This document shows, one piece after another, positions 1 to 40,942 of a stretch of DNA of 40,942 nt (the first letter of the stretch is position 1; every line of letters starts with the position of its first letter). A program made the position numbers and the translations under genes. Source of the DNA: an uncultured Candidatus Saccharibacteria bacterium (GTDB lineage: Bacteria; Patescibacteriota; Minisyncoccia; UBA6257; JACRHW01); the NCBI GenBank assembly GCA_964388055.1, contig CAYLXU010000001.1, forward strand, positions 17,120-58,061, read 5' to 3'. The notes under the pieces were generated by a model. The model did no database searches, had not been told where the DNA came from, and worked only from the letters and a program-made list of their open reading frames with translations.

Positions 1-66
1 TGAATTAGTTTAATCCACCGGTGAGACTGGGGGAAAGAAAACGTTCTGTGCCCCCAAAAACAAAAC

Positions 67-98
67 GGCAGCGTCTAAAACACGCTGCTTTCTTTTTT
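67..98. terminator. Intrinsic terminator-like hairpin, probably bidirectional
   Basis: GCAGCGT (68-74) and ACGCTGC (82-88) form a 7-bp stem. A TTTCTTTTTT run follows on the + strand, and CGTTTTGTTTTTG follows on the - strand just downstream of the TrmB-like gene. Confidence 0.5.
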
Positions 99-117
99 AG
101 AGTTAGGGGATTGTTTG

Positions 118-897
118 TTAGGTGTTATATCTTTGCGCGGAGTCCCAAGCAAGCTCAAAGATGATTCGAAACGTGGTGGCAATATCCTTACTTTGTATGG
201 CGACCCCAAGCAACTGTTCTCCATAGGAGACAATGACAAGGTGATCGGGCCCATAAACAGTCATACTACTTGTAAAGGGGAATCTGTCTTTAGGGACGTA
301 TCGAGCCTCTCGAAGCGATTCTTCGCTTGATGCGTGAGAAATTGGTCCTTCCCCTCGCGTATAGATTACTTTTGTACGAACCTGTTTCGATGAGCGTTCC
401 TTGCTATATGTTGCTTCATAGTTGGGAAACACTTTAAACAACTCATCGAGAGGGGTGAACCCGATTGTCTCTTCTTTATAGCCTTGTGCAACGCGGAGAA
501 ATTCTTCTTGCATTGCAATGATGCCCTCTTTTCCTTCATAGAACTTCACTCGTGGTCTATTTTCGGCGAGGTTAAAAAGCGCTTTGAGCTCGGGAACTAT
601 TTCTTCGAGATGTTTATATTTTGCATTAAGATTCTCCTGCTCTTTTTTAAGAAAGCGATCTAACTGTTCTGGTGATTCTGCAGAAAAAAGAGTTTTTTTA
701 CCCACCTCAACTGTGGTAACAAACCCATTTTTCATGAGAGAGTCGAGGATAACGTATGCGGTGGGGCGTTGTATTTCGGCTTTTTTTGCGATTTGTTGTA
801 CTGGCGCTTGGCCCAATTCAAGCGTCGCAAGATACACCTTTGCCTCTTTTTCGCTAAGACCAAGTTTTTCTAAATTTCGTTCGAGGGAAGAATGCAT
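118..897 (-). CDS. TrmB-family transcriptional regulator
   Basis: The N-terminus LEKLGLSEKEAKVYLATLELGQAPVQQIAKKAEIQRPTAYVILDSLMKNGFV is a typical TrmB winged-helix. The ORF is a clean 259 aa. Confidence 0.8.
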   Translation of the reverse strand: MHSSLERNLEKLGLSEKEAKVYLATLELGQAPVQQIAKKAEIQRPTAYVILDSLMKNGFVTTVEVGKKTLFSAESPEQLDRFLKKEQENLNAKYKHLEEIVPELKALFNLAENRPRVKFYEGKEGIIAMQEEFLRVAQGYKEETIGFTPLDELFKVFPNYEATYSKERSSKQVRTKVIYTRGEGPISHASSEESLREARYVPKDRFPFTSSMTVYGPDHLVIVSYGEQLLGVAIQSKDIATTFRIIFELAWDSAQRYNT

Positions 898-904
898 AGA
901 AATA

Positions 905-1489
905 TTATTTTTTTACAAAACGTTCTTCGGCCACATTCCAATCGATGGCCTGCATAAAGGCGTTGATATAATCAGTGCGTTTGAGACCGTAGTCTGATAC
1001 GTAGGCATGTTCGAACACATCGAGAACAAGAAGTGGAGATGTTCCGCTGAGGTGTCCCGTGTCATGTTCGGTAACCCACGTATTAAATAAGTTTCCGGTC
1101 TCGAGATATTTATAAAGTATGGTCCAACCGATTCCGCGCATTGCTCCGGTTGCTCGGAAATCTTTTTCCCATTGTTCATAGCTTCCAAACTGCGCTTGCA
1201 GGTTTTGTAAAAGCGGCGAGTTGGGGTTACGTTCTGAGCTTTCTTTTGTGATGTTGCCAAAATAGTATTCGTGAAGGCGCATTCCATTATATTCCCACCC
1301 GAAACGTCGTTTTAGTTCGGCATATTCTGGTGTTGTCGTCTTTTCTTCACGTAGCAGAGAATGTAATATTTCAGCAAGCTTATTCGTGTTTGTTACGTAT
1401 CCTTGATAGAGAGAGAAGTGGTTTGTAAGTAGGGGATTGCTAAAGCCCGGTGTTCCAAGCAGATGATCAAATGATTTTGGTTCGTACAT
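905..1489 (-). CDS. Fe/Mn superoxide dismutase family protein
   Basis: LDVFEHAYVSDYG matches the SOD D-x-[WF]-E-H-A-Y-[YV] metal-ligand motif, and LHEYYF plus NHF supply His ligands. The start is placed at MYEPKSF (ATG 1489); the track ORF extends to 1585 across the Hsp20 3' flank. Confidence 0.7.
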   Translation of the reverse strand: MYEPKSFDHLLGTPGFSNPLLTNHFSLYQGYVTNTNKLAEILHSLLREEKTTTPEYAELKRRFGWEYNGMRLHEYYFGNITKESSERNPNSPLLQNLQAQFGSYEQWEKDFRATGAMRGIGWTILYKYLETGNLFNTWVTEHDTGHLSGTSPLLVLDVFEHAYVSDYGLKRTDYINAFMQAIDWNVAEERFVKK

Positions 1490-1584
1490 AAACGTTATGA
1501 TTGTCAGAATTTTTCTTATTATACCGTATCTTCCTGAAACAAAAAACCACCCATCGGTTGGATCCAGGGCGGTTTTTTGTTTCA

Positions 1585-2001
1585 TTATCTTCGTATTTGT
1601 ATTCTTTTCTTTTCTCCTTTTTCTGGCTCCTTCTTTGGCATTGTTACTTTAAGGACACCATCCTTATATTCCGCGTCCACCTCACTTGTTTTGACTTCGG
1701 CAGGAAGGCGAACAATTCTTTCAAATGATCCCCTGCGAATTTCTTTACTATGATACTGCTTTTCTTGTTTCTCTTGTTTTTCTTCCCGTTCTCCAGAAAT
1801 ACGTAAATGATTGTCTTCGATAGACACCTCTATATTTTCTGGATCAATGCCAGGGATGTTCATTTCTGCCACTACGTTATTATTCTCTTCATAAACATCA
1901 ACCGCCATGTCCCACCCGATTTTGGGTACGGGAAGTCGTGGCCACTCTTCTTCCCAAAAGCGTTCCATGTCTCGGAAGGGGTCCCAACGCATAATAGGCA
2001 T
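1585..2001 (-). CDS. Hsp20/alpha-crystallin small heat-shock protein
   Basis: The alpha-crystallin domain is recognisable: AEMNIPGIDPENIEVSIEDNHLRISGERE ... GSFERIVRLPAEVKTSEVDAEYKDGVLKVTMPK. Confidence 0.85.
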   Translation of the reverse strand: MPIMRWDPFRDMERFWEEEWPRLPVPKIGWDMAVDVYEENNNVVAEMNIPGIDPENIEVSIEDNHLRISGEREEKQEKQEKQYHSKEIRRGSFERIVRLPAEVKTSEVDAEYKDGVLKVTMPKKEPEKGEKKRIQIRR

Positions 2002-2061
2002 ATCTAAACTTTAATATTATTTTTTTCGACCTTTCTTTTTAATTGTATTAAAAAGTTTAAC

Positions 2062-2088
2062 CTAAAAAAAGAGACCCTTATTGGGTCA
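2062..2088 (-). terminator. Intrinsic terminator of the 118-aa ORF
   Basis: The minus strand reads GACCC-AATAA-GGGTC followed by TCTTTTTTT, immediately after the stop at 2097. Confidence 0.55.
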
Positions 2089-2096
2089 AACGGATT

Positions 2097-2453
2097 CTAT
2101 GCAGGAACCACTCTCTCTTTTTCGCAGAGAATGAGTAGGTCAAAGGTGGAAAGTGCTTTCGAGTAAAGCCTTGACCCCTTTGAGATCTCGATCTTTCGTG
2201 TTCCATGAAGGGGGCAGGTGAAGATCATCTCCATTCCATTCTCTGTGCGTGAGAAAGAGAATGTGATGACCTCTCTTTCTTGCGCGGACTGAATCTTCGA
2301 TGTGAAGGTTTTCTTTCCGTCTTTTTCTGAGAACGTAAAGAGTGGTTTCAGGCCGGGAAAAAGCTCTCCAATCCGGAAAAGTACGTATTCCGCCAATTTT
2401 TCTACGCGCCTCTTGCAGGGGTTTACCTGTGGCATCTTATCCATTTCTATCAC
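2097..2453 (-). CDS. Hypothetical protein (orphan, 115-118 aa)
   Basis: The ORF has its own promoter and terminator. AGAGGAG lies 10 nt upstream of the internal ATG at 2444, which is the more likely start; the track start at 2453 is GTG. No recognisable motif. Confidence 0.45.
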   Translation of the reverse strand: MIEMDKMPQVNPCKRRVEKLAEYVLFRIGELFPGLKPLFTFSEKDGKKTFTSKIQSAQEREVITFSFSRTENGMEMIFTCPLHGTRKIEISKGSRLYSKALSTFDLLILCEKERVVPA

Positions 2454-2538
2454 ACTCCTCTCTGTTTACTTCCCTAGATACCTTGCTGAGCATGCAATCC
2501 ATCTAGGGGAGTAAAAGGACACTAAAAGAACTATTTTT

Positions 2539-2566
2539 ATTATAGTGAAAAATCTAGTTTTGTCAA
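2539..2566 (-). promoter_or_regulatory. Consensus sigma70-type promoter, TTGACA-16 nt-TATAAT
   Basis: The minus strand has TTGACA (2566-2561), a 16-nt spacer and TATAAT (2544-2539). The promoter overlaps the ruvC stop codon and points into the 118-aa ORF. Confidence 0.55.
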
Positions 2567-3054
2567 GCGTTTTTATGTGGTATCGCTTTGTTCCTGAAAA
2601 ATGAGGGGTACAGCAATGCGCCACAGAGGGCAATTGCTATTGCGTCGCTTTCGTCGTCATATTTTGGGGTATGCGTGAGTTTTAGGAGTTTTGTCACAAG
2701 TCGAAACAATTGTCCTTTTTCTGCACGACCATATCCTGTGATGAGCTGTTTTACCTCAAGTGGGGTAGGTTCCATAACGGGAATGTCATGCTTTTGAATT
2801 AAAAATTTTATTACCCCTCGCATTTCACTTACTGCGAGCGCTGTTTTTTGATTTTTAGCGAAAAAAAGTTTTTCGATTGTTGCTGCTTGTGGTTTGTGGG
2901 AGGTAATAAGTGTTCTGAGTTCTTGCTCAAAGAGGAGGGGGGAAGACGGGTGCTTAATGAGGCCTGATGTTTCAAGTCGAAAAAACGAACCGTCTTTTTT
3001 TACAACTGCGTAACCAATACGTGTTGTTCCAGGATCAATACCGAGGATAACCAC
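2563..3054 (-). CDS. ruvC: Crossover junction endodeoxyribonuclease RuvC
   Basis: VILGIDPGTTRIGYAVV is the RuvC N-terminal catalytic Asp motif, and C-terminal DESDAIAIAL is also present. The start codon is GTG. The protein is 163 aa. Confidence 0.9.
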   Translation of the reverse strand: MVILGIDPGTTRIGYAVVKKDGSFFRLETSGLIKHPSSPLLFEQELRTLITSHKPQAATIEKLFFAKNQKTALAVSEMRGVIKFLIQKHDIPVMEPTPLEVKQLITGYGRAEKGQLFRLVTKLLKLTHTPKYDDESDAIAIALCGALLYPSFFRNKAIPHKNA

Positions 3055-3199
3055 TTAATTTTCAATTTTCAATTTTCAATTTTCAATGAATTTCTAATTT
3101 TTCCTTTTGAGACGGATCCGTTTTCGACGGAAAAATTTTTTAATTGAAAATTGGATATTTGAAAATTGATTAAAAATTGATAATTAAAAGCTGTAGGAT
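3055..3199. repeat. AT-rich intergenic repeat block
   Basis: (AATTTTC)x4 occupies 3057-3084. The inverted GAAAATT units are at 3146-3152 and 3161-3167, with a degenerate copy at 3171-3178. The 10-bp palindrome ACGGATCCGT lies between them at 3112-3121. Confidence 0.8.
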
Positions 3200-3919
3200 T
3201 TATAATTCTGCGTTGGTGAATACATCATTTACTTCGTTTTGTTCATCTAAGGCGTCGAGGATTTCAAGTATTTCTTGTTTCTGGGTTTCGTTAAGAGCAA
3301 TGGTTTCTCTTGGCACAAGAAGCGACTCTGCTCTTGAGTAGGCAAGGTGCAATTCTACTAGCTTTGTTTTAAGAGGCTCGAGTGATGCAGGCGCGCAAGA
3401 TATGAGAATTGTGTTGTCAGACCTTTGTATGTCTTCTACTCCATATTCGATAAGGAGAAGCTCATTTTCCTCAGTAAGAGAGGTTTCCTCTATGTCTATT
3501 TCTGCCTTTTCTTCAAACATCCATGTTACTGATCCAATTGTCGCCATTTTTCCATTTCGTTTTGAGAGAATATGTTTAACTTCCGCGAGTGTCCTGTTTT
3601 TATTATCGCTTACTGCATCAATAATGAATGCTACTCCGTAGGGGCCGTATGCTTCATAACGGAGACTTTCCAATTCCTCTCCGGTTCCTATACCCCTGCC
3701 TCGTTCAATGGCACGTTTGATGTTTTCTTGAGGCATGTTCATAGCTCTAGCTTTTTCAATTGCGAGAGCTAGTTTCGGGTTTGTGTCCGGGTTGGGATCT
3801 TTTCTTTCTTTTACCGCAACAGAAATGAGGGCGGATATTTTTGAAAACACCTTACTTTTTTTTGCGTCGGTAATTGCTTTTTTGTGTTTAATTTGTGCCC
3901 ATTTGGAGTGACCAGACAT
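3200..3919 (-). CDS. yebC: YebC/PmpR-family DNA-binding regulator
   Basis: MSGHSKWAQIKHKKAITDAKKSKVFSKI is the hallmark YebC N-terminus. The start is moved to ATG 3919. Adjacency to ruvC is a conserved arrangement. Confidence 0.9.
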   Translation of the reverse strand: MSGHSKWAQIKHKKAITDAKKSKVFSKISALISVAVKERKDPNPDTNPKLALAIEKARAMNMPQENIKRAIERGRGIGTGEELESLRYEAYGPYGVAFIIDAVSDNKNRTLAEVKHILSKRNGKMATIGSVTWMFEEKAEIDIEETSLTEENELLLIEYGVEDIQRSDNTILISCAPASLEPLKTKLVELHLAYSRAESLLVPRETIALNETQKQEILEILDALDEQNEVNDVFTNAEL

Positions 3920-3976
3920 AATAAAATTAAAATTCAAAAATCAAAATGCAAAATTATGATATCCCTTCAGGATGAT

Positions 3977-5155
3977 TTAAAGAAATGTCTTTATAAGGAG
4001 AATAGTAATTATTGTAAACATTAGTCCAACACCAAGGGAAAGTAAAGTCAGGACAACGGGATTTGTTGACTTTTGTGTGGATATTTTTGAGTAATCTGAG
4101 GCTAACGTTTCTGGTGTGATTATTGTGTTTTCAAGAAGCGCCGTTTTGTTTACCTCCGGCGCAACAAACACGTTTTCTTTTCCTGGTGTTGGTTTCGTTG
4201 TCCACCCCCAATCGTTTTCTGATTTTCTCGCGAAGCTTTGCCCCTTCGGAGCCTTTCCTTGAAATGTTATTTTTGAGACAAGTCCCCCACGGGCGTTAAG
4301 AAGAGATAACTCATCTCCGTCATTGTTGATATATATATTCGAATCATTTTGAGCAATGAAAAGAAAGGTATTTGGTTCGAGTGTTGTGTCATGCATGACG
4401 TATTCTTTTTCGCTTTTGTCTTTAAGTTTCCACCCTGCAAGATGTGCTGTCGATGAGTTTGCATTATAGAGCTCGATCCATTCTTCTTGATTTTGTGCCG
4501 GGTTTGGGAGAAATTCGGAGATGAGTACTCCGAATTCAGGGGCGGGTGGAGTAGAGGATGAGGTCGAGGTTGTGACACGTGTCCGTTCCTGTGGTGGCGA
4601 GGCGGGTTCGTTTATCTCTTTCTTTGTTGAAGAGGGGTGAATGATGCGTGTTACTGGTGTTCCTCCAGCCATTTGCGATTCAGTGAATTTACTTTCCACG
4701 TCTTTCCATTCAAGGGTTTTTCCGTTTCCATTTCCACCAGTTGAGGAATGGTAAGTTGTTTCATATACGACATTTTTATTTTCGTCTATAAGACTAATTT
4801 TCCCTTCGGAATTTTTAAGGTTTAGAACGGTGTCAAGAATTTTACCCGAAAAAGAGGGGTGATTTTTTATGAATGCATCAATATCACTTGCAAGTATAAC
4901 GATTTCGCCTGGAAAAATAGTGAGATACTCCGGATGCGTATCATTTTTTATTTGATGATTGGATCCGTCGTTAATACGCCAGTCTTGGAGGCCAATGGTT
5001 TGATTAGAAACATTTTGTACTTCAACCCACTCTCTCTTTGCGTCACCCCCGTCTGGGTTGTACATGATTTCGGTAATAACAAGGCTGTTTGAGGCATAAC
5101 CCAAAAACGGAATAGACAACAAAAACGAGCTGATGGTGATTATCAGGTATTTCAT
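3977..5155 (-). CDS. Surface protein with two lamin-tail domains, a signal peptide and a C-terminal TM anchor
   Basis: There are two LTD-like modules (LVITEIMYNPDGGDAKREWVEVQN... and VLISEFLPNPAQNQEEWIELYN...GWKLKD). The N-terminus is hydrophobic, a Ser/Thr/Pro linker is present, and the C-terminus is the hydrophobic PVVLTLLSLGVGLMFTIITILLI. Confidence 0.75.
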   Translation of the reverse strand: MKYLIITISSFLLSIPFLGYASNSLVITEIMYNPDGGDAKREWVEVQNVSNQTIGLQDWRINDGSNHQIKNDTHPEYLTIFPGEIVILASDIDAFIKNHPSFSGKILDTVLNLKNSEGKISLIDENKNVVYETTYHSSTGGNGNGKTLEWKDVESKFTESQMAGGTPVTRIIHPSSTKKEINEPASPPQERTRVTTSTSSSTPPAPEFGVLISEFLPNPAQNQEEWIELYNANSSTAHLAGWKLKDKSEKEYVMHDTTLEPNTFLFIAQNDSNIYINNDGDELSLLNARGGLVSKITFQGKAPKGQSFARKSENDWGWTTKPTPGKENVFVAPEVNKTALLENTIITPETLASDYSKISTQKSTNPVVLTLLSLGVGLMFTIITILLIKTFL

Positions 5156-5236
5156 ATAAAAAATGAAGTATCAAAAATCAAAACGACACATCAAAATGTT
5201 AAAAAGATTTTCCATTTCAATATTCGTTTTTTAAAA

Positions 5237-6247
5237 CTAACTCTCCTTATTTTCAAAAGGGTATAACGATTGAATTTCGTTTCTGATATATTGATAGGCG
5301 AGGAGCGTTGCGGTTCTCCCTTTTGCGGTTCGGTGAAGGAGTCCAAGACGGATGAGATAGGGTTCGTATACCTCCTCAATGGTGTCAATTTCTTCGTTTG
5401 AAGATGCTGCAAGGGCTTTGAGTCCTGCAGGGCCACCATTGAACTTTTTAATAAGGGTTTCAAGAAGTCGTTTTTCTTGAGGTTCAATACCGTATTCATC
5501 AACATCTAACATGGTAAGCGTATCTCTTGCGACAGCTGTGTCTATTGTGGATTGGTTACGTACTTCTCCGAGATCGCGGGCGCGTTTTAAGAGTCGATTT
5601 GCGACCCGCGGTGTGGCTCGTGAGGCTTTTGCAAGCACACTAAGAGCATCATTGTTAATCGATACGCCGAGAAGTTTTGCAGAACGAGAAAGGATTTGAG
5701 CGATATTTTCTTCCGAGTAGAAGTCTAATTTAAATATTGCCCCAAATCTACTTCGAAGAGGGTTCGAGAGAAGTGCTATCCTCGTGGTTGCCGCAACAAG
5801 GGTGAACGGGGGAAGGTCTAGTTCGAAGTTTCTTGCGGCTGGGCCTTTTCCAATGATAAGATGAAGTTTACGAGACTCCATTGCCGGATAAAGGACTTCT
5901 TCGATGGATCTGTTTATGCGGTGGGCTTCATCTATAAAGAGAACGTCGTTCGGTTCAAGATTTGAGAGCACAGAGGCTAAGTCTCCGGCTTTTTCGATCG
6001 CAGGACCTGAGGTAACGCGCAGGTTGGCGCCCATTTCCTTTGCAACAAGTGAAGCAAGCGTAGTTTTCCCTAGCCCCGCTGGACCATAAAAAAGGATATG
6101 GTCTACAGTTTCGTTTCGCCTTTTCGCCGCTTCAATGAGGACCTTAAGGCTTTCCTTTGTCTTTTCTTGACCGATATACTCTTGCCAATTTGATGGACGT
6201 AGTGTTAAATCAATACTCAGGTCTTCGCGAGAGGAGTTTGTTGACAT
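5237..6247 (-). CDS. ruvB: Holliday junction branch migration ATPase RuvB
   Basis: LRPSNWQEYIGQEKTKESL, the Walker A GPAGLGKTTLA and the Walker B LFIDEAHR are present. The protein is 336 aa. Confidence 0.95.
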   Translation of the reverse strand: MSTNSSREDLSIDLTLRPSNWQEYIGQEKTKESLKVLIEAAKRRNETVDHILFYGPAGLGKTTLASLVAKEMGANLRVTSGPAIEKAGDLASVLSNLEPNDVLFIDEAHRINRSIEEVLYPAMESRKLHLIIGKGPAARNFELDLPPFTLVAATTRIALLSNPLRSRFGAIFKLDFYSEENIAQILSRSAKLLGVSINNDALSVLAKASRATPRVANRLLKRARDLGEVRNQSTIDTAVARDTLTMLDVDEYGIEPQEKRLLETLIKKFNGGPAGLKALAASSNEEIDTIEEVYEPYLIRLGLLHRTAKGRTATLLAYQYIRNEIQSLYPFENKES

Positions 6248-6269
6248 ATAAATGAAAATATGATAGTAT
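6241..6269 (+). promoter_or_regulatory. Candidate promoter TTGACA-17 nt-TAGTAT for the structured element
   Basis: TTGACA is at 6241-6246 (overlapping the ruvB start codon on the other strand) and TAGTAT at 6264-6269. The predicted transcription start at about 6276 coincides with the first base pairs of the 26-bp stem. Confidence 0.4.
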
Positions 6270-6274
6270 ATGGA

Positions 6275-6445
6275 AGACTACTATAAGGGTGTAGGCAGTT
6301 GGGCCTTTTTATACTCTACGGCTTTACGGGGTGGGTACCCAATGGCTGACTTGGTTCCGGCTGGGTCTGACCTTGAGCTCACCTTTTATCTCAACCCCTA
6401 GTGTTGAGAATAACTGCCTACACCCTTATAGTGGTCTTTTTTATT
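6275..6445 (+). ncRNA. Unclassified structured RNA candidate (6S-like architecture), alternatively a MITE
   Basis: 6275-6300 pairs with 6412-6437 over 26 bp with one G-U and no mismatch, followed by TTTTTTATTTATTTTT. An internal hairpin CTCAAC-7 nt-GTTGAG lies at 6390-6408 and the palindrome TGGGTACCCA at 6332-6341. The only ORF over this region is an implausible 87-aa one. Confidence 0.4.
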
Positions 6446-6458
6446 TATTTTTCAAACA

Positions 6459-8135
6459 TCACCCAAGCGTCGTTTCGATTTTTCCTACCACACTTTCTAC
6501 CTCTTCAAACGTCGTAATGCCTTTCAATATTTTAATGAATCCATCTTGGCCCATTGTAGTCATACCATCGCGAAGCGCCATTTTTTTAATCTGAACGGTT
6601 GTGGGCGATCCCTGCATAAATTCTTCCATTTCTTTTGTAACGCGTAGAAATTCATACACCCCAAGTCTCCCTTTGTAACCTTCGTTGCATGCATTGCATC
6701 CAGTTGGTTTATACACTGTGATTTTTGTGAACTCTGGTTTTACAACGCGGGTTGGAAGAGTGTCTACAAGTTTTTTGAAACGTTCTATTTCTTCAGAGGT
6801 TGGGGTGTAAGGTTGTTTACACTTCTCGCATAATTTTCTTACAAGACGTTGTGCGATGATGAGAGTAAGTGCGGGTCCTATAACTGCGGGTTTAGCACCC
6901 ATATCAATAAGTCGGGGGATGGCGCCGCTTGCTTCGTTTGTGTGGAGAGTGGAAAACACTAAGTGCCCGGTGAGTGATGCATTCATTGCCGTTTCCGCTG
7001 TTTCATAATCACGAATCTCACCGACGAGAATAACATCTGGATCTTGGCGGAGAGCTGCCTTGAGTCCTGAAGCGAATGTATAACCACGATCGGGGGCTAC
7101 CTGAGTTTGAGAGAGGCCTTCGATGTGATATTCAATCGGGTCTTCAATGGTGATGACTTTAATTTCCGGATTGTACACTCGTTTCAAAAAAGAGTAGAGC
7201 GTTGTTGTTTTTCCAGAACCAGTGGGCCCTGTATTTAAAATCATTCCATTTGGCTTTTTGAGTTCTTCTTCAACAATCGCGAGATCGTCCTCTCGCATCC
7301 CAAGGTCCTCAAGCCTAATGTTTAAAAGCTTTGGATTTAAAACACGCATAACCACCGTTTCTCCGTATGCAGATGGGACAACTGAGACACGCATTTCGAT
7401 TTCTTGAGCACCGGCATGTATGGTAAAACGACCATCTTGTGCGATGTTGCGAATATTAATTTTAAGTCCCGAAAGAAGTTTGATACGCGATAGTATGGAA
7501 ACATATACGTGATGTTGAAAGATGGCCACATCATTAAGATCTCCGTCGATGCGTAACCTGAATTTTACTTTTTCTTCCTCTGGTTCAAGGTGTACATCGG
7601 ATGCGTCTGAAGCGAGTGCGCCCGCGAGGATGATTTCAAGGATCTTTGCAACAAGAGGGTCTTTGAAAGATTCGATTGCTGTCTTGATGCTTTCTACATT
7701 TTTAAGTGTTTGAAGGTAGTGTTCCAGTTGTTCTGATTCGATTCCTACTGAACCAGTGATTTCTTCAATGGGTGGGGGAATGAGTTTATAAAAATCCCAT
7801 GCTTTCTCTAGACCCGAGTTGCTTACGATAAAGAGCTTTACGGTATAGTTTTTCTGTAATTGATCGAGAATATTTTTTGTCTTTACGTTTTCGGAGTCAT
7901 ACACCACTACAAGAAGGTTGTGTCCCTTAACCTCTATGCCCGCCATCTTTGCCTCCCGCGCGTCTTTTTCTTTTATAAGTTTAAGTGCATCTGTTTGGAT
8001 CGGGCGTAACCGCAAATCAAGATAGGGGAGTTTAAGGTGCTCAGCTTTTCGCTGGGCTTCACGTTCTTCCGCATCTCGTGCGGCTGCTTTGAGTGTTTCT
8101 TCAAGCGGCTTTTTTTGAAACGGATTATAAGGCAT
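6459..8135 (-). CDS. Type IV pilus / type II secretion assembly ATPase (PilB/GspE family)
   Basis: The Walker A GPTGSGKTTTLYS is present, together with the Asp and His boxes (LRQDPDVILVGEIRD, TGHLVFSTLHTN) and a C-terminal Cys cluster (CEKC...CNAC). Confidence 0.9.
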   Translation of the reverse strand: MPYNPFQKKPLEETLKAAARDAEEREAQRKAEHLKLPYLDLRLRPIQTDALKLIKEKDAREAKMAGIEVKGHNLLVVVYDSENVKTKNILDQLQKNYTVKLFIVSNSGLEKAWDFYKLIPPPIEEITGSVGIESEQLEHYLQTLKNVESIKTAIESFKDPLVAKILEIILAGALASDASDVHLEPEEEKVKFRLRIDGDLNDVAIFQHHVYVSILSRIKLLSGLKINIRNIAQDGRFTIHAGAQEIEMRVSVVPSAYGETVVMRVLNPKLLNIRLEDLGMREDDLAIVEEELKKPNGMILNTGPTGSGKTTTLYSFLKRVYNPEIKVITIEDPIEYHIEGLSQTQVAPDRGYTFASGLKAALRQDPDVILVGEIRDYETAETAMNASLTGHLVFSTLHTNEASGAIPRLIDMGAKPAVIGPALTLIIAQRLVRKLCEKCKQPYTPTSEEIERFKKLVDTLPTRVVKPEFTKITVYKPTGCNACNEGYKGRLGVYEFLRVTKEMEEFMQGSPTTVQIKKMALRDGMTTMGQDGFIKILKGITTFEEVESVVGKIETTLG

Positions 8136-8329
8136 CCCGGTTGTTACAACTTATTTTTCTCTTTCCTTTATTCCTTGCGTAAGTGGAGAGAAAGCACAAG
8201 TGGATAAGTGCCAATTTTGTTTTTGCGAAGCGAAATTCAAATTTGAGTATACTGAAGAGCAGGGGCATATTACAAAAAGTAGTGTGATGTGGTAGTACTA
8301 TAATAGTTTTTTGAAAAGGGAGGTGCGGG

Positions 8330-8914
8330 ATGAGGATATTTGGCGTGCTGATTTTCTTTCTTTGTCTGACATGTGCCCTGGAATGTGCGGCAGAAGATAG
8401 TGCATTACAGCAGAAGATATCCCTACTTACGATAGAGAACCGAGTCGGTCGCACAATAAAGGTAAATATTAACCAAGACTTCATTGCGTATGTATTGCCT
8501 GGTGAGCGGTATGTGCACAACATTTACGTGTTTCCAGGTGAGGTATACCCCATACATGTAACTGCCTGGATGGGGCATGACGAAACGGAAGAGTATCGTA
8601 GGGCAGTAGTGTATGGGAGAAACTTGACCCCTGTGATTTTTACGAAAGATAGCTTCAAATATGCACGTTGGGAGGATCAAGAAAGGTCCAATATTGTGCT
8701 TACTATTGTGAACGAGGCAAAGTTTCCCATCGAGATTTTCTATGAGGGAAAAAGGGTTGGGGTATGTGGTTATCTTAAGAGCAAGGTATTGCGTGTTTCT
8801 CCCGGGGTGCTTCATGTACGACTTCTAAAAAACGGGCATTCAAAAGTGCTCGCACAGGAACTTTTCGTTTCAAACACACTTACTTTTAGAGAGCGAGATT
8901 TTTTACTTTACTAG
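8330..8914 (+). CDS. Secreted hypothetical protein, paralog 1
   Basis: The SD GGGAGGTG lies 5 nt upstream and the N-terminus is a signal-like MRIFGVLIFFLCLTCALECAA. It is collinear with the next ORF. Confidence 0.6.
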   Translation: MRIFGVLIFFLCLTCALECAAEDSALQQKISLLTIENRVGRTIKVNINQDFIAYVLPGERYVHNIYVFPGEVYPIHVTAWMGHDETEEYRRAVVYGRNLTPVIFTKDSFKYARWEDQERSNIVLTIVNEAKFPIEIFYEGKRVGVCGYLKSKVLRVSPGVLHVRLLKNGHSKVLAQELFVSNTLTFRERDFLLY

Positions 8915-8982
8915 ATAACAATCTCGTGGTATAATTTTAACAGTTCGTTGCCACACTAAGGGCAGAAAAGGGGTGTGATGAG

Positions 8983-9570
8983 ATGAAGTGGTTTCGTGTA
9001 ATTATATGCGTCTTGTTTGCATCGTTTGTTCTTATGAGTTCTTCGCGTGCCTACGGATACGATGAACAGCTCTATGTTGTACCCATTTCTATAATTAATC
9101 ATTCTGGTGCCCAGATCAGGGTGTATGTAGGTCATGAGTTCGTGGATTATTTGGAGTCTGGTGAACGGATGGTGTATAACGTTTCGTTATTTCCAAACGA
9201 GACGGTTCGGGTGGATATCCATGCGCGATTAGGTAGATATGTGAGTAAGACATACACGAGGTTTGCTACATTCTTGGGGGGCGTTTCTCCTGTGGTATTT
9301 ACTCGGGAAAGCTTCTTTGTGAGGAGCGTGGGCCCTGAGGCGCGAGAAAGAATAGTGTCCTGTATGTTTGCAAATGAGACGATGCATGTTCTTGATGTGT
9401 TTGTAGATGGAAAGCTGATCGGATCCCTGTTGCCTGATGAGGTAAAGGCATTTCGTGTCCCCGAGGGACTTGTTCTGATTCGATCAAATCGTATCGATTA
9501 TGCAAAGTTTATTACGCGATGGGCTGTAGAATCGCGAATTCTTATCATACGAGATTCAGATTTTTGGTAA
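8983..9570 (+). CDS. Secreted hypothetical protein, paralog 2
   Basis: The signal-like N-terminus is MKWFRVIICVLFASFVLMSSSRA. It shares motifs with 8330-8914 (I-x-N-x-x-G-x-x-I-x-V, GER-x-V-x-N, F-P-x-E, VVFT[KR][DE]SF). Confidence 0.6.
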   Translation: MKWFRVIICVLFASFVLMSSSRAYGYDEQLYVVPISIINHSGAQIRVYVGHEFVDYLESGERMVYNVSLFPNETVRVDIHARLGRYVSKTYTRFATFLGGVSPVVFTRESFFVRSVGPEARERIVSCMFANETMHVLDVFVDGKLIGSLLPDEVKAFRVPEGLVLIRSNRIDYAKFITRWAVESRILIIRDSDFW

Positions 9571-9571
9571 T

Positions 9572-9600
9572 AAAAAACCCCACATGGGGTTTTCTTTATA
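9572..9600. terminator. Bidirectional intrinsic terminator
   Basis: AAAACCCC-ACAT-GGGGTTTT (9574-9593) lies between convergent genes and has U-runs on both strands. Confidence 0.65.
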
Positions 9601-9603
9601 TTT

Positions 9604-9969
9604 TTACGGTTTCCAGTTCGGGTTGTTATACACATGAGGGTATTTTTTTCTTATTTTTGTGAAATGTATAAACATGGGACCAAACGTGCAAAGCATCATC
9701 CAAGGACATACATACAATACTAGTATCAAGAGAGGATCTCTGTATGAGAGGTATGCAAGAACGATAAGCAGAGAGACAAGTCCCACTGCTCCTCCGACAA
9801 AAATTGGACCTTGTAATTTGTTTGCCTCTTTTACACTTTTTGCTTGTTCGTATATGAGGCCAGATACGTCGATGCCGGATTTGTGGAATAAAAATCCGCA
9901 GAACGAACAATACATTGACCCGTTAACCACACTGCTCCAATAACCACAGTTCTTACAGAGTGCTTGCAT
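9604..9969 (-). CDS. Zinc-ribbon membrane protein (hypothetical)
   Basis: CKNCGYW...CSFCGF is a four-Cys ribbon, followed by two hydrophobic helices. The start is placed at MQALCKNC (ATG 9969); the track ORF extends to 10050. Confidence 0.45.
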   Translation of the reverse strand: MQALCKNCGYWSSVVNGSMYCSFCGFLFHKSGIDVSGLIYEQAKSVKEANKLQGPIFVGGAVGLVSLLIVLAYLSYRDPLLILVLYVCPWMMLCTFGPMFIHFTKIRKKYPHVYNNPNWKP

Positions 9970-10447
9970 GGTGTGGCTGCTCCTTTTCTTTTTTATTTTC
10001 TGAGAGCGTGGCCAGAAGAACTTCTCTTCCCTCCACAACGCCGTATACAAGATGTGAAAATCCTACAATCAAAATTGGTATTCGACACTGAGACCAGAAA
10101 TCGACATTCACTGTTGGGAGTAGGTGAGGAATGAAAAGCGCGCTTGAAATAAACAGAATGGCTACAAATCCGCCGCCAAAAAATCCAACAAAAAATACGG
10201 CAAGTTTAACGAGTATTGGGTGACCTTCAATGCGGAAGTTTTCAAGAATTTGTACAAAACCACTTGCCCCGTCCTTCGGTGAAAAAGAAAACCAGTTAAT
10301 ATTGAGTTTTCCTCGATATCCGAGCATGCGATATGCGATGACGTGTCCCATTTCATGAACAGGTATAGAAATGAGAACAAGGGTGTACATCCCAACAGCA
10401 AATAAAAGCATCTCAGCCGATTCAATAAGAAGAGGCAACGCGATCAA
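9953..10447 (-). CDS. Polytopic membrane protein with an HExxH motif (putative zinc metalloprotease)
   Basis: PVHEMGHVIAY sits at the end of a TM helix, and further hydrophobic helices follow. The family cannot be assigned by eye. Confidence 0.45.
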   Translation of the reverse strand: MIALPLLIESAEMLLFAVGMYTLVLISIPVHEMGHVIAYRMLGYRGKLNINWFSFSPKDGASGFVQILENFRIEGHPILVKLAVFFVGFFGGGFVAILFISSALFIPHLLPTVNVDFWSQCRIPILIVGFSHLVYGVVEGREVLLATLSENKKEKEQPHHASTL

Positions 10448-10541
10448 CCCCTCTTTTCAAGTTGCTGGTTGTGATATTACCACAATACTTTTGTGTGGTC
10501 AATATATCTCTTTCAGATTTCCTGCTATTCTTAGATTGGTT

Positions 10542-10547
10542 TATTAT
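10542..10547 (+). promoter_or_regulatory. -10-like TATTAT placed 6 nt before the tsaE ATG (possible leaderless start)
   Basis: TATTAT is at 10542-10547, followed by GGAATT and then ATG at 10554. There is no SD. Confidence 0.3.
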
Positions 10548-10553
10548 GGAATT

Positions 10554-11003
10554 ATGAAGAAAGAACTCACAATTCTTACGCAAAACGATAAAGAAACAAG
10601 GGAGCTTGCTGAGGGGCTTGCAACTGAACTCATCACGGGGCAAAACGTATGCAATGTGGTGAGTTTAGAAGGCGATTTGGGTGCAGGAAAGACCACATTT
10701 ATGCAAGGATTTGCTCGCGGGTTTGGCGTAAAGCAACAAATTACAAGTCCTACATTTATTATCTTCCGGGTTTTTGATTTAAGGCGTAATCCTTTCAAGC
10801 GTTTGTATCACTTTGATCTCTATCGTTTAAAGTCATACGAGGATTTAGAAATATTGGGTTTTAAGGAAATTATTTCAGACCCACGCAATATGGTAGTAAT
10901 TGAGTGGGGGGACATGATTCGTGAACATCTTCCTAAGCACGTTCAGATTACGTTCCGAGGATTGCTGCAGAATGTAAGGGAAATAAAAATAATAAAAAAA
11001 TAA
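10554..11003 (+). CDS. tsaE: tRNA t6A37 biosynthesis ATPase TsaE (YjeE)
   Basis: GDLGAGKTTFMQGFARGFGV...ITSPTFII...HFDLYR is the TsaE signature. The start is moved to MKKELTIL (ATG 10554); the track ORF begins at 10371. Confidence 0.85.
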   Translation: MKKELTILTQNDKETRELAEGLATELITGQNVCNVVSLEGDLGAGKTTFMQGFARGFGVKQQITSPTFIIFRVFDLRRNPFKRLYHFDLYRLKSYEDLEILGFKEIISDPRNMVVIEWGDMIREHLPKHVQITFRGLLQNVREIKIIKK

Positions 11004-11029
11004 AATCTCAAAATAGAAAATTGTGGAAA

Positions 11030-11068
11030 TGTGAAATTCTTTTTGAGAAATTTCACACCATAATTTTT
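11030..11068 (+). terminator. Hairpin with T-run after tsaE, nested inside a longer inverted repeat
   Basis: GTGAAATT (11030-11037) pairs with AATTTCAC (11049-11056), followed by ACCATAATTTTT. The outer arms are AATCTCAAA (11003-11011) and TTTGAGATT (11072-11080). Confidence 0.35.
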
Positions 11069-11097
11069 AACTTTGAGATTTGCACTTTGAATTTTGT

Positions 11098-13671
11098 ATG
11101 AAGACTCTAGTTCTAATTGATGCTAACGCCTTAATCCATCGGGCGTTTTATGCGTTGCCACCAATGTCAGACAAGAATGGGCACCCCACTAATGCATTGT
11201 ATGGTCTCTCAAGCATTCTCCTCAAGATAGTTCGTGAATTGAAGCCCGATTACGCAGTTGCAGCATTTGATCTTGCGGCTCCCACATTTCGTCACAAGGA
11301 GTATGAGGCATATAAAGCTCAACGGAAAAAAGCCTCCCCAGAGCTTATAAGTCAGATTAAGGAAGCCCCGAAAATATTTGAGGCGTTTGGCATCAAAGTG
11401 CTTAGCAAGGAAGGTTATGAGGCAGACGATGTAATTGCCACGTGTGTCGAGGAATTTAAAAAAGAACCGGATCTCAAGATTATTATTATTACCGGAGATC
11501 TAGACACCTTGCAGCTTGTTTCTGGAGAGAAGGTTGTGGTTTCCACGATGAAGAAGGGAATTGGGGAGACCGTTGTCTATGATGAGCGTGAAGTAAAAGC
11601 TCGTTTTGATCTTTCTCCGGAACAGATGCCCGACTTCAAGGGGCTTAAAGGGGATCCTTCGGATAATATTCCTGGCGTACCTGGAATAGGGGAAAAGACT
11701 GCCATCCAACTTCTTAGGCAGTTTCATACTCTTGAAAATCTTTTTGAAAAAATTGAGGCGGATAAGACCCTCGTAAATGAGAAGACATACGTGAAACTTG
11801 TGGAAAATAAAGATCAGGCTTTTTTTAGCAAGTATTTAGCAGTAACAAAAAGAGATCTTCCCTTGGGGGTTGTCCTATCAGATTTAAGTTTTTCTCTATC
11901 TGAGGACGTGTTGCGTGGTGTCTTTGAGGAGCGGAATTTTAGAAGTCTTGTAGTGCGACTTATGGAGAAGGAGGGTGAGGCAGGAAAGGAAGAAAAAGAG
12001 AAGGAGATAGAACAAGGAGAAAAAAGAATGGATTGTGAGACGTTTTTAAAAATGCCAGGAAAAGAATTTTTTTTATTTCTTGAAGGGGATGATTTGTGGA
12101 TTGCGAATAGGTCGAGTAGTTGTATAGTGACCCCTCTTCAGGCAGGACTGTTGGAACGATTCTACAAGAATGACGGATACTACATTGGCCATGATATAAA
12201 AGCGCTTTTAAGGTGGCACAAACGACATGGTGTGCTCCCCCCTTTCTTTTCATTTGATACCATGATTGGAGCATGGCTTCTGGACCCGGAACGACGAGAC
12301 TATAACATTGCTGCCGTTATCGAACGGATATTTAAAAAAGAGAAAAATGAAGACCTTCTTTTCCCCTTATATGAGTGGATTAAAAAGAAAATAGATCAAT
12401 ATGAATTGCAGTATGTATACAGTAATATCGAGTTACCGCTTACCCCAATTTTAAGTGAAATGGAAATGCGGGGAATTGGTGTTGACGTTGATTCGCTTGT
12501 AAGTTTGGGAGAGAAAACGAATGTCGCGCTTAAGGAGCTTGAAGAGGAGATACATAAGGAGACTGGTAGTTCATTTAATATCAATTCCCCTAAACAGCTA
12601 AGCGAGGTTCTTTTTACGCTTTTAAAACTTCCCACAAAAGGTATCCGAAAAACACCGCAAGGGGCACTTTCCACAGACGCCTCGGAATTGGCAAAATTGC
12701 GAGATAAGCACCCCGCAATTGATTTAATTTTGCGTTACAGAGAACTTAATAAGTTAAAGACGACGTATATAGATGCGCTTCCCAAATTTGTGGAAGAGAG
12801 TACGAGGAGGCTTCATACGACATTTCATCAAACAGGAACTGCCACAGGGCGACTATCTTCTTCCGAACCGAACTTACAAAATATTCCCGCCCAAGGCGAC
12901 GAAGCGCGAATGATACGAGATGCATTCATTCCAGAAAAGGGTTTTCAGTTTGTAGCATTTGATTATTCTCAGCTTGAGTTGCGTATTGTTGCCGCTCTTT
13001 CAAAGGACGAAAAAATGGTTAACGCGTTTTTAGAAGGAAAAGACATTCATGCGCTCACTGCAGCGGAAGTCAATAACATTTCTTTAGATGATGTGACTCC
13101 TGAGTTGCGTCGTCATGCGAAGACTCTTAACTTTGGAATGGTATATGGGATGGGGGCGCGTGCGTTTGCAGAAAGTTCAGGATTATCTTTTGCTGACGCA
13201 AAACGTTTTATTCAAGAGTACTTTAGCGATTTTAAGGGGATTAAAACGTATCAGGATTCGATTATTAGTTTTGCTAAAACATATGGATATGTAAAAACAG
13301 AGACAGGAAGACGACGTTACCTTTCAGACATTGTTTCAGGCAATCCCAAGTTTCAATCCCAAGCGGAACGTGCCGCGATTAATATGCCGGTTCAAGGACT
13401 TGCCGCGGACATCATGAAACTTGCCATGATTCATGTTAATGCCTGGATACGTGAAAAAAAACTAGAGGATGATGTCAGGTTGCTTTTAAGTATTCACGAT
13501 GAACTTGTTTTTGAAATAGCAGAGGGGGTTGAGAATAATGTGATACAAAAGATTAGGGAGATAATGGAACACGCACTTTCCCTAAGTAATGTTAAAGGGC
13601 TTAATCTTAGCGTTCCACTTGTGGTGGACATGAAAGCGGGAAACAGTTGGGGCAACATGAAAAAAATGTAA
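11098..13671 (+). CDS. polA: DNA polymerase I with 5'-3' exonuclease domain
   Basis: The 5' nuclease N-terminus is LVLIDANALIHRAFYA. The Pol A motifs are present: DYSQLELRIVA (motif A), RRHAKTLNFGMVYGM (motif B) and SIHDELVFE (motif C). The start is placed at ATG 11098. Confidence 0.95.
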   Translation: MKTLVLIDANALIHRAFYALPPMSDKNGHPTNALYGLSSILLKIVRELKPDYAVAAFDLAAPTFRHKEYEAYKAQRKKASPELISQIKEAPKIFEAFGIKVLSKEGYEADDVIATCVEEFKKEPDLKIIIITGDLDTLQLVSGEKVVVSTMKKGIGETVVYDEREVKARFDLSPEQMPDFKGLKGDPSDNIPGVPGIGEKTAIQLLRQFHTLENLFEKIEADKTLVNEKTYVKLVENKDQAFFSKYLAVTKRDLPLGVVLSDLSFSLSEDVLRGVFEERNFRSLVVRLMEKEGEAGKEEKEKEIEQGEKRMDCETFLKMPGKEFFLFLEGDDLWIANRSSSCIVTPLQAGLLERFYKNDGYYIGHDIKALLRWHKRHGVLPPFFSFDTMIGAWLLDPERRDYNIAAVIERIFKKEKNEDLLFPLYEWIKKKIDQYELQYVYSNIELPLTPILSEMEMRGIGVDVDSLVSLGEKTNVALKELEEEIHKETGSSFNINSPKQLSEVLFTLLKLPTKGIRKTPQGALSTDASELAKLRDKHPAIDLILRYRELNKLKTTYIDALPKFVEESTRRLHTTFHQTGTATGRLSSSEPNLQNIPAQGDEARMIRDAFIPEKGFQFVAFDYSQLELRIVAALSKDEKMVNAFLEGKDIHALTAAEVNNISLDDVTPELRRHAKTLNFGMVYGMGARAFAESSGLSFADAKRFIQEYFSDFKGIKTYQDSIISFAKTYGYVKTETGRRRYLSDIVSGNPKFQSQAERAAINMPVQGLAADIMKLAMIHVNAWIREKKLEDDVRLLLSIHDELVFEIAEGVENNVIQKIREIMEHALSLSNVKGLNLSVPLVVDMKAGNSWGNMKKM

Positions 13672-13686
13672 AATTCAAAAATCAAT

Positions 13687-14634
13687 ATGATTATTTTTCT
13701 CTACGGTCCGGATCGACACCGGCTTCTTAAAAAGAAAAAAGAGATTGTTGATGTGTACATGGCGCGCAACGTCACGGCTTTGGATTTTAAGAAATTCGAC
13801 TTTGAACGAAAAGAAGACGTTTTTGGTTTGGAAGGTTTTTTTAAAACGCATTCTATGTTTGCGACAAAGAAGCTCGCAGCCGTAGATAACTGTCTCGCGC
13901 GCGAGCATGAGCTTATGAGTTTTCTTGAGGACCTTAATGTTGCTGAAGATCCTATGCGTACTGTTCTCCTGTCTCATCATGGCGACCTTCCTAAAAAGGG
14001 CGCGTTTGTGGAATACATAGAAAACGGGGGAAATATAAAAACACAGAGCTTTTCATTGCCCACAAAGTCTACGACGAATAGTCTTATAAAAGACTGGTTA
14101 GATAAGACAGGTCTTAGCGCTGATGCGCGTACTGTGCTGGCGCTGGGAGAATATTATGGAAATGATTTTGGAAAGCTTGAGTTTGCAATGGAACGACTTT
14201 TGTTGTGGAAGCGCGCTAATTCATCCTTACATGTAACAGCGCAGGATTTGGAATTTTTCATTCCTGAAACTGAGGAGAATATTTTTACTTTTGTGGAGGC
14301 ACTTATTAAAAAGGACATTGAAGAAATTTACCGCATTATTCGAGCAACTACGTACGCAAAAAGAAATGTCTGGGATATTTTAAGGATCTTTGATTTCGAG
14401 TTAAAACAACTTGTGCTCGTGATGAGTGGTGACAAGAAGGGGATGGGTGGTCTTTCTGCCTGGGTGCGTGGCAAGTTAGAACGTATTACTAAATTGACTT
14501 CGGAGAGGGAGATTATAGCGTGGTACAACACAATAGCCTCGCTGGATGCGAGGCTAAAGAGAAGTGAAATAGGGGAAGATGAGGCGTTCGAAGAGATAAT
14601 ATCAACCCCGCTTCTGTTCGCCACTATTTCTTAG
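13687..14634 (+). CDS. holA: DNA polymerase III delta subunit-like (HolA), intact copy
   Basis: It has the MIIFLYGPDRHRLLKK N-terminus, a length of 315 aa, a helical C-terminal half, and a position 15 nt after polA. Family assignment is by overall pattern only. Confidence 0.6.
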   Translation: MIIFLYGPDRHRLLKKKKEIVDVYMARNVTALDFKKFDFERKEDVFGLEGFFKTHSMFATKKLAAVDNCLAREHELMSFLEDLNVAEDPMRTVLLSHHGDLPKKGAFVEYIENGGNIKTQSFSLPTKSTTNSLIKDWLDKTGLSADARTVLALGEYYGNDFGKLEFAMERLLLWKRANSSLHVTAQDLEFFIPETEENIFTFVEALIKKDIEEIYRIIRATTYAKRNVWDILRIFDFELKQLVLVMSGDKKGMGGLSAWVRGKLERITKLTSEREIIAWYNTIASLDARLKRSEIGEDEAFEEIISTPLLFATIS

Positions 14635-14857
14635 ATGAGGCAGTTTTTGCGGCTCGTGACTTAAGACGAGCAGCTTTGTTGCGATGAATTACGCCAGTTT
14701 TTACAGCCTTATCAATTGCTTTGTAGGCAAGAGGGAGTTCTTTTACAGAAGACATCTTTTTAAGCGCCGATTTAATGGCTGTCTTCTTTTGAATGTTGCG
14801 AGCTCTTCTTCTAAGGCTCTGGCGATATGCTTTTTGTGCTGATTTTGTATTCGGCAT
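14624..14857 (-). CDS. rpsT: 30S ribosomal protein bS20, copy 1
   Basis: MPNTKSAQKAYRQSLRRRARNIQKKTAIKSALKK is a typical bS20. An alternative start lies 3 codons upstream at 14866. Its 3' end overlaps the holA 3' end by 11 nt. Confidence 0.9.
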   Translation of the reverse strand: MPNTKSAQKAYRQSLRRRARNIQKKTAIKSALKKMSSVKELPLAYKAIDKAVKTGVIHRNKAARLKSRAAKTASSKK

Positions 14858-15025
14858 AGTAAACAAAATTTAAAAATCGAAACTACAATTTAAAACCAAA
14901 AAAAGTTTTTACTTGTTAATCTTAATAGTAAATACATTCGATCTTGTGTTAAGATATAACGTATTTTTCCGAAAAAGTAAAGGGGGTGGGTGGAGGTGAT
15001 AGTCTGACACAAGAATACATAAGAA

Positions 15026-15034
15026 TGTTATACT
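15026..15034 (+). promoter_or_regulatory. Extended -10 (TGtTATACT) placed 6 nt before the ATG (leaderless geometry), copy 1
   Basis: TG is at 15026-15027 and TATACT at 15029-15034, followed by ATATGT and ATG at 15041. A -35-like CTGACA is at 15004-15009. Confidence 0.4.
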
Positions 15035-15040
15035 ATATGT

Positions 15041-15730
15041 ATGTCACGCCGACTTAAATTACATCTTGACCCAAAAAAACGGTATCTTCAGGTGGCGTTA
15101 AATAGCACTCTCAAGGAGGCGCAGGATATTATTCGTCAATTGCCTGTGAGCGATCGTATTATCATTGAGGCGGGAACGCCACTTATTAAACAATATGGGG
15201 GAGAGGCAATACGGCAAGTTTATTCTTGGTGCAGAGAACATTTTTCCGGGTTTAACCCTTATGTTGTGGCAGACCTTAAAACAATGGATCGAGGGGCAAC
15301 AGAGGTAGAAATCGCTGCGAAGAGTGGTGCAAGCGCTGCAATTGCATTAGGTGTCGCTCCAATTGAGACGCTTAATTCATTTATAGACGCCTGTGAGGTG
15401 CGAGGTCTTGATGCAATGATTGATATGATGAACGTGGAGTTTCCTCTTTCTGTTCTCCGTGGACTCAAAAGAGTTCCCCCTGTCGTAATTTTACATCGGG
15501 GCGTTGATGAAGAATCTTTCAACAGAGAAAAACAGATACCTCTTCACGAAATCCGTCGTATTAAGGGGAACTATGATATCATGATTTCCATTGCGGGAGG
15601 GGATACATTACGAGAAGCGCAGCGGGCAATTTTTAACGATGCTGATATTGTAGTTATCTGGAAATCGGTGTTTAGTAGCACAAAAGATACTGCCCAACTG
15701 GTTTCCGACTTTTTAAAAGTAACAAAATAA
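15041..15730 (+). CDS. 3-hexulose-6-phosphate synthase-like protein (OMP decarboxylase superfamily), copy 1
   Basis: LQVALNSTLKEA...IIIEAGTPLIKQYGGEAI...VVADLKTMDRGATEVEIAAKSGASA...IAGG matches the HPS/KGPDC pattern (LQ[LV]ALD, E[VA]GTPL, ADLKT.D). Confidence 0.65.
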   Translation: MSRRLKLHLDPKKRYLQVALNSTLKEAQDIIRQLPVSDRIIIEAGTPLIKQYGGEAIRQVYSWCREHFSGFNPYVVADLKTMDRGATEVEIAAKSGASAAIALGVAPIETLNSFIDACEVRGLDAMIDMMNVEFPLSVLRGLKRVPPVVILHRGVDEESFNREKQIPLHEIRRIKGNYDIMISIAGGDTLREAQRAIFNDADIVVIWKSVFSSTKDTAQLVSDFLKVTK

Positions 15731-15750
15731 AATATATCTCCCGAAGAGGT

Positions 15751-16008
15751 TTACTTAAAATCGAACTCACCTTTTTCTGGTTTTTCTCCATCAACTTTGC
15801 TAAGAAGTATTCCTATCTCTTTCCCAATAGAAGAATATGAATCCATAAGCACCCCTTCGGATTCTATTGATAGTATTTTCATTCGAACACCACTGCTTAT
15901 AATCTCTTGTCCTTTTTGAAGGGTCCCTTTTTTAAGAACCCCTTCTACAAAATATCCTTCATCAAATTCCTTCAGGATATCTATGATTTCAACACGTGTG
16001 GTTTCCAT
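15751..16008 (-). CDS. Small hypothetical protein, possibly a translation-factor domain-2-like beta-barrel, copy 1
   Basis: It is 85 aa. GVLKKGTLQKGQEIISSGVRMKILSIESEG resembles the EF-Tu domain II pattern, but this is weak. Confidence 0.35.
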   Translation of the reverse strand: METTRVEIIDILKEFDEGYFVEGVLKKGTLQKGQEIISSGVRMKILSIESEGVLMDSYSSIGKEIGILLSKVDGEKPEKGEFDFK

Positions 16009-16016
16009 GGAGAGAT

Positions 16017-16715
16017 CTAGGGGGTGATGATGATGCCGATGTCGTTGGGTAGCTGAAGGGTGTAGGTTCCTATTTTAAACTTCGTGAGGGATTCGCGAAG
16101 TTTTTCTTTTAGTTCCTGTGGGGTAAGTGGAATAAGTAGTGGATCTTCTGTTCTAAAAAAAGACCCTTTTACTGTGGCAGGAAAGAGTATTTCATCATTT
16201 TCATTCCAGAGAACTGGTCGGTTGTCGTGCGTGTTTTGGAGGAGTGTTTGTATTTTTTTCCAATCCGAATCAAGGAATTCGTTTGTTTTCCAGTCGGCAT
16301 GTGTAAAAAAGACGCTCGTAACATTTTGGTCCATGATGGGTGGTCTGCAGAATATTACTGGTTTTGTGTTTGCAAACCTTTTCTCTACTTCATCTAGAAA
16401 GTGATCTTTGCAGTAAGAAGTTTCAATAATTTGGTCACTGGGATTGATAAAGCTGAGTGTAAAAAACGGCCTTCTCCACGGAAGAGATTCACCGTATCCG
16501 CATATTTTTGGTTTGTTTTTCCACCAACGGAAAAAAACAAAGAGAAGAATAACAGAAAAGAAGGAAATTTCGGAAAATGACTTTAGATCCAAAAATTGCT
16601 CTAAGCTCAAGGCGTTATAGACGGGTTCCATCATAAGGAACCAAACTATGCTAAAAAAGAAAAATAGTATGACGAATACGGCGATCTTGAACAACAAGAC
16701 GATCAATCCTAACAT
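16017..16715 (-). CDS. Hypothetical membrane protein (N-terminal TM helices plus soluble domain), copy 1
   Basis: Hydrophobic N-terminal helices (e.g. LGLIVLLFKIAVFVILFFFFSIVWFLMM, FFSVILLFVFF) precede a soluble domain. It starts 3 nt downstream of the SPFH gene. Confidence 0.5.
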   Translation of the reverse strand: MLGLIVLLFKIAVFVILFFFFSIVWFLMMEPVYNALSLEQFLDLKSFSEISFFSVILLFVFFRWWKNKPKICGYGESLPWRRPFFTLSFINPSDQIIETSYCKDHFLDEVEKRFANTKPVIFCRPPIMDQNVTSVFFTHADWKTNEFLDSDWKKIQTLLQNTHDNRPVLWNENDEILFPATVKGSFFRTEDPLLIPLTPQELKEKLRESLTKFKIGTYTLQLPNDIGIIITP

Positions 16716-16718
16716 GCG

Positions 16719-17489
16719 TTATTTTTTGGTTTTTAGGTAATCGGAAAGTGATTGGATGCCTTGGAGGAATTCGATAGGGAGGGCAAAAATAACTGTTTTT
16801 GAGGGATCTGGATTTATCTTCTCGATTGTTTCAAGTGTACGGAGTGAAAGCCCGCCGGGAACGGCGCTTAAACGTTCTGCTGCCTGGGAAAGTTTCTCTG
16901 CTGCTTCATATTCCCCTTGCGATTGAATAACGATTGCGCGTCGCTCGCGTTCTGATTCTGCCTGTTTTGCCATAATGCGTTTCATGTCTGCGGGGAGTTC
17001 AATGTCTTGGATTCTGATGTCAGTAATGTTGATACCCCACTCGGTAGTGATCATGTCAACGTCTTTTTTCATCTCCCCGGCAATCTTTTCTCGTTCTGAA
17101 AGAAGTGTATCAAGTTCGACGCCACCAATCACATCTCTAAGGGCCGCCTGTGCATACTGCACTATTGCGTTATAGTAGCTCCTAATTTTTAGTACTGCCT
17201 TGTCAGCATCAAGGACGTGGAAGTATACTACCGCGTTAATTCCTACGGGTACATTGTCTTTTGTAATGACTTCTTGTTGAGGAATTTCTGTGCTATTTAC
17301 ACGAACGTCTACAACGATCATTTCTTGAATACCAAAGAGGACGAAGATCCATGTGAGGCCCGGTCCTCGTACGCCAGCATACCTACCCAGCGTAAGCACA
17401 ACTCCGCGTTCGTATTCTTTCACAACACGTAATCCTCGTAGGAGGATGTACACAACAAAAAGAACAATAAAAGTTATAAAAACTTGCAT
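16719..17489 (-). CDS. SPFH/band-7 (stomatin-prohibitin) family protein, copy 1
   Basis: An N-terminal TM helix is followed by VVKEYERGVVLTLGRY...GPGL...VDVR...QEVITKDNVPV.INAVVYF and then a coiled A/E-rich tail. Confidence 0.85.
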   Translation of the reverse strand: MQVFITFIVLFVVYILLRGLRVVKEYERGVVLTLGRYAGVRGPGLTWIFVLFGIQEMIVVDVRVNSTEIPQQEVITKDNVPVGINAVVYFHVLDADKAVLKIRSYYNAIVQYAQAALRDVIGGVELDTLLSEREKIAGEMKKDVDMITTEWGINITDIRIQDIELPADMKRIMAKQAESERERRAIVIQSQGEYEAAEKLSQAAERLSAVPGGLSLRTLETIEKINPDPSKTVIFALPIEFLQGIQSLSDYLKTKK

Positions 17490-17721
17490 ATATGTTTAGT
17501 TAATTTGCTTATTATTAGTATAGCACACCTGGTTGTCACAATCTCGATAGATGGCGTGTGATCGACTTTTTATTGCCGGGCACATTTTACATTTAATGTT
17601 GTCCAAATTAGAGTATAGATAAGCAGAAATTCCTAACATCTAATTCTCAATTTCTAGCAAAACTTCAAATATAAAATTTTCAAATTGAAAATTTTTAAAA
17701 TTAGAAATTGAAAGTTGTAGT

Positions 17722-18294
17722 ATGATTTATTCTCTTTCAGGAAAAATTCGGTCTGCTCAAGCCAACGCAATAGTTATTGAGACAGAAGGGGGGGTCGGGT
17801 ATCTTGTGTTTGCCACCCCCGAAACAATATCTCGGGCCGTGATACACGAAAATGCGCGACTCTATACGTTTCTTCAAGTGCGTGAGGACGCACTTGAACT
17901 GTATGGTTTTATCTCAGAAGAAGAACTCGCTTTTTTTAGACTTCTTACTACGGTATCGGGTGTGGGCCCCAAGGCGGCGATGGCAATTTTGGGTGTTGCG
18001 GACATTCACACACTCCGTTCGGCAATCGCATCCGGAAAGGTAGAGATTTTGAGTCGTGCAGGAGGGATAGGAAAGAAAACAAGTGAAAGAATCATTGTTG
18101 AATTAAAAGAGAAGGTGGGAAAGAGCGATGAAAAGATTAAAGCATTTGAACTTGATCTTGATATACTCGAGGCGTTAAAATCTTTGGGGTATTCTGGGCA
18201 GGAGGCGCAGCGAGCAATTAAAGAGCTTTCTCCTGATATAATTAGTTTTTCAGAACGCCTTAAGGCTGCTCTAAAAATGCTCGGGAAGAAATGA
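17722..18294 (+). CDS. ruvA: Holliday junction DNA helicase subunit RuvA, copy 1
   Basis: MIYSLSGKI...GVGYLV...F.LLTTVSGVGPKAAMAIL...GIGKKTSERIIVELK shows the OB domain plus two HhH motifs. Confidence 0.9.
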   Translation: MIYSLSGKIRSAQANAIVIETEGGVGYLVFATPETISRAVIHENARLYTFLQVREDALELYGFISEEELAFFRLLTTVSGVGPKAAMAILGVADIHTLRSAIASGKVEILSRAGGIGKKTSERIIVELKEKVGKSDEKIKAFELDLDILEALKSLGYSGQEAQRAIKELSPDIISFSERLKAALKMLGKK

Positions 18295-19637
18295 GTATCT
18301 TGTATAGATACATGATAAACAAACTACGATCATACTATCATTTAATGTGGGCATATCTCAGTGCTTTTTTTTCTGGTTTTCCATCGAGAAGGCTTACGGT
18401 TATTGGTATCACTGGTACGAAGGGGAAGACGACAACAACTGAACTCATGGTCCATGTACTAAGAAGCGCGGGGCACAAGGTTGTTTCTTCATCTGGGCTC
18501 CAATTTCGTATAGATGAGAAAGTAGTTCCAAATGATTTTAAGATGACGATGCCTGGACGTGGTTTTCTCCAGCGTCTCCTGGCGCGAGGGGTAAAAGAGA
18601 GGTGTGATGTTGCGATTCTTGAGGTGACATCGGAGGGGCTGGCCCAGTCTCGGCACTCCTATATTAATTTTGATGTTGCGGTGTTTTTAGGTATTCATGA
18701 GGAGCATCTAGAGAGGCATGGGGGGTTTGAGGGGTATAGAAGGGCAAAGGAGATGCTATTCCAAGCGCTTCAAGAGTCAGAAAAAAAGAAGAAAATTGCA
18801 GTTATAAATACTGATGATGCACACGCTCCAGAGTTTGTAAAATATCAGGTAGACGAAGTGTGGGGATTTGGGTTTAAAGGAAATGGACTTAAAAAGGGCA
18901 TGAAAATGCTCAAGGCAGATGGTGTGCAGTCCACTGCCGCTGGTTTGCAGTTTTATATAAACGGCAATCGCATCCTTTCAAGAATTCTTGGAGAATTTAA
19001 TGTATATAATGTGCTTGCTGTAGTTGCAGTTGCGAAGGCTCTTCACATAGATGACGGAGTAATTCAAAGCGCTATCGAAACATTTTCTGGAATTCCAGGG
19101 AGAATGGAAGTAATTAATGGGAAAGGAATTCACGTGATTGTCGATTACGCGCATACGCCGGACTCTCTTGAATGGGTATATAAAGAGGCACGAAGAATTT
19201 TTAACCCTAGCTCGATGGTGTGTGTTCTTGGTGCGGCAGGGGGAGGAAGAGACACGTGGAAACGTTCGGTGTTTGGCGAACTTGCGGCAATGTACTGTGA
19301 TGAAATAATTCTTGCAAATGAAGACCCGTACGACGAAAATCCAGAAAGCATTTTACAAGATATTAAAAAAGGAATTGATCAGTTTTCAAATAGAAAAGTA
19401 AAGTTGTCGGCATCCTCATTTAATTCATTCCAAGAGACTTCAAAGACACATACGAATGCGCGGGTGCACATTATTTTGGAAAGGCGTGAGGCCATTAAAA
19501 AAGCGATATCTCTTGCGAAACCAGGCGATGTTGTGGTAATTACGGGAAAGGGGGGTGAACGATGGATGGTGCTTGCGGGGGGAAAGAAGATTCCGTGGGA
19601 CGACTCCGGTATTGTAAAAGAAGTAGTATATGCCTAG
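18291..19637 (+). CDS. murE: Mur ligase family protein, MurE-like, copy 1
   Basis: GITGTKGKTTT is the P-loop. EVTSEG, IHEEHLERHGGFEGYRRAKEMLF, DYAHTPDSLE and ANEDPYDENPE (compare MurE DNPR.E.P) are also present. The N-terminal domain is short. An ATGA overlap links it to ruvA. Confidence 0.65.
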   Translation: MSILYRYMINKLRSYYHLMWAYLSAFFSGFPSRRLTVIGITGTKGKTTTTELMVHVLRSAGHKVVSSSGLQFRIDEKVVPNDFKMTMPGRGFLQRLLARGVKERCDVAILEVTSEGLAQSRHSYINFDVAVFLGIHEEHLERHGGFEGYRRAKEMLFQALQESEKKKKIAVINTDDAHAPEFVKYQVDEVWGFGFKGNGLKKGMKMLKADGVQSTAAGLQFYINGNRILSRILGEFNVYNVLAVVAVAKALHIDDGVIQSAIETFSGIPGRMEVINGKGIHVIVDYAHTPDSLEWVYKEARRIFNPSSMVCVLGAAGGGRDTWKRSVFGELAAMYCDEIILANEDPYDENPESILQDIKKGIDQFSNRKVKLSASSFNSFQETSKTHTNARVHIILERREAIKKAISLAKPGDVVVITGKGGERWMVLAGGKKIPWDDSGIVKEVVYA

Positions 19638-20094
19638 TAGTGAAAAAGGATTTCTCAAGAAAGATCTCTATAAAAAGGTGTACAATGTTGCGCCTATTTT
19701 TTGCGTAGATATAGTTGCGGTGTGCGGTAACGAGTTTCTCTTAGGAAAAAGGGAGAACGAGCCTGAGAAAGGAAAATGGTTTCTCCCTGGTGGGCGTATT
19801 TATAAGATGGAACCTTTTGAAAAAGCAGTAGCGCGAAAAGTAAAAGAGGAGTTGGGTATTCGTGTTGCAAAAAAGGATTTCAAATTTCTAACGCTTGGAA
19901 CCGTGATGTCAAAAAAAGCTCCATTTGGTGATGGTCCGTTCCATGCAGCAATTGGAGTATATAAGGTAAATATAAAAAAGAAGGATCTAGTAAGGGCAGA
20001 TTCTCAACACTCAGAACTAAGATGGTTTACCACGATAGATAAAAAGTGGCACCCTTATGTGAAAGAATCTCTTCACGCAGCAGGATTCAAATAA
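19630..20094 (+). CDS. NUDIX hydrolase (GDP-mannose mannosyl hydrolase-like by context), copy 1
   Basis: The Nudix box is [24 protein letters not shown]. It lies immediately upstream of gmd-fcl, as gmm/wcaH does in colanic-acid type clusters. Confidence 0.7.
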
Positions 20095-20101
20095 GATACG
20101 T

Positions 20102-22040
<1,939 letters not shown>

Positions 22041-22062
22041 CGATTACATGTAAAACAATGTG

Positions 22063-22092
22063 AAACACGCCATCTGGATGGCGTGTTTTTTG
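22063..22092 (+). terminator. Intrinsic terminator after fcl, copy 1
   Basis: AACACGCCAT-CTGG-ATGGCGTGTT is followed by TTTT. The hairpin lies inside the first 21 codons of the track ORF 22060. Confidence 0.7.
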
Positions 22093-22122
22093 TGGTGTGC
22101 CGAGTTAGGATATAATGTAGTT

Positions 22123-24594
22123 ATGAATGGTAAATTTGGAAAACGAGAAACGGTTTTTGTTCACGAGTCGCCGGAAGAGCTTATCGCGAAAGCAAAAATT
22201 GGTGGTTCTTTAGATCTCTCTTTATTGAGAGACGATGAAAAGAAAGAGGTATTACGATGGTATCGAAAACACGCGGATGATGGGGGGGTGTTGGGATATG
22301 AAGAGGCTACCGACTTTTTGGAGGAGTTTGTGAGGCACGATATGGTGCGTGATGCAGAGCTTGTGGGCTACATTAAGTCGGGAAACGTAGATGAGCATCG
22401 TCTTGGTGTATATTTGGGAGAGGCGGTAGAGCCGGGGAGATATGTGCAATCTTTTTATAAGTGTTGGTGGGCGTTTGGCACGGAAAGACGGGAAGAGTTC
22501 ATTTATAAATTTACAAAACAACATCCAGAACACGCAGAAATGGTGGTTCCGTTTGTAGACTTAAGTCGGGTATACATTGAAGAGAGAAAAGATGGTTCTG
22601 TCTCTCGGAAATCGATTCTAGAGGCGCGTTTTAAACGTATCGGCGATGCGAAGCGTCTCATAGAGGCGTTTTTGGCATTTTGTGATATTGATGAAAACTT
22701 GAGTTCGCGCATGTCATTTGGGATGCGTTTTCACTCCCGTCTTATTGAGCATTATTACGATACAAACCGATCAGTACTATATCCATATCTTGGAGAGTTA
22801 TATGACAAGGGGTTTATTGATGATGGAAAAATTGAATCCCTCCTTGGTGCATATCCGTATTCCTCAGGAAATGTTGATTATACACAGGAGGAAGAAAAAG
22901 AGATGAAAGTGCTTGAGGGAAAAATAAAAAAACTTGGAAACCCTTCGGACCTCGGTAAGTATGGTCACCCATCGGAGTTTTTTCCTAGAAAGGACGCTCT
23001 CCGCCTTGAAGAATTGAGAGATCAGGGAAAGTTGCGCGCAACGGAATACTTACTTACAAATTTTATTGCACATCAAAAAAAATTTAATTTCGATGTGCAG
23101 AAATTTTTAGGTGAATGTATTGAGTGGCGTGTACCTATTTTTGCGTTTGTGGATCAACTCGGTTTGAGTAAAAGGGAGGTGGGCATGCTTATTGCCCGGG
23201 CGAGAGTAGAAAATGGTGAGTTGCCCTTTTCTTTGGCAAACCTGGAGGATCTGCGGACACTTTTGGAGTTTAACGCGAAACACAAAAATGAGGAGGGTGT
23301 GGATCTTAAGAAGATGGTGCTAGATCTTCTAAAAGAAGATTTTAAGACTCAAGGAGTAAATTTATTTGCCAATCGGGGCATTGTGTTGAGAATCGATAGG
23401 GTACTTTCCTTATTTGGTAAAGAGGAGGGAGAAAGATTGTTGGCGGCTATTACGAGCGATGCCTCGGAATTGTGGTTATTTAATCCAAGGTATGTGTTGG
23501 AACATAACCTGATGACGTTTGAGGAGCTTATTGATAAAACGTCTTCAAATGAATATGAGTATGTGAGACACCTTGGAAAGTTGATGTATCACGCAAGGCT
23601 TCTTGATGTGGAACATGGTGTGGGCATGCATCTTTCTAATGTTGTGCAAAGAGCGAAAAGGATTATAGATACAAGTCCGGCGTTGTTTTTTGATGAAGAT
23701 ACTTCTCATGTAATTAATCAGATTTTTAACAGGGAGGAACGCGCTCTTTTTGTGGCGAATCATTTAAAACCGCCTGTGGATTCTTCTTTTTTGGGGAAAC
23801 TTCTTGTTTCTCAGGACTGGTCCCCATTTCGAAATGTGTGTCACGATCTTCTTGTTTCAGAACCGATATTGTTTGCCGAGACGTTTCGTTATCATGAAAA
23901 AGGGATCTATAGTGTCCTGAGTCGGAAGGAGGTGCGAGAGCTTGTTCTCACGAATGCGGCGCACATGGATTTTGAACATCTTGCATGGAGCGATCAATTT
24001 AAACGAGAGCTTGTTTCCCACGCTGCATACCAAAAGAGGTTTTTTGAGTGTGTGGTTGAGAGGGGTAGCGCACAGGTTCTTGTAGAATTTATAGGTCGAA
24101 TGGAGTTTCCAGAAGTAGAGAATTGGGAACAAACCAAAAAACAAATTAAAGAAAACGAGGATCGTATACGAACAGAGCAAGAGAGGCTTGAAAGGGTAAG
24201 CCCGGTGTCCGATGGAGAAATGAGAGCGGAGATTAAAAAGAGAATTATTGATCTGATAGAGAAGACAAAGGAATTGAAGAGGAAAAAAAGTCTCGGTGGT
24301 GATATTGTTGAAACAAGAAGGCTTGTTGGGGAATTCAAGCGTACGGCAACGGAGGTGATGAGAGGTGTTGCGGAGAAAGAAAAATTTTTTATATTCAAGG
24401 ATGGTGTTTTGGATGTGCTTGGGGAGATGGGGCGGGAAATAGCTCGTGGAGAGATTAGAGAGTATATAGAAATTCACCCAGAAGTGTTAATGAGATCAAG
24501 GTTTCACCCAAGACCTAGGCTTGTGTTTCGTGAGGTGTTAGGTGACGAGATGTTTTCAGAGCTTTTCATTGCCCACAAAGTCTACGACGAATAG
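22123..24594 (+). pseudogene. 3'-truncated copy of the giant orphan gene, created by the duplication joint
   Basis: It is identical to 32636-35079 up to ...DEMFSELF. It then reads 8 junction-derived codons (IAHKVYDE) in a non-native frame of holA sequence and stops at 24594. Confidence 0.7.
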
Positions 24595-25147
24595 TCTTAT
24601 AAAAGACTGGTTAGATAAGACAGGTCTTAGCGCTGATGCGCGTACTGTGCTGGCGCTGGGAGAATATTATGGAAATGATTTTGGAAAGCTTGAGTTTGCA
24701 ATGGAACGACTTTTGTTGTGGAAGCGCGCTAATTCATCCTTACATGTAACAGCGCAGGATTTGGAATTTTTCATTCCTGAAACTGAGGAGAATATTTTTA
24801 CTTTTGTGGAGGCACTTATTAAAAAGGACATTGAAGAAATTTACCGCATTATTCGAGCAACTACGTACGCAAAAAGAAATGTCTGGGATATTTTAAGGAT
24901 CTTTGATTTCGAGTTAAAACAACTTGTGCTCGTGATGAGTGGTGACAAGAAGGGGATGGGTGGTCTTTCTGCCTGGGTGCGTGGCAAGTTAGAACGTATT
25001 ACTAAATTGACTTCGGAGAGGGAGATTATAGCGTGGTACAACACAATAGCCTCGCTGGATGCGAGGCTAAAGAGAAGTGAAATAGGGGAAGATGAGGCGT
25101 TCGAAGAGATAATATCAACCCCGCTTCTGTTCGCCACTATTTCTTAG
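24557..25147 (+). pseudogene. 5'-truncated holA fragment (C-terminal ~195 codons)
   Basis: It is identical to 14044-14634. The native N-terminal ~120 codons are missing. The track ORF 24542..25147 begins at a fortuitous GTG in giant-gene sequence. Confidence 0.7.
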
Positions 25148-25370
25148 ATGAGGCAGTTTTTGCGGCTCGTGACTTAAGACGAGCAGCTTTGTTGCGATGA
25201 ATTACGCCAGTTTTTACAGCCTTATCAATTGCTTTGTAGGCAAGAGGGAGTTCTTTTACAGAAGACATCTTTTTAAGCGCCGATTTAATGGCTGTCTTCT
25301 TTTGAATGTTGCGAGCTCTTCTTCTAAGGCTCTGGCGATATGCTTTTTGTGCTGATTTTGTATTCGGCAT
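25137..25370 (-). CDS. rpsT: 30S ribosomal protein bS20, copy 2
   Basis: Identical to 14624-14857. Confidence 0.9.
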   Translation of the reverse strand: MPNTKSAQKAYRQSLRRRARNIQKKTAIKSALKKMSSVKELPLAYKAIDKAVKTGVIHRNKAARLKSRAAKTASSKK

Positions 25371-25553
25371 AGTAAACAAAATTTAAAAATCGAAACTACA
25401 ATTTAAAACCAAAAAAAGTTTTTACTTGTTAATCTTAATAGTAAATACATTCGATCTTGTGTTAAGATATAACGTATTTTTCCGAAAAAGTAAAGGGGGT
25501 GGGTGGAGGTGATAGTCTGACACAAGAATACATAAGAATGTTATACTATATGT

Positions 25554-26243
25554 ATGTCACGCCGACTTAAATTACATCTTGACCCAAAAAAACGGTATCT
25601 TCAGGTGGCGTTAAATAGCACTCTCAAGGAGGCGCAGGATATTATTCGTCAATTGCCTGTGAGCGATCGTATTATCATTGAGGCGGGAACGCCACTTATT
25701 AAACAATATGGGGGAGAGGCAATACGGCAAGTTTATTCTTGGTGCAGAGAACATTTTTCCGGGTTTAACCCTTATGTTGTGGCAGACCTTAAAACAATGG
25801 ATCGAGGGGCAACAGAGGTAGAAATCGCTGCGAAGAGTGGTGCAAGCGCTGCAATTGCATTAGGTGTCGCTCCAATTGAGACGCTTAATTCATTTATAGA
25901 CGCCTGTGAGGTGCGAGGTCTTGATGCAATGATTGATATGATGAACGTGGAGTTTCCTCTTTCTGTTCTCCGTGGACTCAAAAGAGTTCCCCCTGTCGTA
26001 ATTTTACATCGGGGCGTTGATGAAGAATCTTTCAACAGAGAAAAACAGATACCTCTTCACGAAATCCGTCGTATTAAGGGGAACTATGATATCATGATTT
26101 CCATTGCGGGAGGGGATACATTACGAGAAGCGCAGCGGGCAATTTTTAACGATGCTGATATTGTAGTTATCTGGAAATCGGTGTTTAGTAGCACAAAAGA
26201 TACTGCCCAACTGGTTTCCGACTTTTTAAAAGTAACAAAATAA
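25554..26243 (+). CDS. 3-hexulose-6-phosphate synthase-like protein, copy 2
   Basis: Identical to 15041-15730. The same TGtTATACT element is at 25539-25547. Confidence 0.65.
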   Translation: MSRRLKLHLDPKKRYLQVALNSTLKEAQDIIRQLPVSDRIIIEAGTPLIKQYGGEAIRQVYSWCREHFSGFNPYVVADLKTMDRGATEVEIAAKSGASAAIALGVAPIETLNSFIDACEVRGLDAMIDMMNVEFPLSVLRGLKRVPPVVILHRGVDEESFNREKQIPLHEIRRIKGNYDIMISIAGGDTLREAQRAIFNDADIVVIWKSVFSSTKDTAQLVSDFLKVTK

Positions 26244-26263
26244 AATATATCTCCCGAAGAGGT

Positions 26264-26521
26264 TTACTTAAAATCGAACTCACCTTTTTCTGGTTTTTCT
26301 CCATCAACTTTGCTAAGAAGTATTCCTATCTCTTTCCCAATAGAAGAATATGAATCCATAAGCACCCCTTCGGATTCTATTGATAGTATTTTCATTCGAA
26401 CACCACTGCTTATAATCTCTTGTCCTTTTTGAAGGGTCCCTTTTTTAAGAACCCCTTCTACAAAATATCCTTCATCAAATTCCTTCAGGATATCTATGAT
26501 TTCAACACGTGTGGTTTCCAT
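26264..26521 (-). CDS. Small hypothetical protein, copy 2
   Basis: Identical to 15751-16008. Confidence 0.35.
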   Translation of the reverse strand: METTRVEIIDILKEFDEGYFVEGVLKKGTLQKGQEIISSGVRMKILSIESEGVLMDSYSSIGKEIGILLSKVDGEKPEKGEFDFK

Positions 26522-26529
26522 GGAGAGAT

Positions 26530-27228
26530 CTAGGGGGTGATGATGATGCCGATGTCGTTGGGTAGCTGAAGGGTGTAGGTTCCTATTTTAAACTTCGTGA
26601 GGGATTCGCGAAGTTTTTCTTTTAGTTCCTGTGGGGTAAGTGGAATAAGTAGTGGATCTTCTGTTCTAAAAAAAGACCCTTTTACTGTGGCAGGAAAGAG
26701 TATTTCATCATTTTCATTCCAGAGAACTGGTCGGTTGTCGTGCGTGTTTTGGAGGAGTGTTTGTATTTTTTTCCAATCCGAATCAAGGAATTCGTTTGTT
26801 TTCCAGTCGGCATGTGTAAAAAAGACGCTCGTAACATTTTGGTCCATGATGGGTGGTCTGCAGAATATTACTGGTTTTGTGTTTGCAAACCTTTTCTCTA
26901 CTTCATCTAGAAAGTGATCTTTGCAGTAAGAAGTTTCAATAATTTGGTCACTGGGATTGATAAAGCTGAGTGTAAAAAACGGCCTTCTCCACGGAAGAGA
27001 TTCACCGTATCCGCATATTTTTGGTTTGTTTTTCCACCAACGGAAAAAAACAAAGAGAAGAATAACAGAAAAGAAGGAAATTTCGGAAAATGACTTTAGA
27101 TCCAAAAATTGCTCTAAGCTCAAGGCGTTATAGACGGGTTCCATCATAAGGAACCAAACTATGCTAAAAAAGAAAAATAGTATGACGAATACGGCGATCT
27201 TGAACAACAAGACGATCAATCCTAACAT
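26530..27228 (-). CDS. Hypothetical membrane protein, copy 2
   Basis: Identical to 16017-16715. Confidence 0.5.
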   Translation of the reverse strand: MLGLIVLLFKIAVFVILFFFFSIVWFLMMEPVYNALSLEQFLDLKSFSEISFFSVILLFVFFRWWKNKPKICGYGESLPWRRPFFTLSFINPSDQIIETSYCKDHFLDEVEKRFANTKPVIFCRPPIMDQNVTSVFFTHADWKTNEFLDSDWKKIQTLLQNTHDNRPVLWNENDEILFPATVKGSFFRTEDPLLIPLTPQELKEKLRESLTKFKIGTYTLQLPNDIGIIITP

Positions 27229-27231
27229 GCG

Positions 27232-28002
27232 TTATTTTTTGGTTTTTAGGTAATCGGAAAGTGATTGGATGCCTTGGAGGAATTCGATAGGGAGGGCAAA
27301 AATAACTGTTTTTGAGGGATCTGGATTTATCTTCTCGATTGTTTCAAGTGTACGGAGTGAAAGCCCGCCGGGAACGGCGCTTAAACGTTCTGCTGCCTGG
27401 GAAAGTTTCTCTGCTGCTTCATATTCCCCTTGCGATTGAATAACGATTGCGCGTCGCTCGCGTTCTGATTCTGCCTGTTTTGCCATAATGCGTTTCATGT
27501 CTGCGGGGAGTTCAATGTCTTGGATTCTGATGTCAGTAATGTTGATACCCCACTCGGTAGTGATCATGTCAACGTCTTTTTTCATCTCCCCGGCAATCTT
27601 TTCTCGTTCTGAAAGAAGTGTATCAAGTTCGACGCCACCAATCACATCTCTAAGGGCCGCCTGTGCATACTGCACTATTGCGTTATAGTAGCTCCTAATT
27701 TTTAGTACTGCCTTGTCAGCATCAAGGACGTGGAAGTATACTACCGCGTTAATTCCTACGGGTACATTGTCTTTTGTAATGACTTCTTGTTGAGGAATTT
27801 CTGTGCTATTTACACGAACGTCTACAACGATCATTTCTTGAATACCAAAGAGGACGAAGATCCATGTGAGGCCCGGTCCTCGTACGCCAGCATACCTACC
27901 CAGCGTAAGCACAACTCCGCGTTCGTATTCTTTCACAACACGTAATCCTCGTAGGAGGATGTACACAACAAAAAGAACAATAAAAGTTATAAAAACTTGC
28001 AT
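27232..28002 (-). CDS. SPFH/band-7 family protein, copy 2
   Basis: Identical to 16719-17489. Confidence 0.85.
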   Translation of the reverse strand: MQVFITFIVLFVVYILLRGLRVVKEYERGVVLTLGRYAGVRGPGLTWIFVLFGIQEMIVVDVRVNSTEIPQQEVITKDNVPVGINAVVYFHVLDADKAVLKIRSYYNAIVQYAQAALRDVIGGVELDTLLSEREKIAGEMKKDVDMITTEWGINITDIRIQDIELPADMKRIMAKQAESERERRAIVIQSQGEYEAAEKLSQAAERLSAVPGGLSLRTLETIEKINPDPSKTVIFALPIEFLQGIQSLSDYLKTKK

Positions 28003-28234
28003 ATATGTTTAGTTAATTTGCTTATTATTAGTATAGCACACCTGGTTGTCACAATCTCGATAGATGGCGTGTGATCGACTTTTTATTGCCGGGCACATTT
28101 TACATTTAATGTTGTCCAAATTAGAGTATAGATAAGCAGAAATTCCTAACATCTAATTCTCAATTTCTAGCAAAACTTCAAATATAAAATTTTCAAATTG
28201 AAAATTTTTAAAATTAGAAATTGAAAGTTGTAGT

Positions 28235-28807
28235 ATGATTTATTCTCTTTCAGGAAAAATTCGGTCTGCTCAAGCCAACGCAATAGTTATTGAGACAGAA
28301 GGGGGGGTCGGGTATCTTGTGTTTGCCACCCCCGAAACAATATCTCGGGCCGTGATACACGAAAATGCGCGACTCTATACGTTTCTTCAAGTGCGTGAGG
28401 ACGCACTTGAACTGTATGGTTTTATCTCAGAAGAAGAACTCGCTTTTTTTAGACTTCTTACTACGGTATCGGGTGTGGGCCCCAAGGCGGCGATGGCAAT
28501 TTTGGGTGTTGCGGACATTCACACACTCCGTTCGGCAATCGCATCCGGAAAGGTAGAGATTTTGAGTCGTGCAGGAGGGATAGGAAAGAAAACAAGTGAA
28601 AGAATCATTGTTGAATTAAAAGAGAAGGTGGGAAAGAGCGATGAAAAGATTAAAGCATTTGAACTTGATCTTGATATACTCGAGGCGTTAAAATCTTTGG
28701 GGTATTCTGGGCAGGAGGCGCAGCGAGCAATTAAAGAGCTTTCTCCTGATATAATTAGTTTTTCAGAACGCCTTAAGGCTGCTCTAAAAATGCTCGGGAA
28801 GAAATGA
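28235..28807 (+). CDS. ruvA: RuvA, copy 2
   Basis: Identical to 17722-18294. Confidence 0.9.
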   Translation: MIYSLSGKIRSAQANAIVIETEGGVGYLVFATPETISRAVIHENARLYTFLQVREDALELYGFISEEELAFFRLLTTVSGVGPKAAMAILGVADIHTLRSAIASGKVEILSRAGGIGKKTSERIIVELKEKVGKSDEKIKAFELDLDILEALKSLGYSGQEAQRAIKELSPDIISFSERLKAALKMLGKK

Positions 28808-30150
28808 GTATCTTGTATAGATACATGATAAACAAACTACGATCATACTATCATTTAATGTGGGCATATCTCAGTGCTTTTTTTTCTGGTTTTCCATCGA
28901 GAAGGCTTACGGTTATTGGTATCACTGGTACGAAGGGGAAGACGACAACAACTGAACTCATGGTCCATGTACTAAGAAGCGCGGGGCACAAGGTTGTTTC
29001 TTCATCTGGGCTCCAATTTCGTATAGATGAGAAAGTAGTTCCAAATGATTTTAAGATGACGATGCCTGGACGTGGTTTTCTCCAGCGTCTCCTGGCGCGA
29101 GGGGTAAAAGAGAGGTGTGATGTTGCGATTCTTGAGGTGACATCGGAGGGGCTGGCCCAGTCTCGGCACTCCTATATTAATTTTGATGTTGCGGTGTTTT
29201 TAGGTATTCATGAGGAGCATCTAGAGAGGCATGGGGGGTTTGAGGGGTATAGAAGGGCAAAGGAGATGCTATTCCAAGCGCTTCAAGAGTCAGAAAAAAA
29301 GAAGAAAATTGCAGTTATAAATACTGATGATGCACACGCTCCAGAGTTTGTAAAATATCAGGTAGACGAAGTGTGGGGATTTGGGTTTAAAGGAAATGGA
29401 CTTAAAAAGGGCATGAAAATGCTCAAGGCAGATGGTGTGCAGTCCACTGCCGCTGGTTTGCAGTTTTATATAAACGGCAATCGCATCCTTTCAAGAATTC
29501 TTGGAGAATTTAATGTATATAATGTGCTTGCTGTAGTTGCAGTTGCGAAGGCTCTTCACATAGATGACGGAGTAATTCAAAGCGCTATCGAAACATTTTC
29601 TGGAATTCCAGGGAGAATGGAAGTAATTAATGGGAAAGGAATTCACGTGATTGTCGATTACGCGCATACGCCGGACTCTCTTGAATGGGTATATAAAGAG
29701 GCACGAAGAATTTTTAACCCTAGCTCGATGGTGTGTGTTCTTGGTGCGGCAGGGGGAGGAAGAGACACGTGGAAACGTTCGGTGTTTGGCGAACTTGCGG
29801 CAATGTACTGTGATGAAATAATTCTTGCAAATGAAGACCCGTACGACGAAAATCCAGAAAGCATTTTACAAGATATTAAAAAAGGAATTGATCAGTTTTC
29901 AAATAGAAAAGTAAAGTTGTCGGCATCCTCATTTAATTCATTCCAAGAGACTTCAAAGACACATACGAATGCGCGGGTGCACATTATTTTGGAAAGGCGT
30001 GAGGCCATTAAAAAAGCGATATCTCTTGCGAAACCAGGCGATGTTGTGGTAATTACGGGAAAGGGGGGTGAACGATGGATGGTGCTTGCGGGGGGAAAGA
30101 AGATTCCGTGGGACGACTCCGGTATTGTAAAAGAAGTAGTATATGCCTAG
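28804..30150 (+). CDS. murE: Mur ligase family protein, MurE-like, copy 2
   Basis: Identical to 18291-19637. Confidence 0.65.
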   Translation: MSILYRYMINKLRSYYHLMWAYLSAFFSGFPSRRLTVIGITGTKGKTTTTELMVHVLRSAGHKVVSSSGLQFRIDEKVVPNDFKMTMPGRGFLQRLLARGVKERCDVAILEVTSEGLAQSRHSYINFDVAVFLGIHEEHLERHGGFEGYRRAKEMLFQALQESEKKKKIAVINTDDAHAPEFVKYQVDEVWGFGFKGNGLKKGMKMLKADGVQSTAAGLQFYINGNRILSRILGEFNVYNVLAVVAVAKALHIDDGVIQSAIETFSGIPGRMEVINGKGIHVIVDYAHTPDSLEWVYKEARRIFNPSSMVCVLGAAGGGRDTWKRSVFGELAAMYCDEIILANEDPYDENPESILQDIKKGIDQFSNRKVKLSASSFNSFQETSKTHTNARVHIILERREAIKKAISLAKPGDVVVITGKGGERWMVLAGGKKIPWDDSGIVKEVVYA

Positions 30151-30607
30151 TAGTGAAAAAGGATTTCTCAAGAAAGATCTCTATAAAAAGGTGTACAATG
30201 TTGCGCCTATTTTTTGCGTAGATATAGTTGCGGTGTGCGGTAACGAGTTTCTCTTAGGAAAAAGGGAGAACGAGCCTGAGAAAGGAAAATGGTTTCTCCC
30301 TGGTGGGCGTATTTATAAGATGGAACCTTTTGAAAAAGCAGTAGCGCGAAAAGTAAAAGAGGAGTTGGGTATTCGTGTTGCAAAAAAGGATTTCAAATTT
30401 CTAACGCTTGGAACCGTGATGTCAAAAAAAGCTCCATTTGGTGATGGTCCGTTCCATGCAGCAATTGGAGTATATAAGGTAAATATAAAAAAGAAGGATC
30501 TAGTAAGGGCAGATTCTCAACACTCAGAACTAAGATGGTTTACCACGATAGATAAAAAGTGGCACCCTTATGTGAAAGAATCTCTTCACGCAGCAGGATT
30601 CAAATAA
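30143..30607 (+). CDS. NUDIX hydrolase, copy 2
   Basis: Identical to 19630-20094. Confidence 0.7.
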
Positions 30608-30614
30608 GATACGT

Positions 30615-32553
<1,939 letters not shown>

Positions 32554-32575
32554 CGATTACATGTAAAACAATGTG

Positions 32576-32605
32576 AAACACGCCATCTGGATGGCGTGTT
32601 TTTTG
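32576..32605 (+). terminator. Intrinsic terminator after fcl, copy 2
   Basis: Identical to 22063-22092. Confidence 0.7.
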
Positions 32606-32623
32606 TGGTGTGCCGAGTTAGGA

Positions 32624-32629
32624 TATAAT
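32624..32629 (+). promoter_or_regulatory. TATAAT placed 6 nt before the giant-gene ATG (leaderless geometry)
   Basis: TATAAT is at 32624-32629, followed by GTAGTT and ATG at 32636. The same element is at 22111-22116 in unit 1. The -35 is weak. Confidence 0.4.
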
Positions 32630-32635
32630 GTAGTT

Positions 32636-35600
32636 ATGAATGGTAAATTTGGAAAACGAGAAACGGTTTTTGTTCACGAGTCGCCGGAAGAGCTTATCGC
32701 GAAAGCAAAAATTGGTGGTTCTTTAGATCTCTCTTTATTGAGAGACGATGAAAAGAAAGAGGTATTACGATGGTATCGAAAACACGCGGATGATGGGGGG
32801 GTGTTGGGATATGAAGAGGCTACCGACTTTTTGGAGGAGTTTGTGAGGCACGATATGGTGCGTGATGCAGAGCTTGTGGGCTACATTAAGTCGGGAAACG
32901 TAGATGAGCATCGTCTTGGTGTATATTTGGGAGAGGCGGTAGAGCCGGGGAGATATGTGCAATCTTTTTATAAGTGTTGGTGGGCGTTTGGCACGGAAAG
33001 ACGGGAAGAGTTCATTTATAAATTTACAAAACAACATCCAGAACACGCAGAAATGGTGGTTCCGTTTGTAGACTTAAGTCGGGTATACATTGAAGAGAGA
33101 AAAGATGGTTCTGTCTCTCGGAAATCGATTCTAGAGGCGCGTTTTAAACGTATCGGCGATGCGAAGCGTCTCATAGAGGCGTTTTTGGCATTTTGTGATA
33201 TTGATGAAAACTTGAGTTCGCGCATGTCATTTGGGATGCGTTTTCACTCCCGTCTTATTGAGCATTATTACGATACAAACCGATCAGTACTATATCCATA
33301 TCTTGGAGAGTTATATGACAAGGGGTTTATTGATGATGGAAAAATTGAATCCCTCCTTGGTGCATATCCGTATTCCTCAGGAAATGTTGATTATACACAG
33401 GAGGAAGAAAAAGAGATGAAAGTGCTTGAGGGAAAAATAAAAAAACTTGGAAACCCTTCGGACCTCGGTAAGTATGGTCACCCATCGGAGTTTTTTCCTA
33501 GAAAGGACGCTCTCCGCCTTGAAGAATTGAGAGATCAGGGAAAGTTGCGCGCAACGGAATACTTACTTACAAATTTTATTGCACATCAAAAAAAATTTAA
33601 TTTCGATGTGCAGAAATTTTTAGGTGAATGTATTGAGTGGCGTGTACCTATTTTTGCGTTTGTGGATCAACTCGGTTTGAGTAAAAGGGAGGTGGGCATG
33701 CTTATTGCCCGGGCGAGAGTAGAAAATGGTGAGTTGCCCTTTTCTTTGGCAAACCTGGAGGATCTGCGGACACTTTTGGAGTTTAACGCGAAACACAAAA
33801 ATGAGGAGGGTGTGGATCTTAAGAAGATGGTGCTAGATCTTCTAAAAGAAGATTTTAAGACTCAAGGAGTAAATTTATTTGCCAATCGGGGCATTGTGTT
33901 GAGAATCGATAGGGTACTTTCCTTATTTGGTAAAGAGGAGGGAGAAAGATTGTTGGCGGCTATTACGAGCGATGCCTCGGAATTGTGGTTATTTAATCCA
34001 AGGTATGTGTTGGAACATAACCTGATGACGTTTGAGGAGCTTATTGATAAAACGTCTTCAAATGAATATGAGTATGTGAGACACCTTGGAAAGTTGATGT
34101 ATCACGCAAGGCTTCTTGATGTGGAACATGGTGTGGGCATGCATCTTTCTAATGTTGTGCAAAGAGCGAAAAGGATTATAGATACAAGTCCGGCGTTGTT
34201 TTTTGATGAAGATACTTCTCATGTAATTAATCAGATTTTTAACAGGGAGGAACGCGCTCTTTTTGTGGCGAATCATTTAAAACCGCCTGTGGATTCTTCT
34301 TTTTTGGGGAAACTTCTTGTTTCTCAGGACTGGTCCCCATTTCGAAATGTGTGTCACGATCTTCTTGTTTCAGAACCGATATTGTTTGCCGAGACGTTTC
34401 GTTATCATGAAAAAGGGATCTATAGTGTCCTGAGTCGGAAGGAGGTGCGAGAGCTTGTTCTCACGAATGCGGCGCACATGGATTTTGAACATCTTGCATG
34501 GAGCGATCAATTTAAACGAGAGCTTGTTTCCCACGCTGCATACCAAAAGAGGTTTTTTGAGTGTGTGGTTGAGAGGGGTAGCGCACAGGTTCTTGTAGAA
34601 TTTATAGGTCGAATGGAGTTTCCAGAAGTAGAGAATTGGGAACAAACCAAAAAACAAATTAAAGAAAACGAGGATCGTATACGAACAGAGCAAGAGAGGC
34701 TTGAAAGGGTAAGCCCGGTGTCCGATGGAGAAATGAGAGCGGAGATTAAAAAGAGAATTATTGATCTGATAGAGAAGACAAAGGAATTGAAGAGGAAAAA
34801 AAGTCTCGGTGGTGATATTGTTGAAACAAGAAGGCTTGTTGGGGAATTCAAGCGTACGGCAACGGAGGTGATGAGAGGTGTTGCGGAGAAAGAAAAATTT
34901 TTTATATTCAAGGATGGTGTTTTGGATGTGCTTGGGGAGATGGGGCGGGAAATAGCTCGTGGAGAGATTAGAGAGTATATAGAAATTCACCCAGAAGTGT
35001 TAATGAGATCAAGGTTTCACCCAAGACCTAGGCTTGTGTTTCGTGAGGTGTTAGGTGACGAGATGTTTTCAGAGCTTTTTCGAGACCACATTAAAACGTT
35101 AGTATTTTGGAACGATCGATACGGAAGGGGGCTCTTTGAGATGCGAGATCTTCCTCTAGATCTTCAAAAAGACGCCGCCACCTTAAACCCCTTCTTTAAG
35201 ATTCATGAAAAGGATAGTTTGCAGGAAGACTACTACGCGCATTGTCTTAGATGGTTTTCTTCATACAGTTTTTACCCGATTTTTGAAAAGCGTCTCATGC
35301 AAATTGCAAGGGAGCAGCAAAATGTTTTTGGTCAACAAACATCGCTTAAGTCCTTTACTCCAAACAAAGAATTTCATTCTCTTGGAAACTCTTTACTTCT
35401 TCTTGAGTCTTCCCCATTCGCGCGTCAGTACAGAGATGACATACTTGCACTCTCACCAAGGGAACAGGAGGTTACAATTTCTCTCTTTTCCTTCTTATCT
35501 TTTTATCATCTCGACGAACATGTGGTGTCACACCTTGAGGGAAAGAGCTTTGATTCTGCTCAGCAGGAGGCCCATGATGTGATAAGCCGCTTCTTACAAA

Positions 35601-36925
35601 AAATGTTTGAAATAAAGGAGGATCTCGGACCGGTCGCATCAATTCCTATTCAAGTTGTCCGCGCTCTCTCTATCTATTACAACAAGAGTTGTAGCGAGCA
35701 TCTGGCTATGAGTAGTGCGTTCAGAAAAGCAATAGTACCTATTCTTAAAGGAAATTACGAAAGTTGGCGTGCGTGGGGTACAGATGGTGAAGTGCAAGAA
35801 GAGGGCAAGGATGCAGCACTCATGCAGATGAAGAAGGATAAACTTATTCCAGAGTCGCTGAATAGAGAACAATACGAATCTTGGATCAGGGAGGACGGGA
35901 TGGATTTTTCTGAGGCTTTTTCGTACCAGATTACCGATGTGCGTTCTGGAATAAGAGACGTGATCTCCCGTGCGATGGTAGATCAACACATTGAGAAGGG
36001 TGAGCTCGAAACTGATTTTTTGGCACTCGAGAACAGATACGAACAACTCATCGCACCACTTAAGGAGATGGTAGCACGCCAGAAAGTGTTGCGGGATATT
36101 TCAAAGGGCCGCGATCTTACAGATGAGGAGAGGGGAGACTATGAGGGGCTTAAGCAGAGGATTCAAGAATATAAGGCGGGACACGAAGAAGAGTTTTCAA
36201 GTATTCAGGCACAGCAATATCTTGCAAGGCTAAGGAGTCTTACACTTGAAGAACTTGAATTACAAAATATTGTTCTTGGAAAAAAGAAAATTTCCTTTAC
36301 TGATGTGTTTAAGGTGCTACAAGGGCATTTTAAGGAAAAACAAGATTTTCTCTCGGACATACAAAGAATAAGAGACGTGCTGCAGCGAGCATATCAGAGT
36401 ATATTTGGGGGAGAAAAAGTGTCCCGATCACGTTTAATGGTCTCGGATGGTGTAGATCTGGAGACACATGTGCTTATTGGAGAAAAACCGGTCGCATCCT
36501 GCCAACATTATGATGGGTCGGATCTTAACTTTGGCCTTCTTTCTTATATATCCGACCCAGGAGTAAAGATCATTCAAGTGCGTGATGAACAAGGTGCACT
36601 TGTGGCGCGGGCGGTGCTACGCATGGTGGAAGATAATGCCGGACAACCTCAGCTTTTTATGGAACGTGTGTATTCAGTAAATACGCATCCGAAGGTAAAG
36701 GAGGCAATGGTGCGTTTTGCATTACGCAAGGCAGAGATATTGGGGGTAACGTGTTATACCCACGAAGGGGTATTTGCAGACATGTTTGAAATGGGTTCTG
36801 AACTCACAGTATTGCACAATCGTGGAAGCAGGAGCCCTTATGTGTACACCGATGCTGGGGGTGGTAAGATGCCAGATGGTGTGTTTGAGGTAAAAGCGTT
36901 TCAGATTCTCGTGGCAAAGGAATAA
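32636..36925 (+). CDS. Giant orphan protein (1429 aa), function unknown
   Basis: A single uninterrupted ORF. The start is moved to MNGKFGKRE because the first 21 track codons are the fcl terminator hairpin. The protein is mostly helical or charged, with a coiled-coil-like stretch (EQTKKQIKENEDRIRTEQERLER...). The C-terminal ~170 aa look like a globular alpha/beta module (CQHYDGSDLNFGLLSYISDPGVKIIQVRDEQGALVARAVLRMVED...). I found no catalytic motif I can name. Confidence 0.75.
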   Translation: MNGKFGKRETVFVHESPEELIAKAKIGGSLDLSLLRDDEKKEVLRWYRKHADDGGVLGYEEATDFLEEFVRHDMVRDAELVGYIKSGNVDEHRLGVYLGEAVEPGRYVQSFYKCWWAFGTERREEFIYKFTKQHPEHAEMVVPFVDLSRVYIEERKDGSVSRKSILEARFKRIGDAKRLIEAFLAFCDIDENLSSRMSFGMRFHSRLIEHYYDTNRSVLYPYLGELYDKGFIDDGKIESLLGAYPYSSGNVDYTQEEEKEMKVLEGKIKKLGNPSDLGKYGHPSEFFPRKDALRLEELRDQGKLRATEYLLTNFIAHQKKFNFDVQKFLGECIEWRVPIFAFVDQLGLSKREVGMLIARARVENGELPFSLANLEDLRTLLEFNAKHKNEEGVDLKKMVLDLLKEDFKTQGVNLFANRGIVLRIDRVLSLFGKEEGERLLAAITSDASELWLFNPRYVLEHNLMTFEELIDKTSSNEYEYVRHLGKLMYHARLLDVEHGVGMHLSNVVQRAKRIIDTSPALFFDEDTSHVINQIFNREERALFVANHLKPPVDSSFLGKLLVSQDWSPFRNVCHDLLVSEPILFAETFRYHEKGIYSVLSRKEVRELVLTNAAHMDFEHLAWSDQFKRELVSHAAYQKRFFECVVERGSAQVLVEFIGRMEFPEVENWEQTKKQIKENEDRIRTEQERLERVSPVSDGEMRAEIKKRIIDLIEKTKELKRKKSLGGDIVETRRLVGEFKRTATEVMRGVAEKEKFFIFKDGVLDVLGEMGREIARGEIREYIEIHPEVLMRSRFHPRPRLVFREVLGDEMFSELFRDHIKTLVFWNDRYGRGLFEMRDLPLDLQKDAATLNPFFKIHEKDSLQEDYYAHCLRWFSSYSFYPIFEKRLMQIAREQQNVFGQQTSLKSFTPNKEFHSLGNSLLLLESSPFARQYRDDILALSPREQEVTISLFSFLSFYHLDEHVVSHLEGKSFDSAQQEAHDVISRFLQKMFEIKEDLGPVASIPIQVVRALSIYYNKSCSEHLAMSSAFRKAIVPILKGNYESWRAWGTDGEVQEEGKDAALMQMKKDKLIPESLNREQYESWIREDGMDFSEAFSYQITDVRSGIRDVISRAMVDQHIEKGELETDFLALENRYEQLIAPLKEMVARQKVLRDISKGRDLTDEERGDYEGLKQRIQEYKAGHEEEFSSIQAQQYLARLRSLTLEELELQNIVLGKKKISFTDVFKVLQGHFKEKQDFLSDIQRIRDVLQRAYQSIFGGEKVSRSRLMVSDGVDLETHVLIGEKPVASCQHYDGSDLNFGLLSYISDPGVKIIQVRDEQGALVARAVLRMVEDNAGQPQLFMERVYSVNTHPKVKEAMVRFALRKAEILGVTCYTHEGVFADMFEMGSELTVLHNRGSRSPYVYTDAGGGKMPDGVFEVKAFQILVAKE

Positions 36926-36956
36926 AAAAGGACGGCTTATGCCGTCCCGTCTTTTC
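36924..36956. terminator. Bidirectional intrinsic terminator between the giant gene and the Ubl gene
   Basis: AAAAAA-GGACGGC-TTAT-GCCGTCC-CGTCTTTTCG. The stem is at 36930-36947, with an A-run on one side and a T-rich tail on the other. Confidence 0.7.
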
Positions 36957-36969
36957 GTTATTGTTATAA

Positions 36970-37188
36970 TTAGCCCTTTACTCCAGATTCCTTCAGGAAT
37001 TCCAACTCATCTTCCTGGCCCGTAAGCCGGAACTCGGTTGGGTCGTTCACCTGTTTGCCATCCACGAGGACCGTTTCATGGTCGGGAGTTACGTTGAGCA
37101 TTGCAGAAACCATGTTCTGCACCTCTTCCACTGTCTTGCCACCCACTTCTTCCACGGTGATGCTGTTTGCGCCGCACACTACCGTCAT
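36970..37188 (-). CDS. Ubiquitin-like beta-grasp protein (ThiS/MoaD-like, 72 aa) ending in a C-terminal Gly
   Basis: MTVVCGANSITVEEVGGKTVEEVQNMVSAMLNVTPDHETVLVDGKQVNDPTEFRLTGQEDELEFLKESGVKG-stop has ThiS-like spacing (G.TV.E, V.VDG..V, L..DE.EF). GGAGGTGA (37200-37193) is correctly spaced for ATG 37188 and not for the track start at 37206. Confidence 0.7.
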   Translation of the reverse strand: MTVVCGANSITVEEVGGKTVEEVQNMVSAMLNVTPDHETVLVDGKQVNDPTEFRLTGQEDELEFLKESGVKG

Positions 37189-37260
37189 ATTCTCACCTCC
37201 TTCCATGCAGATTTTAGGTATAAGAACTTTGTATGTTATAGCATTCTGCCCAACGAACTG

Positions 37261-37968
37261 TCAATAGTTTGGATTGAGGTAGTCGTAGACTTTTCTTTTT
37301 ACAGGCCGCACGTTTCCTGTTTTAAGGTCAAAGTACTGTTCCGTAAATGGGATTGCGTCACCTCTCGACCAGAGGGTAAGCGCATTAAGCATGAGTGCCG
37401 CGATGGTAAGATTTACCGTAAGAATTTGTGGCGACCCTGCTTCTATAAGCTCATCACATCCACGGTGTGCTGGGTTGCGATCTTTTGGAAATCCAATCTC
37501 TCGATGATATGCGGTAAGGGGAGGGGTTACATCCTTTCCGTCTCGGCGTTCATATACTTGGATATTTCCATCATACTCATCGTTACCTCCTGAGATGAGG
37601 AGCCCATTTTTAAGCATTCCAACACAATCTGAAAGAACTTTCCGTGTTGCATGATTATCAACGCAAGCGAGCACAACATCTCCCTCACGAATGTAGACGT
37701 AGGAGTTGTCTTCATCGACGTATTTTGCCTTTGAGGAAATTTCCAACTCACCAAAGATGAGTTTAAGTCGTTCCGTGGTGGCAACCGCTTTATTTATACC
37801 AATTTCTCCTACGCGTTGCCGTTCTCGGTTTTTCTCTTCATATTGATCTCCATCAACAAGAACAAGGCGATTTGAGACACGTTTTCGATCTGCATAGGCA
37901 ATCATTCTGCAAAGTGGGTCTATGAGACACGTTCCGATACCACCAAGTCCGATTACAACAGTTCTCAT
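37261..37968 (-). CDS. E1-like adenylyltransferase (ThiF/MoeB/HesA family), minimal 235-aa form
   Basis: MRTVVIGLGGIGTCL is the GxGxxG loop. LVDGDQYEEKNRERQ and VLACVDNHATRKVL match the E1 nucleotide/Mg motifs (D.D.V...N..RQ; D..DN...R). Its ATG at 37968 overlaps the JAB stop as ATGA. The 78 track codons upstream lie inside the JAB gene. Confidence 0.8.
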   Translation of the reverse strand: MRTVVIGLGGIGTCLIDPLCRMIAYADRKRVSNRLVLVDGDQYEEKNRERQRVGEIGINKAVATTERLKLIFGELEISSKAKYVDEDNSYVYIREGDVVLACVDNHATRKVLSDCVGMLKNGLLISGGNDEYDGNIQVYERRDGKDVTPPLTAYHREIGFPKDRNPAHRGCDELIEAGSPQILTVNLTIAALMLNALTLWSRGDAIPFTEQYFDLKTGNVRPVKRKVYDYLNPNY

Positions 37969-38768
37969 GATTTGCGCCTTCCTTTCTTTTTGCGTGCGTG
38001 CTTTGCTTCCTGAAGCCTCGTGCGGAGAGGCGTGAGAAGACCAAGTACATTCCAAGACTTTTCTGGTGTAATCTGTTCGAGCCACTCCTGTGGAGGAGTA
38101 TATGATCTCGGGAGCATGTTTTCCTGATTGTTCAGATAAAACGTATGATTTGGATCTGGTACGCGGATTTTCGAGGGCACCTTTACGATTCCCCGTATCC
38201 ACTCTTCCGGATTTAGAGGGAATCGTGTTCCATTGATCGCTACCTGAACACTCAGTTCAAAATTGCGAGACCTTCCTGTCTTACCAAGTCGACCAAAGGT
38301 TCCATGAATACCATCAATACTTTTTTCATCACACACATCAGTGCTTGAATGAAATGCGCTTCCGGAACCATGTGAGTGAAACGTCCCAATCAGGAGTTCC
38401 TCGGGATTGCGACGCGGTATGTCATACGTCGCACGCCCAGCGCTTACGCGTTGAGGTGGGACAGAAATGCGATACTTATTCGTTGTGGTGTTAATCCAAA
38501 GGAGAACGACTGCTTCTGTTCCGTGTGTGTTGTATACCCATGCAAAGAGGCGAAGTATTTCGAGTAGAATCTTTTTTGGAATAATCGGAAAAAGCGGGGT
38601 AAGAGTAGGAGTCTGTGGTTCAAGAGTACTAATCTCAGGTACGGGGACAGTTGCCTCCCAATATCGCATCTTCTTTCTTACAAAACATCCATTTCTTGCC
38701 AGAATAAAACAGTTACCATTTTCAGTGGGAGGAGTTTCTCCCTGATGTTTGATGAAAATCGGATACAT
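37965..38768 (-). CDS. JAB/JAMM (MPN+) metalloprotease
   Basis: FHSHGSGSAFHSSTD is an exact H-x-H-x7-S-x2-D (H131, H133, S141, D144), with an upstream Glu in HGTEAVVLL. The SD AAGGAG lies 8 nt upstream. The start overlaps the upstream stop as TGATG. Confidence 0.85.
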   Translation of the reverse strand: MYPIFIKHQGETPPTENGNCFILARNGCFVRKKMRYWEATVPVPEISTLEPQTPTLTPLFPIIPKKILLEILRLFAWVYNTHGTEAVVLLWINTTTNKYRISVPPQRVSAGRATYDIPRRNPEELLIGTFHSHGSGSAFHSSTDVCDEKSIDGIHGTFGRLGKTGRSRNFELSVQVAINGTRFPLNPEEWIRGIVKVPSKIRVPDPNHTFYLNNQENMLPRSYTPPQEWLEQITPEKSWNVLGLLTPLRTRLQEAKHARKKKGRRKS

Positions 38769-40054
38769 CAGTGTTCTCCTTTCTTTGAGTAGTAGGGTGT
38801 TTCTACGAGGGCGGATATAAGTGCGTTTAAAAGTTGTGTGGAGATTTCCTTGAGTTCTTGCATCAATTCAATTTTCCCTTCTCCCGAGATCGTATCAAGT
38901 CGCTTCTGTGTGCGTTCTGTAAGATCTGTTGGTACAGTAAAGCGGGCCTCGAGGTTATAGAGAAGTTCCTCTAACGTCTCACGAAATCGTTCTGTCATGA
39001 GGTCTTTTGTTGTCTGAAGTACTGTCTCAAACCGCTCTTTTCGTCTGTTTGCATAGTGTATTCCTCCAGCAAATTTTTTTTCGACGAGCGTTCTTATAGA
39101 ATGTGGGTACTGAATCCACGGAAACGCTACAATTGTTTCCGGATTTTTTTCAGACATCTCTTCCCAGTTTCGAAAAAATCCCGCTTCAGTAAGATGTTCT
39201 TTTTTTAGGTATCCTCTATAATCACTTCCGTGAGATAACAAAAATTCGCTTTGCCAGAAATGGGAGATAAGTCTTTCATGCCAGTCCTTGTCTCGCAGAG
39301 AAAAGTCAGGATAGTTTCCGAGACACACATCACCGCCGCTACAGTTAGGGAGACTAGGTAAGAAGATGGCATCTTCTTCACTCTCCACTGGGGTGGATCG
39401 GAAAAAAGCCATGAGCTGATGAAATCTGTTGTTTATGAAAGAGACAAGAAAATAAATCCAGGGAAATGACAACCTTCGGCGGGCCCCGGATATTTTAATA
39501 GTTCTTCTTTGGGGTGGTTCTTCAATACAGAATAATGTGATATGTTCATATCCAGTTTCAGTTTCCCACACAAACCGGGTTCCGGGGGGCAGCATTCCTG
39601 AGCTGCGAATACCGTTTGTTGTTTTTCCTTGTTCACGATCTTCCTGTTCGAGAAAACGTTTGATTTCCGCAAAACATTCTTCAAGAAGTGGTCGCATGAA
39701 GGCTTCTCCGTCTGCTCCTATTTTTTTGATAAGTTCCATACGAATATTCCGTTCTCCTGTAGTAAGGATTTGCTCTAGATCTGGCCTCGTGCGTTCAAGC
39801 ATTGAGCGAACTAGGTTCCACACATTGTTGTGCATCCATGCATTAAGAGTTGTTTCAAGGGTGTTTCGTACAATCAAAGGGAGCGCTTCTGTGAGCGACC
39901 CCTTAGGGGACATTTCAATCGTCTTCTTTGGAAAAACACCTAGAACGTGTTCTGTTTTTTCCTCAGGGCACCATCCCATTCCTTGCCTATCAACAAGGGC
40001 TTGGTTGAGCAGTTCGTTTGGGAGTAGCACTGTAGAACATTCTTTTTTACGCAT
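38768..40054 (-). CDS. 428-aa orphan, candidate E2/UBC-like conjugating enzyme with helical N- and C-terminal extensions
   Basis: It is the first gene of the cassette, with the SD AGGAGAA 8 nt upstream. Its centre reads as beta-strand-like segments (FVWETETGYEHITLFCIEEPP, RRLSFPWIYFLVSF, QLMAFFRS) followed by LPSLPNCSGGDVCLGNYPD (residues 232-250). That loop resembles the UBC HPN-x-x-x-G-x-[IV]-C-L active-site loop. Confidence 0.4.
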   Translation of the reverse strand: MRKKECSTVLLPNELLNQALVDRQGMGWCPEEKTEHVLGVFPKKTIEMSPKGSLTEALPLIVRNTLETTLNAWMHNNVWNLVRSMLERTRPDLEQILTTGERNIRMELIKKIGADGEAFMRPLLEECFAEIKRFLEQEDREQGKTTNGIRSSGMLPPGTRFVWETETGYEHITLFCIEEPPQRRTIKISGARRRLSFPWIYFLVSFINNRFHQLMAFFRSTPVESEEDAIFLPSLPNCSGGDVCLGNYPDFSLRDKDWHERLISHFWQSEFLLSHGSDYRGYLKKEHLTEAGFFRNWEEMSEKNPETIVAFPWIQYPHSIRTLVEKKFAGGIHYANRRKERFETVLQTTKDLMTERFRETLEELLYNLEARFTVPTDLTERTQKRLDTISGEGKIELMQELKEISTQLLNALISALVETPYYSKKGEH

Positions 40055-40089
40055 GTTTTATTCTCCTCTCTTCGTCCTTGGTCTCTACA

Positions 40090-40103
40090 GCTTCATGTGA
40101 AGC
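40090..40103. promoter_or_regulatory. Palindrome GCTTCA-TG-TGAAGC in the cassette 5' leader (candidate operator or leader hairpin)
   Basis: It has 6-bp arms with a 2-nt spacer and lies between the predicted transcription start (about 40130) and the SD of the first cassette gene. Confidence 0.3.
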
Positions 40104-40136
40104 CGGGCTTTGGTTTTCAAGGCATGGTCTATGCAT

Positions 40137-40165
40137 GTATTATCACGATTTCTCATATTGGTCAA
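40137..40165 (-). promoter_or_regulatory. Cassette promoter TTGACC-17 nt-TAATAC with extended -10 (TGa)
   Basis: The minus strand has TTGACC (40165-40160), a 17-nt spacer ending in TGA, and TAATAC (40142-40137). This gives a 5' UTR of about 75 nt. Confidence 0.5.
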
Positions 40166-40185
40166 TAAATTTTTCTGTTTTTTCT

Positions 40186-40215
40186 TTGACACCAACTGAT
40201 ACCATTTGATACCAT
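40186..40215 (+). promoter_or_regulatory. Divergent promoter of the HTH gene, TTGACA-18 nt-(TGa)TACCAT, 6 nt before the ATG
   Basis: TTGACA is at 40186-40191 and TGATACCAT at 40207-40215. A second direct copy of TGATACCAT is at 40197-40205. AGGAAT then precedes ATG 40222. Confidence 0.45.
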
Positions 40216-40221
40216 AGGAAT

Positions 40222-40467
40222 ATGGGAAAAATTCAGCCTGAAAATGTGTATACTACACAAGAGGCGCAGGATTATTTAAAGATAAGTGTAAGTACCATGA
40301 AACGTTTACTGAAGAATGGTATTATTCGCGCAAACAAAATTGGTGGGCAATACCGTATCATGGGCAGGGAGTTGTTACGTCTTGTTTCGCCAGAGATGGA
40401 AGAAAAAGCCGCAAACTTGTATCAAAGAGTAAAGCGAAAAACAAAAGCCGCCATACAAGATTGGTGA
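40222..40467 (+). CDS. Excisionase-family (MerR-like) helix-turn-helix DNA-binding protein
   Basis: VYTTQEAQDYLKISVSTMKRLLKNGIIRANKIGGQYRIMGRELLRLV matches the excisionase-type HTH pattern (t..EaA.yL.vs..tv.rl...G.i.a.kiG..yRi....l). Confidence 0.75.
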   Translation: MGKIQPENVYTTQEAQDYLKISVSTMKRLLKNGIIRANKIGGQYRIMGRELLRLVSPEMEEKAANLYQRVKRKTKAAIQDW

Positions 40468-40495
40468 ATTTTTCACTTTTCAATTTAAAATTTTT

Positions 40496-40523
40496 CCACC
40501 AAAGGTGGATCCGCCTTTGGCGG
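40496..40523 (+). terminator. Twin mini-hairpins, or one alternative 7-bp hairpin, after the HTH gene
   Basis: CCACC-AAA-GGTGG (40496-40508) and CCGCC-TTT-GGCGG (40511-40523). Alternatively CCAAAGG (40499-40505) pairs with CCTTTGG (40514-40520). There is no clear T-run. Confidence 0.3.
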
Positions 40524-40571
40524 ACACTCAATTTTCAATGGCTATTTTTTAAAAAGTAAAAATTTAACTTC

Positions 40572-40942
40572 ATGGAAGTTGTAATTAAGCCCATCAAACC
40601 CCTGCGTATCGATTGGAGAGAGCTTTGGCGCTATCGCGAGCTTTTTTATTATCTTGCATGGCGCGATGTGAAAGTTCGTTACAAACAAACCATTATAGGA
40701 GTTACATGGGCCATTCTCCAACCATTTTTGATGATGGTGGTGTTGGGAGTATTTTTGGGGAGGGTTATTAACGTACAGACAAATGATATACCGTATCCCG
40801 TTTTTTCTTTTATCGGACTTTTGTTTTGGAATTATTTTTCTAATTCTTTAGGAAGTGCGAGTAATAGTCTTGTAAGCAACCAATCAATAATTCAAAAAAT
40901 CTATTTTCCACGCGTTATCTTACCCATAGCCTCCACAATGGT
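40572..40942 (+). CDS. ABC-2 type polysaccharide/teichoic-acid exporter permease (Wzm/TagG-like), 3'-truncated by the window end
   Basis: My own translation from ATG 40572 gives MEVVIKPIKPLRIDWRELWRYRELFYYLAWRDVKVRYKQTIIGVTWAILQPFLMMVV...YPVFSFIGLLFWNYF...IIQKIYFPRVILP, which is the canonical ABC-2 permease N-terminal signature. It is absent from the ORF track because no stop codon falls inside the window. Confidence 0.85.
   Translation, partial: MEVVIKPIKPLRIDWRELWRYRELFYYLAWRDVKVRYKQTIIGVTWAILQPFLMMVVLGVFLGRVINVQTNDIPYPVFSFIGLLFWNYFSNSLGSASNSLVSNQSIIQKIYFPRVILPIASTM

Follow-up and report, generated by a model that had tools for sequence, protein, structure and literature searches.

In Salmonella and E. 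coli, RecA-dependent tandem duplications arise at long repeats, among them rrn operons, IS elements and REP sequences. Another class is known from the E. coli lac system, where 31 junctions of duplications and amplifications were, with one exception, direct repeats with 4–15 bp of identity, and where unit lengths include 10.88 and 20.33 kb (PMC1428787). Homologous recombination has been called at repeats of at least 35 bp (bioRxiv 10.64898/2026.05.22.727201). In the current study, a stretch of DNA of 40,942 bp (the window) from an uncultured Parcubacteria (Patescibacteria/CPR) bacterium was analyzed, and its one long repeat is likely to represent a real, recent, microhomology-mediated duplication in which 10,513 bp of the chromosome were repeated head to tail.

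Self-comparison of the window showed that positions 14044–24566 and 24557–35079 agree over 10,523 positions with 0 mismatches, at an offset of 10,513; only one stretch of 20 or more identical bases exists at this offset. A repeat search of the window returned the spacing of 10,513 again and no other long repeats. The copies are direct and head to tail, and copy 2 begins on the base right after copy 1, with nothing between them. The unit's first 10 bases, CAGAGCTTTT, occur for a third time at 35070–35079, so that the overall pattern is R-D-R-D-R, the trace expected of template switching or unequal exchange at a pair of short direct repeats. The flanks (1–14043 and 35080–40942) are unique. The original prediction had described a perfect duplication of about 10.5 kb between sequences that occur once, and had proposed a self-comparison to establish 100 percent identity; the perfect duplication was confirmed in all these respects. 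The copies, the breakpoints (which lie in holA and in a giant orphan gene) and the 26-mers that span them are as follows.

14044–24556, copy 1 of the duplication unit, 10,513 bp, 100% identical to copy 2
24557–35069, copy 2 of the duplication unit, 10,513 bp, 100% identical to copy 1
14044–14053, plus strand, left parental 10-bp direct repeat CAGAGCTTTT, the left breakpoint, starting at holA codon 120
24557–24566, plus strand, novel joint with the microhomology CAGAGCTTTT, giant-gene codon 815 joined to holA codon 120
35070–35079, plus strand, right parental 10-bp direct repeat CAGAGCTTTT, the right breakpoint, within the giant gene at codons 812–815
26-mer spanning the joint, GATGTTTTCAGAGCTTTTCATTGCCC
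26-mer spanning the left boundary, AAAAACACAGAGCTTTTCATTGCCC
26-mer spanning the right boundary, GATGTTTTCAGAGCTTTTTCGAGACC

Across the joint the sequence reads GATGTTTT CAGAGCTTTT CATTGCCCAC, as had been quoted originally, and the 10-mer starts at three places in the window (14044, 24557 and 35070). In the de-duplicated sequence it occurs only at the two parental sites. When 3 million random pairs of breakpoints were drawn from the de-duplicated sequence, microhomology of at least 10 bp was found at a frequency of 2.1e-5, indicating that the 10-mer at the joint is not there by chance. This junction repeat is the most informative feature of the locus. It had gone unremarked in the earlier description of the window.

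At the outer boundaries identity ends after 10 bp, and the repeat search of the window detected no direct repeats of at least 35 bp there. The 10-bp repeat is far shorter than the 35 bp or more at which homologous recombination is called, and formation by that route is therefore unlikely. A tandem insertion of a mobile element was rejected, there being no integrase or transposase among the genes scanned or pre-annotated and no terminal inverted repeats, att sites, tRNA target or long end repeat in the window, and the breakpoints lying inside holA and the giant gene. No recombinase-type domain was present among the genes scanned or pre-annotated, and neither long flanking or terminal repeats nor tRNA genes nor Rfam RNAs were found in the window. 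The domain scans and the repeat search thus agree with the earlier statement that transposases, integrases and terminal repeats are absent.

The unit holds ten complete genes and two partial ones, where 11 duplicated genes had been counted originally; the gene identities given at that time were upheld by Pfam and NCBIfam searches. The genes doubled, together with a hairpin, are the following.

14624–14857 (second copy 25137–25370), minus strand, rpsT, ribosomal protein S20
15041–15730 (second copy 25554–26243), plus strand, OMPdecase/HUMPS-family gene, like 3-hexulose-6-phosphate synthase (HPS-like), from Pfam/NCBIfam
15751–16008 and 16017–16715 (second copies 26264–27228), minus strand, two orphans of 85 aa and 232 aa
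16719–17489 (second copy 27232–28002), minus strand, SPFH/Band 7 gene
17722–18294 (second copy 28235–28807), plus strand, ruvA
18291–19637 (second copy 28804–30150), plus strand, MurE-subfamily Mur ligase, TIGR01085 at 336.6 bits against a cut-off of 257.3
19630–20094 (second copy 30143–30607), plus strand, Nudix hydrolase gene
20102–21106 and 21108–22040 (second copies 30615–32553), plus strand, gmd and an fcl-like epimerase/reductase gene, GDP-fucose pathway
22063–22088 (second copy 32576–32601), plus strand, terminator-like hairpin 3' of fcl, parting fcl from the giant gene

The content of the block is ordinary, consisting of housekeeping and cell-envelope genes. The match of the Mur ligase begins at profile position 71 and leaves the N-terminal domain unmatched. 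The hairpin at 22063–22088 is palindromic and was placed on the minus strand by the scan; read on the plus strand, it precedes a run of six T. For the 85-aa and 232-aa orphans no family matches were obtained in searches that included Pfam and NCBIfam.

Each of the two genes at the breakpoints is present as one intact and one truncated copy:

13687–14634, plus strand, intact holA, DNA polymerase III delta subunit, 315 aa, straddling the left boundary, TIGR01128 at 93.8 bits against a cut-off of 80
24542–25147, plus strand, 5'-truncated holA remnant, 201 aa, residues 120–315 after 5 chance codons contributed by the giant-gene side
22123–24594, plus strand, truncated giant gene made by the joint, 823 aa, native residues 1–815 followed by IAHKVYDE and a stop
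32636–36925, plus strand, intact giant orphan gene, 1429 aa, straddling the right boundary

The N-terminal delta domain is missing from the holA remnant, which is probably non-functional. Its protein is on record for the NCBI source contig and also for Logan contig SRR5011275_147344. The truncated giant gene retains the giant gene's own upstream region, and both it and the holA remnant may be expressed. The source record uses other starts, giving an intact giant protein of 1444 aa and, from an earlier start, a truncated one of 838 aa. The giant protein had no match in Pfam, NCBIfam, PADLOC or PDB sequence searches, and exact protein look-ups of the giant and fusion forms (1450, 1429, 844 and 823 aa) and of the predicted 624-aa fragment of the right flank returned none on record. 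For annotation, the deposited 201-aa 'holA' and 838-aa 'giant' proteins should be read as by-products of the duplication and not as independent genes.

A close relative carries the block once. Logan contig ERR15087765_20641 (81,981 bp) is 99.5–99.7% identical to the window and collinear with it through both boundaries. It has CAGAGCTTTT at both parental sites, at 10120–10129 in holA and at 20631–20640 in the giant gene, of which it holds a 1429-aa orthologue. This contig shows the unduplicated parental state in the 99.6%-identical ERR15087765 strain. In a more distant species (76% amino acid identity in the Mur ligase), the core genes were also present once and in unchanged order. The left-flank genes that were looked up were found only in ERR15087765, except that tsaE was also found in the sister run SRR5011273. 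A protein search with holA for N-terminal fragments ending at the boundary (predicted 129 aa) yielded none; it returned full-length homologues with at most 55% identity and the 201-aa remnant.

The joint was also found in an independent assembly. Logan contig SRR5011275_147344 (2073 bp) corresponds to window positions 24537–26609 at 100% identity and crosses the joint, reaching 20 bases in one direction and about 2 kb in the other. The evidence for the joint is thus an assembled contig, not individual reads; the contig is recorded in two samples, which may not be independent libraries. It begins at the first joint-specific 31-mer, as expected of a k=31 graph in which the end of the unit branches to the joint and to the right flank. 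It is unbroken at 24557, where the path from the left flank should merge, indicating that the connection from the 5' part of holA to the unit was missing or pruned in the SRR5011275 graph. No other assembly spanning a boundary was found among SRR5011273, SRR22387849, JGI 3300029893 and GCA_020724985.1, and patterns of 26–30 nt for the left boundary or joint and for the right boundary or joint had no match in the genome and metagenome contig sets.

These data bear on whether the repeat was produced by computation. According to the original prediction, the repeat was either a recent amplification or an artefact, and would be an assembly error if no read or read pair supported the joint and the coverage per copy were half that of the flanks. 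Since an independent assembly of the raw reads crosses it, the joint is present in the reads and is not a scaffolding artefact, and by the original criterion a pure assembly error fails as an explanation. A purely computational origin, in which redundant contigs were merged end to end or the block was duplicated by a scaffolder, would account for exactly two copies that are perfectly identical. However, the raw-read assembly has the joint and the 20 bases and 2 kb beside it at 100% identity, and an end overlap of 10 bp has a chance of about 2e-5; mainstream assemblers are not known to merge contigs whose ends share just 10 bp. This origin is effectively refuted by SRR5011275_147344 and is extremely improbable. 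Formation of the joint in vitro is also very unlikely. It would require template switching at the 10-bp repeat during whole-genome amplification or library PCR, with enough copies made to be assembled. Chimeras from multiple displacement amplification (MDA) do form at short microhomologies, and every piece of evidence for the joint traces to the runs of one project. Against this, MDA chimeras are mostly inverted and not direct, the data resemble bulk metagenomes (Logan contig numbers above 147,000; an IMG metagenome id), two samples are on record with the joint contig, and a lone chimeric molecule would not normally pass the abundance filters of two assemblers.

A joint that is real but belongs to a minority form has a small but appreciable probability. 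The dominant chromosome would then be single-copy and the loop written into the consensus contig by the assembler, and the joint would come from a subpopulation, from a higher-order amplification or from an excised 10.5-kb circle, the last stemming from reciprocal exchange between the same 10-mers. Spontaneous tandem duplications do segregate at low frequency in bacterial populations, the near-identical ERR15087765 strain is single-copy, and it is the presence of the joint in reads that was shown, not its abundance. Run SRR5011275 hints at a T/C polymorphism at 16140, where the window shows none in either copy; the run probably holds two alleles at this site, which speaks for a heterogeneous population. 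On the other hand, the joint survived two different pipelines, those of the NCBI record and of Logan. Logan discards k-mers seen only once, and its graph kept the path through the joint and lost the path from the left flank into the unit, which speaks against the joint as the less common of these paths.

The part of the original prediction that invoked a real event was thus borne out by the joint-crossing contig and the single-copy strain, but its statement that zero divergence means a very recent event is unsafe. In short-read graph assembly, two copies are one graph edge walked twice. Zero divergence is weak evidence, since copies written on two passes of an assembler through one repeat are bound to be identical. 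If the window comes from such an assembly, A-R-J-R-B is just the shortest path to include the joint edge, and what is actually there could be a minority variant or a block in more than two copies. The count of exactly two copies is inferred, as is any statement on how common the duplication is in the population.

For the preferred reading, a real and recent duplication, the following origin is proposed. The parental chromosome would have carried two CAGAGCTTTT 10-mers 10,513 bp apart, one at holA codon 120 and one at codons 812–815 of the giant gene. A homology-poor, illegitimate event would have paired the downstream 10-mer of one sister chromosome with the upstream 10-mer of the other, by a replication template switch, by mis-annealing of sister-chromosome strands or by unequal exchange. 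The product would be R-D-R-D-R with one novel joint and ten complete genes at double dose. It is only the length of the repeat, 10 bp, that points to a RecA-independent formation by template switching or strand annealing, and the molecular mechanism as a whole is a candidate one.

If the note's estimate of a genome of about 1 Mb is right, the block amounts to about 1% of it. The window documents a segmental duplication in a genome of the CPR/Patescibacteria, lineages for which gene loss is the usual topic. A literature search for tandem duplications in Patescibacteria metagenome-assembled genomes found nothing relevant, and a search by run and assembly accessions found nothing. It is doubtful that the duplication has reached high frequency or fixation in a natural population of an ultra-small-genome Patescibacterium, with selection maintaining it. 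If it had, the benefit would be a higher dose of genes for envelope sugars and peptidoglycan (MurE-like ligase, Nudix, gmd and fcl) or, alternatively, the separately expressed new 823-aa N-terminal fragment of the giant protein. Gene birth by duplication would then have been caught in the act, in a lineage better known for the reduction of its genome. The results also show that reads are not indispensable for judging a suspiciously perfect repeat in a metagenome-assembled genome. The evidence used for this purpose was the microhomology at the junction, a single-copy strain of nearly identical sequence and an independent assembly across the joint.

The locus is a new instance of a well-known type of event, and mechanistically it adds nothing to the picture established in E. 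coli and Salmonella. It shares with concatemers of prophages and integrative and conjugative elements (ICEs) a head-to-tail block of several kb, but differs from them in its core housekeeping content and in having both breakpoints within genes. A contig with two copies, exactly two and perfectly identical, is also what loop traversal or mis-resolution of a repeat in a de Bruijn graph produces. Such a walk still requires a real joint edge, however, and the joint was confirmed in an independent assembly of raw reads, so that an artefact could extend at most to the number of copies and their identity, and not to the rearrangement itself. With the RecA-dependent duplications between long repeats it has in common the R-D-R-D-R product, the doubled gene dose and an instability through homologous recombination between the copies, whereas its flanking repeat is only 10 bp. 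The closest likeness is to the E. coli lac system of Slack et al. 2006 (PMC1428787), with its direct head-to-tail arrangement, single novel junction, short shared identity, unit length of about 10–20 kb and lack of a mobile element. Those events were selected in the laboratory under starvation, on an F' plasmid, and expanded to many copies (PMC1428787), whereas the duplication described here lies on the chromosome of an uncultured Parcubacteria population, in at least two copies.

Comparison of the window with itself at an offset of 10,513 gave one unbroken identity run (14044-24566 equal to 24557-35079, 10,523 positions, 0 mismatches), and because the run is single and mismatch-free, two complete units are present head to tail:

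14044-24556, unit copy 1, 10,513 bp (self-comparison)
24557-35069, unit copy 2, 10,513 bp (self-comparison)

Directly after copy 2 the unit's opening ten bases occur a third time, so that the 10-mer CAGAGCTTTT was found in the window at 14044, 24557 (the novel joint) and 35070. The left boundary reads ...AAAAACA/CAGAGCTTTT/CATTGCCC... and the right boundary ...GATGTTTT/CAGAGCTTTT/TCGAGACC..., and the sequence to either side of the 10-mer is unrelated. The self-comparison and the 10-mer positions bore out the coordinates, period and joint sequence of the original prediction; its count of 11 duplicated genes was replaced, on annotation of the unit, by ten complete and two partial genes:

13687-14634, holA, unit start at codon 120 (TIGR01128, 93.8 bits against a cut-off of 80)
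rpsT, complete in unit
OMPdecase/HUMPS-family gene, hexulose-phosphate synthase (HPS)-like, complete in unit
two orphans of 85 and 232 aa, complete in unit
SPFH/Band 7 gene, complete in unit
ruvA, complete in unit
18291-19637 and 28804-30150, MurE-subfamily ligase, complete in unit
Nudix hydrolase, complete in unit
gmd, complete in unit
fcl-like epimerase/reductase, complete in unit
32636-36925, giant orphan gene, 1429 aa, unit end at codon 815

The repeat search found no further long direct or inverted repeats in the window, and searches of the window for tRNA genes and Rfam families found none.

As any tandem duplication does, this one leaves each boundary gene intact once, holA in copy 1 and the giant gene in copy 2. 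Two by-products arise at the joint: a holA remnant (residues 120-315), 201 aa when read from a GTG at 24542, which is a fortuitous start, and a truncated giant ORF (22123-24594) comprising native residues 1-815 followed by IAHKVYDE and a stop. Since a terminator-like hairpin 3' of fcl (22063-22088) suggests a separate promoter region for the giant gene, the truncated ORF could plausibly be expressed. A TATAAT lies directly past this hairpin, 8 nt 5' of the giant-gene ATG, suggesting a very short or absent leader. The giant protein has no predicted hydrophobic segments, no match in Pfam, NCBIfam or PADLOC and none of significance among PDB sequences; its orthologue in the sister strain is also 1429 aa long. 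The MurE-subfamily ligase, translationally coupled to ruvA upstream and Nudix downstream, matches TIGR01085 only from profile position 71 onward, and Pfam gave no match to an N-terminal domain of the Mur ligases; candidate identities are a MurE shortened at its N-terminus and a paralogue that acts on a different substrate.

A strain with the block in single copy was located by exact-protein look-up of holA and fcl, on an 81,981-bp Logan contig from run ERR15087765. This contig is 99.5-99.7% identical to the window and collinear with it (left flank, polA, holA ... fcl, giant gene, ThiF, JAB). It carries CAGAGCTTTT at both parental sites (contig positions 10120 and 20631), 10,511-10,513 bp apart when small indels are allowed for. 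Inside the unit, about 50 positions separate it from the window, whereas none separates the two window copies. Its arrangement is that expected of the parent, and exchange between its two 10-bp direct repeats would give the window structure. For the Mur ligase of the window, the nearest match among species representatives was a groundwater Parcubacteria MAG (76% aa identity), and the remaining matches were all Patescibacteria/CPR. In the 76%-identity species, the HPS-like gene, the 85-aa orphan, SPFH, ruvA, Mur ligase, Nudix, gmd and fcl each occur once, in unchanged order.

Among 3 million random breakpoint pairs in the de-duplicated sequence, junction ambiguity of at least 10 bp arose at a frequency of 2.1e-5, and CAGAGCTTTT was restricted to the two parental sites. 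The 30 kb contains about 774 direct-repeat pairs of at least 10 bp, an ample supply of such substrates, of which the event used one. The junction is homology-guided, and random software mis-joining would not yield it.

The 201-aa remnant, which spans the joint since its first five codons derive from the giant-gene side, is on record twice, in the 62,483-bp NCBI source contig and in Logan. The original prediction had looked to support for the joint outside the assembly, and this came from Logan contig SRR5011275_147344 (2073 bp, recorded in two samples), an exact match to 24537-26609. It starts 20 bases 5' of the joint, at the first joint-specific 31-mer; given the k-mer size of 31 used by Logan, this implies that in SRR5011275 the unit end has two continuations, the joint and another that is presumably the right flank.

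Short-read graph assemblers cannot span a 10.5-kb repeat. If the contig came from such an assembler, the shortest walk through the joint edge is left flank-unit-joint-unit-right flank. The absence of divergence noted in the original prediction stands as 0 mismatches; if the contig was short-read-assembled it is uninformative on age, because the copies would be one edge written twice. At 16140 (equal to 26653) another SRR5011275 Logan contig (L089) has T>C relative to the window, as does an IMG 3300029893 contig (L088). As L089 begins at 16110, exactly the first 31-mer to cover that base, both alleles appear to coexist in SRR5011275; the difference could be strain variation or a copy 1/copy 2 difference collapsed by assembly. 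A duplication made purely in silico is very unlikely, because the joint was recovered outside the deposited assembly, and is the least probable of the alternatives; an in-vitro chimera formed at the microhomology is also highly improbable.

An unlikely explanation, though a weightier one than these, is that a minority variant, a higher-order amplification or an excised circle was assembled into the consensus.

SRR5011275_147344 is unbroken at 24557, where the left-flank path was expected to merge, and the left-flank connection is therefore absent or pruned in the graph of that run. Since the SRR5011275 contigs are short (1.4-4.7 kb), low coverage may explain the missing merge; an excess of the joint over the left boundary, meaning more than two copies, would produce the same picture. 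No boundary-spanning contigs were found in the same organism's other assemblies (SRR5011273, SRR22387849, IMG 3300029893 and GCA_020724985.1).

Several features lie outside these arguments. L088 (JGI 3300029893 Ga0246236_1005414) matches 18149-14667 at 99.94% and departs from the window near 14667, within the rpsT 3' end; its divergent part (3484-3816) encodes a LepA/EF4-like GTPase N-terminus (…IIAHVDHGKTTL…) where the window has holA. Either the contig is a chimera whose parts meet within a conserved stretch, or a co-occurring strain has another gene order. An A-rich motif (…AAAATTCAAAAATCAA[A/T]ATG) recurs in intergenic spacers (3920-3948, 5157-5185, 10994-11022, 13661-13689), and one copy terminates at the start codon of holA; the motif may mark promoters or translation-initiation regions in the lineage. 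The spacer that separates ruvB from a T2SS-E/PilB-type ATPase gene contains a 27-nt inverted repeat (6274-6300 and 6412-6438, 96% complementary, arms 111 nt apart). An apparent operon, perhaps a ubiquitin-like or sulfur-carrier conjugation set, occupies 36970-40054 and is adjoined by a small HTH_17 (excisionase-type) gene (40222-40467):

within 36970-40054, minus strand, protein of unknown function, 428 aa
within 36970-40054, minus strand, Prok-JAB protein, 267 aa
within 36970-40054, minus strand, ThiF/E1-like protein, 235 aa (weak PADLOC 'E1-E2' matches)
within 36970-40054, minus strand, protein of unknown function, 72 aa

These data are best read as a tandem duplication that is real, recent and microhomology-mediated, with two apparently identical copies, in a population of uncultured Parcubacteria. 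As for mechanism, the best support is for an illegitimate event guided by microhomology between sister chromosomes, in which a nascent strand may have switched template at the 10-mers or, alternatively, annealing and unequal exchange may have taken place there. Two 10.5-kb copies, once in place, provide substrate for RecA-dependent loss or for further expansion; that they persist at assembly-level frequency may point to a recent origin, a bottleneck or dosage selection. The duplication is a fresh example of an already well-understood type of event. In E. coli, 31 junctions of duplications and amplifications were direct repeats with one exception, with a single novel joint, 4-15 bp of shared identity and unit lengths that include 10.88 and 20.33 kb (PMC1428787). 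The present duplication matches this class in its direct orientation, one novel joint, short microhomology and kb-scale unit, and its 10-bp repeat is well under the 35 bp at 92% identity at which a recent classifier calls homologous recombination (bioRxiv 10.64898/2026.05.22.727201).

Follow-up and report, generated by a model that had tools for sequence, protein, structure and literature searches.

Three classes of bacterial ubiquitin-like (Ubl) conjugation operon predicted in 2006 are now known to conjugate proteins, namely the 6a/b-like Cap2 of CBASS, class 6c, which is Type II Bil, and class 6e, which is Bub. In Type II CBASS, Cap2 fuses an E2 to an E1 and conjugates a CD-NTase, and in the CysO/Mec+ and QbsE/QbsD systems a JAB peptidase trims a sulfur carrier. 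The BilABCD systems of Type I and of Type II (Bacterial ISG15-like; '6C/CEHH') are antiphage Ubl-conjugation operons (PMC10557695; bioRxiv 10.1101/2023.09.04.556158), and the Bub systems ('6E'/DUF6527) proceed through Ser/Tyr oxyester intermediates and combine E2-E1 or JAB-E1 fusions with a DUF6527 serine protease (PMC11601596, PMC11601603). The PRTRC cassette (NCBIfam TIGR03735-03742) corresponds to type '6d' among the operons of Iyer, Burroughs & Aravind 2006, in which the E2 is Prok-E2_D and the Ubl is Prok_Ub (PMC1779556, Table 1). In the literature that we searched, no paper reported the biochemical characterization of any PRTRC/6d-type system, and conjugation by the locus described here is therefore extrapolated from what Bil, Bub and CBASS do.

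Our analysis concerns a four-gene cassette within a window of 40,942 nucleotides, the whole stretch of DNA that was analyzed. Taken together, the profile, conservation and operon-level evidence suggests that the cassette is probably a self-contained operon for Ubl conjugation to proteins, and that it represents a minimal, strongly diverged form of the PRTRC/'6d' type that lies on the chromosome.

Gene content and organization of the cassette

The cassette comprises four minus-strand genes that encode a 428-aa protein, a JAMM peptidase, a 235-aa ThiF-type E1 and a 72-aa Ubl (Table 1). All that the sequence-only reading had stated about this arrangement was borne out when the sequence was read again: the genes share one strand, genes 1 and 2 overlap by TGATG and genes 2 and 3 by ATGA, 72 nt separate gene 3 from gene 4, and a Shine-Dalgarno sequence precedes each of the four starts (GAGAGGAGAA, AAAGGAGAA, AAGGAAGG and GGAGGTGA). 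The 3' end of the operon is marked by an intrinsic terminator that is shared with a convergent 1450-aa ORF. The putative control region upstream, which is 98.8% identical to that of the related locus L001, contains a promoter-like site (TTGACC...GATAAT), three repeats in 10-bp phase (TGGTATCA, TGGTATCA and TGGTGTCA) and the palindrome GCTTCA-CA-TGAAGC. The divergent HTH_17 gene beyond this region encodes a possible local regulator of the cassette; elsewhere it is present beside the cassette in L001 only and is otherwise not conserved.

Table 1. Positions of the cassette, its genes and associated sequence features in the window
Feature	Position	Strand	Basis
Whole cassette	36970-40054	-	four genes
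Gene 1, 428-aa E2-like (Prok-E2_D / PRTRC-B-related) protein	38768-40054	-	ORF, homologue profiles
Gene 1 conserved core, putatively catalytic, aa 150-320	39095-39607	-	six-strand beta-meander, P236-N237...C244 flap, four helices
Cys244 codon of gene 1	39323-39325		
Gene 1/gene 2 overlap	38766-38770		TGATG
Gene 2, 267-aa JAMM/MPN+ metallopeptidase, PRTRC-A-like	37965-38768	-	Prok-JAB and PRTRC_A profiles
Gene 2/gene 3 overlap	37965-37968		ATGA
Gene 3, 235-aa single-domain ThiF/MoeB-type E1 adenylyltransferase	37261-37968	-	ThiF and PRTRC_ThiF profiles; start is the ATG of the ATGA overlap
Gene 4, 72-aa beta-grasp ubiquitin-like protein ending K71-G72-stop	36970-37188	-	ORF, homologue alignment
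Bidirectional intrinsic terminator	36929-36948	.	8-bp stem, 6 G-C pairs, T tract
Putative upstream control region	40055-40221	.	read from sequence; function predicted
Palindrome in control region	40090-40103		
Phased repeats in control region	~40187-40214		
HTH_17 (excisionase/MerR-type) DNA-binding protein, 81 aa	40222-40467	+	Pfam HTH_17 1.2e-11

The four-gene unit is conserved. Ten further, distinct loci show the same E2-JAB-E1-Ubl order, with proteins that are 30-55% identical and with differing neighbors, which argues that the cassette is not a chance assembly. Related cassettes occupy fixed chromosomal positions in Saccharibacteria and Paceibacter MAGs, in genomes whose flanking proteins share just 52-93% identity. 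This is consistent with the earlier guess of a CPR-type organism, and the source is probably an ultra-small (CPR) bacterium.

At its N-terminus the JAMM peptidase carries an alpha+beta (DUF2016-like) domain, and its C-terminal tail is basic and variable. It passed the Prok-JAB cut-off (33.5 bits; cut-off 25) and matched PRTRC_A (TIGR03735) over model positions 17-184 of 192 at a score below the curated cut-off (48.1 bits, E=9.9e-13; cut-off 101.8). The JAMM site noted at first sight, E85/H131/H133/S141/D144, was confirmed, as all five residues are invariant across the gene-2 family and one canonical PRTRC protein A. The E1 behaves in much the same way, passing the Pfam ThiF cut-off (70.6 bits; cut-off 28.1) and matching PRTRC_ThiF (TIGR03736) along positions 13-242 of 245 without reaching its cut-off (51.8 bits, E=6.7e-14; cut-off 144.75). 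Its motifs GLGGIG, DGDxxExxNxxRQ and VDNHATR, the first and last of which had been picked out beforehand, are conserved among related E1s, and the GxGxxG, Arg finger and Mg-binding Asp of ThiF/E1 proteins are all present. A candidate catalytic cysteine, Cys171 (RGCDEL), is kept together with the ATP-binding motifs in eight related E1s; all nine E1s compared share nucleotide-binding motifs and a Cys in the crossover loop, and one of the nine is a PRTRC ThiF whose Cys lies one residue off relative to Cys171. Sequence matches in the PDB include ThiF-type proteins, SUMO E1 subunit 2, TcdA, MoeB and Uba5. Although this E1 had been called very small, its length is usual for the family, in which the PRTRC ThiF model spans 245 positions and the Methylomonas example 241 aa.

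The C-terminus of the Ubl, SGVKG-stop, is as originally read. Its K71 and G72 are invariant in seven Ubl homologues, PRTRC protein C among them, and one homologue carries an additional C-terminal Val that would need trimming. Searches with the window Ubl gave no match to PRTRC_C in NCBIfam or to Prok_Ub in Pfam; within the family, Prok_Ub is matched by one member of seven (2e-10), which is presumably PRTRC protein C of Methylomonas.

The E2-like protein

The first protein had been regarded as an orphan, but its homologues form 578 representative clusters (50% identity) at E<=1e-3, a family that includes transmembrane-anchored and phage-type variants. Among 76 sampled homologues, 25 match Pfam Prok-E2_D at E<=0.01 (best 6.4e-18) and 11 match PRTRC_B (best 5.9e-11). 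The window protein itself aligns with Prok-E2_D (PF14460) over aa 223-273 at 13.1 bits (E=0.078), short of the gathering threshold of 25 bits, and has no NCBIfam match, including protein B (TIGR03737), at E<=1. A core HMM built from the family finds an annotated PRTRC protein B (E=7e-8) with Cys aligned on Cys, which shows homology but not membership of the PRTRC system.

From its N-terminal side, the protein consists of a beta-hairpin domain (aa ~12-53), one long helix (54-142), the core (~150-320) and, at the C-terminal end, further helices (320-418). Alignments of 76 and of 107 homologues both show Cys244 to be invariant; it is the sole invariant nucleophile, and a search of the homologue alignments for a conserved His/Asp triad found none. 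P236-N237 sit 7 residues upstream of Cys244, and the PN motif and Cys flap follow the beta-meander as the (H)PN and Cys flap do in E2 enzymes. The HPN histidine is absent from gene 1, and 6d-type E2-like proteins without this His have been described by Iyer et al. (PMC1779556). With hhalign, the flap and the next helix of the core were placed on HPN...Cys85 of UBE2D2 (P=0.013), and the same elements aligned with four canonical E2s (P=6e-4) in a local match of 32 columns. The AF2 model has a pLDDT of 80.6 for the full-length protein, and the core alone reaches a pLDDT of 92.2 and a pTM of 0.88; the modeled succession of helix, beta-meander, Cys loop and helices is the UBC order. Foldseek searches of the PDB with the full-length and core models returned no UBC/E2 structure, the best matches (E>=0.045) being noise, and an hmmsearch of PDB sequences with the core profile gave nothing. 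Since Foldseek gave no UBC match, the E2 assignment rests on profile evidence, secondary-structure order and operon context.

Comparison with described systems and weighing of other readings

The proposal that these genes form a Ubl, E1, E2-like and JAB cassette of the kind predicted by comparative genomics is supported, and the profiles of the JAB, the E1 and the gene-1 homologues assign it specifically to the PRTRC / Iyer-2006 '6d' type. Both kinds of cassette contain homologous E2-like proteins (protein B in PRTRC) that conserve a Cys but lack the HPN histidine, a JAB (protein A) extended at its N-terminus by an alpha+beta domain, a single-domain ThiF of ~240 aa and a Ubl that ends in Lys-Gly, and the gene order B-A-ThiF is that of a canonical PRTRC plasmid locus. 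The differences are nevertheless considerable. The cassette scores far below the equivalog cut-offs; a ParB-family, PRTRC-D or PRTRC-E gene was found neither in the window nor in the regions flanking L001, L004, L005, L008 and L017, and the ~400-aa helical protein of PRTRC is likewise missing from the cassette; the Ubl gene comes last, whereas it lies upstream in PRTRC; the E2-like protein, with its added N-terminal and coiled-coil regions, has 428 aa as opposed to ~256 aa; and the Ubl is ThiS/ubiquitin-like and not Prok_Ub-matching. Moreover, the cassette is chromosomal and syntenically stable in CPR bacteria, while PRTRC resides on plasmids and ICEs of Proteobacteria, Bacteroidota and others.

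The placement of the cassette in the wider world of bacterial Ubl-conjugation operons held in so far as it is a Ubl cassette, by its profiles of the PRTRC/6d type, but it does not resemble the Bil class, whose function has been proven by experiment. Like Bil, it has four separate genes for a Ubl, an E2, a JAB DUB and an E1, and a conserved terminal Gly on the Ubl that is sometimes followed by residues for JAB trimming. A PADLOC scan of the cassette gave BilD on the E1 (E=0.041) as the only Bil match, along with weak E1-E2 matches to the E1. The Bil E1 combines inactive and active adenylation domains with a mobile CYS domain, unlike the single 235-aa domain here, and the E2 belongs to another family, so we rejected an identification with Bil. 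No defense-island context was seen at the cassette, and an antiphage role finds no support in its genomic context. Bub, too, is a bacterial conjugation pathway made up of E1, E2, Ubl and peptidase, and it has fused or accessory domains; we rejected it because the E1 and E2 of the cassette keep their Cys, its genes are separate and the Pfam scan found no DUF6527. Type II CBASS Cap2/Cap3 likewise brings together a JAB peptidase, an E2-like Cys and an adenylation domain of E1 type, and the weak PADLOC E1-E2 matches are a further likeness, but it was rejected since the cassette has no CD-NTase, no effector and no E2-E1 fusion.

Of the readings that compete with conjugation through an E2, the one that retains an appreciable, though clearly minor, share of the probability is that gene 1 is not an E2 at all, but a substrate, scaffold or adaptor of new fold in an E1-driven, E2-independent (SAMP/TtuB-like) form of tagging in which Ubl, E1 and JAB cooperate; by calling the family 'Prok-E2_D', Pfam would then be saying more than is known. 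The high-confidence core model finds no UBC counterpart in the PDB and has as its only structural matches uncharacterized Caudovirales proteins, its meander is six-stranded and not four-stranded, and the E2 profile match is confined to the 32 columns noted above. These observations have to be set against the single invariant Cys that follows a PN motif at E2-like spacing, the UBC order of helix, meander, Cys flap and helices, and the position of gene 1 upstream of JAB and E1, to which it is strictly translationally coupled in all loci. We consider a role in sulfur transfer to be unlikely. Here a ThiS-like Ubl would be adenylated by the ThiF-type E1 and its thiocarboxylate would give sulfur to a metabolite or tRNA, with the JAB trimming the Ubl and gene 1 acting as a persulfide relay. 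The cassette does resemble ThiS/ThiF, MoaD/MoeB and CysO/Mec+ in its ThiF-fold E1 of like size and small beta-grasp protein, and CysO/Mec+ also in its JAMM peptidase; Pfam ThiS is matched by three of the seven Ubl family members, the E1 matches MoeB, ThiF and Uba4 models and structures, and a rhodanese gene lies ~2 kb upstream of the cassette in L008. That gene is missing from the syntenic L002, however, and the neighbors regarded beforehand as a sign of sulfur transfer (ThiG, MoaE, CysM or siderophore genes) adjoin the cassette at none of the loci seen. The Ubl terminus is an invariant Lys-Gly, not Gly-Gly, the Pfam scan of the E1 found no rhodanese domain, PRTRC A, B and ThiF are the nearest relatives of the three enzymes, the Ubl profile scores highest in the PDB against ubiquitin and FUBI (14-19 bits for single copies), not against ThiS/MoaD, and the sulfur-carrier systems have no equivalent of the conserved, Cys-bearing E2-like gene. 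Least probable by far is a functionless, decaying remnant of a mobile-element PRTRC cassette. The absence of ParB and PRTRC D/E, and PRTRC scores that all fall under the curated cut-offs, would fit such a remnant, but the four ORFs are intact with their catalytic residues conserved, synonymous changes relative to L001 outnumber non-synonymous ones in JAB (10:6), E1 (8:3) and Ubl (3:1), and the unit keeps its chromosomal position despite the divergence of the flanking proteins.

Proposed pathway and implications

In the favored reading, conjugation by a divergent PRTRC/6d-type operon, the Ubl would be made with a free C-terminal Lys-Gly, or trimmed to it by the JAMM peptidase. The E1, presumably a homodimer as are MoeB/ThiF, would use ATP to adenylate Gly72, and a Ubl thioester would form on the conserved crossover-loop Cys171 before the Ubl is handed on to the E2-like protein at its invariant Cys244. 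No E3 gene or tagging target is evident, and since no E3 is encoded we give target selection to the E2-like protein itself: the beta-hairpin domain at its N-terminus, which is variable, together with its coiled-coil arms would recognize the target and transfer the Ubl to a lysine. The JAMM peptidase would later remove the mark. The E2-like gene is always the fastest-evolving gene of the cassette, a hint that its product tracks a target that changes, for example a protein of a phage or mobile element or one involved in host interaction. A more far-reaching and tentative proposal, which we regard as possible but rather doubtful, is that ultra-small CPR/Patescibacteria keep a vertically inherited four-gene conjugation system at fixed chromosomal sites, in which the extended E2-like protein is an E2/E3 hybrid evolving rapidly after a changing target (phage, mobile element or a protein of the epibiont-host interface).

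With neither ParB nor accessory genes, the cassette is the smallest self-contained version of the 6d/PRTRC type, and its four small, separately encoded proteins make it a good candidate for reconstitution. The E2-like and Ubl components are unnamed in current annotation resources, even though the former belongs to a large family. Our findings extend predicted Ubl-conjugation machinery beyond plasmids and defense islands, to reduced CPR genomes in which it is stable. If conjugation does take place, the fast-evolving E2-like protein would indicate the biological target of the system, and if the reading as a vertically inherited CPR E2/E3 hybrid is true, the cassette would represent a distinct minimal branch of bacterial ubiquitination and the first tractable entry to the PRTRC/6d class.

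The four-gene cassette and its chromosomal setting

The four-gene feature at 36970-40054 on the minus strand is real and its observation is confirmed: the stop/start overlaps TGATG (38766-38770) and ATGA (37965-37968), the gap of 72 nt before the last gene and the Shine-Dalgarno sequence of each gene all match what the sequence-only reading had described. The genes encode, in order, an E2-like protein, a JAB (JAMM peptidase), a ThiF-type E1 and a ubiquitin-like protein (Ubl). A convergent 1450-aa ORF without a Pfam domain runs towards the cassette from the other side of the terminator. It is kept only in L001, a relative ~98% identical to the window (1414 of 1451 aligned residues identical), and is missing beside other cassettes; the HTH_17 gene is likewise absent at the other loci, and because both are conserved only in this relative they were rejected as core parts of the system. 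The region upstream of the cassette contains three 10-bp-phased direct repeats (TGGTATCA, TGGTATCA and TGGTGTCA) and the palindrome GCTTCA-CA-TGAAGC, which may be operator sites.

Outside the cassette the window is ordinary chromosome, with genes for RuvA, RuvB and RuvC, YebC, PolA, TsaE, a Mur ligase, PilB, Gmd, HSP20 and SOD; no tRNA was found in it. It also carries a tandem duplication, repeating every 10,513 bp, whose copies are 100% identical, overlap by 10 bp at the junction and include genes for OMP decarboxylase, SPFH, RuvA, Mur ligase, NUDIX, Gmd and an epimerase. The genes from RuvA to the giant ORF are single-copy in L001, and the duplication arose very recently or else is an assembly artefact.

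Coordinates of the features in the window and at related loci
Locus	Feature	Coordinates	Strand	Remark
Window	Gene 1, E2-like, 428-aa ORF	38768-40054	-	ORF reading
Window	Gene 2, JAB, 267-aa ORF	37965-38768	-	ORF reading
Window	Gene 3, E1, 235-aa ORF	37261-37968	-	ORF reading; start is the ATG within the ATGA overlap
Window	Gene 4, Ubl, 72-aa ORF	36970-37188	-	ORF reading
Window	Intrinsic terminator	36929-36948		3' of the last cassette gene; common to cassette and convergent 1450-aa ORF
Window	1450-aa ORF	32573-36925	+	
Window	Upstream region	40055-40467		
Window	Palindrome	40090-40103		
Window	Direct repeats	~40187-40214		
Window	HTH_17 gene, 81 aa	40222-40467		Divergent; repeats and palindrome lie between it and the cassette
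Window	Tandem duplication	14044-35079		Copies 14044-24566 and 24557-35079
Window	Giant ORF, first copy	22060-24594		Truncated by the duplication
L008	Rhodanese gene	7821-8117		Stand-alone
L015 / L018	Whole locus	1-9112		
L015 / L018	Three E2-core paralogues	2-553, 537-1169, 2346-3335		
L015 / L018	Reverse-transcriptase-like ORF	1183-2115		Assigned by eye on its N-terminal sequence
L015 / L018	Long JAB	3647-5335		
L015 / L018	E1	4882-6081		
L015 / L018	Ubl	6142-6375		

Affinities of the four proteins

Gene 2 matches Pfam Prok-JAB above the cut-off (33.5 bits), and its best NCBIfam match, over the full length, is PRTRC protein A (E=1e-12), scoring no more than about half of the curated cut-off; the JAMM residues E85, H131, H133, S141 and D144 show no variation across five CPR homologues and a genuine PRTRC protein A. 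Gene 3 matches Pfam ThiF above the cut-off (70.6 bits) and, again full-length, finds PRTRC ThiF as its best NCBIfam match (E=7e-14), at a score far below the cut-off. This E1 retains GxGxxG, DGDxxExxNxxRQ and VDNHATR, and its crossover-loop Cys171 (RGCDEL) is kept in eight related E1s and is shifted by one residue in a PRTRC ThiF. Its relatives among PDB sequences are ThiF-type proteins, SUMO E1 subunit 2, TcdA, MoeB, Uba5 and ThiF, and in a PHROGs scan it matches only a family of unknown function. The 72-aa Ubl by itself has no family match in Pfam or NCBIfam; three of seven members of its family match Pfam ThiS, and the family profile has ubiquitin and FUBI as its top matches among PDB sequences, at only 14-19 bits for single copies, the very low E-values against polyubiquitin chains arising because repeats are summed. 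An hhalign comparison of the Ubl profile with a ThiS sequence was uninformative. K71 and G72 of the Ubl are invariant, also in PRTRC protein C (…KTKG), and one homologue, that of locus L004, has an extra C-terminal Val that would require trimming.

Gene 1 had been called an orphan, a description that does not survive once 1.84 billion representatives are searched exhaustively with HMMER: 578 homologue clusters score E<=1e-3, and 109 reach E<=1e-10. This search was required, as a word-indexed one found one 93% relative only, and a second, with the core profile as query, gave nothing further. The homologues have in common a core of ~170 aa (residues ~150-320) in which Cys244 is invariant. Gene 1 itself reaches only 13 bits against Pfam Prok-E2_D, which is matched by 25 of 76 sampled homologues (best 6e-18), while 11 of the 76 match PRTRC protein B (best 6e-11); the core HMM also finds the annotated protein B of a Methylomonas plasmid (E=7e-8), Cys on Cys. 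The CPR-subfamily profile aligned the Cys with that of one PRTRC protein B in hhalign without reaching significance (E=0.25). Against canonical E2 sequences, which aligned sensibly, hhalign matched the core's P-N…C244 and next helix to those of UBE2D2 (HPN…Cys85 and helix 2; P=0.013) and to the corresponding part of a four-E2 profile (P=6e-4). Searches of PDB sequences with family profiles (hmmsearch) gave coiled-coil noise or no match, and for gene 1 no match turned up by tblastn among 50,697 phage genomes. The AlphaFold2 model of the core is confident (pLDDT 92.2, pTM 0.88) and consists of a six-strand meander, Cys loop and four helices; outside the core, the full-length model (pLDDT 80.6) shows a beta-hairpin domain at the N-terminus and long helices on either side of the core. 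The idea that these helical arms represent a fused PRTRC helical protein was dropped as unsupported, because hhalign returned E=0.25 for the 406-aa helical protein encoded at the PRTRC locus.

Several architectures occur among the E2-core variants (homologues P0025, P0028, P0036; P0077, P0128, P0139; P0042, P0084). Some, of 700-780 aa, have an N-terminal hydrophobic region that from sequence is apparently multi-transmembrane; others, of 650-880 aa, have an N-terminal core and long, repeat-rich C-terminal regions with a phage-like look; and some are the core alone, ~212 aa. Two of the latter may share one contig, since the longest recorded contig is 19,578 bp for both.

Recurrence of the unit and divergence of the E2-like gene

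The order E2-like, JAB, E1, Ubl recurs in L001, in three MAGs from GTDB (one unclassified, one Candidatus Saccharibacteria and one Candidatus Paceibacter) and in further metagenome contigs, and also with distantly related E2-like proteins of 492 aa, 780 aa (membrane region at the N-terminus) and 868 aa (C-terminal repeats). A single-protein query found no match among genome contigs; an alignment of 21 sequences was too divergent to derive a search pattern from, and one of seven sequences worked. Flanking genes differ between lineages and include no ParB, PRTRC-D/E, ThiG, MoaE or CysM, and within lineages the position is fixed: downstream of rpsF-ssb-rpsR in the Saccharibacteria-type loci L003, L005 and L017, and, in L002 and L008, behind RsmE and MJ0711_N. 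A rhodanese gene that precedes the Paceibacter cassette by ~2 kb in L008 is probably unrelated, because it is missing from syntenic L002. The high-GC IMG/VR contig IMGVR_UViG_3300032053_000480 (L015 / L018), classed as viral, bears a looser, expanded version of the cassette.

In every syntenic pair compared, the E2-like gene is the most diverged and fastest-evolving. Its amino acid identity is 55% between L005 and L017 (JAB 74%, neighbours 78-99%), 33% between L005 and L003 (neighbours 52-81%) and 44% between L002 and L008 (neighbours 61-66%); between the window and L001 its nucleotide identity is 94.6%, against ~98% for neighbours and 98.8% for the intergenic DNA upstream of the cassette. Comparison of 38768-40054 with L001:10001-11284 gave 31 non-synonymous and 26 synonymous codon changes. 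The changes concentrate at residues 17-51 and 166-345, falling on the N-terminal domain and the surroundings of the active-site loop, including a stretch directly after Cys244 (247-254), whereas residues 52-165 and 346-428 have no amino acid changes and the helices are identical. This pattern suggests a recombination tract or diversifying selection.

Proposed function and relation to PRTRC systems

The best-supported reading of the cassette is a Ubl-conjugation relay. Gly72 of the Ubl would be adenylated by the E1 and form a thioester on Cys171; the Ubl would then pass to Cys244 of the E2-like protein and be discharged onto a target chosen by that protein's variable accessory regions, while the JAMM peptidase would serve both Ubl maturation and reversal of the mark. 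A sulfur-carrier pathway is disfavoured by the lack of acceptor enzymes, the KG terminus of the Ubl and the PRTRC affinities of the enzymes, and the view of the cassette as a decaying remnant is contradicted by its conservation. The alternative that gene 1 is not an E2 is retained because Foldseek found no meaningful match in the PDB, and no UBC/E2 structure, for either the full-length or the core model; it did match four uncharacterised Caudovirales proteins in BFVD that share the fold (TM ~0.5-0.7, E 7e-8 to 6e-5). The E2 assignment thus draws its support from profile matches, motif, topology and context, and none from automated structure search. An antiphage role is possible: the E2-like gene evolves fast and phage-encoded homologues exist; nothing in the gene context directly supports it, and PADLOC did not recognise the cassette or report a system-level match.

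The closest known system is PRTRC, a predicted plasmid-borne Ubl-tagging system whose canonical locus on a Methylomonas plasmid reads ParB, hypothetical, C (Ubl), 406-aa hypothetical, B, A, hypothetical, ThiF. The cassette has in common with it the B-A-ThiF core and its order but lacks the remaining genes. Its operon type is the one that Iyer, Burroughs & Aravind 2006 (PMC1779556) list in row 6d, which comprises a Ubl, a JAB extended by an N-terminal alpha+beta domain, an E1-like component, an E2-like one without the classical His and a helical protein. Sister classes 6c (Type II Bil) and 6e (Bub) have been shown to conjugate proteins (PMC10557695, PMC11601596, PMC11601603); the literature searched contained no experimental work on PRTRC/6d and no report of Ubl conjugation in CPR bacteria. 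In summary, the cassette is not categorically new, but is a new, minimal, chromosomal variant of the known PRTRC/6d kind of predicted system in probable CPR bacteria, and it merits experimental follow-up.

Follow-up and report, generated by a model that had tools for sequence, protein, structure and literature searches.

From 2022 onwards, type II CBASS, Bil and Bub operons were characterised, each with unexpected chemistry and antiviral roles. The closest described relative of the locus analysed here is PRTRC (ParB-Related, ThiF-Related Cassette; TIGR03734-03742), which equals operon type 6d and whose E2-like component is PRTRC protein B, also covered by Pfam Prok-E2_D (PF14460). Prok-E2_D is placed by Pfam in the UBC clan. 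Both the E2-like family and operon type 6d were predicted by Iyer, Burroughs & Aravind (2006; PMC1779556), so the idea of such an E2-like protein is itself already known; in that work the E2-like proteins of 6d lack the classical His of the HPN motif, and a downstream His was called absolutely conserved among them. A literature search, limited in extent, found no biochemical or functional work on Prok-E2_D/PRTRC_B or on PRTRC/6d. Here we describe a four-gene cassette in the window, i.e., the whole stretch of DNA that was analysed (40,942 nucleotides). Judged from its sequences, the cassette is a diverged sister or cousin of PRTRC/6d and a variant not previously recognised.

Results

Gene organisation and distribution of the cassette

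The cassette encodes an E2-like protein, a JAB metallopeptidase, an E1 and a ubiquitin-like protein (Ubl) in this order, with the E2-like gene first (Table 1). The genes are translationally coupled: the JAB start overlaps the E2-like stop (TGATG), and the E1 start overlaps the JAB stop (ATGA). The ATG of the E2-like gene has a Shine-Dalgarno sequence (AGGAG) 8 nt upstream, while the true start of the Ubl is the ATG at 37188, with GGAGGTGA directly 5' of it. Counting only loci read as far as the position of the small ORF, the four-gene order was kept in the window, in L001, L003, L004 and L088/L089 and in all ten IMG/VR contigs, which were recovered with the narrower alignment A6 and whose E1 proteins matched at 1e-72 to 1e-84 (10/10); L002 and L090/L091 showed the matching order up to the contig end. 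A single-protein search of GTDB genomes and IMG/VR returned no relatives, tblastn of the window protein and of P0079 gave no match in plasmids and phages, and the window protein found none by tblastn in 72,556 plasmids.

Table 1 Coordinates of the cassette and adjacent features in the window.
Feature	Position	Strand	Evidence
Bidirectional intrinsic terminator, GGGACGGC-ATAA-GCCGTCC plus T-run	36929..36948	.	sequence
72-aa ubiquitin-like protein (Ubl), terminus ...ESGVKG then stop	36970..37188	-	profile and motif evidence
235-aa single-domain ThiF/MoeB-type E1	37261..37968	-	Pfam ThiF, E 6e-20
267-aa JAB/JAMM metallopeptidase	37965..38768	-	Pfam Prok-JAB, E 4e-8
428-aa E2-like protein	38768..40054	-	ORF; AF2 model; 578 homologues
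Prok-E2_D/PRTRC_B-like conserved core, residues 150-331	39062..39607	-	profile matches, alignment
L-P-N-C-S-G-G-D-V-C-L-G loop, residues 235-246	39317..39352	-	translation, family alignment
Cys244 codon, predicted Ubl-thioester (catalytic) Cys	39323..39325	-	141/141 conserved; profile alignments
Divergent intergenic region with candidate promoters	40055..40221	.	consensus matches only
81-aa HTH_17/excisionase-family DNA-binding protein, divergent	40222..40467	+	Pfam HTH_17, E 1e-11; NCBIfam excisionase-family domain

In a probable CPR bacterium the cassette is chromosomal, and its neighbours are the HTH_17 gene, a 1450-aa ORF and polysaccharide and housekeeping genes, with no ParB; elsewhere it is found on large contigs that IMG/VR classes as viral, among them L093 (527 kb) and L097 (459 kb). 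The terminator ends both the operon and the convergent 1450-aa ORF. This ORF was considered as a member of the system, but L003, L004, L088 and the viral loci lack it beside the cassette, and it was therefore dismissed as a conserved partner. In the divergent intergenic region, TTGACC...GATAAT (minus strand, 15-nt spacer) is likely the operon promoter, judged by its resemblance to the consensus; the promoter scan did not call it. On the plus strand at 40186-40215, TTGACA-18-TACCAT is a consensus match that resembles a promoter for the HTH gene. The HTH_17 gene adjoins the cassette in only one other locus (L001), and its product is a possible regulator of the cassette.

The partner proteins retain the motifs of their families. 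The JAMM motif of the JAB (HSHGSGSAFHSSTD, residues 131-144, 38337-38378) is intact and was kept in every JAB ORF read. The N-terminus of the protein is JAB-N-like, with RYWEA at residue 35 and a weak DUF2016 match (E 0.027); the JAB-N Arg and Trp are not retained in L003 and L004. Its best NCBIfam match was PRTRC_A (E 1e-12), at 48.1 bits below the cut-off of 101.8. Likewise, the best match of the E1 was PRTRC_ThiF (E 7e-14 over the full profile), at 51.8 bits below the cut-off of 144.75, followed by MoeB and ThiF, and its nearest plasmid relatives carry the PRTRC ThiF annotation. The E1 contains GLGGIG at residue 7, CVDN (Asp104) and, within GCDE, Cys171 (37456-37458), which was kept in all loci; it has no rhodanese domain. 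The G-x-K-G terminus of the Ubl was present in the window, L001, L003, L004, L088 and eight of the ten viral-contig loci, while in two loci the Ubl carries a short extension beyond the Gly, which in L097 is 8 residues long. By hhalign, the Ubl profile was closer to ubiquitin (44%, P 2e-4) than to ThiS, and Ubl homologues repeatedly gave sub-threshold Pfam matches to the beta-grasp families ThiS/TGS.

Conservation of the E2-like protein and its cysteine loop

The first-pass annotation had described the 428-aa protein as an orphan. A word-indexed homology search, which found one 93% relative only, gave the same impression; an exhaustive HMMER search overturned it with 578 cluster representatives matching at E<=1e-3, so that the family amounts to 578 clusters or more at the 50% identity level. 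Core-only relatives and relatives of 650-880 aa exist, and the helical arms are not kept family-wide.

We confirmed by minus-strand translation that LPNCSGGDVCLG is encoded where the annotation had placed it, as residues 235-246 of the 428-aa ORF, and that in the window protein Asn237 and Cys244 are 7 residues apart, with the His of HPN replaced by Leu. Conservation was counted in 141 aligned homologous core domains that share 20-35% identity. The loop consensus of the family is L-P-N-[IVL]-x(4-7)-V-C-[LFM]-[GP], and the modal Asn-to-Cys spacing across the 141 cores is 8, the same as in canonical E2s. Cys244 is conserved in 141/141 cores. Pro236 and Asn237, for which invariance had been proposed as a check alongside Cys244, are strongly conserved without being invariant (110/141, 78%, and 113/141, 80%, respectively), and position 237 is Asp in 12 cores and His in 9. 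L235 is found in 119/141 cores, i.e., the His position of HPN is Leu in that many. Cys238, which had been offered as an alternative thioester residue, is no candidate because the equivalent position is I/V/L/M in 115/141 cores and the Cys is thus idiosyncratic. The window protein has a His at position 265, and this downstream His is kept in just 26/141 family members. Taken together, conservation and an hhalign score about 9 SD above shuffles (see below) place the loop motif beyond chance.

Outside the loop, the following residues are invariant or nearly so in the 141 cores: P198 (141), P181 and W297 (140 each), F271 (140), W267 (138), E178 (137) and R184 (133), and P156 also belongs to this group. 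E178, P181, R184, P198, the FW-x-S-x-F motif and W297 have no counterpart in canonical E2s.

A single-sequence AlphaFold2 model was discarded (pLDDT 36), whereas the MSA-based model reached a pLDDT of 86 overall and above 90 in the core. The protein is laid out as an N-terminal beta-hairpin with a long helix (residues 26-142), the core (about 150-331) and a C-terminal helical hairpin (320-418). The C-terminal extension is accordingly about 100 aa long and not about 170 aa, as had been estimated, because helices 258-309 belong to the conserved core. In the model, beta strands at 159-219 lie ahead of the loop and helices begin at residue 258. The proposal of four strands followed by the loop and then helices is therefore borne out in its order; its strand count is six in the model, unless these are read as four long strands kinked at the invariant Pro181 and Pro198. 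The predicted succession of elements (strands 159-219, Cys loop, helices 258-309) is compatible with UBC.

Relationship to Prok-E2_D and to E2 enzymes

The window protein matched Pfam Prok-E2_D on the loop itself, with E-values of 0.078 for the full length (13.1 bits) and 0.018 for the core (15.2 bits), i.e., below the gathering threshold of 25. Among 39 diverse cores, 27 matched this model at E<0.1 (best E 3e-9), and three homologues scored above the gathering threshold or on it, namely P0025 (27.3), P0139 (25.8) and P0058 (25.0), which match the window query at 1.5e-20 to 2e-9. Because these homologues supply the link, we consider the window protein a sub-threshold relative of Prok-E2_D. Matches to TIGR03737 (PRTRC protein B) were obtained for 14/39 cores, the best in the family being 4e-5 against a cut-off of 131 bits, and the window protein itself gave no match to PRTRC_B. 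A direct hhalign comparison of the core with annotated PRTRC protein B gave 82% (P 1e-5) over 99 columns, with Cys aligned on Cys.

Against the canonical E2 UBE2D2 (UbcH5b; sequence verified as 1ur6_A) the hhalign probability of the core was 30%, and against a five-member UQ_con profile it was 48.5% (P 1.8e-4) over 38 columns only. A single alignment was returned, in the exact register of the E2 active site: the L-P-N loop aligns to HPNINSNGSICLD of UbcH5b, PN falls on Pro76-Asn77, Cys244 on Cys85 and helix 258-268 on alpha2. The UBC score of 31 compares with a mean of 12.4 and a maximum of 19.8 for column shuffles, and none of 300 shuffles reached 31. Profile comparison thus supported the E2 reading in its active-site register, although the similarity is local and below 50% probability.

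The fold comparison that had been proposed as a check did not give a positive outcome. A Foldseek search of the PDB with the confident model returned no UBC, UEV or RWD protein and no significant fold; the best match, rotavirus VP8* (E 0.065), was rejected as a homologue since the TM was below 0.2. The sole significant structural neighbours of the model were three uncharacterised phage proteins. The core profile found nothing at E<=10 among 177,635 PDB sequences, and therefore none of the E2s with a solved structure is recognisable as a relative; PDB sequence matches of the whole protein and of the full-length profile were helical noise (apolipoproteins and designed bundles). Overall, the reading of the protein as a divergent E2 is upheld by conservation, the Prok-E2_D link, the register and the operon, while it obtained no PDB fold match. 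We conclude that the earlier E2 proposal appears largely right, with the UBC fold still a prediction, and that the E3-like role suggested for the helical arms is an unproven candidate.

Comparison with described systems

Of the four window proteins or their families, three had a PRTRC model as their best profile match. Both cassettes combine an E2-like protein that has an invariant Cys and lacks the HPN His, a JAB with an N-terminal extension, a ThiF-type E1 of about 235 aa and a Ubl of about 70 aa ending in ...K-G, and the gene order B-A-ThiF is common to both. In terms of operon type 6d, the window contains a Gly-ended Ubl, a JAB, an E1 lacking rhodanese and an E2-like protein that has a Cys but not the classical His. 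However, the window proteins stay well below the PRTRC cut-offs (48 vs 102 bits for A, 52 vs 145 for ThiF, and no match vs 131 for B), and, compared to a genuine cassette (L085), the window cassette lacks ParB and PRTRC D/E/F and has its Ubl gene last and not first. Its E2-like protein is 428 aa long (relatives up to 880) and bears helical arms, whereas PRTRC protein B has about 230-256 aa. The downstream His called absolutely conserved in 6d is not conserved in the window family, and the separate, rapidly diverging alpha-helical protein of 6d is missing, the helical arms of the window protein being fused to the E2-like core. The genomic setting differs as well: the window cassette lies on a chromosome among housekeeping genes and on IMG/VR viral contigs, PRTRC on ICEs and plasmids. 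The Ubl showed no profile similarity to genuine PRTRC-C past the K-G terminus. A 406-aa hypothetical protein encoded beside genuine PRTRC-B was tried as a source of the helical arms and rejected (hhalign 0.6%).

Bil operons (types I and II) likewise unite four functions (BilA Ubl, BilB E2, BilC JAB and BilD E1) without an E3; their JAB can pre-process the Ubl, and their E2 is thought to choose targets directly. Membership in Bil was rejected because neither the E2-like protein nor the JAB was fitted by any PADLOC defence-system model: the BilB and BilC models gave no match, and BilD matched at E 0.018 only. In addition, the Bil E1 is an IAD-AAD-CYS protein of about 450 aa while the window E1 has one domain of 235 aa, the order is Ubl-E2-DUB-E1 in Bil vs E2-DUB-E1-Ubl in the window, and the window Ubl is one small domain. 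The Cap2/Cap3 pair of type II CBASS (6b) shares a MoeB/ATG7-like E1 (in the window probably a homodimer) with a crossover-loop Cys, a Cys E2 and a JAB, and PADLOC 'E1-E2' models matched the window E1 weakly. Cap2 is, however, an E2-E1 fusion with a CD-NTase as its substrate in place of a Ubl, whereas the E2-like protein and E1 of the window are separate genes; no CD-NTase or effector gene was found near the window cassette. Bub (6e/DUF6527) resembles the cassette as a bacterial E1/E2/Ubl pathway with diverged enzymes, but uses oxyester intermediates on Ser (E2) and Tyr (E1) and a DUF6527 serine protease, whereas the window E1 and E2-like protein keep conserved Cys residues and the peptidase is a JAMM enzyme. 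With canonical UBC/E2 proteins (UQ_con, UBE2D2) the family shares the loop P-N-[IV]-x(n)-[IV]-C-[LM] and a helix about 14 residues later; it differs by the exchange of His for Leu, the restriction of the alignment to 38 columns, the absence of a Foldseek match, a larger beta-sheet, extra invariant residues and long helical extensions.

Discussion

We consider it probable that the 428-aa protein is the E2-equivalent (Ubl-carrier) of a self-contained four-gene cassette and that this cassette is a diverged sister of PRTRC/6d. Homology links, conservation of residues and operon, translational coupling and intact catalytic motifs are seen in the data; the chemistry, the targets and the role of the cassette are inferred.

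The lack of a PDB E2 among the Foldseek matches despite a confident model, together with significant neighbours that are all uncharacterised phage proteins, would also fit a Cys core of non-UBC fold or enzyme type, in which an HPN-Cys-like loop was kept or converged upon and which does other work with the E1, Ubl and JAB, either as a combined E2/E3-type ligase in which E178, R184 and S269 would be additional catalytic residues or as an acceptor or adaptor. The limitation of the UBC similarity to 38 columns, the six strands of the model vs four, and invariant E178, R184, P181, P198 and W297 without UBC equivalents point in the same direction. We nevertheless regard this explanation as unlikely, as the sole hhalign alignment lies in the exact E2 active-site register and far above shuffles, the family merges with Prok-E2_D, the 141-core alignment has no invariant His or Asp for a Cys-protease or transglutaminase triad, and a carrier Cys is required in an operon where E1, Ubl and DUB stand together and nothing else could serve as the E2. 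A particular form of it, in which the core would have an unrecognised fold, share no more than an HPN-Cys-like loop with E2s and act as a one-protein E2/E3 hybrid with catalytic equipment of its own (invariant E178, R184, FW-x-S-x-F, W297) and with the arms choosing targets, appears rather unlikely; if true, it would mean widespread unannotated Ubl conjugation in CPR bacteria and huge phages, in phage-host conflict.

A sulfur-carrier pathway of the ThiS/MoaD-ThiF type, with the JAB acting as in CysO-Mec or QbsE-QbsD, a thiocarboxylated Ubl and the 428-aa protein as a sulfur-relay or biosynthetic enzyme via Cys244, seems highly unlikely to us. In none of the loci is the cassette flanked by conserved cysteine, thiamine, molybdopterin or siderophore genes, the Ubl ends in K-G and not G-G and is nearer ubiquitin than ThiS in profile, the Cys protein belongs to a predicted E2 family, and the E1 is without a rhodanese domain. 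The small single-domain ThiF/MoeB-type E1, with MoeB and ThiF as its next-best matches, and the weak ThiS matches of Ubl homologues do speak for such a pathway, as do trios of JAB, ThiS-like protein and E1 without an E2, which are known from sulfur metabolism (Iyer et al. 2006, PMC1779556). A rhodanese gene about 2 kb upstream in L088 could be counted with them, but it is conserved in no other locus. Finally, a chance resemblance of the loop in a structural or non-enzymatic helical protein can be given almost no weight: the window protein taken alone reaches just E 0.078 to Prok-E2_D and finds nothing in the PDB, yet the invariance of Cys244 at 20-35% identity effectively refutes this explanation, and both the conservation of the operon in every locus read far enough and the failure of all 300 shuffles to reach the UBC score argue against it.

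The Ubl ends in Gly72, which is thus already exposed. In the cycle proposed here, the JAB would trim the short extension in those relatives that have one. The E1, probably a homodimer, would adenylate the Ubl Gly via GLGGIG and Asp104 and then probably form a thioester on Cys171 in the crossover-loop region, as in MoeB-, ATG7- and Cap2-type E1s. From there the Ubl would move onto Cys244, the invariant Cys of the E2-like core, where the L-P-N loop would provide the Asn, the residue that stabilises the oxyanion in canonical E2s; a target amine would then receive the Ubl with no separate E3 taking part. The helical arms at the N- and C-terminus, which vary among relatives, are the most promising candidates for E1 or target binding, and the JAB peptidase may reverse or edit conjugates. 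The role of the cassette may lie in phage-host or mobile-element conflict, a reading prompted by Bil, CBASS and Bub as analogues and by the presence of the cassette on IMG/VR viral contigs and of PRTRC on ICEs and plasmids.

The known picture of E2-like enzymes in bacteria is unchanged by these results. What they add is that 6d/PRTRC appears to have a large sister group missed by current Pfam, NCBIfam and PADLOC thresholds, with a strict four-gene order, expanded helical arms on its E2-like proteins and a small MoeB-like E1. At about 1,000 residues overall, the cassette would offer a compact and complete E1-E2-Ubl-DUB set usable for testing. It poses the questions of how a Ubl is handed to an E2 by a minimal E1 that has no ubiquitin-fold domain, how catalysis with Leu-Pro-Asn compares to that with His-Pro-Asn, and which targets such systems would have in organisms with very small genomes.

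Conservation of the loop and its cysteine

The 428-aa ORF encodes LPNCSGGDVCLG where the first-pass annotation had placed it, with a spacing of 7 from Asn237 to Cys244 and Leu in place of the canonical E2 HPN His, both as it had stated. Its label of orphan no longer holds: a word-indexed search gave only one relative (93%), while phmmer run exhaustively against 1.84 billion cluster representatives returned 578 homologous proteins at E ≤ 1e-3, of which 109 reached E ≤ 1e-10 and 17 reached E ≤ 1e-30. The region common to these homologues is residues ~145-330. In length, many resemble the query (420-520 aa); many others, of 650-800 aa, carry the core towards the C-terminus, and some consist of barely more than the core, so the helical arms on either side of it are variable additions.

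Conservation was counted across 141 extracted cores, which are 20-35% identical to the query. Cys244 is present in all 141 and Pro198 is likewise invariant; Pro181, Phe271 and Trp297 are each found in 140, followed by Trp267 (138), Glu178 (137), Pro156 (136) and Arg184 (133). Invariance had been proposed as a check for Pro236 and Asn237 as well as for Cys244, and it extends to the cysteine only: Pro236 is kept in 110 cores and Asn237 in 113 (with Asp in a further 12 and His in 9), and Leu235 in 119. After Cys244 come L/F/M at 245 and Gly or Pro at 246. From Asn to Cys the commonest spacing is 8 (59 sequences), the canonical E2 value; 25 sequences, the query among them, have 7. Cys238 had been offered as an alternative thioester residue; since this position is I/V/L/M in 115 of 141 cores, the window Cys238 is idiosyncratic and that alternative is wrong.

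Positions of features. Residues are those of the 428-aa protein; nucleotides are those of the window unless a related locus (L) is named.
Feature	Position	Strand	Basis
E2-like ORF, 428 aa	38768..40054	minus	
E2-like core	39062-39607		
Loop LPNCSGGDVCLG, residues 235-246	39317-39352	minus	translation
Beta-hairpin	residues 26-53		AlphaFold2 model
Very long helix	residues 54-142		AlphaFold2 model
Core strands	residues 159-166, 171-179, 182-188, 191-197, 199-207, 210-219		AlphaFold2 model
Loop-bearing extended segment	between strand 210-219 and helix 258-268		AlphaFold2 model
Core helices	residues 258-268, 278-286, 290-303, 306-309		AlphaFold2 model
Strand	residues 315-319		AlphaFold2 model
C-terminal helical hairpin	residues 320-418		AlphaFold2 model
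HTH_17/excisionase-family gene, 81 aa	40222-40467	plus	
Protein with two lamin-tail domains	3977-5155	minus	
PilB-type type IV pilus ATPase	6459-8135	minus	
Tandem duplication, two copies	14044-24571; 24557-35084		
Giant ORF, first copy, 844 aa	22060..24594		
Giant ORF, 1450 aa	32573-36925	plus	
Tandem E2-like paralogues	L092 5695-7976; L093 5743-8069; L095 5749-7778		
Extended Ubl ORFs	L097 8396-8740; L100 10813-11328		
Second ThiF-like ORF	L094 11813-12351; L098 9987-10925; L099 7550-8443; L101 11222-12124		HMM match; L101 by eye only

Comparison with E2 enzymes

AlphaFold2 was useless from the single sequence (pLDDT 36) and confident with a 60-sequence alignment (mean pLDDT 86, core mostly >90). 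The confident model bears out the predicted order of strands, loop and helices; it has six strands instead of the four expected, though these can be read as four long ones with kinks at the nearly invariant Pro181 and the invariant Pro198, and part of the supposed C-terminal helical extension belongs to the conserved core. The core was compared by hhalign with UBE2D2 (sequence identical to 1ur6_A; probability 30%, P 5.5e-4) and with a five-member canonical E2 profile (all confirmed UQ_con; 48.5%, P 1.8e-4). Each comparison gave a single alignment, in which PN pairs with Pro76-Asn77, Cys244 with Cys85 and helix 258-268 with alpha2, the active-site register proposed earlier. The E2-profile alignment spans 38 columns only; its score of 31.1 lies beyond the best of 300 column-shuffles of that profile (19.8; mean 12.4, SD 2.1), and the reversed profile scored 12.6, so the resemblance is more than chance.

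A structural search against UBC, UEV and RWD folds had also been suggested. Foldseek with the confident model gave nothing significant against the PDB (best E 0.065, to rotavirus VP8*, TM <0.2), with no E2, UEV or RWD domain among the matches listed, and the core profile matched no PDB chain even at E ≤ 10. Against predicted viral structures there were three significant matches (E 1e-7 to 2e-6), all to uncharacterised proteins of uncultured tailed phages; these BFVD entries (A0A7R7G2H5, A0A6J5MFC0 and A0A6J5P0Y8) are the model's only significant structural neighbours. E2 homology is thus supported by sequence and context, with the UBC fold unconfirmed, and the central proposal of the first-pass annotation, that the protein is a divergent E2 whose carrier residue is Cys244, has the best support among the readings and is probably correct. 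An E3-like role of the arms is speculation. Glu178, Pro181, Arg184, Pro198, FW-x-S-x-F (266-271) and Trp297 are as conserved as the putative catalytic Cys; they have no canonical E2 counterpart and are left unexplained by the E2 model.

Alone, the window protein gave a sub-threshold match to Pfam Prok-E2_D (E 0.078, residues 223-273, covering the loop), and it is the relatives that firmly establish the connection to this family. Prok-E2_D was matched individually by 27 of 39 diverse cores (best 3e-9), among which no other Pfam family recurred, and its gathering score was passed by three long homologues that match the query at 1.5e-20 to 2e-9. NCBIfam TIGR03737, 'PRTRC system protein B', was matched by 14 of the 39 cores. 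Aligned with the family profile, a genuine PRTRC protein B, annotated as such on a Methylomonas plasmid, reached an hhalign probability of 82% (P 1e-5, 99 columns), in register at the Cys, E-x-x-P-x-x-R, F-P and F-x-S-x-F segments. No PADLOC model, BilB included, matched the window protein.

A conserved four-gene cassette

The E2-like gene is the first of a four-gene minus-strand operon. Its stop overlaps (TGATG) the start of a 267-aa JAB/JAMM peptidase (Pfam Prok-JAB, 4e-8) whose motif HSHGSGSAFHSSTD fits HxHx7Sx2D. The peptidase gene and the next one also overlap stop to start (ATGA); the latter encodes a 235-aa ThiF-type E1 (Pfam ThiF, 6e-20) carrying GLGGIG, CVDN and Cys171 in GCDE. Of the NCBIfam models, PRTRC_A is the best match of the peptidase (1e-12, over nearly all of the profile) and PRTRC_ThiF that of the E1 (7e-14, over the whole profile); both scores fall far short of the curated cut-offs. 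Among plasmid proteins, the nearest relatives of the E1 (26-30% identity) mostly carry the annotation PRTRC ThiF. Downstream, a 72-nt spacer that contains a strong Shine-Dalgarno sequence leads to a 72-aa ORF ending in ESGVKG and followed by a strong bidirectional terminator. This small ORF behaves like a Ubl at the sequence level: its four-sequence profile aligned with ubiquitin (hhalign 44%, P 2.3e-4) over alpha1 and the 'IPPDQQRLIFAGKQLED' region, more poorly with ThiS (1.4%) and genuine PRTRC-C (0.3%), and its homologues gave repeated sub-threshold matches to the beta-grasp families ThiS and TGS. The divergently transcribed 81-aa HTH_17/excisionase-family gene, beside the cassette also in the related locus L001 and in no other locus, could be a local regulator or a mobile-element remnant.

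The same gene order was found in L001 (the 93% relative), L003, L004 and L088/L089, in L002 and L090/L091 up to the contig end, and in 10 of 10 IMG/VR viral-contig loci recovered, where partner HMMs matched at 1e-72 to 1e-84 (E1), 1e-42 to 1e-70 (JAB) and 1e-16 to 1e-24 (Ubl). The JAMM motif, E1 motifs and E1 Cys are retained in all these loci. Of the 10 viral loci, 8 have a Ubl that stops exactly at G-x-K-G, as do the window, L001, L003, L004 and L088; in the other two it runs past the Gly, by 8 residues in L097 (…GVKG-FEKMCFFY*) and by 1 residue in L100 (…GRKG-R*). This suggests precursor forms needing the JAB peptidase, and is the pattern expected if JAB exposes the Gly as BilC does with BilA. 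Three IMG/VR loci, L092, L093 and L095, have two tandem E2-like paralogues upstream of JAB, and both copies keep the LPN...C loop in L092 and L095. A further ORF with weak ThiF similarity directly follows the Ubl in the viral-contig loci L094, L098 and L099 (E 3e-4 to 2e-6) and in L101, where a GLGSLGG Rossmann start was recognised by eye only.

The findings above establish homology and conservation, a shared order of genes, coupled translation and motifs that are intact; the chemical steps of the following pathway are proposed. The E1, probably a homodimer, would adenylate the Ubl at Gly72, exposed or JAB-trimmed, and the Ubl would probably be thioesterified on Cys171, in the stretch equivalent to the crossover loop, where MoeB-, ATG7- and Cap2-type E1s carry a Cys. 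It would then be handed to Cys244 of the E2-like core, with Asn237 in the role of the HPN Asn, and moved to targets without a separate E3, the variable arms being obvious candidates for E1 docking or target choice; JAB may reverse or edit the conjugates.

Genomic setting

The window is a chromosome segment with PolA, RuvA/B, YebC, a PilB-type ATPase and SodA, and related loci likewise lie amid housekeeping genes. The RuvB best matches (≤63%) are Patescibacteria/CPR MAGs and GTDB holds no close representative; the host is probably a CPR bacterium. The lamin-tail protein and the PilB-type ATPase fit such an origin. Several viral contigs are 120-527 kb long; because their flanks match accessory PHROGs only, their viral nature rests on the IMG/VR classification.

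The window also contains a perfect head-to-tail tandem duplication (period 10,513 bp) of RuvA, a Mur ligase, NUDIX, two epimerases and the 5' part of a giant ORF, whose first copy is truncated where the two repeats meet. As only one copy is present in L001, the repeat is either an assembly artefact or a very recent duplication. The full giant ORF, which has no match in Pfam or NCBIfam, runs towards the Ubl gene, and one bidirectional terminator serves both. The ORF adjoins the cassette in L001 (1429 aa) and is absent beside it in more distant loci, and is therefore probably not part of the system.

Relation to known systems

Five operon types combining E1-like, JAB and usually E2-like proteins were described by Iyer, Burroughs and Aravind in 2006 (PMC1779556). 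In their type 6d, a Ubl ending in Gly and an E1 accompany a JAB that bears a JAB-N domain, an E2-like protein in which a Cys is conserved but the classical His is missing, and an alpha-helical protein; the TIGRFAM PRTRC cassette shares this core. The window cassette is a distant homologue of this PRTRC/6d core and is predicted to work like it. Its scores, the lack of ParB and the other PRTRC genes, the different position of its Ubl gene, its enlarged E2-like protein and the non-conserved downstream His place it outside PRTRC/6d itself; that His is present in the window protein (His265), yet in only 26 of 141 family members. Nor is the cassette Bil, CBASS or Bub: neither BilB nor BilC was matched, the E1 has one domain and the genes are ordered differently from Bil; the fusion and the CD-NTase of CBASS are lacking; and, unlike in Bub, the cysteines are conserved and the peptidase is a JAMM enzyme. 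Types 6b (CBASS Cap2/Cap3), 6c and Bil, and 6e (Bub) are already characterised; we found no experimental work in the literature on any member of 6d/PRTRC. The large family to which the 428-aa protein belongs was predicted in 2006 to be E2-like, and the interest lies in the size of this unannotated sister group of 6d/PRTRC and in its occurrence in a probable CPR bacterium and in putative huge phages.
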